Part shown: piece after piece, positions 1 to 40,498 of the stretch
How the letters are laid out: every line of letters starts with the position of its first letter
Numbering within the stretch: position 1 is the stretch's first letter
Virus record (IMG/VR): IMGVR_UViG_2734482533_000012
Source: a virus
Lineage: Duplodnaviria; Heunggongvirae; Uroviricota; Caudoviricetes
Direction: 5' to 3' (one strand)
Length of the DNA: 40,498 nucleotides
Position numbers and translations under genes: made by a program
Notes under the pieces: generated by a model
The model's input: only the letters and a program-made list of their open reading frames with translations
What the model was told of the DNA's origin: nothing
Database searches by the model: none

Positions 1-63
1 CGTGGACTTCAGGTTGTCCTTCGCTTCGCGCGGGGTATGCCCCTTACTGCTGCCTTTACCCAT
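1..63 (-). CDS. J: Tail tip / host-specificity protein J, N-terminal 21 codons (rest lies beyond the window start)
   Basis: Reverse complement of 1-63 reads MGKGSSKGHTPREAKDNLKST, the lambda J N-terminus as I recall it; start codon at 61-63. Confidence 0.8.
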   Translation of the reverse strand, partial: MGKGSSKGHTPREAKDNLKST

Positions 64-123
64 TCCTCACGCTCCATAAACGACAAAACCGCCCGCAGGC
101 GGTTTCTCATAAAACATTTTGCA

Positions 124-646
124 TCAGCGACCAATCACCACAACCTGACCACCATCCCCTTCGTCTGCCGTGCTGATCTCCTGAGAAACCACACGTGACC
201 CCACGCGCATTTCCCCGTACAGAACAGGCAGAACATTACCCTGGGCAACCATGTTATCCAGTGACGAGAAATACGTGTTCTGTTTGCCGTTATCTGTACT
301 GGCTGCCGTGGGCGTCCTGGCTTTCGGTGCCAGCATCTGCGCCACACCACCCAGGATCATACTGGCCCCTGCTGCATACATACCCGATACAGCCGCGGCC
401 CCCAGCCAGCCCACAGGGTTCCACCATGCCACCGCAATCAGCGCCGCACCCAGCACCGCCTGAAACACACCGCCACTTTTGGCACCCGCCAGACGCGGAA
501 CGATGTGGATCACGGCACCATTTGCCAGCGGTTCATTAAGACGGGCAGATAATTCATTTTCGCCTGCATCACGCCCGGCAATGCGCACCTGATACCAGCC
601 GTCGCTCAGTTTCTGACGAAATGCCGGGAGCTGTGTGGCCAGTGCC
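124..646 (-). CDS. I: Tail assembly protein I, C-terminal part (5' end lost in the assembly gap)
   Basis: Translation ...ALATQLPAFRQKLSDGWYQVRIAGRD...GEMRVGSRVVSQEISTADEGDGGQVVVIGR matches lambda gpI from memory; the ORF runs into the N-run. Confidence 0.8.
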
Positions 647-896
647 NNNNNNNNNNNNNNNNNNNNNNNNNNNNNNNNNNNNNNNNNNNNNNNNNNNNNN
701 NNNNNNNNNNNNNNNNNNNNNNNNNNNNNNNNNNNNNNNNNNNNNNNNNNNNNNNNNNNNNNNNNNNNNNNNNNNNNNNNNNNNNNNNNNNNNNNNNNNN
801 NNNNNNNNNNNNNNNNNNNNNNNNNNNNNNNNNNNNNNNNNNNNNNNNNNNNNNNNNNNNNNNNNNNNNNNNNNNNNNNNNNNNNNNNNNNNNNNN
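647..896. other. Assembly gap (250 N)
   Basis: Uninterrupted run of n characters; the X-run in the supplied 385-aa translation shows K and I are fused artificially across it. Confidence 0.99.
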
Positions 897-1281
897 AAGC
901 GTCCCGGAACAGCGTGTAACAGTCCGTCACCCCGTGCTCAAAGCGCCGCCCGGTGAGATGCGGCACACAGCGGAACTTGTGAATCGCCCCGCGGCAGACC
1001 AGCCACCACGACAAATCACTCTGCACCTGCAGCCGCCGGTCGGCCTCACTCAGCCAGGGCAGACCACCGGGGTGGCTGTGGACCAGCGCCACAATCTCAC
1101 CCTGCATCTCTGCCTGCAGCCAGTCCTCCGGAGCCATCCGGAAATACTCCTCCGGCTCACCGGAAATATTCACGCAGGGAAAATATCTTTCCCCCTCCGG
1201 TGTTCTCACCACGAAGCCGCACGACTCCGCTGGCGCACATCGCCGGGCGTGCGCCAGAATCGCTGATTCTGTCTGTGTCAT
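897..1281 (-). CDS. K: Tail assembly protein K, N-terminal part (3' end lost in the assembly gap)
   Basis: Translation MTQTESAILAHARRCAPAESCGFVV...VALVHSHPGG...HLTGRRFEHGVTDCYTLFRDA matches lambda gpK from memory. Confidence 0.8.
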
Positions 1282-1286
1282 GGGAT

Positions 1287-1985
1287 TTACTGCGAAAGTT
1301 TGTTAATGGAAAGGAAGCCGCCAAAGTTGCCGACGTTATTGCGGAACTTACAACCGCTCAGGCATTTGCTGCATTTATCCTTCGTGATATCGGACGTTGG
1401 CTGGTCATATTCATCCGCGACAGCCGGACCGTGATAACCGCACTCATCACCGCGATAGGTCCAGGTGCAGGTATTAGCAAGCATGATGCGCCCCGGAAAA
1501 ACAGCGCCGTCCGTTTCCGTCGGCGTGGACAGTACAAAGGAGGCACTGACCGCGCTCAGTTCGCTGCACTGCTCAATACGCCAGCGGCTGATCACCTCCT
1601 GCTCCGGATCGGCGTCACTGTTTCCGTTGACGAAGTTCACCGCATCCAGAAAACGGGCGTAAACCTTACGCCTGACCACCGTTCCGCCGACCAGACTCTG
1701 CAGGTCTTCCGCCATCCCGGTGACCATGCCGTGCAGATTAGAGACTTTCAGCGTTGGCCTTGCACTGGCACCTTTGCCGTTCATCTCAAATCCACTCCCC
1801 TGAATGGGATAGGCCTGATACTGCCGACTCTGCCAGGTGACAGACTCTCCTTTCTCGTTCTGCTCATTGCAGAAAAAGTAGCGATCCCCGCCTACCTCGG
1901 TCAGGTCGATTTCCCAGAGCACCACGCTGGCCGACTGCTCCGCACGAATGCATTCATTCAGCGTTTCCTGTTGTATGTCCTGCAT
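1287..1985 (-). CDS. L: Minor tail protein L
   Basis: 232-aa translation [33 protein letters not shown]... is near-identical to lambda gpL over its length, from memory. Confidence 0.9.
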   Translation of the reverse strand: MQDIQQETLNECIRAEQSASVVLWEIDLTEVGGDRYFFCNEQNEKGESVTWQSRQYQAYPIQGSGFEMNGKGASARPTLKVSNLHGMVTGMAEDLQSLVGGTVVRRKVYARFLDAVNFVNGNSDADPEQEVISRWRIEQCSELSAVSASFVLSTPTETDGAVFPGRIMLANTCTWTYRGDECGYHGPAVADEYDQPTSDITKDKCSKCLSGCKFRNNVGNFGGFLSINKLSQ

Positions 1986-2323
1986 CAGATCACCACTTCG
2001 TCAAACTGACACGAAAAATCGGTATAGGTGATATGTTCTGTCGCTGACCACGTTCGACACACCACTCTGATTTTTCTGTTAATACCCGGCGGGCGCCAAA
2101 AAAAAGATTTATAGCCTTCATGCCGGGCTAAAAATTTTTCAAATGAATCACGTTCATTCGCCTCAACTTTGAAATCACAGGTGAAAACGCGCAGAGAATG
2201 ATTAAGTCCATTTGGACTTCGTTGCTCATAACCATCACCAAATCTTACAGTTTTTATCGATGGTTTATTTTCTGTTTTCATTCCATCCTCTGGTAACCAG
2301 TGAAATTCTTCCGTATTAGCCAC
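1985..2323 (-). CDS. M: Minor tail protein M
   Basis: 112 aa with RFGDGYEQR...[13 protein letters not shown]...F..QFDEVV matching lambda gpM; its stop overlaps the L start (ATGA), suggesting translational coupling. Confidence 0.8.
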
Positions 2324-5300
2324 TTAACATTCCCCCATCACGTCGCATATTTAACAGATTGCCCTGCACCCGCTGATCAACCATCCCCATAAGTGCTTTT
2401 ATTGCCTGAGGGCCAATCTCTCCATTCTGGCCGTCATTTTGAATAGTGATTTGGTATACAGGGGCATAGGTAATATCTCCGCCTCCATTACCACTTTTAC
2501 TATTAATAGCTCTGACACCAAGAGAACCATCGGAAGTTCGTGTTAATGGCATAATGGCTTCCGGTCCAGCCTCACCAAAAACACCAGCCCCTTTTGCAAA
2601 AGCAAAAAATTGCGGGGAATCATAAATACCGTTCGAATACGTGCTCAATGACGGAGACTCATAAACACCGCCCTTTGCATTCGGAATAAATTTACTAATA
2701 GCACTCCCGATAGTTCCTAAAATCCCCCCAGAAGAACTGTTACTAATGCTGTCGAAAATCCCAGTAATTGAAGCCTTTAATGCTATTCGACTAAGATCCG
2801 AAATCACGGAAGTAGCGAAAGAACGAAAATTTGCCTTGCCTGTCGTGACAAAATCACCCAGCGCATCGGTCATCCCATCAAACATCTGAGTCGTGGTTGA
2901 TTTTATCTGCTCACTGATATCCTTAGTGTCATCCAGCCAGTTATTGAATCCCTGGGAGGCACCACTAACCCAGTCTCCTGCCTGAATATCGAGCTGCTCG
3001 TTTTTCTGTCTGACAATTTCTTTTTCCCGTTCCAGAGCATCATTCAGAGCCTGCATTTTCTCTTGAAAAACATGATCTGACATTCCACGGGATTTATCTG
3101 CATAGTCACGTTCAAGTTGCAGACGCTGATTGTTATATCCATGTTCAATCCGCAGTAATTCCTGCTGGCGTTGCTGATTTTTATCGCCAACCCCATAACC
3201 AGCAATCTGAATATCATACCCCTGCTGACGATTATCAATCGAAGCCTGCAATGAATCACGCCATGCTGTTATTTCGGCGGATTCCTTGATTAGCCTGTTA
3301 TTTTTTTCAATCGCAACATTTTTCTCCATCAACGTGGTTATTTCTTCCCGGTGTAAGAGAAGCGATTTCTGATCCTGGGTTAATTTCGATGATGGTCGTG
3401 ACTCTAGGTCGGCAATCCGCTGACGCCACTTAACCAGTTCCTGTTCAGAGGAACTTAATTTAACGGTCAACTCAGCTTGTGAACTTAGTAACGCATTCTG
3501 TTGATTCAGATGATCAATCATTCGTTGGGCTGCATCATCAGAATAACCTTTCGCCTTTGGTTGCTTTGGATCTTTATAACGCTCATTTATTTGAGCGATA
3601 AGATTATTATATTCTTCCTTTGAATACTGATTCTTTAGCTTTTCCAGTTTTGCAAGTTCACTAGCTCTCTGCTGCTCCCGGGTCTGATATTGTTTTGAAA
3701 AGGCATCTGCTCTCTGTCTGAGTTCAATTCCTTCCTGTTGTCGCTTGTTGTAATCGTTTATTGATGAATTTAGTACGTCCTGAGCAATTTTTTCTGCTTG
3801 AAGTACGCCCAATTGCTGCTTTAATCGTGCCAGCCTTTTATTTTGAGCTCCGCCATCTCCAATGCCACCTAACCCGAAAACTCCGGGTCGGGTATTTTTT
3901 TCTATTTCATCAATTTGACGGAGAACATCTGAGATTTTTTGATCAAGGGAGGCCTCACGGCCAATATCCAGCATGGAATCCCATGCCCATTTTGCGGAGT
4001 CTGCGACAGCTTTCCATGCAGTCTCAAGATAACCAAGATTTTCTTTAATCTGGTTGGTGCGCTGGATCATTGAGGATGAGTATTCTTCTGTCGCAATGCG
4101 GGCGGCCTCCTGCTGGTTCCCTTCATCCTGTAGCGCCTTAATCTGGTTATAAGTCGCAAGTGTCAGAAAATGGTACTGATCATTAAGTTTTGATATGGCA
4201 CTGACAGGATCCTTTGCAATTTCATTGAAGTCATTAACCAGTTGTTCGGTTGATATTCCTGTTACTTCGCTCGTTTTTACTATCGCTGTCGTCACTTGCT
4301 CCAGCGAACTGCTCGCTACCTTTCCCGAACGCACAAGCTGATTTAATACTGCCGCCGCAGCACCAGTTGTCGAATCAGCCGCATTCCCGGCACGTTGAGC
4401 TATATCGCCCAATTGCCCGCTGGTTGTCCCCAACTGATTTCCGGTAAGAATAAGAGATTTATTAAATTCGTCCTGCTCCTGAGAGCCTTTATAGTAAGCC
4501 AGTCCTAAGACCCCAACGGCTGCTGCGGCCAGGGTAAAAGGATTAATTAATCCCAGCACATAAGAACCTACACCTTTGATCGCCGGGCCAATCCCACCGA
4601 ACATATCTTTTAGCTGGCCGCCCTGCTGCATTAACACCATAAATGGCGACTGACCAGTGGACAACCCAACAACAATATCCGTCATTTGTACAGGCAACAT
4701 GCGCATAGCAAAAGCCGTTTGTTTTGCCGACATTCCGGTTTTGCTTAATTGTGATTGAGTAACCTCAAGCTCACTCCGCATAGCACGAAGTTTTCCAGAA
4801 AGCTCCTCATACATTTCAGGAGAAAGCATCCCCTTAGCTTTTGCTTCATTGAGCTGTTTCTGTTGTTCTACCAGACGATTAAAAGCAGTTCCGACAGGAT
4901 CAAGTTGAGCAATCAGACGTTGCAAAGCAACAACCTGTTCATCATGCGCTTTTGCTGCTTCTCGCTCTGCCTGAGCCTCTCCGGTAAGCTCTCGCCGTGT
5001 TTCCTGTATTTTTCGGCTATAATTCTCAAACTGAGAACCATTTATTTTCCCGGATGCAAACGCAGCATTAAGTTCATCATGCTGTTGTTCAAGATTTCTT
5101 AGCGCCGCAGCCAGAGGGTCGATCTTGTCCAGCATTCTTTGAAAGGCCTGAGCCTGCGCTTCCTGCTGGGCGGCAGCAAGTTTTCCGGCCTTCTCGGCTT
5201 CTCTCTGCGCTTGCGCAACCCCGCTCAATTCCTCTGTGGTTTCATTAAGTTTACGGACAAGAAATTCATATTCTTCTTTATCAATAAGCCCTTTATCGAA

Positions 5301-5549
5301 AAATTTCTTTAATTCAGAATAGCGTCGACCGACAGTATCAATTGCGGCACCAACTGGATCAATAGCTGCTTTTAATTTTGCGAGCGCGTTCTTCTCATCT
5401 TCTGTTGCCTTAGTCACTTTCCCTGCGCTATTTGCAGCAGTTTCCCCAGCCTGCGTCATTTTGACTAATGAGGAGGTCAGATTGTCAGCATTATTTTTCG
5501 CTCCAGTGCTATCAATAATTATTGCGAGACGCGAGGTTTGCTCTGCCAT
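2316..5549 (-). CDS. Tail tape measure protein
   Basis: 1077-aa ORF with a long coiled-coil-like N-terminal half, sitting between the G/G-T chaperone and gpM as tape measure genes do; AGGAG ribosome-binding site upstream. Confidence 0.85.
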
Positions 5550-5565
5550 TTATTAAAACTCCTGA

Positions 5566-5597
5566 CAACAAAAAACCCACCGCGAAGTGGGTTTCAG
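5566..5597 (-). terminator. Hairpin plus U-run immediately upstream of the tape measure start (possible attenuator)
   Basis: Minus strand reads ACCCACUUCGCGGUGGGU followed by UUUUUUG; stem ACCCAC/GUGGGU at 5575-5592, U-run at 5569-5574, in the 165-bp gap between T and the tape measure gene. Confidence 0.4.
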
Positions 5598-5714
5598 GCG
5601 ACATAATAGTAGATATAGCGATTACGAGGCCACGCAATGCTTTTCTCCAGGAGCATCATCGATTTAATTAAAGACACCATCACATCTCTGTAACAGAGTG
5701 TACGTAATTAACAA

Positions 5715-6484
5715 CTACACACACTGCTCCTGAAAATACTGGTCATCCAGTGCAAAGATCACTGCTTCAAATTCATCGCGCTCAATCAATACCGGATGAG
5801 TGGCTAAATATTCATTTATCTCTGTCAGAGATAAAGGCAAAGGCACCCCAGCCATTCCAGCATAACGTCGGGCACGGGATATTACCGAATAGGCGTACAA
5901 CAACTCCTTAAGCACCGGGTCTATTTCTGGTTCCGGTATCGGTGGCAACCTGAGTTTTTCTCGCTTCCATCTTGCCTTTTCCCCCCTTTCTCCCCCGAAC
6001 TCCGATAACCACCGCTGGGCAGCTATGGCTTTTTTATCGTATCCTGCTTCTGCTGCTCTTTACCCTGGGCGATGCTGGCTGCTTCTGCAAGGATCTGCCA
6101 GTACAACTCTGGATTCTGCTTAAGCAGCGCGATCCCTCGTTCTGCCGTATATTCCAGTGCAACCTCAACACCATTAACCAGTTCACCAACCCCTTTCCAG
6201 TCTTTCAGCAGATAACGAGCGGCATTATCAATGAGTAAATCATCAACAGAATCCACCTCGGAAACCTTTGAAATATCAAACTCCTTCGTTCCGACGTGCA
6301 AACTGGCATCCATTTTCTCAATGTGGCGACGGATTAATGCATTACGGGAGCGATACTGATCGTTATCGCTGCTTGCCACCAACAGTTTTAACCCGTCTAC
6401 AGGTTTTAAGTCCTTCATTGGCGTAAACCAGCGTTCTCCACCAATGATAATTTTCTGATTAAGAATAAACATCCATAACCTCAT
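5715..6484 (-). CDS. Tail assembly chaperone G-T fusion made by programmed -1 frameshift
   Basis: The -1 frame is open from the slippery site at 6029-6035 down to 5715 (...KKAIAAQRWLSEFGGERGEKARWKREKLRLPPIPEPEIDPV...), directly upstream of the tape measure gene as in lambda G/G-T. Confidence 0.65.
6023..6484 (-). CDS. Tail assembly chaperone (gpG-like)
   Basis: 153-aa ORF between the major tail gene and the frameshift site; acidic protein in the expected position. Confidence 0.65.
   Translation of the reverse strand: MRLWMFILNQKIIIGGERWFTPMKDLKPVDGLKLLVASSDNDQYRSRNALIRRHIEKMDASLHVGTKEFDISKVSEVDSVDDLLIDNAARYLLKDWKGVGELVNGVEVALEYTAERGIALLKQNPELYWQILAEAASIAQGKEQQKQDTIKKP
6029..6035 (-). promoter_or_regulatory. 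Slippery heptamer A_AAA_AAG for the G to G-T -1 frameshift
   Basis: Minus strand reads ACG AUA AAA AAG CCA UAG; the heptamer sits 2 codons before the G stop and the -1 frame continues open for about 100 codons. Confidence 0.65.
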
Positions 6485-6532
6485 TCAATGCGTCCCCCTG
6501 TAGGGCAGTACCACAGGAGGAATAACGGAAAA

Positions 6533-7495
6533 TCAACTAATCGCCTCAGCACTGGCTTTTGCGATCACGGCAGCCGGGGAATTTTTTTTTCTGGTTATCG
6601 TAGGTGCTTCATCTGCTGCGGTAATGCTCAATTGAACCTGGATAATGTCGCTATTACCCCCATCAGGCCATTCACCTGACACCTGAACCTTCGGGAAACT
6701 GAAAGTGTATGCCCCCTCTCCATTCGAAAGCGTGAAGCTGAACGGAACTGTTTCTCCAGTCAGTGTTTTACTCCAGATTTCCCACGCGGCTTTAGACCAT
6801 GAAAGCGTCACCGTACCGGACGGTGTAAAAGTAGTCGGAATATTTGCTCCTGCATAAGGCGAGCCAGTCCCGATACAACGCTGTGTCTGGAGTTTGTTAT
6901 CGAACTGAATATCAAAACTGTCGATACAAAAACCGTTACCTCCGGCAACACCATTCAGGCTTACTGCTGAAACCTCCTTAAACGAATAACGTAGCTTTCC
7001 TGCACTATCCACAGGTTCGCCTTTGATAAAATTCGTATCATCGGCCTTTGATTCCCAGTCCAGTCCGGCAAAGGTTACGGTCGCTGTAATATCGCCGTCG
7101 TTAGGGATCTGCATTTTCCATGAGCCAACCTGCGCTCCTCTGACGACAGAGGCAATTCCGACATCGGACGCATAGGTCGCCAGAGAAAATGTTATTCGCT
7201 CATTCCCCATTGTCAGAGAATCGCCTGACCATTCCGCGCCGAAACAGGATGCAAGAAAATCATCATGTTGACCCCAGCGAAATTTGGTACCAACATCACC
7301 GCCGACATCCACAGTGCCAGGCGTCGCCCCCTGAGCCATCCGGGAGCCACCAATCTCATTATTTTCGCCTTTATTCTGGGTGGGTTTTACTCCCCAGCTT
7401 GTGCGTTTTAATAAACTCCAGTCACCACTTGCTGGCGTAGTGCCTGCAACCGTCTCCCGGATAAATGCCGAGATAACCTTTGCACCTGAACTCAC
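6533..7495 (-). CDS. Major tail (tube) protein
   Basis: 320-aa ORF directly upstream of the chaperone/tape measure block; Gly/Thr/Ser-rich composition typical of tail tube proteins. Assigned by position. Confidence 0.65.
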   Translation of the reverse strand: MSSGAKVISAFIRETVAGTTPASGDWSLLKRTSWGVKPTQNKGENNEIGGSRMAQGATPGTVDVGGDVGTKFRWGQHDDFLASCFGAEWSGDSLTMGNERITFSLATYASDVGIASVVRGAQVGSWKMQIPNDGDITATVTFAGLDWESKADDTNFIKGEPVDSAGKLRYSFKEVSAVSLNGVAGGNGFCIDSFDIQFDNKLQTQRCIGTGSPYAGANIPTTFTPSGTVTLSWSKAAWEIWSKTLTGETVPFSFTLSNGEGAYTFSFPKVQVSGEWPDGGNSDIIQVQLSITAADEAPTITRKKNSPAAVIAKASAEAIS

Positions 7496-7521
7496 AGGAG
7501 CCTCCTATGTCATTAATTGCG

Positions 7522-7914
7522 CTAGAGCGCGCGATATGGAATTTGAAGATTAAGCTGGAACCAGCCATTCTTTTCGCCAACGGCTATTGAGGAAACAGCC
7601 TGGTAACTGAGACGATCGTCATCCTGAAACTCAAACAGTTCCCGCAATTTATCGGCTGTCTCAGTAATGAGTTTTGAACCAGAACCTGCGGGGACAAATA
7701 ACTGAATAATGATTATCCCCGTGCGATAAACAACCGGCCCCGCGCCAATTTCATTAACTCCAGCCTGCCCGGGAATATTACTTAACCGCGCCCAGATTAA
7801 CTTACCGGAAGGATCGAACGTTGGCCCGTTCGGATACAATACGTCTTTTCCATCAATAATCGTCTGTGCCGTCATTCTGGAAATAACCGTATTTCTGATT
7901 TCAGTAAACTTCAT
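7522..7914 (-). CDS. Tail completion / tail terminator protein (by position)
   Basis: 130-aa ORF immediately upstream of the major tail gene. Confidence 0.45.
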   Translation of the reverse strand: MKFTEIRNTVISRMTAQTIIDGKDVLYPNGPTFDPSGKLIWARLSNIPGQAGVNEIGAGPVVYRTGIIIIQLFVPAGSGSKLITETADKLRELFEFQDDDRLSYQAVSSIAVGEKNGWFQLNLQIPYRAL

Positions 7915-8291
7915 TTGTAAGCCTGTAAAACACCATGAAAAGCGTTGGCATACACGCCAGTTGGCGCTTGTTGTGAATGACCGTTTTCAAGAGCCTCTGC
8001 ATAAGGAAGGTTATTCTGGATATAAATAACCCCGTAATTTGCAGCTTTCGAAATAACCCCGATCCCACGCTGAACAGCAATCGTACCGTTCGGATCCACG
8101 TTATCAGATATACCAAAATCGGGATGCTGTAACGACACCAGGTTGTTATTTCTGAAACGTCCGGTATCAACCGGAGCAGCAATATCAATAGCAGTAAGAA
8201 TCTGCATAGCGATGTAGCGAATCTTCAGCCCTACATCTTCCTCAATCATCCCGGCAAATATTGACGGTTCTATATCCCATGCCTTTGCCAT
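7911..8291 (-). CDS. Head-tail joining protein (possibly HK97 gp10-like)
   Basis: 126-aa ORF in the head-tail connector block; 4-bp overlap with the downstream gene. Confidence 0.45.
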   Translation of the reverse strand: MAKAWDIEPSIFAGMIEEDVGLKIRYIAMQILTAIDIAAPVDTGRFRNNNLVSLQHPDFGISDNVDPNGTIAVQRGIGVISKAANYGVIYIQNNLPYAEALENGHSQQAPTGVYANAFHGVLQAYK

Positions 8292-8675
8292 TTACGCTCT
8301 CCTTAACTGGATAGAGTAAACTGATGCGGAAGGATCTACACTTGCTGTAATTACCTCGTATCGTTGTAACTGCCTTGATACAGGATCATAAATCTCAATA
8401 ATATGGTCGACAGCTGGTTTATCCGTAACCTCGCATACCAGAGCGGTTAATTTAAGGTCACCATGCAAAATATTAATCCCATCAATTCTGCCCAGCTTAT
8501 AACGTGTCAACACGCCTCGCCCGGTATAGATTGCGGTGGATTCGCCGCCAGTTTCCGTCACAGGATCCCAGTGCCGGTGCGTAACGTAAGAACCAGAAAA
8601 ATCACTCACGGCGTCCGCTAAATCCTCATCAAAAGCAGCGGCAACCTCTGACTGAATCTCTTCACGAAGCCCCAT
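8292..8675 (-). CDS. Head-tail adaptor / head closure protein (by position)
   Basis: 127-aa ORF in the head-tail connector block. Confidence 0.45.
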   Translation of the reverse strand: MGLREEIQSEVAAAFDEDLADAVSDFSGSYVTHRHWDPVTETGGESTAIYTGRGVLTRYKLGRIDGINILHGDLKLTALVCEVTDKPAVDHIIEIYDPVSRQLQRYEVITASVDPSASVYSIQLRRA

Positions 8676-9070
8676 TATCCCCCCCTCACAACCCTGACTT
8701 GTGAGCGACTAAGTCCGTACGGTTTCAGCAGTGCTATCGCAAGCTGTAAATCGGGTTCAAGCAATGCAGTGCTGTTTGCTGGCAACTCAGAAAATGATTT
8801 CGATACACTGACCCCGTCAGCCGACACGGCTTTACTGATAACAACGCCAGAATCATTTTTCTGCTGAAACAACTTACCGAATGAGGCAATTCTGGCTGCA
8901 TATGCTCCCGCAAGTTTTACCTCTTCCGGAATACGGGATGGGTTAATTTTCAGGTTGAAGCCATTAAGCCAGGCATTAGCCATTAAAACAGCTTTATTTT
9001 TAGCGTTCTCACTCGTCCAGGCGTTCCCAAACGCATTATCAACGTCATCACAGGTCACGTAAGTGATCAT
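8675..9070 (-). CDS. Head-tail connector protein (by position)
   Basis: 131-aa ORF; start overlaps the stop of the downstream gene. Confidence 0.45.
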   Translation of the reverse strand: MITYVTCDDVDNAFGNAWTSENAKNKAVLMANAWLNGFNLKINPSRIPEEVKLAGAYAARIASFGKLFQQKNDSGVVISKAVSADGVSVSKSFSELPANSTALLEPDLQLAIALLKPYGLSRSQVRVVRGG

Positions 9071-9073
9071 GTG

Positions 9074-9250
9074 TTACTCCTGAGTTTTCCAGCCCATAGC
9101 CTTCCAGTTGTCAACTTCATCAGGATGAACATTAGCGATAGTTGGTGCGCCGGGAAACATCTGATAATCGGTCACCATAACCACTAACTCAATTTGCGTT
9201 TTTTGTGCGGCTTCACGCTGTGCTCTTTGCTCTTTAGTTAATCCGGCCAT
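9074..9250 (-). CDS. Small phage protein (58 aa), function unknown
   Basis: ORF MAGLTKEQRAQREAAQKTQIELVVMVTDYQMFPGAPTIANVHPDEVDNWKAMGWKTQE lies between the capsid gene terminator and the connector genes; not in the supplied track because it is under 60 aa. Confidence 0.35.
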   Translation of the reverse strand: MAGLTKEQRAQREAAQKTQIELVVMVTDYQMFPGAPTIANVHPDEVDNWKAMGWKTQE

Positions 9251-9260
9251 ATGCCCCCCA

Positions 9261-9285
9261 TTAAAAATGGGGCCGAAGCCCCGTT
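9261..9285 (-). terminator. Intrinsic terminator / attenuator just after the major capsid gene
   Basis: Minus strand reads GGGGCUUCGGCCCC (9269-9282) followed by AUUUUUAA; located 8 bp downstream of the capsid stop. Confidence 0.55.
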
Positions 9286-9292
9286 TGAATGT

Positions 9293-10432
9293 TTAACCAA
9301 GAATCAGACAACCATGTGCCGGCTTCACTGATGAAACACCCCATGCCAGTCCAACTTCATAGCGCACCTGGCGATACTGACGATACAGTGCAATCTGGAA
9401 CGTAATCCCTGAAATCGGGTCCGTAACATTCATTACATCATCAGCATTATCGCCACCTTCCGGCATTGCCGGAGTACGGGATGCCAGCAGAAACGCGTTG
9501 CGATCAAACGCCATATTTGCAGTAAAGGCCCCAACAACTGTGATGGCAGTATCATCGGCCAGATCCTGACGCAGTCCGGGCGCTGCAAGAGTAATCAGAT
9601 TGCTGGTCGCTGCTGCCACAACATACTGATTCGGATCACCAGCGAACGTAACAATCTGACCTGCAGAAATACTCCCCGAACCAGTATCAATGGAAATAAG
9701 AACATCGCCTTCTTTTTTCTCTCCATTCACGAGATAACCAGTTGCAGCAACCTTTGGCGCTCGTTTCACACCTGCCGAACTGTGAATATTGAATCCCTCC
9801 AGACGCCCCAACACGCCCTCACGCAGTAGCTGTTCAGTGCCGGATTCATTCACTTTAAACAATACAGACTGTTTTCCGCGCAAATTAGCAATGGCAGTGG
9901 AGCCAAGCACCATCTGCAGATCGGTTGTCGGTGCGCCGTTATCCTCCAGAACCTGACGAGCCAGAGCAGCATCAGAAAGATCATCTTTAACACCAAACGG
10001 CGTTGTCCCTGCGGTTCCCACGGCGCGGGAAGCACCGAAATACAACGCACCAAGATCAGCCTCAACCTCGTTTGCAAGGGCGCGAAAAGCCTGCTTGAAC
10101 TGATCAGCCAGAATGGTGTTGTAAGTCCCTGAAGGGCCAAGAGCCAGTTGTTCTTCACCATTCCATTTAACCGGTGCCATTTTGGATTTAGTAATTTTTA
10201 CATCAACAGTGCCAATATTTTGATCACCGGTATTCGGAGCTGACGGCCCCGGTACGATATCTTCGGTTTTCGCCTCAGGCGCAACTGGCGCGGTTACCGT
10301 CTGATCTTTTGCTGCGGCGTCAGCTTTTGCGTTTTTTGCTACCGCAGGGATAAAACCTACCTGCTCACGGGATACAACATCCAGGGCGGTATAAATAGTC
10401 GGGATCAACCCGGTCAGGGTATTTCCAGCCAT
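9293..10432 (-). CDS. Major capsid protein
   Basis: 380 aa from ATG at 10432 (MAGNTLTGLIP...) with AAGGAA upstream; the longer track ORF begins at an upstream in-frame Met with no ribosome-binding site. Follows the scaffold gene and is followed by a terminator. Confidence 0.6.
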   Translation of the reverse strand: MAGNTLTGLIPTIYTALDVVSREQVGFIPAVAKNAKADAAAKDQTVTAPVAPEAKTEDIVPGPSAPNTGDQNIGTVDVKITKSKMAPVKWNGEEQLALGPSGTYNTILADQFKQAFRALANEVEADLGALYFGASRAVGTAGTTPFGVKDDLSDAALARQVLEDNGAPTTDLQMVLGSTAIANLRGKQSVLFKVNESGTEQLLREGVLGRLEGFNIHSSAGVKRAPKVAATGYLVNGEKKEGDVLISIDTGSGSISAGQIVTFAGDPNQYVVAAATSNLITLAAPGLRQDLADDTAITVVGAFTANMAFDRNAFLLASRTPAMPEGGDNADDVMNVTDPISGITFQIALYRQYRQVRYEVGLAWGVSSVKPAHGCLILG

Positions 10433-10530
10433 AATTAAATATTCCTTAAAAATTTGCGTAATTGTGAATAGATGGAGTAATGAGCTATCCAGCCCTGACA
10501 CCAGCTCCCATCCGGAAGCTGACAAATGTG

Positions 10531-11295
10531 TTAATCAACGATTGTGATACCGTCTTTCAATGCGTTTTGCTTACCTGCAACATCCAGTGCATCAAAAGCA
10601 GAGCGTTTCATCGTTTTCTGACCAATATCATGCTGTGTCGGACGGGAGCCGCCGCCATTGTTGCCACTGGCTTTCAGGATGTAGTCTTTCTGAGGGTAAT
10701 TTTCGACAAGGAACTCCAGCGCCTCATCAAACTGCGCCAGTTCGCCAGGCTTCGCGCGGGAATAAATTTTGTTGCCGGAAGCGTCATAAGCAACGATCCT
10801 CCCTTCTTCCACTTTGAATGCCTGCCCGAAGCGGGCTTGTAATAAATCTGCCGGGATCGCAATTTTATCGGCAATATATTTTGAACCCGCAAAACTACCG
10901 CCAATCATAGAATCGTAAAGCTGCTTCTCCAGCATCTGAGAGCGTTGCTTTTCTTCATCTAATTGCTGCTGAAAATTTTTCGTAATTTCTGCCTTAACCT
11001 GGTCAACCTGTCCCGCATCGAGCAGCTTTTTCTGGTCGATTTTTGACAGCATTTCCAGTGCCTCGATCGCCTTCTTCGGGTCTTCGATAGCGGCAAACTT
11101 AGCCAGTTTTTCCTCTGCAGCTTCTTTAGCCAGGCGATGATTTTTTGCCTCGCCATTAAGCTCTGTAATTTTTTTTGTCGCCAGCGGTGCATCGAAGCCA
11201 ATTTCTTTACCATCGTCGTGCACATAAACTGGCAGGCCAGCAGTATCAATTTCTGCGTATTGTTTTCCGTTAATCTCGACCGTTTTCAGTTTCAT
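10531..11295 (-). CDS. Scaffolding protein
   Basis: Start taken at the internal Met (MKLKTVEINGK...); charged, Ala/Lys/Glu/Gln-rich helical sequence between the Mu-F-like gene and the capsid gene. Confidence 0.5.
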   Translation of the reverse strand: MKLKTVEINGKQYAEIDTAGLPVYVHDDGKEIGFDAPLATKKITELNGEAKNHRLAKEAAEEKLAKFAAIEDPKKAIEALEMLSKIDQKKLLDAGQVDQVKAEITKNFQQQLDEEKQRSQMLEKQLYDSMIGGSFAGSKYIADKIAIPADLLQARFGQAFKVEEGRIVAYDASGNKIYSRAKPGELAQFDEALEFLVENYPQKDYILKASGNNGGGSRPTQHDIGQKTMKRSAFDALDVAGKQNALKDGITIVD

Positions 11296-11399
11296 ATTAG
11301 TACCTGGTTTAAGTCTTCCGACAGTTACGCTGCTCACCATCCGGATCGCAGCAATAAAAAAGGCCACCCGAAGGTAGCCTGTTGTAATAAATGATTTAT

Positions 11400-12515
11400 T
11401 TAAATCCCTGCTTTTCTGAATACCTGTGCATCACGCTCACGGAGCTGCTTCAGCGTCAGCCATTCGCCTTTATCGGTGTAAAATTCATCTGGCGACATAC
11501 CACCATCCCGAATCAGCTTTGCTCGGCTTTCCCCCACAATCTGTTTTTGTCTGGTGTAAGGCTGACGCAAAAACCATTCCCTGTAGGTTGTATCTCCGGC
11601 CACCACGCCATCCATGCTGGCCCGCTCAGCCGGGGAAATATCGCGAACATCAATACCCAGTTCCTTCGCTGATTTCAGAATGAACGTTTCCGTTGAGCGG
11701 CAGCAGAAATGAATTTTTCCCGGCCCCTGCAAATAAGGCACGCTGTGACCTACAGGTTTATTATTCAGCGTATATTTGAGGCGATCCCTGATTCGACATT
11801 GTGGCGTAGTACGATTATCAAGCGTTGATAACCATTGCTTACCCTTAATCAAATCATTATTCGCGCTGGCAAAACTCTCACGGGCAGTAGCAGCAAGATG
11901 TCCAACCGCTGTTTTTGCAATGCTGGCCGCATTAGCCCGGCTCATCTGCAATGCACCATCCTGAAATCCCTTACTGACATGTCCCCGAATTTTTCTTGCG
12001 ATCTGCTCATTGGTATCCCCCAGCAAAAAACCCTGACGCACTGTATTTGTTATGCGTCTGAGCCGATCCGCCTCAAGATCTGAGGCCCACTCACTGAGCA
12101 GTCGTCCCTGGAATGGTCGCGCCATTGCAGCGGCATAAAGTGCATCAGGAGAGATACCAACCAGAGGGTGAACATCAGCAACAAAATCAGGTAGCATAGA
12201 ATCAAACAGACTTAACTGATAACCAGCCTCATAAATTGCCAGCTCGTTCAGCTCTCCGGAGAGACTGGTAAACATGCTGTTAATAGCAGTGCGGTTAACC
12301 TCTCTGACGCTCGCCAGAAGTGACTCCAGGCGCTTAACGGTAAAACTACCTGGATCGAGGCTGTCCAGTGCTATCAGCAGGCGAGCAGTAAGTTCCGCAT
12401 CGCTGTCATTCAGTATTTTCACCATTCTGGCAGCCACGCCAGTGCTATAGCGGGATATCCAGACTGCATGAGCAATTGATTCATCACGCAGCCGTTCATT
12501 CACGGTTTGCATCAT
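11400..12515 (-). CDS. Head morphogenesis protein (phage Mu F / SPP1 gp7 family)
   Basis: 371 aa containing ...LDNRTTPQCR..., characteristic of the Mu F-like family; immediately downstream of the portal gene. Confidence 0.7.
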   Translation of the reverse strand: MMQTVNERLRDESIAHAVWISRYSTGVAARMVKILNDSDAELTARLLIALDSLDPGSFTVKRLESLLASVREVNRTAINSMFTSLSGELNELAIYEAGYQLSLFDSMLPDFVADVHPLVGISPDALYAAAMARPFQGRLLSEWASDLEADRLRRITNTVRQGFLLGDTNEQIARKIRGHVSKGFQDGALQMSRANAASIAKTAVGHLAATARESFASANNDLIKGKQWLSTLDNRTTPQCRIRDRLKYTLNNKPVGHSVPYLQGPGKIHFCCRSTETFILKSAKELGIDVRDISPAERASMDGVVAGDTTYREWFLRQPYTRQKQIVGESRAKLIRDGGMSPDEFYTDKGEWLTLKQLRERDAQVFRKAGI

Positions 12516-13902
12516 TGATTTCCATCAGCATTACACTCTGATTTTTTAATTCATCGATCACTTCCTCTGGACGGGAATCCTGATCGATAAATTTCAACGC
12601 CTGCAACACCCGAACCGCATCAATCTGACGTATATCACCGCCCTGACGCAATGACTGAACAGCCAGCGCGGAGGATGAGTCAAACACCTGGGCAGATACA
12701 TCCAGTTCAGTGCGCACATCCACATTGCCACCGCAACTCTCTCCGATCCATTCCGCCATTATCTGGAGAATATTATCGAGGGCATCTTCGAGGGAGTTCG
12801 CCATTGTATAAAGCGGCGAGTTTTCCTGCATTCGCTCTTCATTAGTCTGATCAACAGATTTGGTGGATGTATTTTCAGCACGCAGAAGTTTAGCGCCGGC
12901 ATGACGCATCTGATTTTCCAGCTTCTCAAGTGATGTTTCGCCAGATTCTATCGCTGCGCCACTATGTTCAACATATTCGAGGCCATTTTTTGTTCTGTCC
13001 TCAAAAATCGTAGCGGTGGATGCACCAACCGTCAGTTCTTCATTCCTGTCCAGCCCGTAGGCCACCAGCAATGGAACGCGGGCAACATGAAGAATATTGT
13101 CCTGCTCGCTCTGGCTTTGCCAGTGCTTGATATTCAGCAAGCCAAGATTAAGCAATGGCGGTGTACCACGCATAAATCCTGTTTTCTTCGTGTACAGTGT
13201 TACCAGAGGAATATCATCACGGCTGGTATTCCATGACTCATGAAGCGTCCAGACAGATTCGCCATTAGTGCCTTCGCTACGTCGATAAATTTCAACTCGA
13301 CGGGGCATAATATGGCGGATCTGCTCCACCTTCTTCTGCCCGAAATCATCACCATCAATAATGATGACCTCTTTTATACGCAAATCAGTGAGAACAACTT
13401 TCCCTTTTTCAACTTTCGATTTCCATCCAATAACCTGGCGTGGATTCAGCATCGTAACGTACGGACGACCACCGGTCGCGTTTTCATCGGCTTTTGTCCG
13501 AATCTCTTTCATATCCGTTCGTGGATAGTCCACCAGCGCATGTGCCACACCATACTGAAATGCGAGGCTGAAAAATTGCTGCGCCCACACATCCAGTCGG
13601 CTCCCCTCCATGTCGATATTTTCTGCATATTCCCTGATTTTTGCCGGCGTTTCCTCACTCAATACTGTCGGCTCTGCAAATATGCGCCCAATATTTTGCT
13701 TGATGCTTTCTTCATACACAGGAAGTAGCGTAGCCACAGACAGGCGTTTTTTATAAGCGTCTTCATCTTCGTTAGGCCATTTTGGGAGATAATTTTCCCC
13801 CTGCCTGCGCATTTCAAGCGTACCGCCCATCAGTGCGTCGTTAATATCCCACGCCTCCAGCATATCGTTATAGTCGAGGTTGGGTGTTGATATATCAGCC
13901 AT
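12496..13902 (-). CDS. Portal protein
   Basis: 468-aa ORF between the large terminase and the Mu-F-like gene, the canonical portal position. Confidence 0.7.
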   Translation of the reverse strand: MADISTPNLDYNDMLEAWDINDALMGGTLEMRRQGENYLPKWPNEDEDAYKKRLSVATLLPVYEESIKQNIGRIFAEPTVLSEETPAKIREYAENIDMEGSRLDVWAQQFFSLAFQYGVAHALVDYPRTDMKEIRTKADENATGGRPYVTMLNPRQVIGWKSKVEKGKVVLTDLRIKEVIIIDGDDFGQKKVEQIRHIMPRRVEIYRRSEGTNGESVWTLHESWNTSRDDIPLVTLYTKKTGFMRGTPPLLNLGLLNIKHWQSQSEQDNILHVARVPLLVAYGLDRNEELTVGASTATIFEDRTKNGLEYVEHSGAAIESGETSLEKLENQMRHAGAKLLRAENTSTKSVDQTNEERMQENSPLYTMANSLEDALDNILQIMAEWIGESCGGNVDVRTELDVSAQVFDSSSALAVQSLRQGGDIRQIDAVRVLQALKFIDQDSRPEEVIDELKNQSVMLMEINDANRE

Positions 13903-13904
13903 AA

Positions 13905-15215
13905 TTAAATCCGAAGTGATGTGACTCTTCCGGTCGGTTTGACAATAGGGAATTGCTTAACGATGAAATAACCTCCGGCATCATTCGGGTGATCATTGCC
14001 AGATTTTTTATCAGGCTCCCCCTTCTCATCCCAGACCTGTTGCTCCAGAGATTCGGCATATAACGGGCAACGCTTCACATTAACTTTATAGCGACGCTCA
14101 CCATTGGCATTGCAGAACATTGCATTCATTGAGTTAACGCGATCTTTTACTGGCGGGTTCGAGCTGTTCACCACAACGTTAAAACCAGCCTGCTTAAGCT
14201 GGGCTATATCCGTCGTACTTGCGTTACTTGATTTTCTGGAATCCCCGGAAGCATCTGGATAAATATAAATTTCCCTCACTTTCCGGTAATCATTCCCATC
14301 ATACAGCCAGAAGCGTTCTTTAATGATGCGGATCATATCCGGCGTATCGTAGGCATTGATGATTTCAGTTACCGCACATGGAAGCCCCAAACGCAGCACA
14401 TGGACGATTCCCGCCATCTTTCCAACGTTAAAATCCATCCCAATATAAATCGGCTCCCCTGGCTGCTCCACTTCTTCGCAATTATTCAGTTTCCGGTCAA
14501 ACTGATGGTAAACAGTACCACTTGTCAGGTTAGTAAACTGTCCTCGAAGATAGGCTTTAATCAGCTCTGGAGGGTATGATTCAAGAAGCGAAGGAATGTA
14601 ATCTGCTGGCAGGTTCTTTTCATTATCGAAAGTAGATGCCTGCACCAGACCATACAGTGAGGCCAGCTCTGTTTTTTCACGCACGGCTTTAACAAACTGC
14701 TCGTAGACAAATTTGAATCCTTCCGGCGTGGTTGTAACGTCAATACCGTTGCGAAGTCCATCAATCTTATAACGCATACGTGCAATTATCTTGCGCCACG
14801 CCGTTCTGGCTTTTTCCTTCGGCAAAATGTCCAGTTCATCCACCAACGCATTACCAATTTTGAAACCGACGATCGTTTGTGGCTTCTCCATCGATCTGCA
14901 GATAGTGGTTCCCCGATACTGGCGTCCGTAATAAAAGTGAACCTCTTTATTTCCCTCATTAATTTTTACGTTCAATCCCCAGTCAGCAGCAACTTCTTCC
15001 ACTGTAGGGTAAAAAATATCGCGAATTTGGGGATACGTTGGCGCAAAATATCCCTGATTTATACCTGGATGCTCCCAAATCCCCTTGCATATGCCGCCAC
15101 ACCCAACCCATGTTTTGCCCGAGCCAAAACCAGCAATATAGGCTTTAAATTTATGGGGCATTGAAAGAAATCGCGCCTGAGGCACATTAAGCGTCGGAGA
15201 GATCATCTTCATCAC
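13905..15215 (-). CDS. Terminase large subunit
   Basis: 436 aa with a Walker A-like motif (YIAGFGSGKT) and a C-terminal acidic nuclease region; overlaps the end of the small subunit gene. Confidence 0.85.
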   Translation of the reverse strand: MMKMISPTLNVPQARFLSMPHKFKAYIAGFGSGKTWVGCGGICKGIWEHPGINQGYFAPTYPQIRDIFYPTVEEVAADWGLNVKINEGNKEVHFYYGRQYRGTTICRSMEKPQTIVGFKIGNALVDELDILPKEKARTAWRKIIARMRYKIDGLRNGIDVTTTPEGFKFVYEQFVKAVREKTELASLYGLVQASTFDNEKNLPADYIPSLLESYPPELIKAYLRGQFTNLTSGTVYHQFDRKLNNCEEVEQPGEPIYIGMDFNVGKMAGIVHVLRLGLPCAVTEIINAYDTPDMIRIIKERFWLYDGNDYRKVREIYIYPDASGDSRKSSNASTTDIAQLKQAGFNVVVNSSNPPVKDRVNSMNAMFCNANGERRYKVNVKRCPLYAESLEQQVWDEKGEPDKKSGNDHPNDAGGYFIVKQFPIVKPTGRVTSLRI

Positions 15216-16281
15216 TCCTTACTCTGGCATCAACCACATTAATATTGATCGCCACAGGCTGGGGATGTTCATTATCTTCCACCGTTTCGATCTCTTTGCG
15301 CAGCTTCTGGTTTTCCATTCTGCGCCGTTCAATTTCCAGTTCCCGTAGCCGCTTATCTGCACATAAAGCCCCGCCAGCAGAAAACAAACGCAACAATTCA
15401 CGCCGGGCGGCAGCCTTATCCTCCAGCAGGATCTCAACGCCGAATTTTCCGAATTTTGCCCCTGCATATAATTGCCGCGCATCCCCATCAAGCAGAGTGG
15501 TATCAGCCATATAAAGCTGTCCCGTTCCCTCACCGCAGCACTTCGGGCAGTCCGGATTGGGTATGGCGTTATCAACAAAGCCGAGGCCTCCATATTCCGG
15601 TTCGGGTTTGCCATCTCTGGAAGCCTGCGCCGCTGCCTTGTCGAATTCTGCTATATCGCGCCACTGGTAGAGATGATTCTCGCCCCAGCAATAACGGCAG
15701 TTAACACGGCGAAATTGTGCAAGCTGATTGGGGTCGGCCAGGACAATAGCCATCAACTGACTCACTAGTAAATCCAGGTCTGCGGTATAGCGTTTCTGGT
15801 ACTGATTGCGGAAGTAGCTGATAGCGCGAAAAACCCTGGCATTTCTAAGCATACGACTGGCGTTGCTGTTAGCTGTCGCACCTTGCCCCTCATAACCGGC
15901 TAGTCGGTACGCCTCTGTCGGCTTTTTACCCTGAGCAACAAGCATCGCAAACTTAGCCTGCTGGTCAGAAATGCCGAATTCATCGGGACAGAACGAAAAT
16001 TCCTCCGCGTCGCCCTCATTCAGGCCCGCATCGAATACTGGCTTTTTTTCCTGAGATTTTTCGTTCCGCTTTTGTGCAGTCTGCGCAGATTTTTTCTGCG
16101 CACTTTTTTGCGCAGTTTTGCACATTTCTGTCTGCGCATTTTTCGGAGTTTTTTTGATGTAACGACGGGCTGTTGCGTAATTCAGTCCCCTTGCTTCACA
16201 CCATGCCACCGGAGATATACCGGAGCGGGTGTATTCAGCAATATACTCCTGCTGCAACGCCCCCCAGTCCGGTCTGCTCAT
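15187..16281 (-). CDS. Terminase small subunit (DNA-recognition subunit)
   Basis: 364 aa; an N-terminal HTH and an internal AYRLAGYEGQGATANSNASRMLRNARV segment resemble small-terminase DNA-binding motifs; directly upstream of the large subunit. Confidence 0.6.
   Translation of the reverse strand: MSRPDWGALQQEYIAEYTRSGISPVAWCEARGLNYATARRYIKKTPKNAQTEMCKTAQKSAQKKSAQTAQKRNEKSQEKKPVFDAGLNEGDAEEFSFCPDEFGISDQQAKFAMLVAQGKKPTEAYRLAGYEGQGATANSNASRMLRNARVFRAISYFRNQYQKRYTADLDLLVSQLMAIVLADPNQLAQFRRVNCRYCWGENHLYQWRDIAEFDKAAAQASRDGKPEPEYGGLGFVDNAIPNPDCPKCCGEGTGQLYMADTTLLDGDARQLYAGAKFGKFGVEILLEDKAAARRELLRLFSAGGALCADKRLRELEIERRRMENQKLRKEIETVEDNEHPQPVAININVVDARVRSDEDDLSDA
16070..16145. repeat. Array of about 5 CTGCGCA(N)TTTT repeats inside the small terminase gene (candidate pac / terminase recognition site)
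   Basis: ctgcgcagattttttctgcgcacttttttgcgcagttttgcacatttctgtctgcgcattttt; repeat period about 12-15 bp. Confidence 0.45.
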
Positions 16282-16284
16282 CAG

Positions 16285-16536
16285 TTAGTCCTGATTTTTA
16301 TCCACCCTGAGTAGTTCGCGCAGAGCAAAGGCATCCCCTTTTCTGGCAAGCTTAAACAATGCCGCTCGTAACTCGGCTTCACCTTTCGCTCTGCCCTTAC
16401 GGATGGCCGCATAAAAATCTGTCATTGCTTCCCGATTTTCTTTCAGTCGGTTCAGATCAACATCCAGAACGTCAGCGATTTGTTGTGCAGTCATCCGGCA
16501 CGCTGCCAGAGACTCGACTTTCGAATACGGAATCAT
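16285..16536 (-). CDS. Hypothetical phage protein (83 aa, helix-rich)
   Basis: ORF upstream of the small terminase gene; 5' end overlaps the preceding gene, so the true start may be the second Met. Confidence 0.4.
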   Translation of the reverse strand: MIPYSKVESLAACRMTAQQIADVLDVDLNRLKENREAMTDFYAAIRKGRAKGEAELRAALFKLARKGDAFALRELLRVDKNQD

Positions 16537-17422
16537 TTGTCACCCCCATTGATATGCAGGGTGTCTTCTTCCTGTATTTTTCGTGAAGGATTTTTACTGC
16601 AGCGTTGTTCCAGGTGACCTGATGGTGAATGCGTTTATGACTGGCACCCATAAGTGAGATTTTTACGCACGACGGCGCATACATGACGGAGTAAAAACTT
16701 TTAACGTAGGTTCCGGAATCCAGATACAGCTCGGTCATTCCGCCGCTGTTTTTCTGCGTCTGTTTCTGCCCTAACTGGACAGCACCGATCGTCATAAACA
16801 ATTCACCACAGCGACCGAGATTCGTGTACGTATTCACATCCTCGTTAATGCGCCCCATGAATGAGAACGGTCGATCAACCGAACAGATAAAGCTGTTCAT
16901 TGCCTTGCGTTTCACCCACGAAGCATGGCCGCCATTGTCACCAAGAAAATCCCCGCCCTGCGACATAGCGATGGAAAGAGCAGGTATTGATTCGTAGTAC
17001 GCAAGCATTTCAGAAAGGATCTCATCCAGTTTCCTTATCGGGAAATAGGCCTGGTCATAGTTGCGATCCACCCGAAACTGGAACTCGTGATAATCATCAT
17101 CGAGCTGAATGAAGTATTTACACCCGACCAGTTTTGCCTGGTCGAAACAGGCATTACGGGCGTAAAAAATTGAGCGGCGGTCACTAAAATTATCGGCTTC
17201 GTCAAAACGACTAGCAATATCGGCTTTGGAAAATACCAGCACCTGTTCACCAAATTCAGCCATGTACTGATGCCGTGTCTTATCTTCATCATCAACAACG
17301 ATAAAAATTTTCCCGGTATAGCCAGCACGACGCAACGTCCGGTAAGTCAGAACTTTGTCCGGTCGCCCGTGAGTCAGAATAAAGGCGCAAAAATCATCAC
17401 GCATATTCCTCCTCCCCGCCAT
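16472..17422 (-). CDS. ydaY: GT-A glycosyltransferase-like protein (full-length counterpart of K-12 ydaY)
   Basis: 316 aa; motifs FILTHGRPD...IFIVVDDED...FIQLDDDYHEF resemble the Rossmann-like core and DxD motif of GT-A nucleotide-sugar transferases; 26-bp overlap with the ParB-like gene. Confidence 0.5.
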   Translation of the reverse strand: MAGRRNMRDDFCAFILTHGRPDKVLTYRTLRRAGYTGKIFIVVDDEDKTRHQYMAEFGEQVLVFSKADIASRFDEADNFSDRRSIFYARNACFDQAKLVGCKYFIQLDDDYHEFQFRVDRNYDQAYFPIRKLDEILSEMLAYYESIPALSIAMSQGGDFLGDNGGHASWVKRKAMNSFICSVDRPFSFMGRINEDVNTYTNLGRCGELFMTIGAVQLGQKQTQKNSGGMTELYLDSGTYVKSFYSVMYAPSCVKISLMGASHKRIHHQVTWNNAAVKILHEKYRKKTPCISMGVTNDSVFESRVSGSVPDDCTTNR

Positions 17423-18185
17423 GCATGATCTCCACCATGCGCTGCGTCATTCGGACAAATCCATTTTCAATAGCCTGCTGATAATCAATGATCACCAGCG
17501 CCGACTCCTCGAAAAGGCACTGAATTTCAGCGGGGGCATGAGCGTAATAGTCCGCAATTCTGCTGAAATTAAACACCGTGTGACGTTCTGCTGCACACAG
17601 GAGGAATTTCTCAATATCAGGATCAAGGGACGCCGAACGTATCCGGCTGATCAGCTCCTGAGTTTTCGTATCGTCGTACAGTTCACTGATATCCGGTTTA
17701 CCGCCTGACGGCTCATAAACAGGCGTATCAATTTTCGTCGTATACGGCTCCTCCTCATTTCCTGTACCGGGCAAAACATCCGTCAACAGTTCATCAATTT
17801 CTGCCGGGATGAAGCCTGTCAGGGAGACATCAAAATCAGCATTGATTAGGTCCGACAGCTCCATCCGCAACAGATCTTCATCCCAGCCAGCATTCATCGG
17901 CAGGCGATTATCTGCCAGGCGGTACGCCTTTTTCTGCTCATCCGTCAGGCCAGACAGAACAATGACCGGAACAGAATCCATTTTGAGCATTTCAGCCGCC
18001 ATAACACGACCGTGACCCGCAATAATTTCGCCCTTTTCGTCAATCAGCACCGGATTAGTCCAGCCGAATTGCTTAATACTTTCTACCAGTTGTGCCACCT
18101 GCTCAGTACTGTGCGTCCTGGCGTTGTGCGCATACGGTGACAATTCTTGTAATGGGCGATAGACTATCTTTAATTTCTCGCTCAT
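17397..18185 (-). CDS. ynaK: ParB-like nuclease domain protein (full-length counterpart of K-12 ynaK)
   Basis: 262 aa; N-terminal ...PVLIDEKGEIIAGHGRVMAA... resembles the ParB/sulfiredoxin-fold N-terminal domain. Confidence 0.65.
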   Translation of the reverse strand: MSEKLKIVYRPLQELSPYAHNARTHSTEQVAQLVESIKQFGWTNPVLIDEKGEIIAGHGRVMAAEMLKMDSVPVIVLSGLTDEQKKAYRLADNRLPMNAGWDEDLLRMELSDLINADFDVSLTGFIPAEIDELLTDVLPGTGNEEEPYTTKIDTPVYEPSGGKPDISELYDDTKTQELISRIRSASLDPDIEKFLLCAAERHTVFNFSRIADYYAHAPAEIQCLFEESALVIIDYQQAIENGFVRMTQRMVEIMHGGEEEYA

Positions 18186-18322
18186 ACAGCCTTGCTTTAT
18201 GAATAAAACGCACCCCAGCAGCCAGTGCTACTGGGGGCGGAGGTGTTGCTGGTAAAGTTAGGTATTGGATCAATGAGTGAGTCAACATAATATTAAACTC
18301 ACAATTATAAATCAGCCATATA

Positions 18323-19780
18323 TTAGGAGCGCCAAAAAAAACCTGAAAACAATATAATAACAGGATAAATTTCAAGGCGACCAAGAATCATAGCTATGCA
18401 CATTAAATATTTTGCAATGTCATTAAGCACTCCGAATGACGATGCAGTAGCCCCAAAACCTAATCCCATATTATTAATACATGCAGCCACTGTTGCAAAT
18501 GATGTAAGAAAATCATATCCCATACCATTTAACACCAGTATAAAAAACACCGTGAAGAGAGTATAAAGAAAAAAGAAACTCCATACAGACCTCATTACAC
18601 GATCTGTAACTATCTTCCCTCCTACATTTACACTCAACAACGCTCTGGGATGAGAAAGCTGATTTATCTCGTGTTTGCTTTGTTTGAAAAGTATAAGAAA
18701 TCGAAGTGACTTAATTCCACCACAGGTTGAACCTATACATCCCCCAAAGAAACTTGACAACAGCAAAAACACTATCGTGTGCGTGGGCCAGTTTGCATAA
18801 TCCTGCGTAGCTAAACCATTATCAGTGAGCATGGAGCTGGCAAGAAAAAACGAATGAATAAAACTTCCATGCAAGTCATACATACCTATATGCCAGACCT
18901 GGAAAGAGGTAACAATGATCACCCCTAAGGCTATTAACAGAAAGAAACGAAGTTCAATATCTCTGATTAAAGGTTTTATCGTTTTTCTGCTAATAACAAT
19001 ATACCAAAGAGTGAAGTTGAAAGCCGATAGCAGGGAAAAAGAACCAGCCACCAGCTCAACCAAATAGTTATTAAAATATCCGATACTCTCGCTATGAGTT
19101 GAGAAACCACCAAGCGAAACTGTGGAAATCCCGTGACAAATAGCATCAAACAAAGGCATTCCTGCAAGTCTATAACAGACAATACAAGCAATACCTAATA
19201 AAGAATAAGTTATCCACAGTGTCCGTGACGTATCGGCCAGGCGGGGAGTGAGTTTGTCATCCTTAAATGGCCCCGGCATTTCTGACTGATAAAGCTTTGC
19301 ACCACCAATACCCAATAATGGCAATACTGCAACCGCCAGAACAATAACTCCTAAACCACCTATAAAATTTAACTGTGACCGATAGTACAAATATGCCCGA
19401 GGTAATGAACTAACATCATCAATTACAGTTGCTCCTGTTGTTGTTATTCCAGAAACCCCTTCAAACAGAGCATCAATGAACGTTAAATTAAGTTCTGAGT
19501 CAATCCATAAAGGGAATGCACTAATAACAGAAAACAAAATCCAAAACATTACAATTATAATAAACCCATCACGGGTACGTAATTGAATGCCAGATTTCTT
19601 AGTTGTATACCACGCTCCGCCACCAATGCAAAAAAATATAACGAAAGTTATAAAGAAAACGAACAGGCTTTTTTCTTTATAAAACAATGCTACAACCATT
19701 GGTGGCAACATTGAAAGACTATAGAGCCAAACCAGGAACCCACACATATGAGTAACAACTCTTACATGAGATGTATTCAT
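18323..19780 (-). CDS. trkG: Trk system potassium uptake protein TrkG
   Basis: 485 aa from MNTSHVRVVTHMCGFLVWLY...; matches E. coli TrkG (a Rac prophage gene) from memory. Multi-pass membrane protein in markedly AT-rich DNA. Confidence 0.9.
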   Translation of the reverse strand: MNTSHVRVVTHMCGFLVWLYSLSMLPPMVVALFYKEKSLFVFFITFVIFFCIGGGAWYTTKKSGIQLRTRDGFIIIVMFWILFSVISAFPLWIDSELNLTFIDALFEGVSGITTTGATVIDDVSSLPRAYLYYRSQLNFIGGLGVIVLAVAVLPLLGIGGAKLYQSEMPGPFKDDKLTPRLADTSRTLWITYSLLGIACIVCYRLAGMPLFDAICHGISTVSLGGFSTHSESIGYFNNYLVELVAGSFSLLSAFNFTLWYIVISRKTIKPLIRDIELRFFLLIALGVIIVTSFQVWHIGMYDLHGSFIHSFFLASSMLTDNGLATQDYANWPTHTIVFLLLSSFFGGCIGSTCGGIKSLRFLILFKQSKHEINQLSHPRALLSVNVGGKIVTDRVMRSVWSFFFLYTLFTVFFILVLNGMGYDFLTSFATVAACINNMGLGFGATASSFGVLNDIAKYLMCIAMILGRLEIYPVIILFSGFFWRS

Positions 19781-19917
19781 ATCTAAATATTCTTTCAATT
19801 ATAACCACCTTGCTGCAATATTATGATTATACTGTATAAAATTTAACTCCTCTTAGATCTTACTTCACTGTTCCTTATGAAACAATCATCAAAATGAATC
19901 ATATTGTAGTTAAGATT

Positions 19918-20382
19918 TTACTTTAAACACTGCTCGGTTATGTATTGCTGAGCACCTTCAAGTTGGGCCTGCATCATTACCAGTCGTTCCCGGAGGGTGA
20001 AATAATCCCGTTCAGCGGTGTCTGCCAGTCGGGGGGAGGCTGCATTATCCACGCCGGAGGCGGTGGTGGCTTCACGCACTGACTGACAGACTGCTTTGAT
20101 GTGCAACCGACGACGACCAGCGGCAACATCATCACGCAGAGCATCATTTTCAGCTTTCGCATCAGCTAACTCCTTCGTGTATTTTGCATCGAGCGCAGCA
20201 ACATCACGCTGACGCATCTGCATGTCAGTAATTGCCGCGTTCGCCAGCTTCAGTTCTCTGGCATTTTTGTCGCGCTGGGCTTTGTAGGTAATGGCGTTAT
20301 CACGGTAATGATTAACAGCCCATGACAGGCAGACGATGATGCAGATAACCAGAGCGGAGATAATCGCGGTTACTCTGTTCAT
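19918..20382 (-). CDS. Spanin, inner membrane subunit (Rz)
   Basis: N-terminal TM segment then coiled coil; ATG overlaps the endolysin stop (ATGA); contains Rz1 in the +1 frame. Confidence 0.8.
19977..20162 (-). CDS. Spanin, outer membrane lipoprotein subunit (Rz1), embedded in Rz
   Basis: 61 aa, [20 protein letters not shown] (lipobox) followed by a Pro-rich segment [15 protein letters not shown]; same strand as Rz, different frame. Confidence 0.8.
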
Positions 20383-20876
20383 TGCTGACCCCACAAACAG
20401 ATTTCACGCTCAATCTCACGACGAGTCATGAGACCTTTCCATTGCTTACCGCCAGCATATGTCCAGCGACGTAGCTGATCACATGCGCCTTTGATATCGC
20501 CCTGGTTTATTTTGCGAAGAAGCGTCGATGTTCTGAAATTGCCAGCGCCCACGTTGTAAACGAACGAGTAAAGAGCGCCGCGCGTTGTTTCCGGTATATC
20601 GACTTTGATGTACGGGTTAATTTGTCTGGCGACAGTGGCAAGGTCTTTATTCAAGAGTGTTTTGCATTCTGCTTTGGTATACGTTTTACCGAGCATGATG
20701 TCTTTTCCTGTATGCCCGTGACATACAGTCCATACACCAACAATATCTTTGTATGGTATGTAGCTGACACCTTCCAGACCATCGTTACCACTTGGGCCAG
20801 TGATTAACACTGATGCTATAGCAATTGCTCCGCCACCAATAGCAGCAGCAACGACTTTTCGTAATGATGGAGGCAT
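20379..20876 (-). CDS. SAR endolysin (phage 21 R-type lysozyme)
   Basis: 165 aa; N-terminal Gly/Ala-rich signal-anchor-release segment ([18 protein letters not shown]) and a T4-lysozyme-like catalytic region; near-identical to phage 21 R from memory. Confidence 0.85.
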
Positions 20877-21091
20877 TATTCACCTCTCGCAGCCTTGCGC
20901 TTATCTTCTTTAATCTTGAAATAAAGGTTTGTCAGGTACGTCAGCAGGCCAAATACCAGACTACCCAGCACACCGATTGCAGCCCACTGTGACGGAGTTA
21001 CTCTATCGAGCAACTGTAAAAACCAGTAGCCAGCACTGCCTGCGGAGGTGCCGTAGGCAATGCCTGTTGAAATTTTGTCCATGGATTTCAT
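20876..21091 (-). CDS. Pinholin (phage 21 S-type class II holin) with dual start MKSMDK
   Basis: Translation [31 protein letters not shown]...[13 protein letters not shown] matches phage 21 S; strong GGAGGTGA ribosome-binding site; the track ORF extends to an upstream Met without one. Confidence 0.85.
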
Positions 21092-21192
21092 AGCCTCACC
21101 TCCGCACGGAACGGATGGCATAGTTATTATGTGTAGGCTTTCAGACACATCAATCAGAGCCTTAATTGATATATATGCTGGAGACGATGCAA

Positions 21193-21217
21193 TATAAAAA
21201 GCTCGCCGTAGCGAGCT
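21193..21217 (-). terminator. Intrinsic terminator between the TolA-like lipoprotein genes and the holin
   Basis: Minus strand reads AGCUCGC-UACG-GCGAGCU followed by UUUUUAUAUU. Confidence 0.5.
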
Positions 21218-21342
21218 AATAAAATGTATTTCTCTGATATTATGTTTATTTGTATTAGCTCAGACTTGACATCACAGGTTTCGTATATAGAACATCATCA
21301 AATCTGTCAGTTTGCTATGAATGAGATATAGTAATTGAAGAG

Positions 21343-21738
21343 CTAACCTCGCATGTCAAAGCCAGATTTCTGAAAATCTCTGTAGACTTCCGGATTGTTG
21401 AAGGCCGGAAATTTGGCTTTATGAGCTGCGGACTTTATCGCTTCGCAATAGGCTTTATCACCGTTACTGGTAGATATTTTTAACGCCGTGCCATCCTGAG
21501 AGAATTCCATATGCAACCTGCATTTTTTCCCTTTCCAGTTATGCGGCTCATCAAGTTTGGCATTAATTGCAGCTCTGATTCCCCGCGCTTGCGCCCCCCA
21601 TTCATCCTGATCATCCCAGCGTCCTGAACTGCAACTACCTGTAGCAGTAGTTTTGTGGCAATCTGAAGGGTGTAAAGGTGTGCATCCCGCAACAAAACCG
21701 ACCCAAAAAGTCAACATAACGATTTTCTTTAATCCCAC
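21343..21738 (-). CDS. Lipoprotein with TolA domain III-like C-terminus (paralog 2, more divergent)
   Basis: 131 aa from GTG with AGGAG upstream; signal peptide with lipobox FVAGC; C-terminal KGKKCRLHMEFSQDGTALKIS...YCEAIKSAAHKAKFPAFNNPEVYRDFQKSGFD parallels the TolA C-terminal domain. Confidence 0.7.
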   Translation of the reverse strand: MGLKKIVMLTFWVGFVAGCTPLHPSDCHKTTATGSCSSGRWDDQDEWGAQARGIRAAINAKLDEPHNWKGKKCRLHMEFSQDGTALKISTSNGDKAYCEAIKSAAHKAKFPAFNNPEVYRDFQKSGFDMRG

Positions 21739-21888
21739 TTCTTGCTCCTCAATCCATTAAAATCTCAGCAATAGTAGTTGTTACGTCCGCCACTGGCTCA
21801 GAGCTGACTATCCGCTAAATTTAGCTCAGTGCCGTAGCTGTGTCAGAACAAACCTAAGCCGAAACCGTTTATTACAAAACAATAAATA

Positions 21889-22317
21889 TCAGGGTTTAAA
21901 ATCCAGCACCCCATTTTGAAATACTTTATATACTTCCGGCGAAGGGGGGGCAGGTATATCAGCATTCTTTATCGCATTCATCGCTTCACGACATAAATCG
22001 AGGTCTCCACTTTCTCTTTTAACCTCCAGTAGAAGGCCATTCGGGGCCATATGCATTCTCAGTGTACACTCTTTTCCTGAATACTTACTCGCATCCCCGA
22101 ACTGTTTTTCGATGGCGCTCTTGATTTGATGGGCATACAGACGGATATCCTCACTAACATCAGAAGTACGTTCAGATGAACTCACATACTGTGTCTCTAT
22201 TGCTTTATCGGAGTAATATGATGTACGGTCATGATAATTTGTCGATACAGCATCAGTGCACCCGATAATAATCCCACTAATAATCAACGTAAGAATTGAT
22301 GCGCTACGAAAACCCAT
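21889..22317 (-). CDS. Lipoprotein with TolA domain III-like C-terminus (paralog 1)
   Basis: 142 aa; lipobox IIIGC; C-terminal YAHQIKSAIEKQFGDASKYSGKECTLRMHMAPNGLLLEVKRESGDLDLCREAMNAIKNADIPAPPSPEVYKVFQNGVLDFKP aligns closely with the C-terminus of E. coli TolA (...CTLRIKLAPDGMLLDIKPEGGDPALCQAALAAAKLAKIPKPPSQAVYEVFKNAPLDFKP) as recalled. Confidence 0.75.
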   Translation of the reverse strand: MGFRSASILTLIISGIIIGCTDAVSTNYHDRTSYYSDKAIETQYVSSSERTSDVSEDIRLYAHQIKSAIEKQFGDASKYSGKECTLRMHMAPNGLLLEVKRESGDLDLCREAMNAIKNADIPAPPSPEVYKVFQNGVLDFKP

Positions 22318-22344
22318 TTTTCCTCACATATGTCATATAGTAAA

Positions 22345-22377
22345 GGATTATATATACCGTTGTTTTGGACGCTCAAA
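22345..22377 (-). promoter_or_regulatory. Candidate sigma-70 promoter for the TolA-like lipoprotein genes
   Basis: Minus strand reads TTGAGC - 16 to 18 nt - TATATAAT, about 25 nt upstream of the GAGGA ribosome-binding site. Confidence 0.45.
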
Positions 22378-22904
22378 CAGCGAATCAGATCAAATAAAAC
22401 GCACATTTGTTAACATTTACACAAAGTCTGCGTGGGATATTCTGAAAGAATATCCATAATGTGGAGAGAATCTATTGAAGTGCATGGTGCCGGGTGCCTC
22501 CCGGTGAACAAAATGTTCGTGATACCTGTCGGCGACAGAAAAGGTTAATGGTATCACCCCACCGCACAGGGGGATTCACCATGCAGGAGTTTTCTTAGCA
22601 AACTCACTGCGCGCCCGGCAACTCCCAACCACATAAAATGCGGAGTTTGTGGCATTTATGCATATAACTCGCAGGAATTATCTTAAAAAACTGATGTCGA
22701 TCCGGATTAAAAAGAAGCAGGTCATCATCAGATGACTGGAAAAAAGGAAAACAAAAAATACTCATCATACAGTTTTGATTGCAGGGATGAGCCTGCTATG
22801 CACAATATGCAGAATATAAGCAAGATAAAAATATGCAGGCATATTATTTCGGATCTTGTTATTAACACAACCTTTTTAATAATCATTTGGCATACAATAA
22901 ACCA

Positions 22905-22934
22905 GCCCAAAAAGAACCGCCTAAACAGGCGGTT
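22905..22934 (-). terminator. Intrinsic terminator in the late leader region
   Basis: Minus strand reads AACCGCC-UGUUUA-GGCGGUU followed by CUUUUUGGG. Confidence 0.5.
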
Positions 22935-23253
22935 GGTCAATACAAAGGATGCTTCGTCTTTATTATAGTAATCTGAGGCGTCGGGTGTCTTGTATCAGAC
23001 AACATATTGTCCCGCTAAACAGCGAATTACAAACCACCCTGCAATGATCTCTCATCTCATTTTATATGAGTTGACGACATCAGGATAACGCATCATCAGC
23101 CCCTGCCAAGAAATATCAAAACTCCCGCCAGCAATGTGTTATCACAATATTGTAAAAAAAACACAGCACCGAAACTATAACTGGTCTCTGTTATAATTTG
23201 GAGCAGAAAGACCAGTTGCCCAACTAGCAGCATTCTCCCCTGCTTTCCTGACG

Positions 23254-23281
23254 TAAAAAAACCGCATTAAGCGGTTTTTTT
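23254..23281. terminator. Bidirectional intrinsic terminator about 80 bp downstream of the Q-like gene (candidate tR')
   Basis: AAAAAAACCGCATTAAGCGGTTTTTTT: perfect hairpin flanked by an A-run and a T-run, so it can terminate on either strand. Confidence 0.6.
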
Positions 23282-23361
23282 ACGATGTCCATGTCTGCAA
23301 TCCGCCTCGCGATACAGCTTTGCGAAGCATAGCAAAATTGAAGCAGTTTATACGTAAGAAA

Positions 23362-23904
23362 TCAAGCCATTTTCTCAGCAAATGATTCACGCATGGGAAT
23401 ATATAGGGCATACTCAGCAACAGCTAACCAATTAGCAATCCGTTTTTCGCATGTGCTAAAACACCACTCTGGGTGTGCATCATTTAGCAATTCAGCCATT
23501 TTGCGCTTAGTCATCCCCCGCCCTTCATAGCGTTGCCGGAGAATGCAAATCAATCCTGGATGCTCTGCCAGCACCTCACTTATGACTCGATCAATACATA
23601 ACGCCTCTGCATCAGTACAATGCGCCAGCCAGCTCTTTTGCTTGCCGTTGATCATCTCTCGCAAAAACGCTTCCAGCTCAGCTTTCTCTATTCCCGCTTT
23701 TTTCATTCTGCGCAGGGCTTCATTAATGGCTGTTTTCGTCAGTTTTTTGGATGCCAACAACTGATTGAACATATTCCCTGACCTGCCACCGCCAATATAC
23801 GACCAGCGCCCCCACATACGTAGTTTTCCCTGAATCCAGACACTTTCCAGCGTGGTGAGGCGAAGGTGTTCTCCGCTTTTTCCTGTATTCGTTGGGTAAA
23901 TCAT
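23362..23904 (-). CDS. Putative late-gene antiterminator Q (assigned by position)
   Basis: 180-aa ORF after the ybcO-like gene and immediately upstream of a terminator and the lysis cassette, which is the Q position in lambdoid phages; no sequence similarity to lambda Q. Confidence 0.45.
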   Translation of the reverse strand: MIYPTNTGKSGEHLRLTTLESVWIQGKLRMWGRWSYIGGGRSGNMFNQLLASKKLTKTAINEALRRMKKAGIEKAELEAFLREMINGKQKSWLAHCTDAEALCIDRVISEVLAEHPGLICILRQRYEGRGMTKRKMAELLNDAHPEWCFSTCEKRIANWLAVAEYALYIPMRESFAEKMA

Positions 23905-24191
23905 AAATGACCTTTCTTTCTCCAGATTTCTTGTGTGCGAAAAACCCCTTCAGCATGCATCAGGCGCAATTCTTCTTTGGTGTAATCGCTGGTTTTTACC
24001 CGCCCGTCGATTAGATCGTGGCATGAGCTACAGGCTATCGCCGCCTGCATATCATGTGGTTTTGTCGCTGTTCCGCACGTCCCCGCCAGCCTGTAATGCG
24101 CCAGCACAGAGGTTTCGGGATTGTGATTGCAGTAGCCAGGGATTCTGATCTGGCACATCTGGCCTTTAGCCGCTTTACGTAAATTCACCAT
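23901..24191 (-). CDS. ybcO: YbcO-like protein (DUF1364, Cys-rich putative nuclease)
   Basis: 96 aa with ...CQIRIPGYCN..NPETSVLAH.RL.G.CGT.TKP.D..A.IACSSCHD..D... resembling DLP12 YbcO from memory. Confidence 0.6.
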   Translation of the reverse strand: MVNLRKAAKGQMCQIRIPGYCNHNPETSVLAHYRLAGTCGTATKPHDMQAAIACSSCHDLIDGRVKTSDYTKEELRLMHAEGVFRTQEIWRKKGHL

Positions 24192-24790
24192 TACGCAAAC
24201 TCCAGTAGTTGTGCGGCCACATTTTCAACTTCCTCCTGAGAGGAGAATTTACGGAACAGAATCCAGTTCCACAGCACATTCAGTACAGATTTATAAACCT
24301 GCTGAAACTCGACTTCGTCCATATTCGCAAAAGCGATGGATTTTGCCCGACGCCCACGGCTACCGTCCGGATAAATATGCTCGGTGTAAAATCCGGCCTG
24401 AATGGTTACCCACTCGCGGAAAGCCTCAAACGACTTTAGCAACGCCGTATCCCGGGTTCTACGAGTCGCAACGGTGTTAAGGTATTGCTCTGCGGCATCA
24501 CTCAGGGCTGGCGTGTGTTCCCGACCAACTGATTCGCACAGGTAATCAACGAAACCAGACAGCAGTTCTCGTTCGCGAGGCGTGATCGCCCCACCGACCG
24601 GAGTCCAGTAATCGAATCCCAGTTGCAGGAGTTTGAAAAAACGCTTGTGGAATGCGTAGTTACGCACACGCTTAAAGTCTGCGTGTATCCACTCACCTAT
24701 TTTGATTTGATGCAGAAAATCGCAACTCTCCGGCGTCGCCGGGAGAAGTAAACCAGAAGAGGTTTGTTTGACCAGTTGTATATGCGCCAT
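24191..24790 (-). CDS. Hypothetical nin-region phage protein (199 aa)
   Basis: ORF with phage-backbone GC content, co-directional with and overlapping the ybcO-like gene. Confidence 0.5.
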   Translation of the reverse strand: MAHIQLVKQTSSGLLLPATPESCDFLHQIKIGEWIHADFKRVRNYAFHKRFFKLLQLGFDYWTPVGGAITPRERELLSGFVDYLCESVGREHTPALSDAAEQYLNTVATRRTRDTALLKSFEAFREWVTIQAGFYTEHIYPDGSRGRRAKSIAFANMDEVEFQQVYKSVLNVLWNWILFRKFSSQEEVENVAAQLLEFA

Positions 24791-25603
24791 TTCTCAATCT
24801 CTCGATGGCGCAGCGCAGCAGATGCCAGTTGTTCAGGCTGACGAATAAAGTATAAATAAACTGGCTATGGTGTAAAGCCCCACATAGCATGAACAAACAC
24901 TACATATCAAATAGCTGGTACAAGGATAGAAATACGACACTTATTATTAAAAACGATTAGATAAATTACATTTTAATGTTATGCAAAAGTTCTTTTTTAT
25001 CATAACATTTCAATAAAAGCATTACAGATGCAATCATCCCGTCATCATCAATTATTTAAGGTGGTTAAACATGGAAAATAACAAGTTCGCACATCTCGCT
25101 CCTTTTTTATCCGTAATCCTTTTCGCTTGTTGTTTTATATGGGCATTATTTTTATAAAGTAGCCACATGATAAGTTGCTGGAATCATATTTCCCACTCAA
25201 GTCATTAACATTTGATAAGATATATCTAAAAGGACGCCTTTACATTATTTATGCGTATATAATTTATTTATATACACAGTAAAGGTATCCTGGGAAAATA
25301 TTTATCGTTAAAAAATACATCATAAATAATTAAGCTGAAATTTCAGAACACAACTAATACACACAATAAGGTTCAGTAACAGTAATCTATGTGGACTACA
25401 TCGAGATTTTTTGATTAAACTTTAATAACTTATTCCTAACACACAGAATGCATAAACTAAAAGTAAAACAAATAGTTATACGAAAAACAACCATATTTAT
25501 TCTATCTTCTCCTCTAATCAACATATCAATTATGTGTTTCATAACAGCTTGACATAACCCTCCAAAAGATGCATTTTTAATGCATGTTTTGGAGGAGGTG
25601 GTT

Positions 25604-25942
25604 ATGACACACAAGAGAATTCCTAAAGATTGGGTAATCAAACGCTCAACTCCGTTCTTCACAAAAGAGAACGTACCTTCAGCGTTATTAACACATCATA
25701 ATACAGCAGCAGGTGTTTTTGGGCAGTTGTGCGTAATGGAAGGCACTGTAACATATTATGGTTTTACTGATGAGAATGCTACTGAACCGGAGATAAAAGT
25801 AGTCATTAATGCTGGCGCTTTTGCAACAAGCCCACCACAATACTGGCACCGTGTTGAACTAAGCGATGATGCTCAGTTTAATATTAACTTTTGGGTCGCT
25901 CCAGACTTTTCGGGCGAAAAAGTCTATAGCACCAAAAAATAG
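25604..25942 (+). CDS. YeaR-like DUF1971 protein (TehB N-terminal domain-like)
   Basis: 112 aa from ATG with a strong GGAGGAGGTG ribosome-binding site; ...RSTPFFTKENVPSALLTHHNTAAGVFGQLCVMEGTVTYYGFTDE...QYWHRVE...FNINFWVAP resembles E. coli YeaR from memory. Opposite strand to the surrounding phage genes, in an AT-rich island. Confidence 0.65.
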   Translation: MTHKRIPKDWVIKRSTPFFTKENVPSALLTHHNTAAGVFGQLCVMEGTVTYYGFTDENATEPEIKVVINAGAFATSPPQYWHRVELSDDAQFNINFWVAPDFSGEKVYSTKK

Positions 25943-25971
25943 ATGATCATATTAAAAATGCTTTAACAGTC

Positions 25972-26009
25972 AGACCCGGCAGGGCTATCCCCGACGGGTC
26001 TCATTTTTG
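25972..26009 (+). terminator. Intrinsic terminator after the yeaR-like gene
   Basis: AGACCCGGCAGGGCTATCCCCGACGGGTCT hairpin followed by CATTTTTG, about 30 bp after the stop. Confidence 0.5.
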
Positions 26010-26562
26010 TAAATATATTGGTTCTACATTGACAGGAGACTTCAACCATAAGAAGTAATCTGAATACTTGAGCAATAAATTTACTTAAGATTAATGAGCG
26101 CACCTTGCCGGACAAAGATAAACCAAGGTAACACCTTTTTTCTAGCCAGTATGTAATCAATCAGAAAGCCGCTCCATAAGAACAACAGCAAGACAATAAA
26201 TTGCCATTACAGCCGCAATAGCCAGCGCACATTTGAGAACCAGCACGACAACCCCCTGTATTAGACGCACACCAGTCCTGATAAATATGAGGCTGTCTCG
26301 TCAGTGATTCAATACAACTATTGGGTATAGTTTCTGTGATTTTATTCTGTAGAAATGGAACACAACAACCAGTCACCACCAGCACTTCCTTAAATGCTCT
26401 AAGTCAGAAACAAGCCAACATTTTAGTCCGCTTTGAGCGATCTGCAGACATTGCTAGCAGCCTTCTGTGTGAATTCTCAGGGAGCAGGTCGGCATAGCAT
26501 CACGTTGAGGCTCTTACCCTACTTGTTCACACCAACCCTAACTCCACAGACTGATTCATAAA

Positions 26563-27564
26563 TTAGTAATCTGCGTGTTTCGCACTTTTCAGAAATGCTT
26601 TCATATTTTCATTAGGTCGCTCAATTTCGAAGTTACTTCCATATAACTCTTGTAATTTTGGCCATAACTTACTTAATAACCCTCTCCTGCGATAAAATGG
26701 ATGTATCCAAACGGTAGATAGGTACGGAGAATTTGCATTTGAATTGTTTATTGTGACCAGCCCAACTAAACATTGTCGATAACCACTATTATCCATTGAT
26801 TGTATTTCTTCGACGAATGGATACGCGATTACATCAGTCCAACCATGATCGGTTGTATCCCATTGCATTCCGTCATGACATTCCTTCGACTGATAGCGGC
26901 GTAAAGCTACACACGCGAGCTTTTGCCAATCTGGAGAATTAATTGTGATCTCTTCATCGTATGACGCGCCTATTGGAGCGGGTATTGGTCTGATTAATCC
27001 AGCATGGCATTCATCATAGAACTTCATGTTTCCCTCAGAAACGTTGTGTACGTTGGGTTGCTCCATGTGTGCGCCATTCAAAAATAGCTCTGATAGTAGT
27101 GTATCTACACTGTAATCTTTATTGATTATTGTCGGCTTAGAGTTTTTCTTATTAAGGCCGCGAGTAACGATTTTTTGATCAATGTTAACAACATGGAATA
27201 ATCCGTCGGGGAGGCTAGCGAACCACGATGGGGCATCGGACCAGAATAGCATGCCTTTTGTACTTCTTAAGAGTTTAATTAAGTTAATACAAGCTTCTTC
27301 ACTAGTCTTGCCGTTGATGCGAAGTATGTTAGGACTAAAGTAATATTCATCCATATCAGGGAATGCAGCTTCGCAAAACTCCTGTACATAATTTAGCACC
27401 TGGATTCTACAGAGATCATCATAGCTGGTAATAACTAAGGGGGTATCTTCATTACTATTATGATTATCAATAATGCAATCTATAGCGAGACTTACTGCTT
27501 TGCGTATCACTTCAGTTGAATCTAACGACTCTAAAAATTTTGTCTTTCGTGTGCGAATATCCAT
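26563..27564 (-). CDS. Hypothetical protein B (333 aa), second gene of the AT-rich accessory operon; weak GNAT-like C-terminal motif
   Basis: ORF 15 bp downstream of gene A; C-terminal ...YLSTVWIHPFYRRRGLLSKLWPKL... loosely resembles GNAT motif A; no recognisable phage function. Confidence 0.6.
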   Translation of the reverse strand: MDIRTRKTKFLESLDSTEVIRKAVSLAIDCIIDNHNSNEDTPLVITSYDDLCRIQVLNYVQEFCEAAFPDMDEYYFSPNILRINGKTSEEACINLIKLLRSTKGMLFWSDAPSWFASLPDGLFHVVNIDQKIVTRGLNKKNSKPTIINKDYSVDTLLSELFLNGAHMEQPNVHNVSEGNMKFYDECHAGLIRPIPAPIGASYDEEITINSPDWQKLACVALRRYQSKECHDGMQWDTTDHGWTDVIAYPFVEEIQSMDNSGYRQCLVGLVTINNSNANSPYLSTVWIHPFYRRRGLLSKLWPKLQELYGSNFEIERPNENMKAFLKSAKHADY

Positions 27565-27579
27565 GTATGACCTGCGCTA

Positions 27580-28602
27580 TTAAAATTCATGAATGAACGG
27601 TTTGTCATCTGGTTGCAAAATGGTGGTTTTATTCGTTGCTACATTTAAACTGTTGTAGAGCATAATTGCCAGGTTCGATGCATTTTCAATCAGCGTTTCA
27701 AGATCCTGGTCTGTAATCACTACGAGGTTCCCTTCTTTATCCTTTCCACCACGATGCACTAAGTGATTTCGATTGAGGGTTGCCAATTCAATAGCTTCTA
27801 TCGGACAGTCTTTTTGTACTTTTATATCGAATGTAGCTTCATAGCGGTCGATTACCTTTTTAGTGCTATGCCAGCTTGCACTGATCAAGTGTTCCTTGAT
27901 TGACCTGATTAGCTCTCCCCTAATTTTCTCGATGGGTTCACCCTTGAAAGGCAACGCAGCAATATCTTTGCTTACTTTAAATTCAGTCTTACCTTTTTCT
28001 ATACAATTGGCTATGTAGACATCATCTTTCTCTATAGAATTAATGAATAGCTCAACATAAAGCGTTTCCAAAGCTGTAATAACATTCGTGTAGAGCAAAC
28101 TAAGCAAGTGGTTTTTTTGCTGTTGTTCAGTTTTATCTTTTGCAAGTTTTTTTATTTTATCGATATTATCAATGAATTTTAAATACGGATTACCGGAAGA
28201 CGTTACAGCGTCGTAGATATCATCATCGTACCAATCATCTATATTATTTGAGTTTCCAGACCAGTCAAAACATTGTGTTTGTAATTCATCTACTAATTCC
28301 TCAATATACTCAGATTTAACATATTGACCGAAGATGGATTGTAGTTCTTCGCTCGCATCATACGGCCCGCCATATATGTAAGCATAGCCACCTTCTCTAC
28401 TTTCATACGGACAAGCATTTGCCGGATCTTCAAAGTTTTCAAAGAACCAGTTTTTCATTACTTCGAGTTGATCTTTTTTGCTTATGTATTTTAAAGATTT
28501 TAGTGGAACTTTCTTTCCATTAACCTCGAAAACAATTTTCACGATGTAACGCTCCCTTGTATCAATTGCGCAACTATTATACCACAGCGAAATACAGGGC
28601 AT
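27580..28602 (-). CDS. Hypothetical protein A (341 aa), first gene of the AT-rich accessory operon; C-terminal Rx4H (HEPN-like) motif
   Basis: Start at ATG 28602 (MPCISLWYN...) with a perfect AAGGAGG ribosome-binding site 6 nt upstream; contains ...ATLNRNHLVHRGG... (R-N-x3-H); AT-rich relative to flanking genes. Confidence 0.6.
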   Translation of the reverse strand: MPCISLWYNSCAIDTRERYIVKIVFEVNGKKVPLKSLKYISKKDQLEVMKNWFFENFEDPANACPYESREGGYAYIYGGPYDASEELQSIFGQYVKSEYIEELVDELQTQCFDWSGNSNNIDDWYDDDIYDAVTSSGNPYLKFIDNIDKIKKLAKDKTEQQQKNHLLSLLYTNVITALETLYVELFINSIEKDDVYIANCIEKGKTEFKVSKDIAALPFKGEPIEKIRGELIRSIKEHLISASWHSTKKVIDRYEATFDIKVQKDCPIEAIELATLNRNHLVHRGGKDKEGNLVVITDQDLETLIENASNLAIMLYNSLNVATNKTTILQPDDKPFIHEF

Positions 28603-28740
28603 AACCTGCCTCCTTAAACTAACATACCATGAGCCAGCAATGTCCGCTATTGGCACAAAGCGGACAACCACGCTAGCTCTCCCCTGTGCCAGAAAAATGT
28701 CAATTTACATATGAACTAATGCTCTTTGATCTAGTAACGT

Positions 28741-29157
28741 CTATAAATACCGAAGATTTCCTTGATAAAATGCCAGTACACGTTTCATAACTTCACTCTT
28801 CCGGCACTCGCGACAGATTATGTTCTGACGCCTGTCATAGCGGCGTATTTCTCCGTCTGGTAATGACCAGATAAGGTCAGGATCAACCACAACCGTTTTT
28901 TTCACCTTTGCCCTGGATAGTTTTTTGCGGGCGTTTTTCCAATCCTTACGAGCCTGTTCAGACGGGAATAACCCATAGCCAGAGTTGTATACATCGCCAC
29001 TGGCAACCAACTCTCTGGCAAGAATGCTCATCAGATATCTTGTCGCACCTGTCTTGGCCTCCAGTTGCCTTAACGTCTCGCGCCCACTCTGGCGTACCAA
29101 CTCAACAACCTGCTCCTTAATTTTTTCACGCTCTTCCTGTGTAAAAACTTTTGCCAT
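28741..29157 (-). CDS. Hypothetical phage protein (138 aa, basic, CxxC-containing)
   Basis: Start at ATG 29157 (MAKVFTQEER...) with GGAGG upstream; follows the ydaW-like gene by 16 bp. Confidence 0.5.
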   Translation of the reverse strand: MAKVFTQEEREKIKEQVVELVRQSGRETLRQLEAKTGATRYLMSILARELVASGDVYNSGYGLFPSEQARKDWKNARKKLSRAKVKKTVVVDPDLIWSLPDGEIRRYDRRQNIICRECRKSEVMKRVLAFYQGNLRYL

Positions 29158-29172
29158 AAGCGCCTCCGGCAA

Positions 29173-29934
29173 TCACTTTTCCGACACAATACGACTGGAG
29201 GAATCGACAATCTGTCGGACAATATCCCGGTGCTTGTTCAGCTCCCGCAGCGCGGCGCAGACTCGCTCCCACTTCTGGACATGATTTTTCGCCCGACGCA
29301 GTTCGCGGTTTGCCATATGCAGCGATGGTAAAACTAGGTCATCCGCTTGCGTTTCAGTAAACGATGGCAGCGACTGCACAATGTCCGCCACAGTTTCTGT
29401 TTTAATATCTTCCTGTGTTGCCGCTTCCTGTACTGGTAACGCAACACCGGCTGGCTGAGGAAAGGCTTTACCATCAGTTTCCGCTACCGATGCAGCTTTC
29501 GGCTCTGCTGGTAAATTATCGCCCGGCATGCAGTAACGAAATTTACTGTTCTGGTTTACGCGAATCAGGCGTCCTTTGCTGATTGCCATTGCCAGCGTTG
29601 AAGCAACTTTGCGGGATGTTGTACCGAACAGCGTAGCCAGTTCATCCGCCGTTTGTGGTCCGCGTTGTTCAATCGTCGCGGTTAAATCGCACTCTGAGAT
29701 TTTCACTACAGTTGCCGTGGTGGTTTCTTCCGGCAGTTCTGCCTGCATTGGCTGTTCCTGCTGAACGTTGTTATCAGCCACACGCCAGGTGTACGCGCTT
29801 TTATCAACGAAACCAGCTTTTTTCAGTTCCCATAGTTCGTTCAGCACTTCTTCACGACTGATATCAAGTCGCGCAGCAAGTTCTATGGATGTGGCTTTTC
29901 CCATTGCTTTCAGTGCGTCAAAAACAGTCTCCAT
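29173..29934 (-). CDS. ydaW: YdaW-like protein (full-length; winged-helix-like N-terminus)
   Basis: Start at ATG 29934 ([30 protein letters not shown]...) with GGAGG upstream; occupies the position of K-12 Rac ydaW after ydaV. Confidence 0.55.
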
Positions 29935-29956
29935 AAAAATTTCCTCCCGGTAAAAA

Positions 29957-30703
29957 TTACTTCTCAATTCCTGGCTGGACGACATTCGGACGCCAGCTCT
30001 CCCAGTTAAAATTCACCCATCGCCCGCCGTTCATGGTCATGCGATCCATAATCCGCTCGCCGAGCAATGTTTTCATGGCCTCATAGTTCAGGTTTGTCAG
30101 CATCCCCACGCTGCGCATCGACGCTGTCCGGCGATCAACAATCTGGTGCAGCACCACCTGCTCGTTTTTCGTCTCGCGCTGAATGCCAATTTCATCAAGA
30201 ACCAGCAGATCCACTTCGCATAGTTCCCGCAAAAATTTTTCGCCTGACTGCCCATCGTCATAGCTGGCGTGCAGGGCACTCATAACATCAGCCACGGTAA
30301 CCACAATCACTGTCTGACCGTCTTTCAGCAGGCGATTCCCGATAGCTGCCGCTAAGTGGTTCTTCCCGGTACCAGGTTTTCCGCTGAACGCAAAATTTGT
30401 ACACCCGGTCATCAGTTCATCAGCGATGGATTTCGCCTGACTCAACGCGTATCGCTGCGCTTCGTTCTGCACCTGGTAATTCGAAAACGAGCATTTGCGG
30501 TGCAATGGCTGGATGCCAGAGCGATTCAGAATTTTTTCCACCCGCAACTGACGATTCTGACGGTTGATCTCCTCACAACGTTTCTGGCCTTCGGAAAGTT
30601 GCCACTCGCGCCACTCCGCTACCGTCTTGAATGGCGCGGTTACATGTGACGGGGCCAGTCTGCGGATACGTTCAAGAACGTCGCCTGTCGCAATATTTTT
30701 CAT
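29957..30703 (-). CDS. ydaV: DnaC/IstB-like replicative helicase loader
   Basis: 248 aa with Walker A ([17 protein letters not shown]) and Walker B (DLLVLDEIG); Rac ydaV position. Confidence 0.85.
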
Positions 30704-30709
30704 GGTCAG

Positions 30710-31567
30710 TTACCCCCTGAAGCCTGGCGGGATCGCACTATCCGGTAACGAGACGGTGTTAACCTGTCGGAGTAACGTCTCAGGTCGAACACCTTTCGGC
30801 GCGAACAAGCCCTGGTATTCATTGGCGATGCTGTGTCGAATCACCTGCTCAGGTGAAAAACCCTGCTGGCGGAATTTTTCCAGCTCCCGTATCGCCCCGT
30901 TAGCGCCCTGCTCCGTTCGAATCGGTTTTCGCAATGCCTGGCGAAATTCAACCCACTCACGCCAAAGCGAGACAGAAATCCAGTTCGGCAAAGCAATATC
31001 CAGAGGGTCAAACTTTTTGACACCTCGATTCCCCCGGGGGGGATTTAGGGGGGGATCTGTTTTTAGATCTTTATCTGTATCTTTATTAGTTGCCTTTGTG
31101 TTGACATCATGTTCAAACACCACTTCAACATCTGTTTGAACACCTGTTAAATTTCTCTCTTGTTTTGTTTGAACATCTGCTTCCTTTCTGCTTCTTCTGG
31201 CCTGAACAGATGCTTTTCCTGCGGCTGATTTTTTGGTTAATTTTTCCCTGACTGATGCCAGATCTTCCTCAATCCGAAGATGCACCCATTCCTCGCCGTT
31301 ATCGCAAAAAAACTCCTGCAAGGATGGTTCAACATCAGCCCATCGCTCGTTAGTCAGACGGGCAATTTTTGCCAGCCTGTTTTTAGGTATTGGCTTTCCT
31401 GTTTGCCAGTAATTGAACATCAGCAACAAATACGCACCATGCTCCTCTGCTGACAAATGCATGGTGTCAGCCAGGTAATCAGCTATGTACAGTTGCATGT
31501 ATGGTAATGCGGCCATAATTGCCCCGTATGATGCTGCCCGGTGGCTTAGAATAAGCACAAACAGCAT
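30710..31567 (-). CDS. ydaU: Replication initiator-like protein YdaU (DUF1376)
   Basis: ORF upstream of the helicase loader, matching the Rac ydaU position; the true start may be the internal Met at 31516 (MAALPYMQLY...). Confidence 0.7.
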   Translation of the reverse strand: MLFVLILSHRAASYGAIMAALPYMQLYIADYLADTMHLSAEEHGAYLLLMFNYWQTGKPIPKNRLAKIARLTNERWADVEPSLQEFFCDNGEEWVHLRIEEDLASVREKLTKKSAAGKASVQARRSRKEADVQTKQERNLTGVQTDVEVVFEHDVNTKATNKDTDKDLKTDPPLNPPRGNRGVKKFDPLDIALPNWISVSLWREWVEFRQALRKPIRTEQGANGAIRELEKFRQQGFSPEQVIRHSIANEYQGLFAPKGVRPETLLRQVNTVSLPDSAIPPGFRG

Positions 31568-31579
31568 GGAAACTTTTGC

Positions 31580-32002
31580 TTAATGAACAATGACAGAATC
31601 GTCGGAAGACCCGCCGCCGCTGAAATGCGCTTTCCGGTAAACGGCTTGGACTGCATCATCATGCGCATCAATTGCCGTACTTAACGCTTCCTGCGCCGCC
31701 AGTAATGCACGGCGTTCCAGGGTATCGAAGATGCAGAGTCGGTGACGCAGCTCGCGCGGAAGGATTGCCAGAATTGCTGGGATCAGCTTCTGAATTTTTT
31801 CTCTTTGCGTTTTCGTTTCACCTTTCAACCAACGGTGATAGATATTCTGCTGATTATTCCAGTCCTTGCCTGGTACCAGGGGCAATTCGCCGCCCCCCTG
31901 GCGCAGATATTCTTCAGTAATGGCATTGGCTACCCATGCCTGCCCTTTTTCGGCTGCCAGGGCTAACAACACTGACTCGATGTGCTCATGCTTGATTTTC
32001 AT
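31580..32002 (-). CDS. ydaT: YdaT (toxic Rac protein repressed by RacR)
   Basis: 140-aa ORF immediately downstream of ydaS, 4-bp overlap. Confidence 0.75.
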   Translation of the reverse strand: MKIKHEHIESVLLALAAEKGQAWVANAITEEYLRQGGGELPLVPGKDWNNQQNIYHRWLKGETKTQREKIQKLIPAILAILPRELRHRLCIFDTLERRALLAAQEALSTAIDAHDDAVQAVYRKAHFSGGGSSDDSVIVH

Positions 32003-32253
32003 GAATCAACTCCCATCAGCTTTTTCGTAGTAGTTTTATTTCTGCCAATAGTTAAAATTACATCAGCAGAAAATAATCCGTTTGATGCATGAGCGATTTT
32101 TTCAGCGTAATTTGTTTCGCCGGTATATTCTGTGCGAGGCAATTTTCCGTTATCCATCCATTTGTAGATTGCTCTTTGGCTGACACCACAAACGTCGGCC
32201 ACAACAGAAACGCGAACAGTTTTGATTACATCTTCAAGTGTTTTCTGGTTCAT
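31999..32253 (-). CDS. ydaS: YdaS, Cro-like HTH protein
   Basis: Start taken at MNQKTLEDV... (GAGG ribosome-binding site), because the longer track ORF would overlap divergent racR; HTH VADVCGVSQRAIYKWM. Confidence 0.7.
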   Translation of the reverse strand: MNQKTLEDVIKTVRVSVVADVCGVSQRAIYKWMDNGKLPRTEYTGETNYAEKIAHASNGLFSADVILTIGRNKTTTKKLMGVDS

Positions 32254-32314
32254 ATCACCCTCACAATGTGAACTTTGAGTACATGCTATAACAGAACTGA
32301 CAGTACATTCAAGA
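32254..32314. promoter_or_regulatory. Divergent racR / ydaS control region with two 15-bp direct repeats (candidate operators)
   Basis: GAACTTTGAGTACAT at 32270-32284 and GAACTGACAGTACAT at 32294-32308, in the 61-bp gap between the divergent repressor and cro-like genes. Confidence 0.4.
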
Positions 32315-32752
32315 GTGAATATCATTGAACTTATGGTTCATGAAGATAAAGCGCGTAAAGAGTTCGCCAGTAGGCTTGCGCTAGCCTGTGAAAACGCTGG
32401 TTATGAACAACATGGAAGGCAGGCAGAAATTGCCCGTCGAATGAAATTAACACCAAAAGCGGTTAGCAAATGGTTTAATGGCGAAACAATTCCTCGCCGA
32501 GAGAAATTAAGGGAATTAGCAACACTCATTGGAACAACACCAACCTATCTTTTGGGAGAGGATACAGAAGAAAGTGGACAGGTACGTTTCTATCAGGAGT
32601 TAAATCCAAGACAAAAAATCATCATTGACCTTCTGGACGAGCTCCCTGACAGTGAGACAGATGAACTTTTAAAAACTCTTGAGGAGAAAAAACAGAAGTA
32701 CAATGCAATTTACGAAGAGCTAGCACGAAAGAAAAAACAAAAAGCCTCTTAA
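32315..32752 (+). CDS. racR: Prophage repressor RacR (XRE/cI-type HTH)
   Basis: 145 aa from GTG; HTH (QAEIARRMKLTPKAVSKWFNGE); divergent from ydaS as in Rac. Confidence 0.7.
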   Translation: MNIIELMVHEDKARKEFASRLALACENAGYEQHGRQAEIARRMKLTPKAVSKWFNGETIPRREKLRELATLIGTTPTYLLGEDTEESGQVRFYQELNPRQKIIIDLLDELPDSETDELLKTLEEKKQKYNAIYEELARKKKQKAS

Positions 32753-33042
32753 ACCAGCATAAATCCGGTAGCGTCCCCCTCCGGGTTTGTGCTTCACTTT
32801 ATCCCATCTCATTTTTTTACACACAAAATGTACTTATAGTACTTTACATCAATGAACACAAAGTACATTATATACCTACCAACCCACCCCGCCCCACAGA
32901 ACGCAGGGCAATACTTCGAGTTACCAGGCAGTGGTCAGGGGTTAAGTAGCCAGCCCGAGGCGTATGAACATGACGGCAGGGTTCAGATTTTGCAGTGCAG
33001 CAGGTTTCAGTTCCGCCACCCGGCGTTAAGGGGAGAGATAAG

Positions 33043-33177
33043 ATGGTGCATTACGAAGTAGTTCAGTATTTGATGGATTGTTGCGGTATCACTTACAACC
33101 AGGCTGTGCAGGCTTTACGCAGCAACGACTGGGATCTCTGGCAGGCAGAAGTCGCTATACACAGCAACAAGATGTGA
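33043..33177 (+). CDS. ydaF: YdaF (small Rac protein)
   Basis: 44 aa from ATG with AAGGGGAG upstream: MVHYEVVQYLMDCCGITYNQAVQALRSNDWDLWQAEVAIHSNKM. Confidence 0.6.
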   Translation: MVHYEVVQYLMDCCGITYNQAVQALRSNDWDLWQAEVAIHSNKM

Positions 33178-33187
33178 GATTCGCAAA

Positions 33188-33343
33188 ATGCAAAAAATCG
33201 ACCTCGGCAACAACGAATCCCTGGTGTGCGGCGTGTTCCCCAACCAGGATGGAACGTTCACTGCCATGACGTATACCAAAAGCAAAACATTTAAAACCGA
33301 AACTGGTGCGCGCCGATGGTTGGAGAAGCACACAGTAAGCTAA
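33188..33343 (+). CDS. ydaG: YdaG (small Rac protein)
   Basis: 51-aa ORF MQKIDLGNNESLVCGVFPNQDGTFTAMTYTKSKTFKTETGARRWLEKHTVS; under the 60-aa cutoff of the supplied track. Confidence 0.5.
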   Translation: MQKIDLGNNESLVCGVFPNQDGTFTAMTYTKSKTFKTETGARRWLEKHTVS

Positions 33344-33828
33344 CGATTAAAACGTCTACTCCTGCTGTTCCAGAATAACTTCATAAAATGGGAGTATTTT
33401 TCGGTGACGAGATAATAAGAACAGTTTGCGCTATCACTCTGATGTTGAATGATGCCCTTCCGTTCTAATTTTTTCATAACCGGGTTACGGCAAGGAGAAG
33501 TGATAATAAGATTTCCTGTTTTAAGGAAATCTTTAAATACAGCGATTTCTTTCTCAGATAAACGAAGCAATACTCGTTGCTCTGGTAGTAATGAATAATG
33601 CTTTTGAATATGTGCTCGCAATCTTGAGAAGGAAATGGCGACCACGAAAGAAAAGGCAAAAACGATAATCTGAAAGAGCCAAGGTATTTCAGTATAAGCA
33701 TTGAATGCGACAGTAAACTCTTTCGGTATCAGCCAGAGAGTGAGACCAAAAATGATAATCGTATACATAAGTATTTCGAGTGGCTCGTTAGCAAAAAGTT
33801 TCAACAATGGAGTAAATACATCCAACAT
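33340..33828 (-). CDS. sieB: Superinfection exclusion protein SieB
   Basis: 162 aa from MLDVFTPLLKLFANEPLE...; matches Rac SieB from memory; two TM segments. Confidence 0.85.
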   Translation of the reverse strand: MLDVFTPLLKLFANEPLEILMYTIIIFGLTLWLIPKEFTVAFNAYTEIPWLFQIIVFAFSFVVAISFSRLRAHIQKHYSLLPEQRVLLRLSEKEIAVFKDFLKTGNLIITSPCRNPVMKKLERKGIIQHQSDSANCSYYLVTEKYSHFMKLFWNSRSRRFNR

Positions 33829-34269
33829 ATCAATAACTCTCAACTGTAAGGGTATTGAAATGTTAACACAAGCTCTCGCTGTAGGGGTATAGCCGAGACC
33901 ACCGAAGCCCGGAGGTGGTGAAATAAAACCGGGCACAACACGAAGGCGCATTTCCGATATCCATAAAGAGTCGGTCTTGTCTGTTAAATTTAAATGGTGG
34001 GAGTGCGCCTCCGGTTGTAAATAACGACATTGCTGTGTGTAGTCCTGGCGGCATCAGTTTTTTTCTTGAAGTTCGGCTGATGTCCGCCCTTTTTAAAGTG
34101 AATTTTGTGATGCGGTGAATGCGGCTAAGCGCACGTGGCACAGTTAAAAGTCATGTTAGTCCTTATTGGTTTGGGTGGGAAAGCCGACTGTAATTGTTAA
34201 CTGGTTGCAGTCACCTGGAGGCACCAGGCACCGCATCAACAAAGTTCATTTGTAAAAATGGAGATAATT

Positions 34270-34491
34270 ATGATTGCACATCACTTCGGAACTGATGAAA
34301 TACCACGTCAGTGTGTGACTCCTGGCGATTATGTTCTTCATGAAGGCCGGACATATATTGCCTCGGCAAACAATATTAAAAAGCGAAAACTATATATTCG
34401 TAACCTGACCACAAAAACATGCATTACTGACCGCATGATTAAAGTCTTCCTCGGTCGTGATGGTTTACCTGTAAAGGCGGAGTCATGGTGA
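34270..34491 (+). CDS. kilR: KilR, FtsZ-targeting cell division inhibitor
   Basis: 73 aa from [30 protein letters not shown]... with GGAG upstream; matches Rac KilR from memory. Confidence 0.85.
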
Positions 34492-34661
34492 TGACTAAGA
34501 AAATAAAATGTGCTTACCACCTTTGCAAAAAAGACGTTGAAGAAAGCAAAGCTATTGAAAGAATGCTTCACTTCATGCACGGGATTTTATCAAAAGACGA
34601 ACCGAGAAAATATTGCAGTGAAGCTTGTGCCGAAAAAGACCAGATGGCACATGAACTTTAA
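34491..34661 (+). CDS. ydaE: YdaE (small Cys-rich Rac protein)
   Basis: 56 aa [56 protein letters not shown]; start overlaps the kilR stop (TGATG). Confidence 0.65.
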   Translation: MTKKIKCAYHLCKKDVEESKAIERMLHFMHGILSKDEPRKYCSEACAEKDQMAHEL

Positions 34662-34735
34662 TTAATTGACTATTCGAAACTGAATTTATGCCAGAAATGG
34701 CAGGTATTCGCTCAACCTTAATTAAGGAGAAAAAC

Positions 34736-35011
34736 ATGATTACCAATTATGAAGCCACTGTTGTAACTACCGATGACATTGTTCACGAGGTGAATCTGGA
34801 AGGAAAGCGCATTGGCTACGTAATTAAAACAGAAAATAAAGAAACCCCATTCACTGTGGTTGATATCGATGGTCCATCAGGCAACGTAAAAACACTTGAT
34901 GAAGGTGTCAAAAAAATGTGCCTGGTGCATATCGGAAAGAATCTGCCCGCAGAAAAAAAAGCCGAATTTCTGGCAACTCTAATTGCAATGAAATTAAAAG
35001 GTGAAATCTGA
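34736..35011 (+). CDS. racC: RacC
   Basis: 91 aa from MITNYEATVVTTDDIVHEV... with AAGGAGA upstream; matches Rac RacC from memory. Confidence 0.8.
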   Translation: MITNYEATVVTTDDIVHEVNLEGKRIGYVIKTENKETPFTVVDIDGPSGNVKTLDEGVKKMCLVHIGKNLPAEKKAEFLATLIAMKLKGEI

Positions 35012-35112
35012 AAGAAATAGCCTGCGTATGGCGCAGGCTATGAACAGTGTGTATCCGGCAAGATCATTCACTGAACAAAACGAATTTTAATCTGAGTTGA
35101 GGTTAAAAAACA

Positions 35113-37713
35113 ATGAGCACAAAACCACTCTTCCTGTTACGGAAAGCGAAAAAATCATCCGGTGAACCTGACGTCGTCCTGTGGGCAAGCAACGATTTTG
35201 AATCGACCTGTGCCACTCTGGACTACCTGATCGTTAAGTCAGGTAAAAAACTGAGCAGCTATTTTAAAGCTGTTGCCACGAATTTTCCTGTCGTTAATGA
35301 CCTGCCCGCTGAAGGTGAGATCGATTTTACCTGGAGTGAACGCTATCAACTCAGCAAAGACTCCATGACATGGGAACTAAAACCGGGAGCAGCACCAGAC
35401 AACGCTCACTATCAAGGCAATACCAACGTCAACGGCGAAGACATGACTGAGATTGAGGAGAATATGCTACTCCCAATTTCTGGCCAGGAACTGCCCATTC
35501 GTTGGCTTGCTCAACACGGCAGCGAAAAACCGGTAACGCACGTTTCACGCGACGGACTCCAGGCATTACACATTGCTCGGGCTGAAGAACTACCGGCTGT
35601 TACTGCCCTGGCTGTTTCCCACAAAACCAGCCTGCTCGACCCGCTGGAAATTCGCGAACTCCACAAACTGGTTCGTGACACTGACAAAGTTTTCCCTAAT
35701 CCTGGTAATTCAAACCTGGGACTGATAACTGCTTTTTTCGAAGCATACCTGAACGCTGACTACACCGATCGAGGACTGCTGACAAAAGAGTGGATGAAGG
35801 GTAATCGTGTTTCACACATCACTCGCACGGCTTCCGGTGCTAATGCTGGCGGCGGAAACCTCACCGATCGCGGCGAAGGTTTCGTACACGATCTGACGTC
35901 ACTGGCGCGGGACGTAGCCACTGGCGTACTGGCCCGTTCAATGGATCTGGACATCTATAACCTTCATCCGGCACACGCTAAACGCATTGAGGAAATTATC
36001 GCTGAAAATAAACCGCCCTTTTCTGTTTTCCGCGACAAATTCATCACCATGCCTGGCGGGCTGGATTATTCCCGCGCCATCGTGGTTGCGTCCGTAAAAG
36101 AAGCACCAATTGGGATCGAGGTCATCCCCGCGCACGTCACTGAATATCTGAACAAAGTACTGACTGAAACCGATCATGCCAACCCTGATCCGGAAATCGT
36201 GGATATTGCCTGCGGTCGCTCCTCTGCCCCGATGCCGCAGCGAGTAACAGAAGAAGGAAAACAGGATGATGAAGAAAAACCGCAACCATCTGGAACAACG
36301 GCAGTTGAACAGGGAGAGGCTGAAACAATGGAACCGGACGCAACTGAACATCATCAGGACACGCAGCCGCTGGATGCTCAGTCACAGGTAAATTCTGTTG
36401 ATGCGAAATATCAGGAACTGCGGGCAGAACTCCATGAAGCCCGGAAAAACATTCCATCAAAAAATCCTGTCGATGCCGATAAATTGCTTGCTGCATCACG
36501 TGGTGAATTTGTTGACGGAATTAGCGACCCGAACGATCCGAAATGGGTAAAGGGGATCCAGACTCGCGATTGTGTGTACCAGAACCAGCCAGAAACGGAA
36601 AAAACCAGCCCGGATATGAATCAACCTGAGCCAGTAGTGCAACAGGAACCGGAAATAGCCTGCAATGCCTGCGGCCAGACTGGCGGGGATAACTGCCCTG
36701 ACTGTGGTGCGGTGATGGGCGACGCAACATACCAGGAAACATTCGATGAAGAGAGTCAGGTTGAAGCTAAGGAAAATGATCCGGAGGAAATGGAAGGCGC
36801 TGAACATCCGCACAATGAGAATGCTGGCAGCGATCCGCATCGCGATTGCAGTGATGAAACTGGCGAAGTCGCAGATCCCGTAATCGTAGAAGACATAGAG
36901 CCAGGTATTTATTACGGAATTTCGAATGAGAATTACCACGCGGGTCCCGGTGTCAGTAAGTCTCAGCTCGATGACATTGCTGATACTCCGGCACTGTATT
37001 TGTGGCGTAAAAATGCCCCCGTGGACACCACAAAGACAAAAACGCTCGATTTAGGAACCGCTTTCCACTGCCGGGTACTTGAGCCGGAAGAATTCAGTAA
37101 CCGCTTTATCGTAGCACCTGAATTTAACCGCCGGACAAACTCCGGAAAAGAAGAAGAGAAAGCGTTTCTGAGGGAATGCGCAAGCACAGGAAAAACGGTT
37201 ATCACTGCCGAAGAAGGCCGGAAAATTGAACTCATGTATCAGAGCGTTATGGCTTTGCCGCTGGGGCAATGGCTTGTTGAAAGCGCCGGACACGCTGAAT
37301 CATCAATTTACTGGGAAGATCCTGAAACAGCAATTTTGTGTCGGTGCCGTCCGGACAAAATTATCCCTGAATTTCACTGGATCATGGACGTGAAAACTAC
37401 GGCGGATATTCAACGATTCAAAACCGCTTATTACGACTACCGCTATCACGTTCAGGATGCATTCTACAGTGACGGTTATGAAGCACAGTTTGGAGTGCAG
37501 CCAACTTTCGTTTTTCTGGTTGCCAGCACAACTATTGAATGCGGACGTTATCCGGTTGAAATTTTCATGATGGGCGAAGAAGCAAAACTGGCAGGTCAGC
37601 TGGAATATCACCGCAATCTGCGAACCCTGGCTGACTGCCTCAATACCGATGAATGGCCAGCTATTAAGACGTTATCACTGCCCCGCTGGGCTAAGGAATA
37701 TGCAAATGACTAA
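35113..37713 (+). CDS. recE: Exodeoxyribonuclease VIII (RecE)
   Basis: 866-aa ORF; the C-terminal third matches the RecE nuclease domain and the N-terminal region is acidic and low-complexity; matches E. coli RecE from memory. Confidence 0.9.
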
Positions 37714-38515
37714 GCAACCACCAATCGCAAAAGCCGATCTGCAAAAAACTCAGGGAAACCGTGCACCAGCAGCAATTAAAAATAACGACGTGATTAGTTT
37801 TATTAACCAGCCATCAATGAAAGAGCAACTGGCAGCAGCTCTTCCACGCCATATGACGGCTGAACGTATGATCCGTATCGCCACCACAGAAATTCGTAAA
37901 GTTCCGGCGTTAGGAAACTGTGACACTATGAGTTTTGTCAGTGCAATCGTACAGTGTTCACAGCTCGGACTTGAGCCCGGTAGCGCCCTCGGTCATGCAT
38001 ATTTACTGCCTTTTGGTAATAAAAACGAAAAGAGCGGTAAAAAAAACGTTCAGCTAATCATTGGCTATCGCGGCATGATTGATCTGGCTCGCCGTTCAGG
38101 TCAAATCGCCAGCCTGTCAGCCCGTGTTGTCCGTGAAGGTGACGAGTTTAATTTCGAATTTGGCCTTGATGAAAAGTTAATACACCGCCCAGGAGAAAAC
38201 GAAGATGCCCCTGTTACCCACGTCTATGCTGTCGCAAGACTGAAAGACGGAGGTACTCAGTTTGAAGTTATGACGCGCAAACAGATTGAGCTGGTGCGCA
38301 GCCAGAGTAAAGCTGGTAATAACGGGCCGTGGGTAACTCACTGGGAAGAAATGGCAAAGAAAACGGCTATTCGTCGCCTGTTCAAATATCTGCCCGTATC
38401 AATTGAGATCCAGCGTGCAGTATCAATGGATGAAAAGGAACCACTGACAATCGATCCTGCAGATTCCTCTGTATTAACCGGGGAATACAGTGTAATCGAT
38501 AATTCAGAGGAATAA
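37706..38515 (+). CDS. recT: Single-strand annealing recombinase RecT
   Basis: 269 aa from [23 protein letters not shown]...; start overlaps the recE stop; matches E. coli RecT from memory. Confidence 0.9.
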
Positions 38516-38570
38516 TTCAGCCTGGCGGTGTAATGCACCGCCAACTTGAAATATTTTTATGAGAAAAATT

Positions 38571-38720
38571 ATGAGATATGACAATGTTAAACCATGTCCA
38601 TTTTGTGGTTGTCCATCAGTAACGGTGAAAGCCATTTCAGGATATTACCGAGCGAAGTGTAACGGATGCGAATCCCGAACCGGTTATGGTGGAAGTGAAA
38701 AAGAAGCACTCGAACGATGA
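38571..38720 (+). CDS. ralR: Restriction-alleviation protein Lar / RalR-like (zinc-ribbon)
   Basis: 49-aa ORF MRYDNVKPCPFCGCPSVTVKAISGYYRAKCNGCESRTGYGGSEKEALER with CxxC...CxxC; may be shorter than the K-12 protein. Confidence 0.6.
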   Translation: MRYDNVKPCPFCGCPSVTVKAISGYYRAKCNGCESRTGYGGSEKEALER

Positions 38721-38757
38721 AATAAACGAACCACTGGAAATAATAATGGAGGTGTTC

Positions 38758-38946
38758 ATGTATAAAATTACCGCCACTATTGAAAAGGAAGGTGGCACTC
38801 CTACTAACTGGACAAGATATTCAAAATCTAAACTAACGAAATCAGAATGCGAAAAAATGCTCTCAGGTAAAAAAGAAGCAGGCGTTTCCAGAGAGCAGAA
38901 AGTAAAACTGATAAATTTTAATTGCGAGAAACTTCAGTCCTCGTGA
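38758..38946 (+). CDS. ydaC: YdaC-like small protein
   Basis: Start at MYKITATIEKEGG... preceded by GGAGGTG; the track ORF begins further upstream at 38686. Confidence 0.55.
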   Translation: MYKITATIEKEGGTPTNWTRYSKSKLTKSECEKMLSGKKEAGVSREQKVKLINFNCEKLQSS

Positions 38947-39021
38947 ATTGCATTGTATTCAAATTAAAACTTCATAGCTGATTATTAATAATCAACATCG
39001 GGCGTCAATTTAAGTCTAACA

Positions 39022-39261
39022 TTGGCGCCTGCCAGAGGTGATGCGATGGCACAAGTAATCTTTAATGAAGAGTGGATGGTTGAATACGGCCTGATGCTTC
39101 GCACTGGTCTGGGGGCCAGACAAATTGAAGCATACCGCCAGAACTGTTGGGTGGAAGGCTTCCACTTCAAACGAGTATCTCCTTTAGGGAAGCCAGACAG
39201 TAAGCGAGGGATTATCTGGTATAACTATCCAAAGATAAATCAGTTTATCAAAGACTCATGA
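39022..39261 (+). CDS. xisR: Excisionase
   Basis: 79-aa ORF immediately upstream of the integrase with a 1-bp gap. Confidence 0.7.
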
Positions 39262-39262
39262 T

Positions 39263-40498
39263 ATGTCTAAATTACCAACAGGTGTCGAGATTCGAGGTAA
39301 ATACATTCGCATCTGGTTCATGTTTCGAGGAAAACGATGTCGGGAAACATTGAAAGGCTGGGAGGTTACTAACAGTAACATTAAAAAAGCCGGGAATTTA
39401 AGAGCGTTGATAGTTCATGAAATCAATTCCGGTGAGTTTGAGTATTTAAGACGTTTTCCCCAGTCCAGCACTGGGGCAAAAATGGTGACAACGAGGGTCA
39501 TAAAAACGTTCGGGGAGCTTTGTGATATCTGGACAAAAATTAAAGAAACAGAGTTAACAACAAACACAATGAAGAAAACGAAATCACAATTAAAAACACT
39601 CAGGATAATAATTTGTGAGAGTACTCCGATATCGCATATTCGTTATAGCGATATCTTAAACTACCGGAATGAACTGCTGCATGGAGAAACGCTTTACCTG
39701 GATAATCCAAGATCCAACAAAAAAGGAAGAACCGTGCGCACAGTTGATAACTATATCGCCCTGCTCTGTTCGTTGTTACGTTTTGCGTATCAGTCGGGAT
39801 TTATATCAACCAAACCATTTGAAGGAGTAAAGAAATTACAGAGAAACAGAATAAAGCCTGACCCGTTATCTAAAACAGAATTCAATGCATTAATGGAAAG
39901 TGAAAAAGGACAGAGCCAGAACTTGTGGAAATTTGCCGTATACTCCGGGCTTCGTCACGGGGAACTGGCTGCTCTGGCGTGGGAGGATGTGGATTTCGAG
40001 AAGGGAGTTGTGAATGTCAGAAGAAACCTGACGATACTGGATATGTTCGGTCCCCCAAAAACAAATGCGGGGATCCGGACGGTAACACTACTGCAGCCTG
40101 CTCTTGAAGCACTGAAGGAGCAATACAAACTGACCGGGCATCATCGCAAAAGCGAAATCACTTTTTATCATCGGGAGTACGGCAGAACCGAAAAGCAAAA
40201 ACTGCATTTTGTTTTCATGCCCAGAGTGTGTAACGGAAAACAGAAACCTTATTACTCGGTAAGCAGTTTGGGTGCGAGATGGAATGCAGCAGTAAAACGT
40301 GCTGGTATTCGCCGCCGTAATCCGTACCATACGCGGCATACTTTTGCCTGCTGGCTGTTGACGGCAGGAGCGAACCCGGCGTTTATAGCCAGCCAGATGG
40401 GGCATGAAACTGCGCAGATGGTGTATGAAATTTACGGTATGTGGATTGATGACATGAACGACGAACAGGTAGCCATGTTGAATGCGCGGTTATCGTAG
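39263..40498 (+). CDS. intR: Tyrosine site-specific integrase (IntR-like)
   Basis: 411 aa, complete with TAG at 40496-40498; C-terminal catalytic region with R..HTRHT..W....G and a Tyr near the C-terminus; last gene before the presumed att site outside the window. Confidence 0.9.
   Translation: MSKLPTGVEIRGKYIRIWFMFRGKRCRETLKGWEVTNSNIKKAGNLRALIVHEINSGEFEYLRRFPQSSTGAKMVTTRVIKTFGELCDIWTKIKETELTTNTMKKTKSQLKTLRIIICESTPISHIRYSDILNYRNELLHGETLYLDNPRSNKKGRTVRTVDNYIALLCSLLRFAYQSGFISTKPFEGVKKLQRNRIKPDPLSKTEFNALMESEKGQSQNLWKFAVYSGLRHGELAALAWEDVDFEKGVVNVRRNLTILDMFGPPKTNAGIRTVTLLQPALEALKEQYKLTGHHRKSEITFYHREYGRTEKQKLHFVFMPRVCNGKQKPYYSVSSLGARWNAAVKRAGIRRRNPYHTRHTFACWLLTAGANPAFIASQMGHETAQMVYEIYGMWIDDMNDEQVAMLNARLS

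Follow-up and report, generated by a model that had tools for sequence, protein, structure and literature searches.

The characterised full-size relatives of the E. coli K-12 Rac prophage are KingRac, Rac-SA53 and CP-933R/Sp10. KingRac (E. coli IGC_RcoliRes_1.1, NZ_CP054662.1), a full-size element at ttcA, is an active ttcA-integrating Rac relative for which particle formation and lysogenisation of K-12 were demonstrated experimentally (Frazao et al. 2019, PMC6731689). Like the element described here, it has Rac-type ydaF/G, ydaT-U-V, DUF1627 and DUF977 genes, the DUF1367-DUF1364-DUF1133(Q) trio and lambda-type tail-tip genes, whereas its terminase, portal, S49 protease, decoration protein and capsid are of lambda type, it carries tRNA genes and a different holin/lysozyme, and it lacks trkG, the ynaK/TAGT pair and the HK639-type head, all three of which our element has. 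Because of this difference in gene content, KingRac does not represent the kind of element that K-12 Rac is reduced from. Rac-SA53 (KU052037; Jobling 2016, cited in PMC5917428) shares the ttcA attachment and, in the same order, intR, recET, kilR, ydaT-U-V-W and irsA-ybcO-Q, but its late region is of baseplate (myovirus) type, and it carries LT-IIa and pertussis-like toxins as cargo, has dicA/dicC as its immunity cassette and contains an inserted IS1. Since KingRac and Rac-SA53 have only the early region in common with the element and differ in virion modules, their behaviour is not transferable to it. CP-933R/Sp10, in the part of Casjens 2003 quoted in PMC4632033, is 99% identical to K-12 Rac only in its leftmost 8 kb.

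Two plaque-forming phages resemble other parts of the element. HK639 (NC_016158), a lambdoid siphovirus with a 49.6-kb genome, has its portal, MuF-like protein, scaffold, coat and next small protein in the same order and at the same lengths with 50–75% aa identity, but differs in terminase, connector and tube genes, early region and integration site. Tritos (OV696610; LF82 prophage 3, PMC9928086) has an identical 139-aa CI within a CI-Cro cassette of 96% nt identity, while its remainder is Qin-like (dicB, dicF, ydfU, cold-shock cargo) and neither its integrase nor its virion genes are those of the element. The same element type also appears in the records vB_EcoS-666R9, -673R7, -613R10 and -683R6 (ON4705xx-ON4706xx), which match the late region at ~99% and 63–69% of the early half at 96–97%; all have trkG, ParB and RalR, with nin-region cargo that differs from the element's. 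These are prophages predicted and delimited by PHASTER, truncated where the contigs end, and not isolated phages (bioRxiv 10.1101/2022.06.29.498070), and the record SPF_0923 is a chromosome piece including uspF and ompN, so that the matching GenBank “phage” records are no evidence of particles.

The window analysed here, a stretch of 40,498 nucleotides, was 99.9% identical over its whole length to E. coli NCTC10444 (NZ_LR134092.1, 2723180-2763809), where the element lies between uspF and ttcA and is bracketed by direct repeats of 26 bp that differ at one position and lie 52,493 bp apart. Both att cores are present in NCTC10444, one of them 76 bp past the end of intR. The window very probably represents 40.5 kb of an E. 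coli lambdoid prophage of ~52.5 kb, the K-12 Rac lineage in undeleted form. The prophage would be temperate and integrated in ttcA, with the window spanning integrase to tail tip. An earlier note had described the window as an apparently intact Rac relative, but the window does not span the whole element: J is cut after 21 codons, and beyond the window edges are the rest of J, lom, a 3-kb tail fibre gene, tfaR, sitABCD as cargo and the two att cores. The element type is ordinary, common and already catalogued in databases: 691 of 5426 complete E. coli genomes (about 13%) have 80% or more of the late 20 kb at a single location, and hundreds hold the element at the same locus at ~99% identity. 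The note was silent on this commonness, on the missing ends and on the different immunity cassette.

The whole-window alignment to K-12 Rac (NC_000913.3, 1411899-1434958) gave four colinear DNA blocks of 98.3–99.9% identity, with integrase, excisionase, the recET-kil-sieB operon, ydaT-U-V, Rz1, trkG and the tape-measure start in the same order, and the 26-bp att core in ttcA is the same in K-12 Rac and the NCTC10444 element. At the protein level, 21 of the 23 K-12 Rac proteins tested were recovered in K-12 order with 95–100% identity (IntR, XisR, RcbA, RalR, RecT, RecE, RacC, YdaE, KilR, SieB, YdaF, YdaG, YdaT, YdaU, YdaV, YdaW, RzoR, TrkG, YnaK, YdaY and YnaA). By the alignment, K-12 Rac corresponds to the element after loss of three cleanly bounded stretches of 9.1, 11.6 and 8.4 kb. 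The first removed 9,122 bp (20363..29484; junction K-12 1423200/1423201) and the second 11,557 bp (6375..17931; junction K-12 1425629/1425630), both junctions showing 2-nt microhomology, while the third begins at 4614 inside the tape measure gene and runs leftwards. The genes that K-12 Rac lacks are nin, Q and lysis, those for packaging, head and proximal tail, and those of the distal tail. One junction falls exactly where the ynaK and ydaY stumps meet, and the K-12 stumps ynaK, ydaY, ydaW, rzpR and ynaA correspond to parts of complete ORFs in the window, respectively a ParB-like protein, tail chaperone G/GT, a DUF1627 protein, Rz and the tape measure. No K-12 remnant mapped better to some other prophage type in the alignment. 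K-12 Rac further differs in its non-homologous repressor/cro cassette (racR/ydaS in place of the Tritos-type repressor/cro), in an IS5 in lom, in its right end (pinR-ynaE in place of sitABCD) and in having longer ralR and rcbA.

The early layout would be lambdoid, with int-xis, a leftward early operon (recET, kil, sieB) and a divergent repressor/cro switch with three operator-like repeats. The integrase gene intR (39263-40498, plus strand; 98.8% identical to the K-12 protein) has its stop codon at the window end and is preceded by the excisionase gene xisR (39046-39261, plus; 100% identical). The early-left operon (33043..38515), with ydaG, ydaF, sieB (minus), kilR, ydaE, racC, recE (35113-37713) and recT (37706-38515), showed 97.7–100% identity to the K-12 proteins in the same order. 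The K-12 Rac early gene order claimed previously was thus recovered, except at the immunity cassette, where a cro-like HTH gene (31999-32325, minus), three 17-nt operator-like repeats (32269-32342) and a gene for a 139-aa DicA-like repressor (32333-32752, plus; 100% aa identical to Tritos CI) are found. No similarity of this cassette (32009-32876) to K-12 racR/ydaS was found, whereas it shared 96.2% nt identity with Tritos CI-Cro. No S24 peptidase (autocleavage) domain was detected in the repressor, and neither a LexA box nor an antirepressor was found within the window. Premature stops relative to K-12 occur in two accessory genes, ralR (38571-38720; W50*) and rcbA (38758-38946; R63*), the antisense RalA sRNA lying at 38764-38942 (minus; Rfam RF02694, 225 bits).

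Beyond cro, the predicted order is a CII-like YdaT, replication genes and a nin-type region with a Q-like antiterminator last. On the minus strand, PHROG matches identified the CII-like YdaT (31580-32002), the YdaU replication initiator (30710-31567), the YdaV DnaC-like loader (29957-30703), a full-length YdaW with DUF1627 (29173-29934) and a Ren-like DUF977 protein (28741-29157), the proteins of this block (28741..32002) being 95–99.6% identical to their K-12 counterparts. Next come two minus-strand phage ORFans (27580-28671 and 26563-27564), a pair (26563-28671) matching phrog_16994 and phrog_17908, and a plus-strand DUF1971 gene (25604-25942; PF09313); no PADLOC, NCBIfam or PDB match was obtained across this cargo/ORFan region (25604..28671). 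The minus-strand DUF1367/NinB-like (24191-24790), DUF1364/HNH (23901-24191) and Q-like DUF1133 antiterminator (23362-23904; phrog_753 1-184/189) genes form a block matching phrog_753, phrog_131 and phrog_319.

A late leader with a terminator would then precede holin, endolysin and Rz/Rz1, the trkG cargo and a ParB-like plus glycosyltransferase pair, all on the minus strand. By consensus scan only, a promoter-like site (22991-22962) and a terminator-like hairpin (22934-22915) were placed upstream of an STnc100 sRNA (22428-22614; Rfam RF02076, 86.6 bits) and two paralogous TolA C-terminal-domain ORFs (21343-21717 and 21889-22317; PF06519), both covering phrog_5772. The lysis cassette, matching phrog_13, phrog_7 and phrog_20/9876, consists of holin (20876-21091), endolysin (20379-20876) and Rz (19918-20382; phrog_13 1-154/154), with Rz1/rzoR embedded in Rz (19977-20162; 100% identical to K-12 RzoR). 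The potassium transporter gene trkG, a moron (18323-19780) whose presence was noted previously, is full length, encoding 485 aa with 99.6% identity to K-12 TrkG. It is followed by the full-length ParB-like YnaK (17397-18185; phrog_620 3-217/217, PF02195), whose first 85 of 262 aa correspond to the 87-aa K-12 ynaK, and by a 310-aa TET-associated-type glycosyltransferase (TAGT; 16472..17404; PF20691, E 3.7e-34, 4-205/205; phrog_842).

The terminase is predicted to be of headful type and the head block to be of HK639 type, with no need for a protease. A 69-aa protein (16285-16494) and the terminase small (15187-16281) and large (13905-15206) subunits, all minus-strand, match phrog_2/10250/38319, phrog_51 and phrog_309 as a block. 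The head block, also on the minus strand, comprises the portal (12496-13902), a MuF-like head morphogenesis protein (11400-12512), a scaffold-like DUF6651 protein (10531-11295) and the coat (9293-10432), with matches to phrog_283, 784/206, 241 and 145; order and lengths equal those in HK639, with 50–75% aa identity. No isolated phage pairing this terminase with this head was present in the phage collection.

The tail would be of lambda type with a programmed G/GT frameshift, and its genes lie on the minus strand. Near-full to full-length PHROG matches were obtained for a 58-aa protein (9074-9250), adaptor Ad1 (8675-9070), head closure Hc1 (8292-8675), tail completion/Neck1 (7911-8291), tail terminator (7522-7914) and tail tube (6533-7495). 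The full-length ydaY is the tail assembly chaperone G (6023-6484; phrog_313 13-149/258), with 153 aa vs 119 aa in K-12, and both it and YnaK cover their PHROG profiles. A 256-aa G-T fusion (5715..6484; phrog_313 13-246/258) arises by a programmed -1 frameshift at A AAA AAG (6029-6035), a conserved slippery site in phase. The 1077-aa tape measure (2316..5549; phrog_24), of which K-12 ynaA/tmpR is the first 312 aa, is followed by minor tail proteins M (1985-2323) and L (1287-1985), a pair matching phrog_18/4199 and phrog_14. The first 128 of 247 aa of tail protein K (C40 peptidase; 897..1281), the last 173 of 182 aa of tail assembly protein I (124..646) and the first 21 codons of tail-tip protein J (1..63), which runs off the window, are identical to the N-terminus, C-terminus and gpJ (1137 aa) start, respectively, in NCTC10444. 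The assembly gap of 250 N (647..896) corresponds to 381 bp in NCTC10444 and conceals K residues 129-247 and I residues 1-9. Compared with that genome, in which neither K nor I is disrupted, the gap hides no frameshift, and the sole frameshift found was the programmed one.

About 30 late genes were thus all open and full length with PHROG matches essentially end to end, including holin, endolysin, Rz/Rz1, TerS, TerL, portal, MuF-like protein, scaffold, coat, four connector proteins, tube, G/GT, tape measure, M and L. Against a 99%-identical copy, the late genes showed a dN/dS of 0.14 (74 synonymous and 35 non-synonymous differences). The complete lysis, terminase, portal, capsid and tail gene set reported earlier therefore stands and the interpretation as a Rac relative is supported, whereas “no obvious disruptions” holds for the late ORFs and not for ralR and rcbA. 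As far as sequence can show, the element is apparently intact, with NCTC10444 supplying the parts absent from the window. Identity, synteny, deletion junctions and open reading frames were observed directly; by these the element would be expected to excise, replicate and build particles, and the chance that it yields infectious virions is about even, the methods used being blind to missense or regulatory defects. RecA-mediated cleavage of the repressor is probably not what triggers derepression. Whether mitomycin C would induce the element is doubtful, and that test is less promising than the earlier note assumed, because the repressor, identical to that of Tritos, has no autocleavage domain; Tritos showed spontaneous release without over-induction by ciprofloxacin or trimethoprim (PMC9928086).

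A competing reading, with a probability somewhat short of even, is that the prophage is grounded: its ORFs are intact and it is kept for its cargo (trkG, sitABCD, recET, sieB), with mostly vertical inheritance and no infectious particles, for example because a 52.5-kb genome does not fit the head or because missense changes or faulty regulation disable it. Measured from att to att, the element is 52.5 kb long, more than the genome of HK639, which among phages with this coat is the nearest, and the 3.9 kb of sitABCD cargo could push it past what the head can hold. Occurrence at one locus in hundreds of genomes at ~99% identity, the stops already in ralR and rcbA, the lack of a recognisable SOS input and the absence from the phage collection of an isolate with this terminase and head point the same way. 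However, the open late genes, their dN/dS, the conserved frameshift site and the two att cores in NCTC10444 argue against it, as do the isolated phages in which the head block or the immunity cassette functions. It is highly improbable that the element is one of the already characterised relatives, although the integrase family, ttcA site and early region are common to them, KingRac early genes are Rac-type and in the right half of the window Rac-SA53 aligns over 40% with 92% identity: identity with KingRac or Rac-SA53 is ruled out by gene content (head genes of lambda type and neither trkG nor ynaK in the former; late genes of baseplate type and toxin cargo in the latter), and the quoted part of the CP-933R/Sp10 comparison (PMC4632033) confines its 99% identity with K-12 Rac to the leftmost 8 kb. 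Least probable of all is an assembly chimera in which several lambdoid prophages were fused at repeats or at the gap, as a draft assembly with Ns inside tail genes common to many lambdoid prophages might suggest, since the same arrangement is uninterrupted in complete genomes, NCTC10444 matches throughout and each best-matching complete genome has one window half as a single unbroken piece.

The reading of the element as the undeleted form of the Rac lineage bears directly on K-12. The proposal that it reveals what K-12 Rac has lost is strongly supported because all K-12 late-region remnants map onto it at 99.3–99.9% identity and the three deletions have clean junctions. In all likelihood, K-12 Rac descends from a nearly identical ancestor via these three deletions, and the element shows base by base what K-12 Rac lost.

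Alignment of the whole window with the E. coli K-12 chromosome (blastn against NC_000913.3) gave four colinear blocks with identity values between 98.3% and 99.9%: window 32877-40498 with K-12 1419618-1412000 (98.7%), 29485-32008 with 1423201-1420678 (98.3%), 17932-20362 with 1425630-1423200 (99.3%) and 4615-6374 with 1427388-1425629 (99.9%). The early region is thus Rac-like, as had been proposed from reading the sequence. Since the blocks abut in K-12, three segments are missing from its cryptic Rac prophage: window 20363-29484 (9,122 bp), window 6375-17931 (11,557 bp) and 8,368 bp of E. coli NCTC10444 that begin in the tape measure gene and extend to the left as far as lom. A 2-nt microhomology was found at both of the K-12 deletion junctions that fall inside the window. 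At the protein level, 21 of the 23 K-12 Rac proteins tested were recovered in order with 95-100% identity; RacR and YdaS had no match in the window in either nucleotide or protein comparisons. IntR and XisR were 98.8% and 100% identical, respectively, to their K-12 counterparts over the full length, the early-left operon ralR-recT-recE-racC-ydaE-kilR together with sieB, ydaF and ydaG kept the K-12 order at 97.7-100% aa identity, and the YdaT-YdaU-YdaV replication and regulation block shared 99.2-99.6% aa identity. In the late region, rzoR, trkG, ynaK, ydaY and ynaA were colinear with K-12 and in the same order (98.8-100% aa identity), with exact deletion junctions.

Five K-12 genes could be recognized as stumps of longer genes. 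K-12 YnaK (87 aa) corresponds to residues 1-85 of a 262-aa ParB-like protein, and K-12 YdaY (119 aa, the leading three residues being foreign) to residues 38-153 of a 153-aa ORF, the C-terminal portion of tail chaperone G; trkG and full-length ynaK and ydaY are present in the late region, as the earlier note had stated. K-12 YdaW retains the first 151 residues (about 60%) of a 253-aa DUF1627 protein and then ends in an out-of-frame tail read from the Rz region, K-12 rzpR encodes the C-terminal 99 residues of a 154-aa Rz, and K-12 YnaA is the first 312 residues of a 1077-aa tape measure protein. The far end of K-12 Rac carries pinR-ynaE-ynaM, whereas the window's lineage has sitABCD there. Among the elements compared, only the window's type fits every K-12 remnant.

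The window (40,498 bases) is interrupted once, by 250 N (647-896), and a search for tRNA genes in it found none. The closest complete E. coli genome was NCTC10444 (NZ_LR134092.1, 2723180-2763809), which differs by about 21 substitutions and one 1-bp indel and has 381 real bases in place of the N run. The indel concerns a single T within a run of Ts at 25586 and is probably due to homopolymer sequencing; a DUF1971 gene (25604-25942, +), on the strand opposite to its neighbors, begins 18 bp downstream. The NCTC10444 element is flanked by uspF and ttcA. The right edge of the window coincides exactly with the intR stop codon, with the ttcA start 51 bp further on, and the left edge falls 63 bases into gene J, beyond which NCTC10444 continues with J (1137 aa), a lom-type gene, a 3.07-kb tail fiber gene, tfaR and then sitABCD. 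This iron/manganese transporter operon (NCTC10444 2711571-2715460), downstream of tfaR and outside the window, lies inside the prophage limits, and with its 3.9 kb included the att-to-att length is 52.5 kb. A 26-bp direct repeat, AAGAAAGAACAATACAA[C/T]CTGAACAA, was found at both ends of the NCTC10444 element, the two copies differing by one mismatch and both lying outside the window; it is the core that also flanks K-12 Rac. As the copies are 52,493 bp apart, the window holds about 77% of the element.

The order of modules in the gene table is lambda-like: int/xis, recombination, immunity, replication, nin/Q, lysis, packaging/head and tail. All ORFs annotated in NCTC10444 are open in the window. 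Integrity inside the window was assessed by PHROG and Pfam profile coverage, and genes beyond it were taken from the NCTC10444 annotation. Profiles were covered essentially end to end for the lysis proteins (holin, endolysin and Rz, with Rz1 being 100% identical to K-12 RzoR), for the Q-like antiterminator, NinB-like and HNH proteins of the late control/nin region, for both packaging proteins (TerS and TerL), for the head proteins (portal, MuF-like protein, scaffold-like DUF6651 and coat), for the connectors Ad1, Hc1, Neck1 and the tail terminator, for the tail tube, tape measure, M and L proteins, and for YdaU, YdaV and the CII-like regulator YdaT. This bears out the reported completeness of the lysis, terminase, portal, capsid and tail genes. 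The tail is of the lambda type, comprising the G/GT frameshift, the tape measure and M-L-K-I-J, with K, I and J partial in the window and complete in NCTC10444. The full ydaY ORF encodes a tail assembly chaperone (phrog_313). Shortly before the stop of this ORF the heptamer A AAA AAG occurs in phase (6029-6035, minus strand); with a -1 shift at this site the product becomes a G-T fusion of 256 aa, and the end of the phrog_313 match moves from 149 to 246 of 258.

The suggestion that the element has no obvious disruptions held for the late genes, which are open and in which the only frameshift found was the programmed G/GT shift. No frameshift or stop lies beside the gap, the K and I portions flanking it being identical to intact NCTC10444 proteins. 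It did not hold for two accessory early genes (window 38571-38946, +), which end early relative to K-12: a stop codon in ralR (W50*) shortens the product from 64 to 49 aa, and one in rcbA (R63*) shortens it from 69 to 62 aa. RalA, the antisense sRNA that serves as antitoxin (38764-38942), is present in full, and RalR, the toxin of this type I system, may have lost its activity in the window's lineage. Comparison of the late genes with a 99%-identical copy gave 74 synonymous and 35 non-synonymous changes; the resulting dN/dS of 0.14 agrees with purifying selection, although gene L holds most of the differences. The pseudogene flags placed by PGAP on ynaK and tolA in NCTC10444 were not accepted, since both ORFs span their PHROG profiles end to end, and look like artefacts of comparison with other proteins. 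The flagged tolA is the second of two tandem paralogues with a TolA C-terminal domain (21343-22317, -), both of which cover phrog_5772.

The head block resembles that of the plaque-forming phage HK639, with portal, MuF, scaffold, coat and a 58-aa protein agreeing in order and gene length at 50-75% identity, but the HK639 terminase is unlike that of the window. The latter shared about 40-51% aa identity with those of lytic siphoviruses, among them Salmonella phages SETP7 and wksl3, a kinship that we take as a sign of headful packaging.

Immunity cassettes are exchangeable among lambdoid phages, so the presence of a pair other than RacR/YdaS bears on immunity type and not on lineage. The region showing no similarity to K-12 racR/ydaS (window 32009-32876) holds a cassette in which three 17-nt operator-like repeats lie between the genes for a 139-aa DicA-type HTH repressor and a divergent cro-like HTH protein. 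With CI of phage Tritos (LF82 prophage 3) the repressor shares 100% identity, and the cassette (window 31979-33034) shares 96.2% DNA identity with that of Tritos, an otherwise Qin-like phage; it is an example of cassette exchange between the Rac and Qin lineages. The regulatory switch is thus of a functional type, and, because the repressors differ, K-12 should not be immune to the element. For Tritos, spontaneous release and plaque formation on K-12 have been described, its production being raised by neither ciprofloxacin nor trimethoprim (PMC9928086). Mitomycin C would be an unpromising inducer, since the repressor has only an HTH domain and lacks an S24 peptidase domain, LexA boxes (CTGT-N8-ACAG) are absent from the window, and no antirepressor could be recognized in it, with no Ant/Rha gene in the gene table.

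Full-size Rac relatives at ttcA, CP-933R and Sp10, have been known since the O157 genomes, according to the passages of PMC4632033 and PMC6379469 that quote Casjens 2003. Two other full-size ttcA prophages, KingRac (located in NZ_CP054662.1) and Rac-SA53, which carries LT-II toxins (PMC5917428), have the same Rac early region as the window but lambda-type head and packaging genes and baseplate-type late genes, respectively, and unlike the window both are without trkG and ynaK. These differences in virion modules indicate that the ttcA prophages are mosaics in which at least three late modules occur. For KingRac, formation of particles, weak induction by mitomycin C and replacement of the K-12 Rac in the mouse gut have been reported (PMC6731689), and this prophage later mediated transfer of flanking DNA (PMC12251178). 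It was considered as experimental proof for the element and set aside, as with its lambda-type head and packaging genes and without trkG its activity is no test of the window's virion module.

Window 1-20000 was held at 80% or more in one place by 691 of 5426 complete E. coli genomes, and about one in eight of them carries the window's exact type. The half at 20001-40498, more variable through its nin-region cargo and immunity cassette, was held at 80% or more by 60. Two kinds of GenBank "phage" records near-identical to pieces of the window were rejected as isolated phages: those of the vB_EcoS-666R9 type are PHASTER predictions, and Salmonella phage SPF_0923 (ON032529.1, "complete phage genome") is a 35-kb E. 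coli-type chromosome stretch running from Rz through the late genes and sitABCD to uspF, ompN and ydbK. The literature searched yielded neither a published Rac-ancestor reconstruction with the window's head module nor reports of excision, replication, particles or plaques for its type. The element is an ordinary one of a kind already known and reveals no new kind of element.

Several further features were seen in the window. The interval separating the Q-like gene from the TolA-like ORFs contains a full-length match to Rfam STnc100 (22428-22614, -; 86.6 bits). This match follows a promoter-like site and a strong terminator-like hairpin (22991-22915) and is possibly part of a late leader transcript; the promoter-like and terminator-like sites downstream of the Q-like gene are consensus matches no more numerous than in shuffled sequence. 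In a segment lost from K-12, an ORF of 333 aa and its neighbor of about 340 aa (26563-28671, -) belong to the PHROG families phrog_16994 and phrog_17908. Their domain hints (GNAT; HEPN/RES N-terminal domain) were all below threshold and they had no match in PADLOC, NCBIfam or PDB; for these ORFs, sieB and the others tested, PADLOC returned only weak HTH matches and a match common to ParB/methyltransferases. The pair could be cargo or a defense pair.

Directly upstream of the terminase genes (16472-18185, -), the full-length ParB-like YnaK is accompanied by a TET-associated-type glycosyltransferase (PF20691, E 3.7e-34), for which a PDB sequence search gave no match. Elsewhere among phages, ParB and glycosyltransferase genes of this kind are found together with 5-methylpyrimidine dioxygenases (PMC13229309); neither a dioxygenase nor a methyltransferase is present in the element. 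We consider it very unlikely that the two proteins form a working module able to glycosylate the phage DNA although the element carries no 5-methylpyrimidine dioxygenase. Were this true, the substrate would have to be a base so far undescribed for the glycosyltransferase family, and K-12 ynaK would be a fossil of a DNA-hypermodification system.

The element, established here in its identity and completeness, is best read as a genetically complete lambdoid temperate prophage, lambda-like in outline, whose activity we infer. The repressor/cro switch would control a leftward operon for recombination, kil and int and a rightward replication operon, and Q-type antitermination would then open the long late operon of lysis, packaging, head and tail genes. 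Under the main rival explanation the element has kept its ORFs intact but is no longer viable. Its size would be one concrete cause, at 52.5 kb from att to att, of which 3.9 kb is sitABCD, against 49.6 kb for HK639, the nearest phage with this coat; on the side of the complete prophage stand the open late genes and their dN/dS. The chance that it produces infectious particles appears evenly balanced. The earlier note, which had described an apparently intact relative of K-12 Rac, was largely right in its observation, and its interpretation is supported with these caveats.

The comparison traces, at the level of single bases, the reduction of the best-known K-12 cryptic prophage, and assigns real functions to the K-12 "y-genes" ynaK, ydaY, ydaW, rzpR and ynaA, which are mere stumps there. 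The value of the element is as a reference for annotating K-12 Rac, and it is useful for the design of experiments on this prophage.

Follow-up and report, generated by a model that had tools for sequence, protein, structure and literature searches.

What role could a ParB-like protein and a glycosyltransferase, encoded by two overlapping genes, play for the temperate phage that carries them? In the window (a stretch of 40,498 nucleotides, IMG/VR record IMGVR_UViG_2734482533_000012, from a Rac-like Escherichia coli prophage), the pair occupies minus-strand ORFs at 17397..18185 (262 aa) and 16472..17422 (316 aa), in the gene order lysis genes, trkG, the pair, an 83-aa ORF, TerS and TerL (table 1). 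The original prediction, made from the sequence alone, had placed two overlapping, translationally coupled genes at 16472-18185, between lysis and packaging genes, and had read them as a DNA modification module. That layout is confirmed here, with trkG and the 83-aa ORF also in the gene order, and all of the motifs that were singled out (AGHGRV at residues 56-61, ILTHGRPD, IVVDDED and LDDDYH) are present. Pfam, PHROG, homologue and dN/dS evidence identifies both ORFs as genuine genes rather than chance ORFs; each protein has thousands of homologues, and the pair is under strong purifying selection (dN/dS <0.1).

Table 1. Positions of the gene pair, its sequence elements and its neighbors in the window (residue numbers refer to the encoded proteins)
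Feature	Coordinates	Strand	Remarks
Intrinsic-terminator-like hairpin, 10 bp stem then TGCGTTTTAT	18213..18236	-	ends trkG moron
ParB-like partner gene, 262 aa, full-length counterpart of K-12 ynaK	17397..18185	-	Pfam ParB_N, phrog_620
ParB/Srx NTP-binding domain, residues 1-135	17781..18185	-	profile and model matches to Noc/ParB CTPase domains
Conserved linear motif EPYTTKIDTPVYEPS, residues 146-160	17706..17750	-	predicted disordered linker
Helical C-terminal domain, residues 170-255	17421..17678	-	FLxxAAxRHxVFNFxxIADYYAH...SALVIID
Gene junction, ParB-like/glycosyltransferase	17397..17415	-	read from sequence
Shine-Dalgarno GGAGGAGG	17408-17415	-	just upstream of ATG 17404
TAGT-family GT-A glycosyltransferase gene, 310 aa, PGAP 'GREB1-related protein'	16472..17404	-	Pfam TAGT, phrog_842
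D102-D103-D104, DxD-type metal/nucleotide-sugar motif	17093..17101	-	invariant, 18 sequences
Basic C-terminal segment of glycosyltransferase, residues 216-288	16541..16759	-	pI 9.7, highly conserved
Downstream context block (83-aa ORF, TerS, TerL)	13905..16536	-	
83-aa ORF, resembles TerS fragment	16285-16536	-	directly downstream of glycosyltransferase
TerS	15187-16281	-	downstream of pair
TerL	13905-15215	-	downstream of pair

The stop codon of the ParB-like gene (TGA, 17397-17399) and the glycosyltransferase ATG (17402-17404) form an 8-nt overlap (ATGCGTGA), an arrangement that supports translational coupling. This ATG, six codons into the 316-aa ORF, is almost certainly the true start (M7), as all 17 of the aligned glycosyltransferase homologues begin with MRD or MRE and PGAP calls a protein of 310 aa; the 316-aa frame described originally does exist, but its likely product is the shorter protein. 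Upstream of the pair, the terminator-like hairpin lies 27 nt before the ParB-like start codon and no promoter-like site was found between the two, which suggests that antitermination during late transcription is the only way in which the pair is read.

The downstream protein belongs to the TET-associated glycosyltransferases (TAGT), a GT-A-fold family that includes the second glucosyltransferase of T2/T6 and the trypanosome base-J glucosyltransferase (JGT). It matches the Pfam TAGT model (PF20691, also carried by its homologues) over residues 14-228 of the 316-aa ORF with 118.8 bits (cut-off 27.5, E 4e-34), and phrog_842 with E 8e-104. Invariant in 18 sequences, with identity down to 59%, are R14 (HGR), D102-D103-D104 and N187-E188-D189; the R...DDD...ED[Y/F] signature of phage GT-A DNA glycosyltransferases and JGT (bioRxiv 10.1101/2023.12.21.572611) is thus present as R...DDD...ED, followed by V and not Y/F. 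Sequence searches returned no solved-structure relatives at E<=1. The AlphaFold2 model, confident for residues 1-215, has a GT-A fold; its top PDB matches are all GT-A enzymes (E about 1e-4, probability 1.0) and its top viral matches in BFVD are phage TAGT-domain proteins (E 8e-20). Self-glucosylating glycogenin and the peptide glycosyltransferases SunS/ThuS are among the Foldseek matches, with nucleotidyltransferases among the weaker ones. With its motifs intact and invariant, a GT-A model and dN/dS <0.1, the enzyme looks catalytically active. Its basic C-terminal segment, poorly modelled (pLDDT about 30) and containing invariant R258, H260, H261 and W265, may provide a nucleic-acid-binding or partner-binding surface.

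The upstream protein, strongly acidic (pI 4.5, net charge about -24), is modelled as an N-terminal NTP-binding domain joined by a disordered linker to a helical C-terminal domain. It scores 29.3 bits against Pfam ParB_N (PF02195, cut-off 26.3) and matches phrog_620 with E 1.7e-90; profiles of the N-terminal domain match Noc/ParB structures, and a structure search with the model returned Noc, ParB, PadC and KorB (E about 1e-6). The two folds named in the original prediction, a ParB/sulfiredoxin-fold N-terminus and a GT-A glycosyltransferase, are therefore borne out by Pfam and by the model searches, which place the ParB-like protein among Noc/ParB and its neighbor among GT-A enzymes. Within the ParB domain, N21-A-R23, G57-H58-G59-R60 and D92-N93 align with boxes I (QPR), II (GERRxRA) and III (EN); the phosphate-binding Arg and Asn are retained, whereas His takes the place of the catalytic GERR Glu, and one Arg is Gly. 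Sequence is reported not to predict nucleotide specificity (PMC12704722), and neither nucleotide binding nor hydrolysis can be read from these boxes. The protein does not resemble a canonical partition ParB: its TIGR00180 score (38 bits) falls below the cut-off of 58, ParA is absent from the prophage genes, and neither the model nor Pfam reveals an HTH DNA-binding region. Its ParB domain is instead the kind that phages fuse to DNA methyltransferases, and is closely related to the N-terminal part of those fusions (phrog_498, E 6e-51; PADLOC MTase_II, E 1.5e-38; 496 phage records of the fusion type). These relatives are likewise DNA-modification proteins borne by phages but are single chains, whereas here a novel C-terminal domain follows the ParB domain, and a separate, translationally coupled gene encodes the enzyme. 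The methyltransferase N-terminus was also the only match of the ParB domain in a PADLOC search for known defence systems, in which the glycosyltransferase had no match.

Judged from family-wide alignments, the universal partner of this glycosyltransferase clade is the C-terminal half of the protein (linker motif and helical domain) and not the ParB fold. Partner proteins of 130-150 aa in other phages align solely to residues 136-260 of the ParB-like protein, and a profile of the C-terminal half found 2121 proteins; among the best 120 of these, 79 are shorter than 180 aa and have no Pfam domain, and hence represent a C-terminal-half-only form. The linker motif (family-wide consensus Y-[TS]-x-K-[IV]-x-x-P-x-Y-E-P) occurs in every one of these best 120, always with T or S after the first Tyr. 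Across phyla, conservation is at least 90% at Y148, P155 and Y157, and the region is modelled with pLDDT <50. The helical domain has no significant family match in Pfam or the PDB; an armadillo-like assignment (designed armadillo repeats, E about 1e-3, no single domain being significant) and one to Phage_Gene47 (E 0.02-0.035, below threshold) were both rejected. This C-terminal region had been overlooked as a conserved partner element in the original prediction.

The genomic context of the pair was surveyed at 57 diverse loci from a species-level genome scan; nearly all matches of a viral-contig scan, run for context diversity, were to E. coli-like loci. A ParB-like or C-terminal-domain-only gene lies directly upstream of the TAGT gene, overlapping its start, at 55 of the 57 loci (at least eight phyla), and the two exceptions are truncated contigs. 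The same pairing occurs in phages phi jlb1, c5 and HHTV-2, which include an archaeal (haloarchaeal) virus, and its carriers, some virulent and some temperate, infect Firmicutes, Bacteroidota, Actinobacteria and haloarchaea; on these counts the pairing is obligate. At about 40 of the 46 evaluable loci, terS/terL genes of at least four Pfam types lie directly downstream, the pairing being independent of terminase family, and in phage c5 the pair sits between the cos site and the terminase. Versions without the ParB domain are found in replication modules, beside PolA, beta-clamp, ERF, NinB and NinG, and not near terminases at all. Fused to or neighboring members of the TAGT clade are a second glycosyltransferase, a methyltransferase, a sulfotransferase, a kinase-like domain and an acetyltransferase, a set that resembles known DNA hypermodification clusters. 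Fusions of ParB to TAGT were also considered, but the N-terminal extensions of long TAGT proteins proved to be P-loop kinase-like, methyltransferase or second-glycosyltransferase domains, with neither ParB nor the partner C-terminal domain among them.

We hypothesize that the pair is a two-protein, partner-dependent module that puts sugar on DNA, and consider the chance of this to be roughly even. The 310-aa enzyme would be an active, nucleotide-sugar-dependent GT-A transferase with activity only in the presence of the ParB-like protein from the preceding gene, the C-terminal half of which would bind or activate it, probably through physical contact, while the NTP-binding domain would gate or clamp the complex onto double-stranded DNA. 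If late-operon transcription extends to the pair, presumably late in the cycle, replicated phage DNA could be modified just before or during packaging, and the presumed gain would be progeny DNA shielded from host nucleases such as those of restriction. We infer DNA to be the target from the DNA-modification pedigree of both families, the obligate pairing, the DNA-metabolism context and the intact catalytic motifs. Indeed, characterised TAGT members mostly glycosylate DNA (PMC13216743; PMC13390438; bioRxiv 10.1101/2023.12.21.572611), T6 ggt is a Pfam TAGT member, and a ParB-like partner is required both by phage T-dioxygenases acting on dsDNA (PMC13229309) and by DpdA (PMC10164549). The DNA modification module proposed originally is, on the TAGT and ParB pedigrees, still the best-supported reading, although a source of hydroxylated bases was not found.

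Besides the methyltransferase fusions and the animal protein GREB1 (below), three known systems are close to the pair. In the 5mYOX dioxygenases and their cognate ParB (O'Toole et al., PNAS 2026, PMC13229309), as here, a ParB-like NTP-binding domain with a C-terminal domain and no DNA-binding domain is encoded beside a DNA-modifying enzyme, often near a terminase (and there sometimes near glycosyltransferases). Activity of those dioxygenases on dsDNA depends on the partner, as we propose for the transferase. The likeness holds at the level of architecture: the enzyme here is a glycosyltransferase, no dioxygenase was found in the phage, and the C-terminal half alone can serve as the partner. 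The TAGT DNA enzymes (T2/T6 beta-glucosyl-HMC-alpha-glucosyltransferase, trypanosome JGT and the phage 5mYOX-associated GT-A enzymes) share PF20691, the GT-A fold and R...DDD...ED with the protein studied here; they act on 5hmC, glucosyl-5hmC or 5hmU supplied by a hydroxymethylase or dioxygenase, with no partner protein reported as needed, whereas in this clade a partner gene is obligate and the basic C-terminal segment of the enzyme is conserved. The distance from T6 ggt to the clade is very large (35.8 versus 118.8 bits to Pfam TAGT), and a direct profile comparison of the two gave no match, so that the link runs via the Pfam model only. In the Dpd 7-deazaguanine system, DpdB is a ParB-fold NTPase without sequence-specific DNA binding that DpdA, a base-modifying enzyme, requires in order to act on canonical dsDNA, and no stable DpdA/DpdB complex was detected (PMC10164549). 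That system differs in that DpdA is a TGT-fold transglycosylase that swaps the base, DpdB carries a DGQQR motif along with a C-terminal domain of another kind, and the whole is a chromosomal restriction-modification system and not a phage late gene pair.

The principal difficulty for DNA glycosylation is the acceptor. Searches for a TET/JBP dioxygenase, a pyrimidine hydroxymethylase or a cytosine-C5 methyltransferase found none in the window, in an identical prophage annotated by PGAP, in phi jlb1 and c5 (both small, complete genomes) or in any Pfam-annotated related locus. Across the 57 loci there is no recurrent neighbor family of dioxygenase or hydroxymethylase type, and the gene adjoining the ParB-like gene is TAGT in 55, with no 5-methylpyrimidine dioxygenase seen in that position. 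A hidden dioxygenase, hydroxymethylase or C5-methyltransferase among the unannotated ORFs of the window was considered and rejected, Pfam giving weak GNAT and HEPN/RES-NTD matches at 26563-27564 and 27580-28671 and DUFs elsewhere. The lack of such an enzyme counts against DNA glycosylation, and canonical DNA does not offer the type of hydroxyl used by all characterised DNA glycosyltransferases; also unfavorable are the net charge of the partner and its lack of a DNA-binding domain, a C-terminal third of the enzyme that is not confidently modelled, and the absence from the literature searched of any report of DNA modification in HHTV-2 or other carriers. In a more radical form of the hypothesis, the pair would by itself suffice to add sugars straight onto canonical (non-hydroxymethylated) DNA, with the ~110-aa partner domain as an obligatory activator or DNA-opening factor; we regard this as unlikely. 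The pair bears on the observation that, in about 65% of contigs with a phage glycosyltransferase, neither 5mYOX nor ThyS is encoded close by (bioRxiv 10.1101/2023.12.21.572611).

A hydroxylated base would be unnecessary if the sugar were instead transferred to protein, either to the invariant Tyr or Ser/Thr of the partner's own motif, much as glycogenin primes itself on a Tyr, or to some other protein of phage or host, in which case the partner would be substrate or adaptor. The TAGT relative GREB1, whose name NCBI applies to the E. coli protein ('GREB1-related'), counts against a DNA target: this large eukaryotic (animal) protein, which has a TAGT-type domain and is reported to O-GlcNAcylate the oestrogen receptor (PMC7968844), acts with no ParB partner and outside any phage context. 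The motif lies in a disordered linker, where the occurrence of only T or S after the first Tyr indicates that the hydroxyl is what is conserved; it belongs, moreover, to the half of the partner that universally accompanies the enzyme, and the structure matches include glycogenin and SunS/ThuS. These matches reflect only the generic GT-A fold, however, and the mostly DNA-acting TAGT family and a ParB domain of the type attached to DNA methyltransferases both speak for DNA. In terminase, polymerase, clamp and recombinase contexts there is also no evident reason for a 131-aa acidic protein to be glycosylated, and we consider protein glycosylation, although the main rival, unlikely.

Infection of E. 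coli by hmC phages is common, and prophage genes often act against superinfecting phages. The enzyme might need a pre-hydroxylated or pre-glucosylated base (5hmU, 5hmC or glucosyl-hmC) from elsewhere, like all characterised DNA members of the TAGT family, and the pair would then be either idle or directed at foreign T-even-like DNA, in interference or competition. Strong purifying selection and conservation in hydroxylase-free phages of several phyla and of haloarchaea are at odds with this, the pair follows a terminator within the late operon and is not a lysogen-expressed moron, and its terminase-adjacent or replication-module siting points to the phage's own DNA; the explanation is thus quite improbable. 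Least probable by our estimate is that neither DNA nor protein is covalently modified, the ParB-like protein being a packaging or partition accessory that marks or condenses DNA for the terminase and the transferase acting on a small molecule or RNA (for example in anti-defence). The constant terS/terL adjacency, the position of the c5 pair and the sharing of the GT-A fold with nucleotidyltransferases speak for it; the lack of ParA, of an HTH domain and of any evident parS-type requirement, C-terminal-domain-only versions that never adjoin terminases, pairing that is independent of terminase family and invariant transferase catalytic residues speak against it.

If partner-dependent DNA glycosylation takes place, and does so without prior hydroxylation, it would constitute a new class and chemistry of DNA modification, in phages of many bacterial phyla and of haloarchaea, and would change how restriction, BREX-type and type IV defences are expected to meet the DNA of temperate phages of E. 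coli, gut Bacteroidota and Firmicutes. Glycosylation of the partner would make the pair a new protein-glycosylation system of phages. In either case, a previously unannotated partner domain family of about 2100 proteins is defined, and the ParB-fold proteins that serve a nucleic-acid-modifying enzyme would gain a third example. These possibilities are readily testable, as the genes come from E. coli itself.

The Rac prophage of K-12 does not retain the pair, and we found nothing relevant in the literature on the function of ynaK or ydaY, the two K-12 genes originally taken as its remnants. K-12 Rac matches the window from 19862 to 17932 and resumes at 6374, continuing to 4615, so that ~11.5 kb is deleted. 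On this comparison ynaK is indeed a remnant, the N-terminal stump of the ParB-like protein (residues 1-85), whereas ydaY corresponds to the last 117 aa of a tail-region ORF (6023..6484, 100% identity) and is hence ruled out as a glycosyltransferase remnant; the glycosyltransferase gene is wholly missing. Among 5426 complete E. coli genomes, 1600 (about 30%) carry all or part of the pair, and 867 (about 16%) carry at least 80% of it.

The two genes lie in a Rac-like lambdoid prophage of E. coli, within the minus-strand order holin, lysozyme, Rz, trkG moron, 262-aa ParB-like ORF, 316-aa ORF, 83-aa ORF, TerS, TerL and portal, and their predicted position between lysis and packaging genes is hence confirmed. 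Strain EC2 is 100% identical over the 1966-bp region compared (16285-18250), and its annotated prophage has the same gene order around the pair. All of the motifs quoted in the original prediction are found in the two ORFs, and the 316-aa frame exists as described; however, the real glycosyltransferase start is most likely six codons later, at the ATG at 17404 (M7 of the ORF), because all aligned homologues start with MRD or MRE, PGAP calls a protein of 310 aa and GGAGGAGG stands upstream of this ATG, whose overlap with the ParB-like stop codon reads ATGCGTGA. No promoter-like site was seen between the hairpin that follows trkG and the ParB-like start, and from these two features we infer that the pair is probably expressed through antiterminated late transcription.

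Features of the prophage window discussed in the text
Feature	Position	Strand	Remarks
Tail-region ORF	6023-6484
83-aa ORF	16285-16536	minus	overlaps 3' end of glycosyltransferase gene
Glycosyltransferase ORF	16472-17422	minus	316 aa
ParB-like ORF	17397-18185	minus	262 aa
ParB/Srx NTP-binding domain	residues 1-135 of ParB-like protein		box motifs N-A-R, G-H-G-R, D-N
Disordered linker	middle of ParB-like protein		modelled
Helical C-terminal domain	end of ParB-like protein		modelled
Terminator-like hairpin	18213-18236		strong; ends trkG, 27 nt ahead of ParB-like start
trkG potassium-transporter moron	18323-19798	minus	inserted between lysis cassette and ParB-like gene
TolA C-terminal-domain proteins	21343-22317	minus	between Q-like antiterminator region and holin
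Hypothetical protein	26563-27564	minus	333 aa; nin-like region
Hypothetical protein	27580-28671	minus	363 aa; nin-like region

In Yersinia relatives (locus L007), the slot of trkG is occupied by a heat-labile-enterotoxin-like A/B pair (Enterotoxin_a, LT-IIB), which marks it as a cargo hotspot. The 83-aa ORF on the other side of the pair matches the middle of TerS family phrog_309 (E 8e-23), has an 82-aa counterpart in L007 (5253-5501) and may have split off from the small terminase as its DNA-binding part.

The GT-A assignment made from motifs alone is borne out by both profile and structure searches: the 310-aa protein is a member of Pfam TAGT (PF20691, TET-associated glycosyltransferase; 118.8 bits), and the top matches to its AlphaFold2 model, confident at residues 1-215, are all GT-A enzymes for the PDB and TAGT-domain proteins of phages for BFVD. 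Invariant in the alignment are R14, D102-D104 and E188-D189, the counterparts of the R...DDD...ED signature that has been described in phage GT-A DNA glycosyltransferases and in the base-J glucosyltransferase (bioRxiv 10.1101/2023.12.21.572611); residues 216-288, outside the confident model, are basic (pI 9.7) and likewise highly conserved. The T6 beta-glucosyl-HMC-alpha-glucosyltransferase is a distant relative within the same Pfam family (PMC13216743, PMC13390438), hence the PHROG name of the protein. Its strongly acidic partner (pI 4.5) has the ParB/sulfiredoxin-fold N-terminus that had been predicted, with N-A-R, G-H-G-R and D-N at the three box positions, and no HTH was found in its 262 residues. 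This ParB domain belongs to a type that phage DNA methyltransferases carry N-terminally (E 6e-51 to phrog_498 and 1.5e-38 to PADLOC MTase_II) and matches 496 phage records, many of them labelled adenine methyltransferases.

A species-level genome scan gave 55 loci, with glycosyltransferase identities of 42-99%, from Enterobacterales, Bacteroidota, Firmicutes, Desulfobacterota, Acidobacteriota, Actinobacteria, Chlorobi, CPR bacteria and one archaeal MAG; with two metagenomic loci and another genomic one, the set compared came to 57. A ParB-like homologue lies directly upstream of the TAGT gene and overlaps its start in 55 of these 57, the two others being truncated contigs. Cultured carriers include Lactobacillus gasseri phage phi jlb1, L. 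delbrueckii phages c5, LL-Ku, phiLdb, Ld17 and PMBT4, Nocardia phage NTR1, a group of ~191-kb Vibrio phages and Haloarcula virus HHTV-2. Strong purifying selection acts on both genes (dN 0.14-0.35, dS saturated, omega <0.1 where computable). Counted from the neighbour table, a small terminase-like gene and a large terminase (Terminase_6, Terminase_3, T7-like, GpA or TerL_ATPase type) follow the pair in ~40 of 46 evaluable loci, and in phage c5 the pair is placed between the cos site and the terminase.

The constant partner of the TAGT clade is the C-terminal half of the upstream protein and not the ParB fold. In six loci and the Vibrio phages, the upstream gene encodes just 130-150 aa, which align to residues ~136-260 of the E. 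coli protein rather than to its ParB domain. A profile of this region matched 2121 proteins; of the 120 top matches, 79 have fewer than 180 aa and no Pfam domain, 38 are at least 220 aa long, mostly with ParB_N in front, and all 120 carry the motif Y-[TS]-x-K-[IV]-x-x-P-x-Y-E-P, with only T (69) or S (51) at its second position. No credible Pfam or PDB relative of this domain was found. Where the partner is short, no terminase lies beside the pair, which sits instead in an early or replication region, flanked by a family-A DNA polymerase and a homologue of the DNA pol III beta-clamp in L116 and L118 and adjoining ERF, NinG and NinB in L153, L156 and L157.

Elaborated versions, with sugar-tailoring functions added or fused, comprise tandem TAGTs, TAGT fusions with a class I methyltransferase, sulfotransferase or P-loop kinase-like domain, and neighbouring radical-SAM, GT-B or hexapeptide acetyltransferase enzymes. 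Two TAGT paralogues stand in tandem behind one partner gene in L002 (2207-3938), L134 (3581-6161) and L116 (2970-5117), reminiscent of the glycosyltransferases that act in succession to build disaccharides on phage DNA. Phage locus L156 (2554-5365), like L157, has the short partner and TAGT in its early region, while its terminase neighbours a stand-alone 148-aa ParB_N protein, a hexapeptide-repeat acetyltransferase and a GT-B glycosyltransferase, a gene set suggestive of a sugar pathway that is split up and has several steps. In Bacteroidales locus L113, which carries the pair as well, a ParB-N/DNA-methyltransferase fusion directly follows the terminase (9516-10760), and this phage therefore has two ParB-linked modification enzymes.

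Both protein families point to DNA. Characterized TAGT enzymes mostly glycosylate DNA bases, with the exception of GREB1 (PMC7968844), and ParB-fold partners are experimentally required by phage T-dioxygenases for action on dsDNA (PMC13229309) and by DpdA for preQ0 insertion (PMC10164549). Given these precedents, the methyltransferase-fused ParB type and genomic contexts that all concern DNA packaging, replication or recombination, we favor a partner-dependent DNA glycosylation module, a reading that we hold at about even chances. Its serious gap is the acceptor, since known DNA glycosyltransferases all use a hydroxyl made by a dioxygenase or hydroxymethylase, and no such source is apparent: the 57-locus comparison revealed no dioxygenase-, hydroxymethylase- or C5-methyltransferase-like recurrent neighbor, the Pfam-annotated related loci lack PF12851, and even complete genomes of 32-38 kb contain no dioxygenase or hydroxymethylase. 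Pyle et al. reported most GT-containing contigs without 5mYOX or ThyS and offered no explanation (bioRxiv 10.1101/2023.12.21.572611). Use of a new acceptor on canonical DNA by this clade is a tentative proposal, which we consider doubtful; glycosylation of the partner instead, at the invariant hydroxyl residues of the motif present in every one of the 120 best matches, is an alternative that we hold equally doubtful. Action solely on hydroxymethylated DNA of other origin appears improbable. A purely structural role in packaging or partition is unlikely.

Both families, and the general notion of ParB proteins as companions of phage DNA-modification enzymes, are already known, as set out in PMC8256090 and PMC13229309 (citing Iyer et al. 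2013). In the literature searched, we found no description of this TAGT clade as strictly paired, across phyla, with a dedicated partner, of the unannotated C-terminal domain and motif as its constant element in place of the ParB fold, of packaging and replication modules as alternative placements, or of the consistent absence of hydroxylases around the pair.

Of 5426 complete E. coli genomes, 1600 have the pair in whole or part and 867 have at least 80% of it. K-12 Rac aligns with the window from 19862 to 17932 and resumes from 6374 to 4615, and has therefore undergone a deletion of ~11.5 kb (exactly 6375-17931) that took out the last two-thirds of the ParB-like gene and the entire glycosyltransferase, together with the genes for packaging and head and most of those for the tail. 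The junction joins ParB-like codon ~85 to the tail-region ORF, creating the overlapping ynaK/ydaY pair. Of the two K-12 genes originally proposed as remnants of the pair, only ynaK (87 aa) is one, corresponding to ParB-like residues 1-85; ydaY (119 aa) corresponds to the C-terminal 117 residues encoded by the tail-region ORF, and its derivation from the glycosyltransferase is ruled out, the identical EC2 prophage also placing ydaY in the tail region. In the EC2 RefSeq record, PGAP marks just an 86-aa "ynaK" pseudogene ("missing C-terminus") within the intact, identical ORF (L001 21113-21901) and leaves the remainder unannotated. The short call seems to be an artefact, the name having been taken over from the truncated K-12 protein, such that the full-length protein may be under-annotated in some E. 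coli genomes.

Elsewhere in the prophage, the two adjoining hypothetical proteins of the nin-like region have solely sub-threshold Pfam matches (to GNAT acetyltransferase at E 9e-4 and to the HEPN/RES N-terminal domain at E 2e-4), match nothing in PADLOC, and could be an uncharacterized toxin or defence pair; the EC2 equivalent of the first is frameshifted. The TolA C-terminal-domain proteins (Pfam TolA match at 21889-22317, E 2e-23) are unusual prophage cargo and might hamper phages or colicins whose entry depends on Tol.

Follow-up and report, generated by a model that had tools for sequence, protein, structure and literature searches.

Two tandem prophage lipoproteins with a TolA domain III fold: candidate periplasmic decoys for Tol-dependent colicins and filamentous phages

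RESULTS

Two small genes between the antiterminator gene and the lysis genes

The window, that is, the whole stretch of DNA that was analysed (40,498 nucleotides; IMG/VR record IMGVR_UViG_2734482533_000012), contains a pair of small genes, here called A and B, in the interval from a Q-like antiterminator gene to the holin gene of a Rac-like Escherichia coli prophage; all features described below lie on the minus strand. The Q-like late antiterminator gene (23362..23904) matched DUF1133 with an E value of 2.5e-107 and Phage_antitermQ with 8.6e-06 (26.1 bits; cutoff, 26). It is followed by a region (22915..22991) with a candidate late promoter, AAGACA-18-TATAAT (22991..22962), and a terminator-like hairpin (22934..22915), and then, directly upstream of A, by an STnc100-family prophage sRNA element (22428..22614) that matched Rfam RF02076 over its full length (86.6 bits; gathering score, 47; E = 2.3e-17). 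A sigma-70 promoter-like site for A, TTGAGC-18-TATAAT, with 10 of 12 consensus matches is found at 22376..22347. Gene A (22317..21889) starts with ATG, 3 nt downstream of the sequence GAGGA, and encodes 142 amino acids. Gene B (21738..21343) starts with GTG and encodes 131 amino acids; its ribosome-binding site, GAGGAG (21745-21750), lies 6 nt upstream of the start codon in the A-B intergenic region (21739..21888), which also contains a weak promoter-like site (21846..21818; 9 of 12 matches). Downstream of B, a terminator-like hairpin, AGCTCGCTACGGCGAGCT, with a T-run (21217..21200) precedes the lysis cassette (19918..21148), which was delimited by Pfam matches and open reading frames and consists of genes for a P21-type holin (21148..20876; Phage_holin_2_1, 4.5e-35), a lysozyme (20876..20379; Phage_lysozyme, 1.8e-45) and Rz (20394..19918; Phage_lysis, 3.7e-53), with an open reading frame for an Rz1-like lipoprotein embedded in the Rz gene (20162..19977).

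In Stx phages, stx occupies the slot between Q and the holin gene, and here it is the A-B pair that sits there. The preliminary description had proposed a moron with its own promoter and terminator, inserted upstream of the lysis genes. Indeed, the cassette is flanked by the Q-like gene and the lysis genes, but the promoters and terminators named above, including the candidate late promoter and its hairpin, are motif matches from a pattern scan only, and the 11 promoter-like sites in the region are not above the count in shuffled sequences (6.7 ± 2.7). The G+C content of the cassette (0.39-0.46) is slightly lower than that of its neighbours (0.46-0.50), a difference that is not informative.

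A and B are predicted outer-membrane lipoproteins

The two proteins are 28% identical over their full length and share one layout: a lipoprotein signal peptide, then a linker, then TolA domain III (TolAIII). As criteria for a lipoprotein signal, we used a lipobox, a cysteine at position 15 to 35 and a positively charged n-region. The signal peptide of A (residues 1-20; 22258..22317) has the lipobox TLIISGIIIG-C20, which obeys the PROSITE-type rule, with R4 in the n-region and Thr at +2; that of B (residues 1-19; 21682..21738) has the lipobox LTFWVGFVAG-C19, which obeys it as well, with K4 and K5 in the n-region and again Thr at +2. Thus, the two lipoprotein signals noticed earlier were borne out. 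In E. coli, lipoproteins go to the outer membrane unless Asp occupies position +2. Since this Asp, the Lol avoidance signal, is absent from A and B, both are predicted to be anchored in the outer membrane on its inner leaflet and to face the periplasm; tethering to the outer leaflet, as first supposed, was wrong.

The linker of A (residues 21-54; 22156..22257) is acidic and rich in Ser, Thr and Tyr, with a pLDDT below 50 over residues 18-50. The linker of B (residues 20-43; 21610..21681) contains a cysteine loop, CHKTTATGSC, and the start of the motif SGRWDDQDEWG, which continues into the domain. Both the loop and this motif are conserved across genera, and the KKIV of the n-region is kept in homologs of B.

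The C-terminal domains have the sequence and the fold of TolA domain III

The C-terminal domain of A (residues 55-142, with the stop codon 21889..22155) matched the Pfam family TolA_C (PF06519) with 82.6 bits (2.4e-23) and that of B (residues 44-131, with the stop codon 21343..21609) with 54.6 bits (1.3e-14), the gathering cutoff being 25 bits; a phmmer comparison of A with the TolA chains in the PDB gave 5e-28. [quoted passage not shown] B was rightly described as more divergent yet collinear (27 of 88 positions identical). The cysteines C363 and C388, which form the disulfide pair of E. coli TolAIII, have aligned counterparts in both proteins. By these sequence comparisons, homology to TolA is confirmed far beyond chance.

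Structure modelling, which had been suggested together with the alignment, agreed with this. In the AlphaFold2 models of A and B, the domains had a pLDDT of about 90 and the linkers were disordered; both predicted structures have the helix-strand-strand-helix-helix-strand topology of TolAIII. The top Foldseek match was E. coli TolAIII in either case, 2x9a_B for A (rmsd of 0.7 Å over 88 residues) and 3qdp for B (rmsd of 1.1 Å; TM score of 0.92).

The remainder of TolA is missing. Domains I and II are absent from A and B, in which only the lipoprotein signal and a linker of 24 to 34 residues precede the domain, and Pfam reported only TolA_C and TonB_2. The NCBIfam models for TolA were matched only over their last 80 to 100 or so positions (model positions 293-386 of 387): both proteins stayed below the cutoff of 213 for NF007065 (A, 107.8 bits; B, 53.7 bits), and for TIGR02794 (cutoff, 59.45) A scored above it with 75.6 bits and B below it with 47.2 bits. 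RefSeq names the proteins [quoted passage not shown] and both matched phrog_5772 over the full length (6.7e-65 and 1.6e-62).

A and B are maintained by selection

PGAP labels A as a pseudogene, "tolA, incomplete, missing N-terminus," and A passes the TIGR02794 cutoff through its C-terminal domain alone. If this annotation is taken at face value, A is what remains of the 3' end of a captured tolA gene and the pair is without function. This reading is very improbable and already contradicted by the data on selection and architecture. The ratio dN/dS was 0.24 in the domain of A and 0.50 in its signal peptide and linker; in B it was 0.06-0.12, with 0.06-0.10 in the domain and about 0-0.1 in residues 20-46. 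A and B are thus, as judged from these ratios, under purifying selection. Moreover, A has a start codon and a ribosome-binding site of its own as well as a lipoprotein signal, which is absent from TolA, variants of A at 65-91% identity mostly retain the length of 142 amino acids, and in most carrier genomes the copies of the pair are at least 99% identical. Recent capture of a host tolA gene is ruled out as well, since A, with 59% identity to E. coli TolAIII, is too diverged to have come recently from any enterobacterial tolA gene (72-100% identity to E. coli): even the domains of Pantoea or Rahnella reach 72-76%, and those of Klebsiella and Salmonella reach 90-92%. The RefSeq label of A as a tolA pseudogene should be corrected.

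The pair and its relatives occur on different mobile elements

The A-B pair was found in 773 of 5,426 complete E. coli genomes. In 79 of 80 IMG/VR loci, A, B and the holin gene form a module that is combined with different Q and lysozyme modules; other lambdoid prophages have an A-type gene alone, and B-type genes are also found outside phages. DNA homology with these other copies stops at most about 35 nt upstream of the open reading frame of B and, for A, lies within the open reading frame. In related phages, the genes are thus present or absent between otherwise adjacent genes, as is expected of a moron. Among the phages in GenBank, a single record, mEp460_ev081, contains them, and a search of viral contigs with the single proteins returned only 99%-identical copies.

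About 600 IncF plasmids, pO157 included, have a B-type gene in their leading region, and B-type genes are also present as single accessory genes in differing neighbourhoods on the chromosomes of Enterobacter, Citrobacter and Klebsiella. B is, therefore, a member of a widespread, also chromosomal family and no phage-specific invention. These ordinary chromosomal neighbourhoods are also compatible with a housekeeping role in the envelope, which counts against the decoy function considered below. F-type pili are the attachment site of Ff phages. On 10-kb Col plasmids of Klebsiella, a TolA_C lipoprotein and a Sec-exported TonB_C domain are encoded beside a cloacin-like bacteriocin operon. A lipobox was present in 49 of 72 short TolA_C representatives, and some TolA_C proteins of mobile elements also gave weak scores with models of the TonB C-terminal domain.

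Docking strands and altered invariant positions

On TolAIII, colicin A docks at strand beta2, and beta3 is the common site of colicin N, TolB and the g3p N1 domain (PMC7391070; PMC4339652). In A, the colicin A box of TolA, 375-LLDIKP-380, reads LLEVKR and the beta3 strand, 415-APLDFK-420, reads GVLDFK, so the known docking strands are conservatively kept. In B, the sequences of beta2 and beta3 are altered, with beta-forming residues kept and no proline. TolAIII has 44 positions without variation across 13 enterobacterial genera; 15 of these are changed in A and 26 in B, and G334, A335, K368, K402 and A407 are changed in all five types of mobile element examined. These changes could mean that A and B have a different partner.

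The fold shared by TolA and TonB could serve as a general module for beta-strand addition, by which B in particular, and possibly A, would bind some other protein of the periplasm or outer membrane, in a role that has nothing to do with the entry of colicins or phages. The low identity of B to TolAIII and its altered beta2 and beta3 sequences fit this, as do the chromosomal occurrence in three genera and the weak TonB scores. In addition, constraint on the linker of B, with its cysteine loop and acidic Trp motif, equals that on the domain, which suggests an extra binding element that is absent from TolA. However, the docking strands are kept almost unchanged in A, whose model superimposes within 0.7 Å on TolAIII in its g3p-bound form, the Klebsiella plasmids, with their bacteriocin operon and secreted TonB C-terminal domain, point to import machineries, and no gene neighbour suggests an alternative partner. 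We therefore consider a partner outside the Tol system unlikely.

DISCUSSION

In summary, the lipoprotein signals, the homology to and fold of TolA domain III, the moron-like cassette and the docking strands of A stand from the initial interpretation, and the location in the outer leaflet does not. The reading that we favour, with a probability of roughly 0.45, is that A and B are periplasm-facing decoys for Tol-dependent colicins or Ff phages, which at high dose would weaken the outer membrane. A free C-terminal docking domain of TolA would hang from the outer membrane into the periplasm on a short tether. Since A and B lack the membrane anchor and the long helical domain of TolA, they should be unable to couple to the TolQ-TolR motor. 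Those segments of an invader that grab TolA, namely, the translocation domain in group A (Tol-dependent) colicins and the N1 domain of g3p in filamentous phages, would be captured through beta-strand addition, and capture just below the outer membrane would be a dead end at which entry stalls. A would act as a close mimic of E. coli TolAIII; since the B family is older, divergent and widely mobile, the ligand of B may differ.

The dissociation constants of TolAIII are 1 µM for colicin N, 12-15 µM for the N1 domain of g3p and 40 µM for TolB (PMC4339652). Since the invaders bind TolAIII more tightly than TolB does, moderate expression of A and B should protect the cell without crippling the Tol-Pal system. 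At the high dose that is expected when the Q-dependent late operon fires, TolB would be titrated and the outer membrane loosened. A single colicin molecule can kill a cell. Thus, a decoy must intercept very efficiently, and this counts against a decoy function.

The occurrence of the lipoprotein plus TolA_C architecture on bacteriocin plasmids, in IncF leading regions and as accessory genes adds weight to a role as decoy or in tolerance. Against such a role, no match to A or B was obtained with the defence-protein models of PADLOC-DB 2.0 at E values up to 1. In the literature covered, which leaves out most subscription journals so that the result is no proof of absence, no study of prophage or plasmid TolA_C lipoproteins was found, and the papers on KingRac, a related Rac-like prophage, mention neither TolA nor colicins. 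A prophage "TolA" gene with 32-fold induction in a ciprofloxacin study of EHEC was rejected as a candidate; according to the supplement, it is a tail-fibre gene.

The placement of A and B in the late operon fits a role at the time of lysis equally well, and this also counts against decoys. A and B made mainly from the Q-antiterminated late transcript could titrate the N terminus of TolB, switch off Tol-Pal and weaken the outer membrane or raise the shedding of vesicles, which would aid lysis and the release of progeny, with tolerance to colicins and phages as a side effect. Consistent with this, both genes lie inside the late transcription unit that runs from the Q-like gene to the holin gene, and A keeps the TolB-binding beta3 strand. 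Cells in which the binding of TolA to TolB is blocked have the complete tol phenotype, a leaky outer membrane included (PMC4339652), tol-pal mutants hypervesiculate (PMC7391070), and exported TolAIII is used for releasing periplasmic protein into the medium (PMC6195910). However, the prophage already has a complete set of holin, endolysin and Rz/Rz1, B-type genes thrive on chromosomes and in the leading regions of plasmids, where no programme of lysis exists, the cassette has promoter-like and terminator-like motifs of its own, as in morons that are expressed in the lysogen, and the affinity of TolA for TolB is weak (40 µM). A primary function in lysis is therefore rather improbable.

If the decoy reading is extended beyond this locus, A and B may belong to an unrecognised class of single-gene protection factors on enterobacterial mobile elements, a proposal that we make only tentatively. 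In such a class, outer-membrane-tethered TolA docking domains, sometimes together with secreted TonB C-terminal domains, would mimic import hubs and thereby make the carrier broadly tolerant of bacteriocins that depend on Tol or Ton and of filamentous phages, with paralogs such as A and B covering different ligands and with lambdoid prophages, the leading regions of IncF plasmids including pO157, and Klebsiella bacteriocin plasmids as carriers.

Should A and B be decoys, a built-in tolerance to a whole class of colicins or to filamentous phages would be present in about one in seven of the E. coli strains sequenced and in many strains with pO157-type or Klebsiella plasmids. This would bear on the competition of strains in the gut, on antimicrobials based on colicins or phages and on the hosts used for phage display, and it would add mimicry of a co-receptor to the known ways in which mobile elements shield their host. 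It would also provide the Tol-Pal field with natural, selected variants of TolAIII that may separate binding of invaders from binding of TolB.

Among known systems, the nearest to A and B is domain III of TolA from the Tol-Pal system of E. coli (PDB 1TOL, 2X9A, 3QDP/3QDR and 1S62), with the same fold and family, the same disulfide pair in both proteins and conservatively kept beta2 and beta3 docking strands in A. In contrast to TolA, which is encoded in the tol-pal operon, A and B are encoded in a prophage and have no inner-membrane anchor, no helical domain II and no link to TolQ-TolR, but a predicted lipid tether to the outer membrane. Engineered periplasmic TolAIII, made by fusion to signal sequences, resembles A and B in being a free TolAIII domain in the periplasm that is uncoupled from the motor; its use for the release of periplasmic protein is described in PMC6195910 with reference to Levengood-Freyermuth 1993 and Wan & Baneyx 1998. 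It was built in the laboratory from the sequence of the host itself and is a soluble, overexpressed protein, whereas A and B are natural and diverged, are predicted to be anchored by a lipid through a tether and are maintained by selection on mobile elements. The 1993 work of Levengood-Freyermuth reportedly described colicin tolerance from periplasmic TolAIII as well. PHROG 5772, which matches both proteins, has a label without a function and belongs to the category "unknown function." Cor of phi80 and N15 and TraT of the F plasmid are outer-membrane lipoproteins that protect their carrier. Together with Llp of T5 (described in bioRxiv 10.64898/2026.03.26.714494), they resemble A and B as small lipoproteins of mobile elements at the inner face of the outer membrane. 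Llp, Cor and TraT have no TolA-like domain and bind and plug an outer-membrane receptor, FhuA or OmpA; the action proposed for A and B would be mimicry of a periplasmic co-receptor rather than masking of a receptor.

Two predicted lipoproteins with a TolA domain III

The C-terminal 88 residues of protein A (142 amino acids; gene at 22317..21889, minus strand) and of protein B (131 amino acids; gene at 21738..21343, minus strand) are TolA domain III (TolAIII), the docking domain of the Tol-Pal system. Pfam TolA_C (PF06519) matched A with 2.4e-23 and B with 1.3e-14, and a phmmer search with A against the TolA chains of the PDB gave 5e-28. When compared with residues 334-421 of E. coli TolA, A was identical at 52 of 88 positions in a gapless alignment and B at 27 of 88. 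AlphaFold2 predicted the domains of both proteins with confidence and the linkers as disordered, and the best structural matches to the models were crystal structures of E. coli TolAIII, including its complexes with g3p and colicin A, at 0.7 Å for predicted A and 1.1 Å for predicted B. Thus, the TolAIII-like C-termini claimed in the preliminary description were borne out by profile searches, alignment and modelling. The lipoprotein signals claimed there were also found: both N-termini carry a signal peptide that conforms to the PROSITE-type rule, with Thr at position +2. Its placement of the proteins in the outer leaflet, however, was wrong; sequence rules for localisation predict A and B in the inner leaflet, on the periplasmic side of the outer membrane.

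TolA has a membrane anchor and the helical domain II, whereas A and B have neither, and matches to the NCBIfam TolA equivalog models were confined to the C-terminal ~80-100 positions. RefSeq/PGAP labels A a tolA pseudogene, "incomplete, missing N-terminus" (21889-22317, minus strand; likewise at 20690-20950 of comparison record L002). This is a mis-call, since A begins at a start codon of its own, behind its own ribosome-binding site (GAGGA ahead of the ATG), and carries a signal peptide that is absent from TolA. The RefSeq start of B is a downstream Met, by which the positively charged n-region of the signal peptide is lost. The GTG start, preceded at 6 nt by GAGGAG, is favoured because homologs retain the KKIV segment. 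Both assignments appear to be annotation mistakes, repeated across RefSeq E. coli records.

Divergence from TolA and selection

TolAIII is strongly conserved in enterobacteria: 44 of 88 positions are invariant over 13 genera, and identity to the E. coli domain is 90-92% in Klebsiella and Salmonella and 72-76% in Pantoea and Rahnella. Since A is only 59% identical, a recent capture of the host tolA was ruled out. A retains 29 and B 18 of the 44 invariant positions. G334, A335, K368, K402 and A407 are altered in all five types of mobile-element TolA_C lipoproteins compared (A, B and plasmid homologs), K402 to Ala and A407 to Glu in four of the five types each, which reflects either shared ancestry or a shared loss of TolA-specific constraint.

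The docking strands of TolA are documented (PMC4339652, PMC7391070). Strand beta2 (375-LLDIKP-380), the site for colicin A, reads LLEVKR in A and ALKIST in B; strand beta3 (415-APLDFK-420), the site for g3p N1, colicin N and the TolB N terminus, reads GVLDFK in A and SGFDMR in B. Since binding at beta3 is mainly by backbone beta-strand addition and tolerates non-proline substitutions (PMC4339652), B could still be a beta3 binder.

A and B are real genes. Variants of A at 65-91% identity mostly keep the length of 142 amino acids, and dN/dS against a 66%-identical homolog was 0.24 for the domain, rising to 0.50 for signal peptide plus linker. For B, comparison with the pO157, Enterobacter, Citrobacter and Klebsiella oxytoca copies gave 0.07-0.12; constraint is therefore stronger on B than on A. 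That A and B are dead gene fragments is contradicted by both selection and architecture and is highly improbable. Unexpectedly, the linker of B was constrained like the domain, with a dN/dS of about 0-0.1. Two conserved motifs, at 21598-21660 (minus strand; residues 27-47), are a Cys loop, CHKTTATGSC, and a stretch of acidic character with two tryptophans, SGRWDDQDEWG. The G-x-W ... W-G spacing and the acidic residues loosely resemble the TolB box found in colicin A and in colicins E2-E9, but this is a weak lead only, since the model places W47 within its first helix and the tryptophans are lost in more distant homologs. The constrained linker and the divergence of B from TolAIII would also agree with a partner outside the Tol system, mainly for B, which we consider unlikely.

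Position in a Rac-like prophage

The window is an E. coli prophage of lambdoid, Rac-like type. A 1.3-kb query was 100% identical to chromosomes such as ECCHD184, in which the Rac-like element lies beside ompN and uspF and includes trkG, recET and intR, and phage mEp460_ev081 matched at 99.9%. In minus-strand order, a Q-like antiterminator gene (DUF1133 and a borderline Phage_antitermQ match) is followed by ~1 kb of non-coding DNA, gene A, a spacer of 150 nt, gene B, a terminator-like hairpin and the genes for a P21-type holin, lysozyme and Rz/Rz1; promoter and terminator assignments around A and B are motif matches. This position in the late operon would agree with sabotage of Tol-Pal late in infection, helping lysis or vesicle release, but a complete spanin set is already present and plasmid and chromosomal copies would be left unexplained; we regard such a role as unlikely.

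The non-coding DNA holds a full-length match to the STnc100 family of prophage sRNAs (22428-22614, minus strand; RF02076, 86.6 bits versus a gathering score of 47), 3' of the Q-like gene and immediately 5' of gene A. PasD sRNAs, which are neighbours of Q genes, have been linked to STnc100 (2026 preprint). The element could be a separate sRNA, a late leader or a piece of the regulation of A.

Just beyond the lysis genes, a TrkH-family potassium transporter ORF (18323-19798, minus strand) of low G+C content (about 0.31-0.33 where sampled, from 19500) corresponds to trkG of the matching ECCHD184 annotation, a known Rac cargo gene. RalA, the antitoxin sRNA that pairs with RalR in a type I toxin-antitoxin system, is also encoded (38764-38942, minus strand; RF02694, 225 bits), as would be expected of a Rac-type prophage. 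Two large ORFs of 333 and 363 amino acids (26563-28671, minus strand) gave only weak Pfam hints (GNAT, 9e-4; HEPN/RES N-terminal domain, 1.9e-4). They occupy a cargo slot that holds transporter, gamma-glutamylcyclotransferase and LysR-family genes in the otherwise similar ECCHD184 prophage, and may be defence-type cargo.

A family on prophages, plasmids and chromosomes

Of 5426 complete E. coli genomes, 773 contained the A-B pair at a coverage of at least 80%, nearly always at ≥99% identity, and in 79 of 80 IMG/VR loci it accompanied the same holin but varied Q and lysozyme modules. Other lambdoid prophages carry an A-type gene of 66% identity on its own, in the order Q, TfpB, AraC-type regulator, A-type gene, nanS-p and holin; this is the stx slot of Stx phages. 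About 600 IncF plasmids of E. coli and Shigella have a B-type gene of 88% identity in their leading region, where the order is ssb, psiB, psiA, hok, TolA_C (6965-7396 in pO157; 5815-6246 in record L004). F-type plasmids specify the pili needed by Ff phages, and a TolA decoy would therefore make sense there. In Enterobacter, Citrobacter and K. oxytoca, B-type genes of 83-86% identity are single chromosomal genes in unrelated neighbourhoods, with DNA similarity to the window extending barely beyond the ORF.

On 10-kb Klebsiella ColRNAI plasmids (4908-5641 of record L003), a TolA_C lipoprotein gene (lipobox LLTA/C; Pfam, 2.4e-24) is followed directly, with a 4-nt overlap, by a gene for a Sec-signal protein with a TonB C-terminal domain (8.9e-11). 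The two adjoin an operon for a cloacin-like tRNase bacteriocin with its immunity and lysis genes, and have the appearance of a matched pair of mimics, one for the Tol and one for the Ton import hub. Another type of TolA_C lipoprotein, on Klebsiella IncF plasmids (5229-6258 of record L005), is encoded just 3' of the gene for a periplasmic thioredoxin-like (CxxC) protein, which may be connected with the disulfide conserved in the TolA domain. Among 1.8 billion representative proteins, 130 relatives of B were found, with a lipobox in 49 of the 72 that are 100-175 amino acids long. This distribution over prophages, plasmids and chromosomes argues that lipid-anchored TolA_C is a broad, mostly mobile, single-gene architecture, as judged from sequence.

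A possible TolA decoy

The most likely mechanism, to which we assign a probability of about 0.45, is that A and B protect their carrier as TolA decoys. A free TolAIII, held below the outer membrane on a tether of 24-34 residues without a link to the TolQ-TolR motor, would intercept ligands bound for TolA, and the architecture is what one would design for this. Laboratory export of TolAIII to the periplasm reportedly confers colicin tolerance. Published affinities favour the invaders (Kd of 1 uM for colicin N and 12-15 uM for g3p N1) over the host partner TolB (40 uM) (PMC4339652), so moderate levels of A and B could protect without disabling Tol-Pal. If the late operon supplied high levels of them, a weakened outer membrane would be the expected outcome, since exporting TolAIII serves in the laboratory to discharge periplasmic protein into the medium (PMC6195910). 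Three contexts, the TonB pairing by a bacteriocin operon, the IncF leading region and the scattered single genes, are consistent with carrier protection.

The TolA homology is not itself new: the domain match is already present in RefSeq names and in phrog_5772 ("unknown function"). PADLOC has no model matching A or B, and no functional study of such lipoproteins was found in the literature searched, with most subscription journals outside its coverage. What appears uncharacterised is how the match is interpreted and how widely the family extends over prophages and plasmids, the TonB pairing included. Known envelope lipoproteins of mobile elements protect the carrier by masking a receptor, whereas A and B are proposed to mimic a co-receptor instead.

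Follow-up and report, generated by a model that had tools for sequence, protein, structure and literature searches.

Does a 28-codon open reading frame in the intergenic DNA of an E. coli prophage encode a peptide that the bacterium or its phage has kept, and if so, what kind of peptide is it? The window, the whole stretch of 40,498 nucleotides analysed here, is a complete lambdoid/Rac-type E. coli prophage. The frame, hereafter the smORF, had been described in an original prediction as an unannotated gene for a single hydrophobic helix, with a strong ribosome-binding site in an AT-rich island, and as either a type I toxin or a small membrane regulator. The sequence agrees with the ATG at 25071 and the 28 codons that it opens, which encode MENNKFAHLAPFLSVILFACCFIWALFL and are followed by TAA at 25155-25157, and AAGGTGG does precede the start codon at the right spacing (25058-25064). 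The island is likewise real, as the G+C content of 0.286 in 25001-25500 is the lowest of any 500-nt bin of the window, against ~0.41-0.44 in the neighbouring bins and ~0.44-0.51 in the nin/Q genes on the left. The product consists of a polar 9-residue head that starts MENNK, followed by a 19-residue hydrophobic segment reaching the C-terminus; no charged residue lies beyond position 5, and the mean Kyte-Doolittle hydropathy of residues 10-28 is 2.46. To the left of the smORF, all on the - strand, are a DUF1367 gene (24191-24790), a DUF1364 gene, a Q-like DUF1133 gene and lysis genes, and to the right are a DUF1971 gene (25604-25942, + strand), two - strand genes of unknown function, DUF977 and the replication genes. 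This gene order places the smORF between the replication and nin/Q modules, directed against phage early-right transcription. Several ORFs of 20-38 codons occur within the same 800 nt, and a frame of 28 codons is thus by itself not above chance; since a short ORF in AT-rich DNA means little alone, the question becomes a comparative one.

Three sets of loci bear on whether the frame is kept. The first, 88 loci found by peptide words, has the frame intact in 88/88 and is biased by that ascertainment. The second was found independently of the ORF, with an exact IUPAC pattern for a conserved non-coding block ~90-130 nt 5' of the ATG, and the 28-codon frame is intact in each of the 118 loci with sufficient sequence (118/118). 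The third was reached through the neighbouring DUF1367 protein; 53 of its 75 loci with upstream sequence carry the cassette to which the smORF belongs, and the frame is intact in 51/51 of those with sufficient sequence. In all 169 loci (118 + 51) that were found without recourse to the peptide, the frame is therefore unbroken. The original prediction had itself named loss of the frame in homologous regions as a finding that would count against it, and no such loss was seen in either of these two sets. No indels occur in the 87-nt ORF across loci, whereas the adjacent 5' spacer is gapped and ~50% identical. The peptide exists in at least 15 variants, every one of 28 residues, in which M1, E2, N3, N4, H8, P11, L13, C21, W24 and the terminal FL vary little or not at all. 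Nearly every replacement within residues 10-28 exchanges one hydrophobic residue for another (A, V, I, L, F or C), and mean hydropathy stays at 2.46-2.62 in all 15+ variants.

The pattern of nucleotide change points the same way. Among 20 distinct ORF haplotypes there are 33 variable sites, distributed 6:10:17 over codon positions 1:2:3, and a minimum spanning tree places 52 substitutions, of which 25 are synonymous. The dN/dS is 0.27 in the smORF frame and 0.60-1.09 in four of the other five; the remaining one, the phase-matched antisense frame, has 0.34, the mirror effect that is to be expected there. When the same base changes were placed on the same tree at random positions (5000 runs), synonymous changes averaged 13.3 (sd 3.0), a count as high as the observed 25 came up in 0.06% of runs (P = 0.0006), and all haplotypes stayed intact in 0.7% (P = 0.007); these figures are approximations from a minimum spanning tree of 20 haplotypes in a recombining population. 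A 38-codon ORF that overlaps the smORF on the opposite strand was considered as a gene and rejected: clade 2, a third lineage (L046) and the L002 group all have stop codons within it, and it is therefore not the selected frame. As judged from these alignments, the frame, length and hydrophobic character of the smORF are held by purifying selection across lineages. We consider it very probable that the smORF is a real, selected gene, absent from annotation, whose product is a peptide with a single hydrophobic helix; this core of the original prediction, a missed small gene, draws its support from both frame conservation and substitution pattern.

The gene is common and has gone unrecorded. A query of 301 nt around the smORF matches 1175 of 5426 complete E. 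coli genomes (~22%, ~1 in 5). Some 464 of these match at ≥90% identity over the full length, and ~708 match at only 72-75%, over query positions 1-199, the match ending at the stop codon. Strains NCTC9066 and LD39-1 are identical to the window over an 821-nt query (24800-25620), and lineages of the smORF differ by ~20% within the ORF. In a scan of one genome per bacterial species, the only carriers were Shigella flexneri and Escherichia ruysiae, and two matches in a plasmid collection were mislabelled E. coli chromosomes; across these scans the cassette was found in Escherichia and Shigella only. No annotated feature lies under the match in 60 records sampled across the ranking of E. coli matches, and none is listed at the smORF in the RefSeq/GenBank records of four sequenced E. 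coli phages that carry the cassette, so that the frame was unannotated, as originally claimed, in every record checked. The gene is missing because it has only 28 codons and gene callers drop ORFs of fewer than 30. The five commonest peptide variants have no exact match in a collection of ~15 billion predicted proteins, and a full-text literature search for the peptide strings returned no paper. At E <= 10, neither Pfam nor NCBIfam contains a match to the peptide, apart from one spurious weak NCBIfam match of the clade-2 variant to a Borrelia lipoprotein family (E 0.031; 14.4 bits against a 35-bit cut-off). PHROGs gave chance-level weak matches only (E 0.11-0.24), PADLOC gave none, and an Rfam scan of 24700-25700 at E <= 10 was likewise empty. 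A lipoprotein reading, based on the lipobox-like LFAC, was rejected, as clade 2 has FVLC in place of the motif and the Borrelia-family match lies far below its cut-off.

Comparison of lineages delimits the unit in which the gene travels (Table 1). The upstream block is more conserved between lineages than the smORF itself, and this conservation exceeds the needs of a simple promoter. It is present as a single copy in the window, and a role as a repeated operator was rejected since no copies occur elsewhere in the prophage; tandem repeats or paralogues were also not found in the window. In the third lineage, the cassette adjoins a tail-fibre-like gene and its left flank is unrelated up to ~24938; downstream, no other lineage has a flank related to that of the window. 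The right-hand junction of homology falls 1-2 nt past the stop codon in four independent downstream contexts, which is expected if recombinants that truncate the gene are removed. Recombination junctions thus respect the smORF stop codon.

Table 1. Features in and around the smORF cassette (window positions), with the identity of the window to diverged lineages and the presence of alignment gaps.
Feature	Position	Strand	Basis or reading	Identity	Gaps
Minimal common cassette, 218 nt	24941..25158	+	Homology among three lineages, block start to 1-2 nt past stop		
Conserved non-coding block TTATTATTAAAAACGATTAGATAAATTACATTTTAATGTTATG	24941..24983		Presumed promoter/operator and 5' end of smORF transcript	85-91% (measured over 24935-24983)	none
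Candidate promoter TTATTA-17-TACATT	-35 24944-24949, -10 24967-24972	+	Weak match		
Alternative candidate -10 TATTAT	24942-24947	+	Weak match		
Inverted repeat AATGTTATG / CATAACATT	24975-24983 / 25001-25009	+	Variable 17-nt loop; candidate stem-loop		
Inverted-repeat loop and 3' arm	24984-25009			53-57%	none
Spacer	25010-25055			50-56%	present
Shine-Dalgarno-like AAGGTGG	25058..25064	+	6 nt 5' of ATG; TAAGG core conserved in clade 1, clade 2b and L046	73-80% (SD region)	none
smORF, 28-residue product MENNKFAHLAPFLSVILFACCFIWALFL	25071..25157 (stop included)	+	Sequence, intact frames, dN/dS, randomisation	79-82%	none
80 nt after smORF			Unrelated	21-35%	present
Antisense 38-codon ORF overlapping smORF	25052..25168	-	Rejected as gene		
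Promoter-like TTTACA-16-TATACT	24849..24876	-	5' of DUF1367 gene, divergent from smORF; neighbour, not necessarily part of cassette		

The signals that would express the gene are less clear-cut. No sigma-70-type promoter on the + strand passes a consensus scan of 24700-25700, and the three promoter-like hits on the - strand are no more than shuffled sequences give. A position-weight scan across lineages returned weak AT-rich candidates only, all within the block, which may act as the promoter; TTATTA-17-TACATT would place a transcription start on the 5' arm of the inverted repeat. All 8 of 8 pairs of this repeat are kept in 16 diverse sequences, with changes, read on the + strand, only from G-C to G-U and from U-A to U-G. 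It forms a modest hairpin (-5 to -9 kcal/mol, z -2.8 to -5.4) that folds on either strand, and it is possibly a 5'-terminal stem-loop of the smORF mRNA. The putative whole transcript shows no unusual degree of structure, with a fold z of -0.5 in the window and -2.1 in a clade-2 locus, to which a terminator contributes. RNAalifold pairs the Shine-Dalgarno sequence with CUCCUU (codons 10-12) in a weak fold (-8.9 kcal/mol in total), and this helix is missing from the minimum-free-energy folds of single sequences. A fold that sequesters the ribosome-binding site, or a global mRNA structure, accordingly found no support, given the z of -0.5 and the lack of conserved Shine-Dalgarno pairing in single-sequence folds. 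The ribosome-binding site itself bears out its description as strong in the window and in most lineages, which share the TAAGG core; the description fails for clade 2a, the commonest diverged lineage, where the site is degraded to TAAAGTGAG.

Downstream, no + strand terminator is called 3' of the smORF in the window. In clade 2, a G+C-rich hairpin lies 25-30 nt past the stop codon (CCCGCCGAAGCGGG, positions 4218-4235 of locus L004; the version in L005 is CCCGCTACAGCGGG, 4101-4134). This hairpin is terminator-like on the + strand in L005 and is called on the - strand only in L004, and it appears to terminate transcription from both sides, that of the smORF and that of the convergent hokD or iteS. 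The Qin prophage of K-12 retains the hairpin with hokD and without the smORF. On the left side, the divergent promoter-like TTTACA-16-TATACT is found in clades 1 and 2, ahead of both left contexts, and is absent in the third lineage. It lies ~60 nt 5' of the first nin-region gene, DUF1367 or rem-like (L004 3897-3924, L005 3787-3814), and could give pR-independent expression of the DUF1367-DUF1364-Q operon.

Two main left contexts hold the cassette, the DUF1367 operon and a rem-like/ydfU operon, and what follows the stop codon directly depends on the prophage: DUF1971 in the window, and elsewhere hokD, IteAS, IS elements or other large proteins. In clade 2, hokD is convergent with the smORF and has the hairpin terminator in common with it. 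Other cargo comprises an S8 peptidase/ATPase pair, named the IteS/IteA anti-phage system by RefSeq and for which a literature search returned unrelated papers only, and an AAA-ATPase with an RloB-like protein. The interval from the smORF stop to the DUF977 and replication genes (25158-28700 in the window) is a variable hotspot (L003, L004, L005, L008, L092, L102, L155 and L289), whose contents also include AbiH and a 689-aa ATPase-like protein. Within it, the two - strand proteins of the window (26563-27564 and 27580-28671) have weak, sub-threshold Pfam matches, to a C-terminal GNAT acetyltransferase motif and to a HEPN/RES N-terminal domain 1, and none in PADLOC; together they may form a defence or toxin pair of two genes that has not been described before. 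A partner for the smORF peptide is not suggested by any conserved neighbour, and the downstream cargo varies.

Nor is the cassette always present. Among the 75 DUF1367-anchored loci, 22 that are otherwise near-identical are without it and have hok-like or other genes directly adjacent, and the Qin prophage of K-12 is without it as well. Being present or absent in this way, the cassette is optional; this speaks against its having control of the leftward operon and agrees with how a phage moron is defined (PMC3594210). Cassettes of hok occur with or without the smORF, and the reverse, K-12 Qin being a case of hokD without it. A clean deletion of the cassette from K-12 Qin was considered and rejected, because the homology with K-12 does not begin before the hokD terminator and the rem genes are different. 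In E. coli F2_81, the block and the smORF are separated by an inserted IS3-family element (L289 1737-2950); this insertion parts the ORF and its Shine-Dalgarno sequence from the presumed promoter and is a natural knock-down allele.

We favor the interpretation, at a probability of roughly 0.55, that the smORF is a translated gene of an optional, moron-like cassette and that its product is a single-pass inner-membrane peptide rather than one half of a classical toxin-antitoxin system. This cassette is found in Rac/Qin-type lambdoid prophages of Escherichia and Shigella, where it is encoded on the strand opposite the phage early-right genes and borders, on the left, a slot for accessory or defence cargo. 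Transcription would proceed rightward from the conserved AT-rich block, probably starting at or near the conserved stem-loop, to give a 5' UTR of ~95-115 nt, and the smORF would then be translated from its AAGG-type ribosome-binding site. Residues 10-28 of the product are predicted to insert into the inner membrane as one helix, and its polar MENNK head would most likely lie in the cytoplasm. It would most likely be a moron-like small membrane protein made from the prophage, and its target may be the membrane or a host or phage membrane protein, for example through modulation of a transporter or receptor, or through exclusion.

Morons are independent transcription units inserted between phage genes (PMC3594210), and the likeness extends to several features. 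The cassette is present or absent between syntenic prophages, inserted between conserved genes (53/75 against 22/75); its base composition differs from that of its surroundings (G+C 0.286 against ~0.44-0.51 in the nin/Q genes); and it opposes the surrounding operon, in a region of accessory genes, with a terminator-like hairpin on the + strand in L005, the one in L004 being called on the - strand only. It differs in that a promoter for the smORF can be proposed only by inference and that no + strand terminator follows it in the window, and the morons known to date are mostly larger proteins whose host phenotype has been demonstrated. The smORF product resembles the small single-pass inner-membrane regulators of E. 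coli, such as MgrB, AcrZ, MgtS and PmrR, in size class, in its single predicted transmembrane helix and in being encoded by a stand-alone gene with its own ribosome-binding site. DicB, a small prophage protein, modulates inner-membrane proteins and protects against phage (PMC6832061), although it is cytoplasmic and unrelated in sequence to the smORF peptide.

The gene is an addition to the under-counted small membrane proteins of prophages, present in ~22% of complete E. coli genomes, and it forms a fixed left border to a slot with anti-phage and toxin cargo (IteAS, AbiH, hokD), for the mining of which it offers a landmark. Were its product a modulator of a membrane protein, it would be a new prophage-encoded regulator. 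The peptide is new and without a family, and yet it is of a kind already familiar and will not surprise specialists in small proteins; the upstream block is the most interesting loose end. As strains identical to the window over 24800-25620 are in culture collections, the smORF is cheaply testable.

The alternative that survives best is that the cassette is a type I toxin-antitoxin module, in which the smORF would encode a membrane-damaging toxin and the block a divergent antitoxin sRNA on the - strand; we hold this to be rather unlikely. The sRNA would use the -10 sequence TATGAT (25004..24999), in the 3' arm of the inverted repeat, and at ~55-65 nt it would overlap the 5' end of the toxin mRNA and block its translation or trigger its decay, in a layout likened to zorO/orzO, tisB/istR-1 and ldr/rdl by which the prophage would be stabilised or infection aborted. 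A hydrophobic peptide of fewer than 60 residues with one predicted transmembrane helix and conserved cysteines is indeed typical of type I toxins (PMC8309996). The strongest hint comes from the block, whose conservation exceeds that of the ORF, a pattern to be expected under constraint on both strands. A - strand -10-like TATGAT or TATGGT occurs at the same position in all lineages, and at the left end of the block the - strand can fold into a hairpin, CRYUU-UUAAUAAU-AAGYG, with a U-rich tail behind it. This hairpin is called terminator-like by the scan in clade 2, and its pair types (GC/GU/AU and CG/UG/UA) fit the - strand only. Another type I toxin gene, hokD, is often in the neighbourhood.

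The covariation score of the - strand hairpin is reached by 168 of 500 shuffles and is not significant, and its stem has just one G-C pair in the window. The original prediction had proposed a search for an antisense sRNA promoter overlapping the ORF, and the promoter-like hits obtained are at the level of shuffled sequences, as are the terminator hits. A conserved cis structure sequestering the ribosome-binding site, as type I systems have, did not appear in single-sequence folds, in keeping with the whole-transcript z of -0.5. The cassette has no Rfam, Pfam or NCBIfam match to toxin or antitoxin families, and the peptide does not belong to the Hok, Ldr/Fst, Ibs, ShoB, TisB, ZorO or DinQ families in searches of Pfam, NCBIfam, PHROGs and PADLOC. 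Its C-terminus is uncharged, unlike that of most type I toxins, with IbsC, ShoB and DinQ as exceptions (PMC8309996), and the window contains neither tandem repeats nor paralogues. Moreover, F2_81 tolerates IS3 between block and ORF, which would be harmful if the block were the antitoxin, unless the toxin promoter was removed at the same time. The type I label attached to this peptide thus finds no above-chance antisense promoter or terminator, no fold over the ribosome-binding site and no family match in its favor.

Comparison with individual type I systems is instructive in both directions. The smORF peptide is like IbsC (19 aa) and ShoB (26 aa) in being very short and essentially one hydrophobic helix without a basic C-terminal tail, and in being encoded in accessory DNA by a gene that annotation pipelines overlooked. 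Ibs/Sib and ShoB/OhsC have experimentally defined antisense or divergent sRNAs, Rfam families and chromosomal repeats, whereas the smORF has a candidate sRNA only, no Rfam or protein-family match and a single copy in the prophage. ZorO of the zorO-orzO locus in E. coli O157:H7 is a membrane peptide of 29 aa, and the locus has a long 5' UTR overlapped by a divergently transcribed sRNA (PMC3919570). This is the layout that would be proposed for the block, and zorO-orzO has a similarly narrow distribution in Escherichia. ZorO is reported to be amphipathic, with charged residues that matter for its toxicity (PMC9860968). The smORF peptide, in contrast, is uncharged after position 5 and has no sequence similarity to ZorO, and its sRNA is hypothetical, with a hairpin that is not statistically supported. 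Like the smORF, hok-sok loci contain a gene for a small membrane peptide and occupy the same prophage slot, where hokD is the immediate convergent neighbour of the smORF in clade 2 and terminates at the same hairpin, although the two have no sequence relation. On the weak grounds of composition and context, we favor a membrane-accessory or regulatory role over that of a classical type I toxin, and the other option of the original prediction, a small membrane regulator, fits at least as well as the toxin. That the cassette represents a previously unrecognised type I family, with an uncharged 28-aa toxin and a divergent sRNA of ~55-65 nt, encoded by the block across the toxin's promoter and 5' UTR, the pair acting as a "gatekeeper" at the edge of the cargo slot, is unlikely in our judgement. 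If it does, a fixed gatekeeper would stabilise the prophage or trigger abortive infection, and a true toxin with an RNA antitoxin would found a new type I family.

It is less likely again that the smORF is not translated and that the sequence acts as RNA or DNA, whether as an sRNA, in control of the DUF1367-Q operon or as a recombination anchor, with the frame incidental; we regard this as improbable. The non-coding part is the most conserved portion of the cassette, AT-rich DNA gives many short ORFs and the ribosome-binding site is weak in clade 2a, all of which would suit such a role. Yet the concentration of synonymous changes is specific to the smORF frame, this frame is never broken in the 169 peptide-independent loci, and its replacements keep hydrophobicity. 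The absence of indels from 87 nt set beside a spacer that has them, and the lack of significant RNA structure over the ORF, argue likewise for a translated product, and the many prophages that have the same leftward operon without the cassette indicate that it is not needed for that operon.

Finally, a leader peptide or uORF controlling the DUF1971 gene, which begins 446 nt downstream on the same strand with no + strand terminator called between the two and with a strong SD-containing leader hairpin of its own, is very improbable. Known attenuators have a much shorter gap; each lineage has a different gene downstream of the smORF, in most cases on the opposite strand, and no downstream partner is conserved; other lineages have unrelated opposite-strand cargo at once (hokD, IteS), and L005 has a + strand terminator-like hairpin after the smORF. 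The DUF1971 leader hairpin deserves mention for its own sake. It has the form CCUCCAAAAGAUGCAU-uuuua-AUGCAUGUUUUGGAGG (25559-25597, + strand) ahead of the DUF1971 ATG at 25604, with its 3' arm within the ribosome-binding stretch GGAGGAGGTGG and an anti-SD-like CCUCC in its 5' arm. The 86-nt fold has an energy of -28.9 kcal/mol (z = -5.6), and the hairpin looks like a translational switch for this TehB-N-terminal-like gene.

Follow-up and report, generated by a model that had tools for sequence, protein, structure and literature searches.

What is the function of two adjoining AT-rich genes, A and B, that an earlier note on this DNA had taken for horizontally acquired prophage cargo and for an anti-phage system? 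ORF analysis of the window (the whole stretch of DNA that was analysed, 40,498 nucleotides) revealed both genes on the minus strand, 15 bp apart, within a Rac-type prophage. The site that they occupy is delimited by the following features.

28741..29172, minus strand: DUF977/Ren-like gene (ydaW homologue), left border of the cargo site (PF06163, E 3.3e-31; phrog_142, Ren-like exclusion protein)
28543..28740, minus strand: intergenic region upstream of A, native promoter region (published constructs carried the native promoter region as predicted)
27565..27579, minus strand: A-B spacer of 15 bp (15 bp in 42 of 43 pair loci, 14 bp in 1)
24191..24790, minus strand: ninB (DUF1367), right border of the cargo site (PF07105, E 6.4e-98; phrog_319, NinB)

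The low GC content noticed before was confirmed: it was 0.383 for positions 26563-28740, compared with 0.456 across the window and ~0.50 in the replication and ninB genes on either side, and ranked in the lowest 2% among equal-sized windows. The low-GC cargo as a whole extended over 24791-28740. In other Rac-like prophages, the same site was occupied by a nuclease plus Dcm, methyltransferases, Hok, or QueH. Rac-type prophages have a variable cargo site at the DUF977-ninB junction, and defence-like genes are found there in other strains as well. Horizontal acquisition as prophage cargo at a variable site is supported. It is literally true that K-12 Rac has nothing at this position; however, this comparison says little, since in the K-12 annotation ydaW is followed by rzpR, rzoR, and trkG, and nin-type genes are missing from this interval.

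The locus, a cargo insertion flanked by the Ren-like DUF977 gene and by ninB, is very probably the anti-phage system that the DefensePredictor study (Science 2026, PMC13092281) published as DS-33 (working id "GNAT"). Its two genes were assigned as follows.

27580..28542, minus strand: gene A, DS-33A (WP_014639476.1), 320-aa HEPN defence effector, with a GTG start and a TAA stop at 27580-27582
26563..27564, minus strand: gene B, DS-33B allele with P289 (WP_000354966.1-type), 333 aa, accessory, one residue from the tested DS-33B

A was identical to DS-33A as printed in Table S8 (320 of 320 residues), and WP_014639476.1 is annotated on 100%-identical DNA. B agreed with DS-33B (WP_000354965.1) at 332 of 333 residues, the window having P289 and the tested allele L289. 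From the start of A to the stop of B the locus measured 1980 bp, with the same order and span as CDS 6922-8901 of Table S6 (PMC13092281). This match came from supplementary tables; an accession search of the main-text literature returned nothing, and the main text of PMC13092281 neither discusses DS-33 by name nor gives a mechanism. Running PADLOC on the locus, as had been suggested, gave no meaningful match (PADLOC v2: nothing for B; for A, three weak matches at chance level, E 0.01-0.026).

In the published plaque assays, which are marked "replicated TRUE," wild-type DS-33 conferred 2.6-3.8 logs of protection against T7, 2.4-3.5 against T3, 2.0-4.0 against Bas67, and 4.7-5.9 against Bas26 (Table S7, PMC13092281). 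Protection fell to <0.8 log in ΔHEPN and R258A, and ΔHEPN, which retains only B in its L289 form, gave none against T7, T5, T3, Bas67, and Bas26. Defence was kept in ΔGNAT (3.3-5 logs), where T7 protection even rose by ~1-1.7 logs in both replicates. These resistance data describe the published DS-33 construct (B with L289) and not the window's own allele pair. With this scope, they bear out the guess of an anti-phage system. The same tables show that it is not an undescribed one, as the earlier note had thought, and that experiments proposed there have been published: phage challenge of the cloned locus, with protection against four phages by the construct that carries the L289 allele of B, and mutation of the RNHLVH motif in the form of R258A, which abolishes defence. 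Since the literature already contains the system, its phenotype, and its key HEPN mutant, the finding as originally stated matters little.

That the pair is a fitness moron with no defence role, such as an acetyltransferase of metabolism or antibiotic modification beside an RNA-processing protein, is extremely improbable. Aminoglycoside and polyamine acetyltransferases are among the GNAT fold matches of B, and the want of a meaningful PADLOC v2 match would fit such a reading, but the replicated assays, in which a catalytic-site mutant lost protection, have already refuted it for A, and homologues reside in defence-island and mobile-element hotspot contexts.

The 320-aa reading frame of gene A is that of DS-33A. 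The earlier note had instead begun A farther upstream, within the following segment.

28543..28602, minus strand: in-frame 20-codon upstream extension of A, with ATG 28602 and AAGGAGG at 28609-28615, probably not the conserved start

The ribosome-binding site and the ATG are indeed present, but the resulting 341-aa start is probably not the conserved one and was rejected: 30 of 30 aligned homologues begin at MK(I/V)VF, equivalent to GTG 28542, and the extension is absent from all of them. RefSeq likewise annotates the 320-aa form, and in related loci the stop-to-stop frames, judged from ORF bounds, were open only ~5-11 codons upstream of the GTG-equivalent start. The best placement of A is therefore 27580-28542. 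An AAGGGAG at 28558-28552 lies 9 nt ahead of the GTG, and an extended -10-like TGgTATAAT was seen by eye at 28584-28576, inside the upstream extension. Consensus promoter and terminator scans, the former including 28543-28740, detected nothing above chance, and an Rfam scan of 24500-29000 yielded no credible match.

Within A, two HEPN-type domains and a putative catalytic motif were located.

28267..28467, minus strand: HEPN_RES_NTD1-like N-terminal domain of A, aa 26-92 (PF18870, 22.2 bits, E 1.9e-4)
27619..28125, minus strand: HEPN domain of A, probable RiboL-PSP-HEPN type, aa ~140-308
27751..27771, minus strand: putative catalytic motif R258-N-H-L-V-H263-R264 (Rx4H), with invariant residues and the published R258A mutant

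A has the all-alpha four-helix HEPN fold, with the Rx4-6H of the superfamily where the last core helix begins. The C-terminal motif claimed for it proved real: R258, H263 (the second histidine), and R264 (320-aa numbering) were invariant in 78 sequences, and the R258A phenotype shows that the arginine matters. In the region of the N-terminal domain, P45, G58, G59, P60, F71, and W94 were invariant among the 78 homologues. The window's A lies below the Pfam cut-offs for both of its domains; for PF18870 it scored 22.2 bits versus a cut-off of 27.4, while 72 of 78 homologues matched at E<=0.01, and for PF18735 it gave no match at E<=1, while 35 of 78 homologues matched at E<=0.01 (best 7e-11). For A and B, PHROGs returned only "unknown function" families, and an NCBIfam scan matched neither. 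The HEPN_RES_NTD1-HEPN family of A was present in 322 of 185,579 species genomes scanned and is distributed across many phyla.

These features suggest how DS-33 may work. A is the effector and is by itself enough for defence against T7, T3, Bas67, and Bas26 (published tables, PMC13092281). In a HEPN dimer, the Rx4H motifs most likely make up a composite RNase site, which would cut RNA once infection is sensed and thereby halt phage growth; the trigger is most likely sensed, or the nuclease restrained, by the HEPN_RES_NTD1-like domain. B is an accessory gene, not required for the tested defence, that may modulate A or act alone.

Whether A and B belong together was assessed from their occurrence across genomes. 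In 43 pair loci they co-diverged with the fixed 15-bp spacer over ~20% protein divergence, which hints at a functional link. Defence contexts recurred: the pair was also found in non-prophage defence islands adjoining Gabija-like and McrB-like genes. A and B do not always occur together: they were linked only in one Enterobacterales/Aeromonas clade, and each family also occurs alone in mobile-element or defence contexts. Homologues of A at 63-76% identity were without B, one of them in a P2-like prophage between gpA and ogr/portal, adjoining an ApeA_NTD1 protein, and another in a small integrase/AlpA element; clustering of neighbours in 80 genome loci revealed no conserved neighbour of A. Conversely, A was absent beside B at 86% identity and beside every B at <=56% identity. 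These A-less B genes had no conserved upstream partner; their neighbours varied and were often defence genes, including PD-Lambda-4_A (L145), a PDC-S06/PrrC-like ATPase 44 bp downstream (L117), HerA overlapping the B start (L120), a P4-type primase (L146), and a SUKH-1 immunity-type protein (L122). Judged by this distribution, the two genes are separable modules in evolutionary terms, which explains why ΔGNAT keeps defence, and an obligate two-gene system is not supported.

A more independent arrangement, in which A and B are separate single-gene cargo and B is a defence or counter-defence gene in its own right with a range beyond the five phages tested with ΔHEPN, is unlikely, though it deserves some weight. 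The defence genes beside A-less B and the defence islands that harbour the pair speak for it, as does the weakly positive DefensePredictor log-odds of B (1.08). However, B without A protected against none of those five phages, albeit as the L289 allele; the fixed spacing and co-divergence exceed what hitch-hiking needs; and the B family is small, comprising 66 clusters and 21 representatives at 50% identity.

The sequence of B itself bears on both its activity and the published test.

26980..27564, minus strand: N-terminal domain of B, aa 1-195, family-specific, with no known fold or family match
26566..26967, minus strand: GNAT-fold domain of B, aa ~200-333
26698..26700, minus strand: codon for P289 of B, sole residue differing from the tested allele (L289)

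A search of 1.84 billion representatives with the N-terminal domain of B found 21 proteins; the full-length matches were ~330-346 aa and B-like, and the others were mostly short fragments. Pfam and PDB sequence searches with this domain gave no match. The stretch resembling GNAT motif A, pointed out before, is real and lies inside the GNAT fold, with R292 invariant, G295 in 42 of 55 sequences, and the last G/A absent; PF00583 scored 19.9 bits versus a cut-off of 20.7. P289 was conserved in 54 of 54 B homologues and 43 of 43 pair loci. Because the tested B carried L289 at this invariant position of the GNAT core, the published test may have concealed a role of B, and the apparent dispensability of B is compatible with a role for the intact protein. 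We tentatively propose that intact B (P289) may be a working acetyltransferase that tunes or gates the HEPN effector or serves as a separate defence or counter-defence gene; this is a possibility rather than an expectation. If true, B would represent a new family of acetyltransferases that are associated with defence islands and have a unique N-terminal domain.

A stricter form of coupling, in which A and B are a toxin and its neutraliser and the GNAT protein acetylates or binds the HEPN nuclease and so silences it before infection, would be analogous to HEPN-MNT systems, where MNT AMPylates the HEPN toxin. This we consider improbable. The constant spacer and co-divergence in 43 loci would suit it, as would the increased T7 protection of ΔGNAT, the best fold matches of B to protein lysine acetyltransferases (HAT1, MYST, ESCO1, and ATAT), and the change at P289, which may have masked the loss of B. 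On the other hand, the ΔGNAT strain plated and defended, so that A is tolerated without B; close homologues of either gene live without the other; and B lacks the second glycine/alanine of GNAT motif A. An obligate A-B toxin-antitoxin pair was rejected on the grounds of this tolerance and the independent occurrence of both families. The preferred reading is DS-33 with A as its effector and B as an accessory gene.

Among known systems, DS-33 can be compared with PD-T4-2 (Vassallo et al. 2022, PMC9519451), which consists of a DUF262/ParB-like protein and a RiboL-PSP-type HEPN protein. Both are E. coli anti-phage systems, and the HEPN domain of A is probably of the same RiboL-PSP subfamily; the top HHpred match of PD-T4-2B was PF18735, and HHblits linked DS-33A to PD-T4-2_B (RiboL-PSP-HEPN cluster) with 96.1% probability over 55% of the protein (PMC13092281). 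However, A has an extra HEPN_RES_NTD1-like domain, and its partner is GNAT-fold and downstream, whereas that of PD-T4-2 is DUF262 in another arrangement. Membership in PD-T4-2 was rejected for this difference in partner and because the PADLOC PD-T4-2 models matched neither A nor B. The RiboL-PSP-HEPN family, defined by endoRNase L-PSP fusion and ParB operons (Anantharaman et al. 2013, PMC3710099), is distantly related to AbiD/AbiF (PMC3710099). By its sequence, A would share with it a bacterial Rx4-6H HEPN of the active type, and PF18735 links the two through 35 of 78 homologues of A; unlike that family, A has no L-PSP domain and no recurring ParB-like neighbour in 80 loci. HEPN-MNT type II/VII toxin-antitoxin systems are exemplified by Shewanella SO_3166/SO_3165 and by 5yep, 8xdj, and 7ae2. 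The present locus differs from them in that its partner gene is a GNAT and no minimal nucleotidyltransferase gene is present, that A is tolerated without its partner and occurs alone, and that A has 320 aa with an extra N-terminal domain versus ~130 aa. GNAT toxins of type II toxin-antitoxin systems (TacT, AtaT, ItaT, and KacT) are GNAT-only proteins of ~170 aa encoded with a small DNA-binding antitoxin gene. B shares with them a GNAT fold on a mobile element but has 333 aa, a large N-terminal domain, and no small DNA-binding antitoxin partner, and it is not known to be toxic. The window copy of DS-33 resides in a Rac-type prophage. It corresponds to the published system in both genes, their order, and their span, with A 100% and B 332/333 identical, and differs from it by having P289 where the tested WP_000354965.1 has L289.

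The AT-rich interval at 26563-28740, which the earlier note had proposed as acquired cargo encoding an undescribed two-gene defence system, holds two open reading frames on the minus strand, designated A (HEPN gene) and B (GNAT-fold gene):

ends at 27580, minus strand, reading frame of gene A (ORF calling)
26563-27564, minus strand, gene B (ATG start, 333 aa)

The start of B lies 15 bp from the stop of A. The compositional difference from the prophage backbone was confirmed: GC content of the interval is 0.383, compared to 0.456 for the whole window and ~0.50 for the flanking replication genes and ninB, and falls in the bottom 2% of equal-sized windows. The low-GC block spans 24791-28740 and is wider than the interval first noted.

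A search of supplementary tables turned up the RefSeq accession of A in the DefensePredictor paper (Science 2026; PMC13092281). In its Table S6, the working id "GNAT" denotes DS-33, which comprises proteins WP_014639476.1 and WP_000354965.1 and is flagged as defensive (TRUE) and categorized as "Predicted novel defense gene"; the paper also marks DS-33 as replicated (PMC13092281). Window protein A is identical to DS-33A, and B is one residue off DS-33B. The A/B locus is the same as DS-33 and already known, so it can no longer be called undescribed. DS-33 is not discussed by name in the main text, where it figures only in a tally of four validated HEPN-domain systems (PMC13092281). Plaque data are listed in Table S7 as log10 protection; wild-type ranges pool the initial screen and the replicates of 17 and 18 July 2024, and mutant rows comprise two replicates only (PMC13092281).

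Table. Log10 protection by DS-33 and mutants lacking A (ΔHEPN) or B (ΔGNAT) or carrying R258A in A (PMC13092281)
Construct; T7; T3; Bas67; Bas26; T5
Wild type; 2.6-3.8; 2.4-3.5; 2.0-4.0; 4.7-5.9; <0.8
ΔHEPN; ~0; ~0; ~0; 0.3-0.5; ~0-0.5
R258A; <0.8; <0.8; <0.8; <0.8; <0.8
ΔGNAT; 4.3-4.8; 3.3; 3.3-4.0; 4.9-5.0; 0.5-1.7

These values bear out the proposed anti-phage function of the locus. Since Table S7 includes ΔHEPN, R258A, and ΔGNAT, the experiments suggested in the earlier note had already been done: the phage panel, with protection against T7, T3, Bas67, and Bas26; the arginine mutant, with <0.8 log; and the single-gene deletions, of which ΔHEPN abolished protection and ΔGNAT retained it (PMC13092281). 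HEPN gene A is necessary for defence and still sufficient with B deleted. An obligate two-gene system is not supported, given the defence kept in ΔGNAT (PMC13092281) and the occurrence of the A and B families each alone.

Residue 289 of B is leucine in the tested DS-33B allele (WP_000354965.1) and proline in the window (codon 26698-26700). P289 was present in 43/43 pair loci (A and B side by side) and in 54/54 homologues not gapped at this position, and belongs to the GNAT-domain core W-I-H-P-F-Y-R-R-R-G. Because the tested B carried L289 at this family-invariant position, dispensability of the GNAT gene is solid for the defence by A, but says little about intact B. Protection against T7 rose by 1 to 1.7 logs in ΔGNAT in both replicates (PMC13092281), which could reflect a damping role of B or a mere expression effect.

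The earlier reading of A as a HEPN protein was supported by invariant R258 and H263, Pfam matches across the family, and the loss of defence in R258A (PMC13092281). Window A itself matched Pfam HEPN_RES_NTD1 weakly (22 bits), a model that matched 72 of 78 A homologues (RiboL-PSP-HEPN, 35/78); R264, W224, H225, and E159 were also invariant in the family alignment. A and its R258 were shown to be needed for defence. HEPN domains are Rx4-6H RNases acting as dimers (PMC3710099), and by analogy with this known behaviour A would cut RNA upon sensing infection, with its HEPN_RES_NTD1 domain probably serving as sensor or brake.

The start assigned to A in the earlier note, ATG 28602 with AAGGAGG ahead of it, exists in the sequence, but is argued against as the conserved start. 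MK(I/V)VF, corresponding to GTG 28542, forms the first residues of 30/30 aligned A homologues, the RefSeq annotation is the 320-aa form, the open frame upstream of the GTG-equivalent start spans only ~5 to 11 codons in diverged pair loci (ORF bounds), and validated DS-33 is annotated with a 320-aa CDS for A (PMC13092281). Two sequence features also speak against ATG 28602: AAGGGAG lies 9 nt ahead of GTG 28542, and TGgTATAAT, spotted by eye and unscored by the consensus promoter scan, lies inside the 20-codon extension.

The GNAT assignment of B was likewise judged right. Its predicted model had a pLDDT of 89.9, Pfam Acetyltransf_1 scored 19.9 bits, just below the cut-off of 20.7, and motif A was kept in part (R292 invariant, G295 in 42/55 sequences). 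The N-terminal 195 residues matched nothing known; 21 matches were obtained among 1.84 billion representative proteins, the full-length ones being B-like (~330 to 346 aa) and the remainder mostly short fragments.

Family A occurred in 322 of 185,579 species genomes scanned, from many phyla, and neighboured B only in near-identical A copies. Homologues with 63 to 76% identity (L004-L007) lacked B, and no other recurrent A neighbour was found across 80 loci. A-only homologues in Yersinia alsatica (L159, 3338-5945) and E. coli (L156-L158) occupied other mobile-element hotspots; one lay between the gpA and ogr/portal genes of a P2-like prophage, adjoining an ApeA_NTD1 protein, and another in a small integrase/AlpA/REP_ORF2 element. 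Family B is small (66 clusters, Gammaproteobacteria wherever named) and lacked A at three loci with 86% identity and at every locus with ≤56%. B-only loci L145, L117, L120, L146, and L122 adjoined PD-Lambda-4_A, a PDC-S06/PrrC-like AAA_13 ATPase, HerA, a P4-type D5/Toprim primase, and a SUKH-1 protein, respectively; the GNAT-domain B family thus has a defence-island association of its own. Within the two-gene clade, A (84 to 100% identity) and B (78 to 100%) co-diverged, and the spacer was 15 bp in 42/43 pair loci. The pair also occurred outside prophages, adjoining Gabija-like and McrB-like genes. Comparative genomics agrees with the published single-gene defence result. A 3.3-kb contig labelled Collinsella sp. 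MAG (L002) carried the E. coli pair at 100% identity, most likely as a binning contaminant.

The window is a Rac-type prophage. E. coli FORC_081 carries a 100%-identical copy inside a Rac-type gene series (intR, xisR, ralR, recT, recE, kilR, sieB, ydaT, ydaU, DnaC-like, DUF1627, DUF977, A, B, DUF1971, ninB, lysis genes), and ≥80% of the 2.4-kb query was found in 205/5426 complete E. coli genomes. In some E. coli genomes, multi-piece matches to the query overlapped annotated IS3-family transposases (IS2, ISSen4), suggesting that an IS element has inserted into or next to the locus. The DUF977-ninB junction is a variable cargo hotspot of Rac-like prophages: of the three prophages L153-L155, one carried an ATP-dependent nuclease together with Dcm and Hok at this site, another an ATPase plus an O-methyltransferase and Dcm, and the third QueH, HokD, and an HTH protein. 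That K-12 Rac has nothing here is true yet uninformative, as its annotation passes from ydaW to rzpR, rzoR, and trkG and includes no nin-type genes in this stretch.

The same low-GC block includes a further moron, the DUF1971 gene on the opposite strand (25580-25942, plus), with likeness to the TehB N-terminal domain (Pfam E 2.6e-26; NCBIfam TehB 5e-13). Between it and ninB, 24791-25579 is very AT-rich (GC 0.305) and had no open reading frame >88 aa and no Rfam match. A 28-aa hydrophobic open reading frame therein (25071-25157, plus; MENNKFAHLAPFLSVILFACCFIWALFL) looks like a small membrane toxin; Hok/Gef occupies the equivalent place in other Rac-like prophages.

Among known systems, the locus is neither a HEPN-MNT pair nor a GNAT-toxin TA module. 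PD-T4-2B of PD-T4-2 is a remote relative of the HEPN domain of A, but the partner there is DUF262, in contrast to the GNAT fold here, and the PD-T4-2 models gave no match to the A/B locus; membership in PD-T4-2 was therefore ruled out. The system sharing this locus is DS-33.
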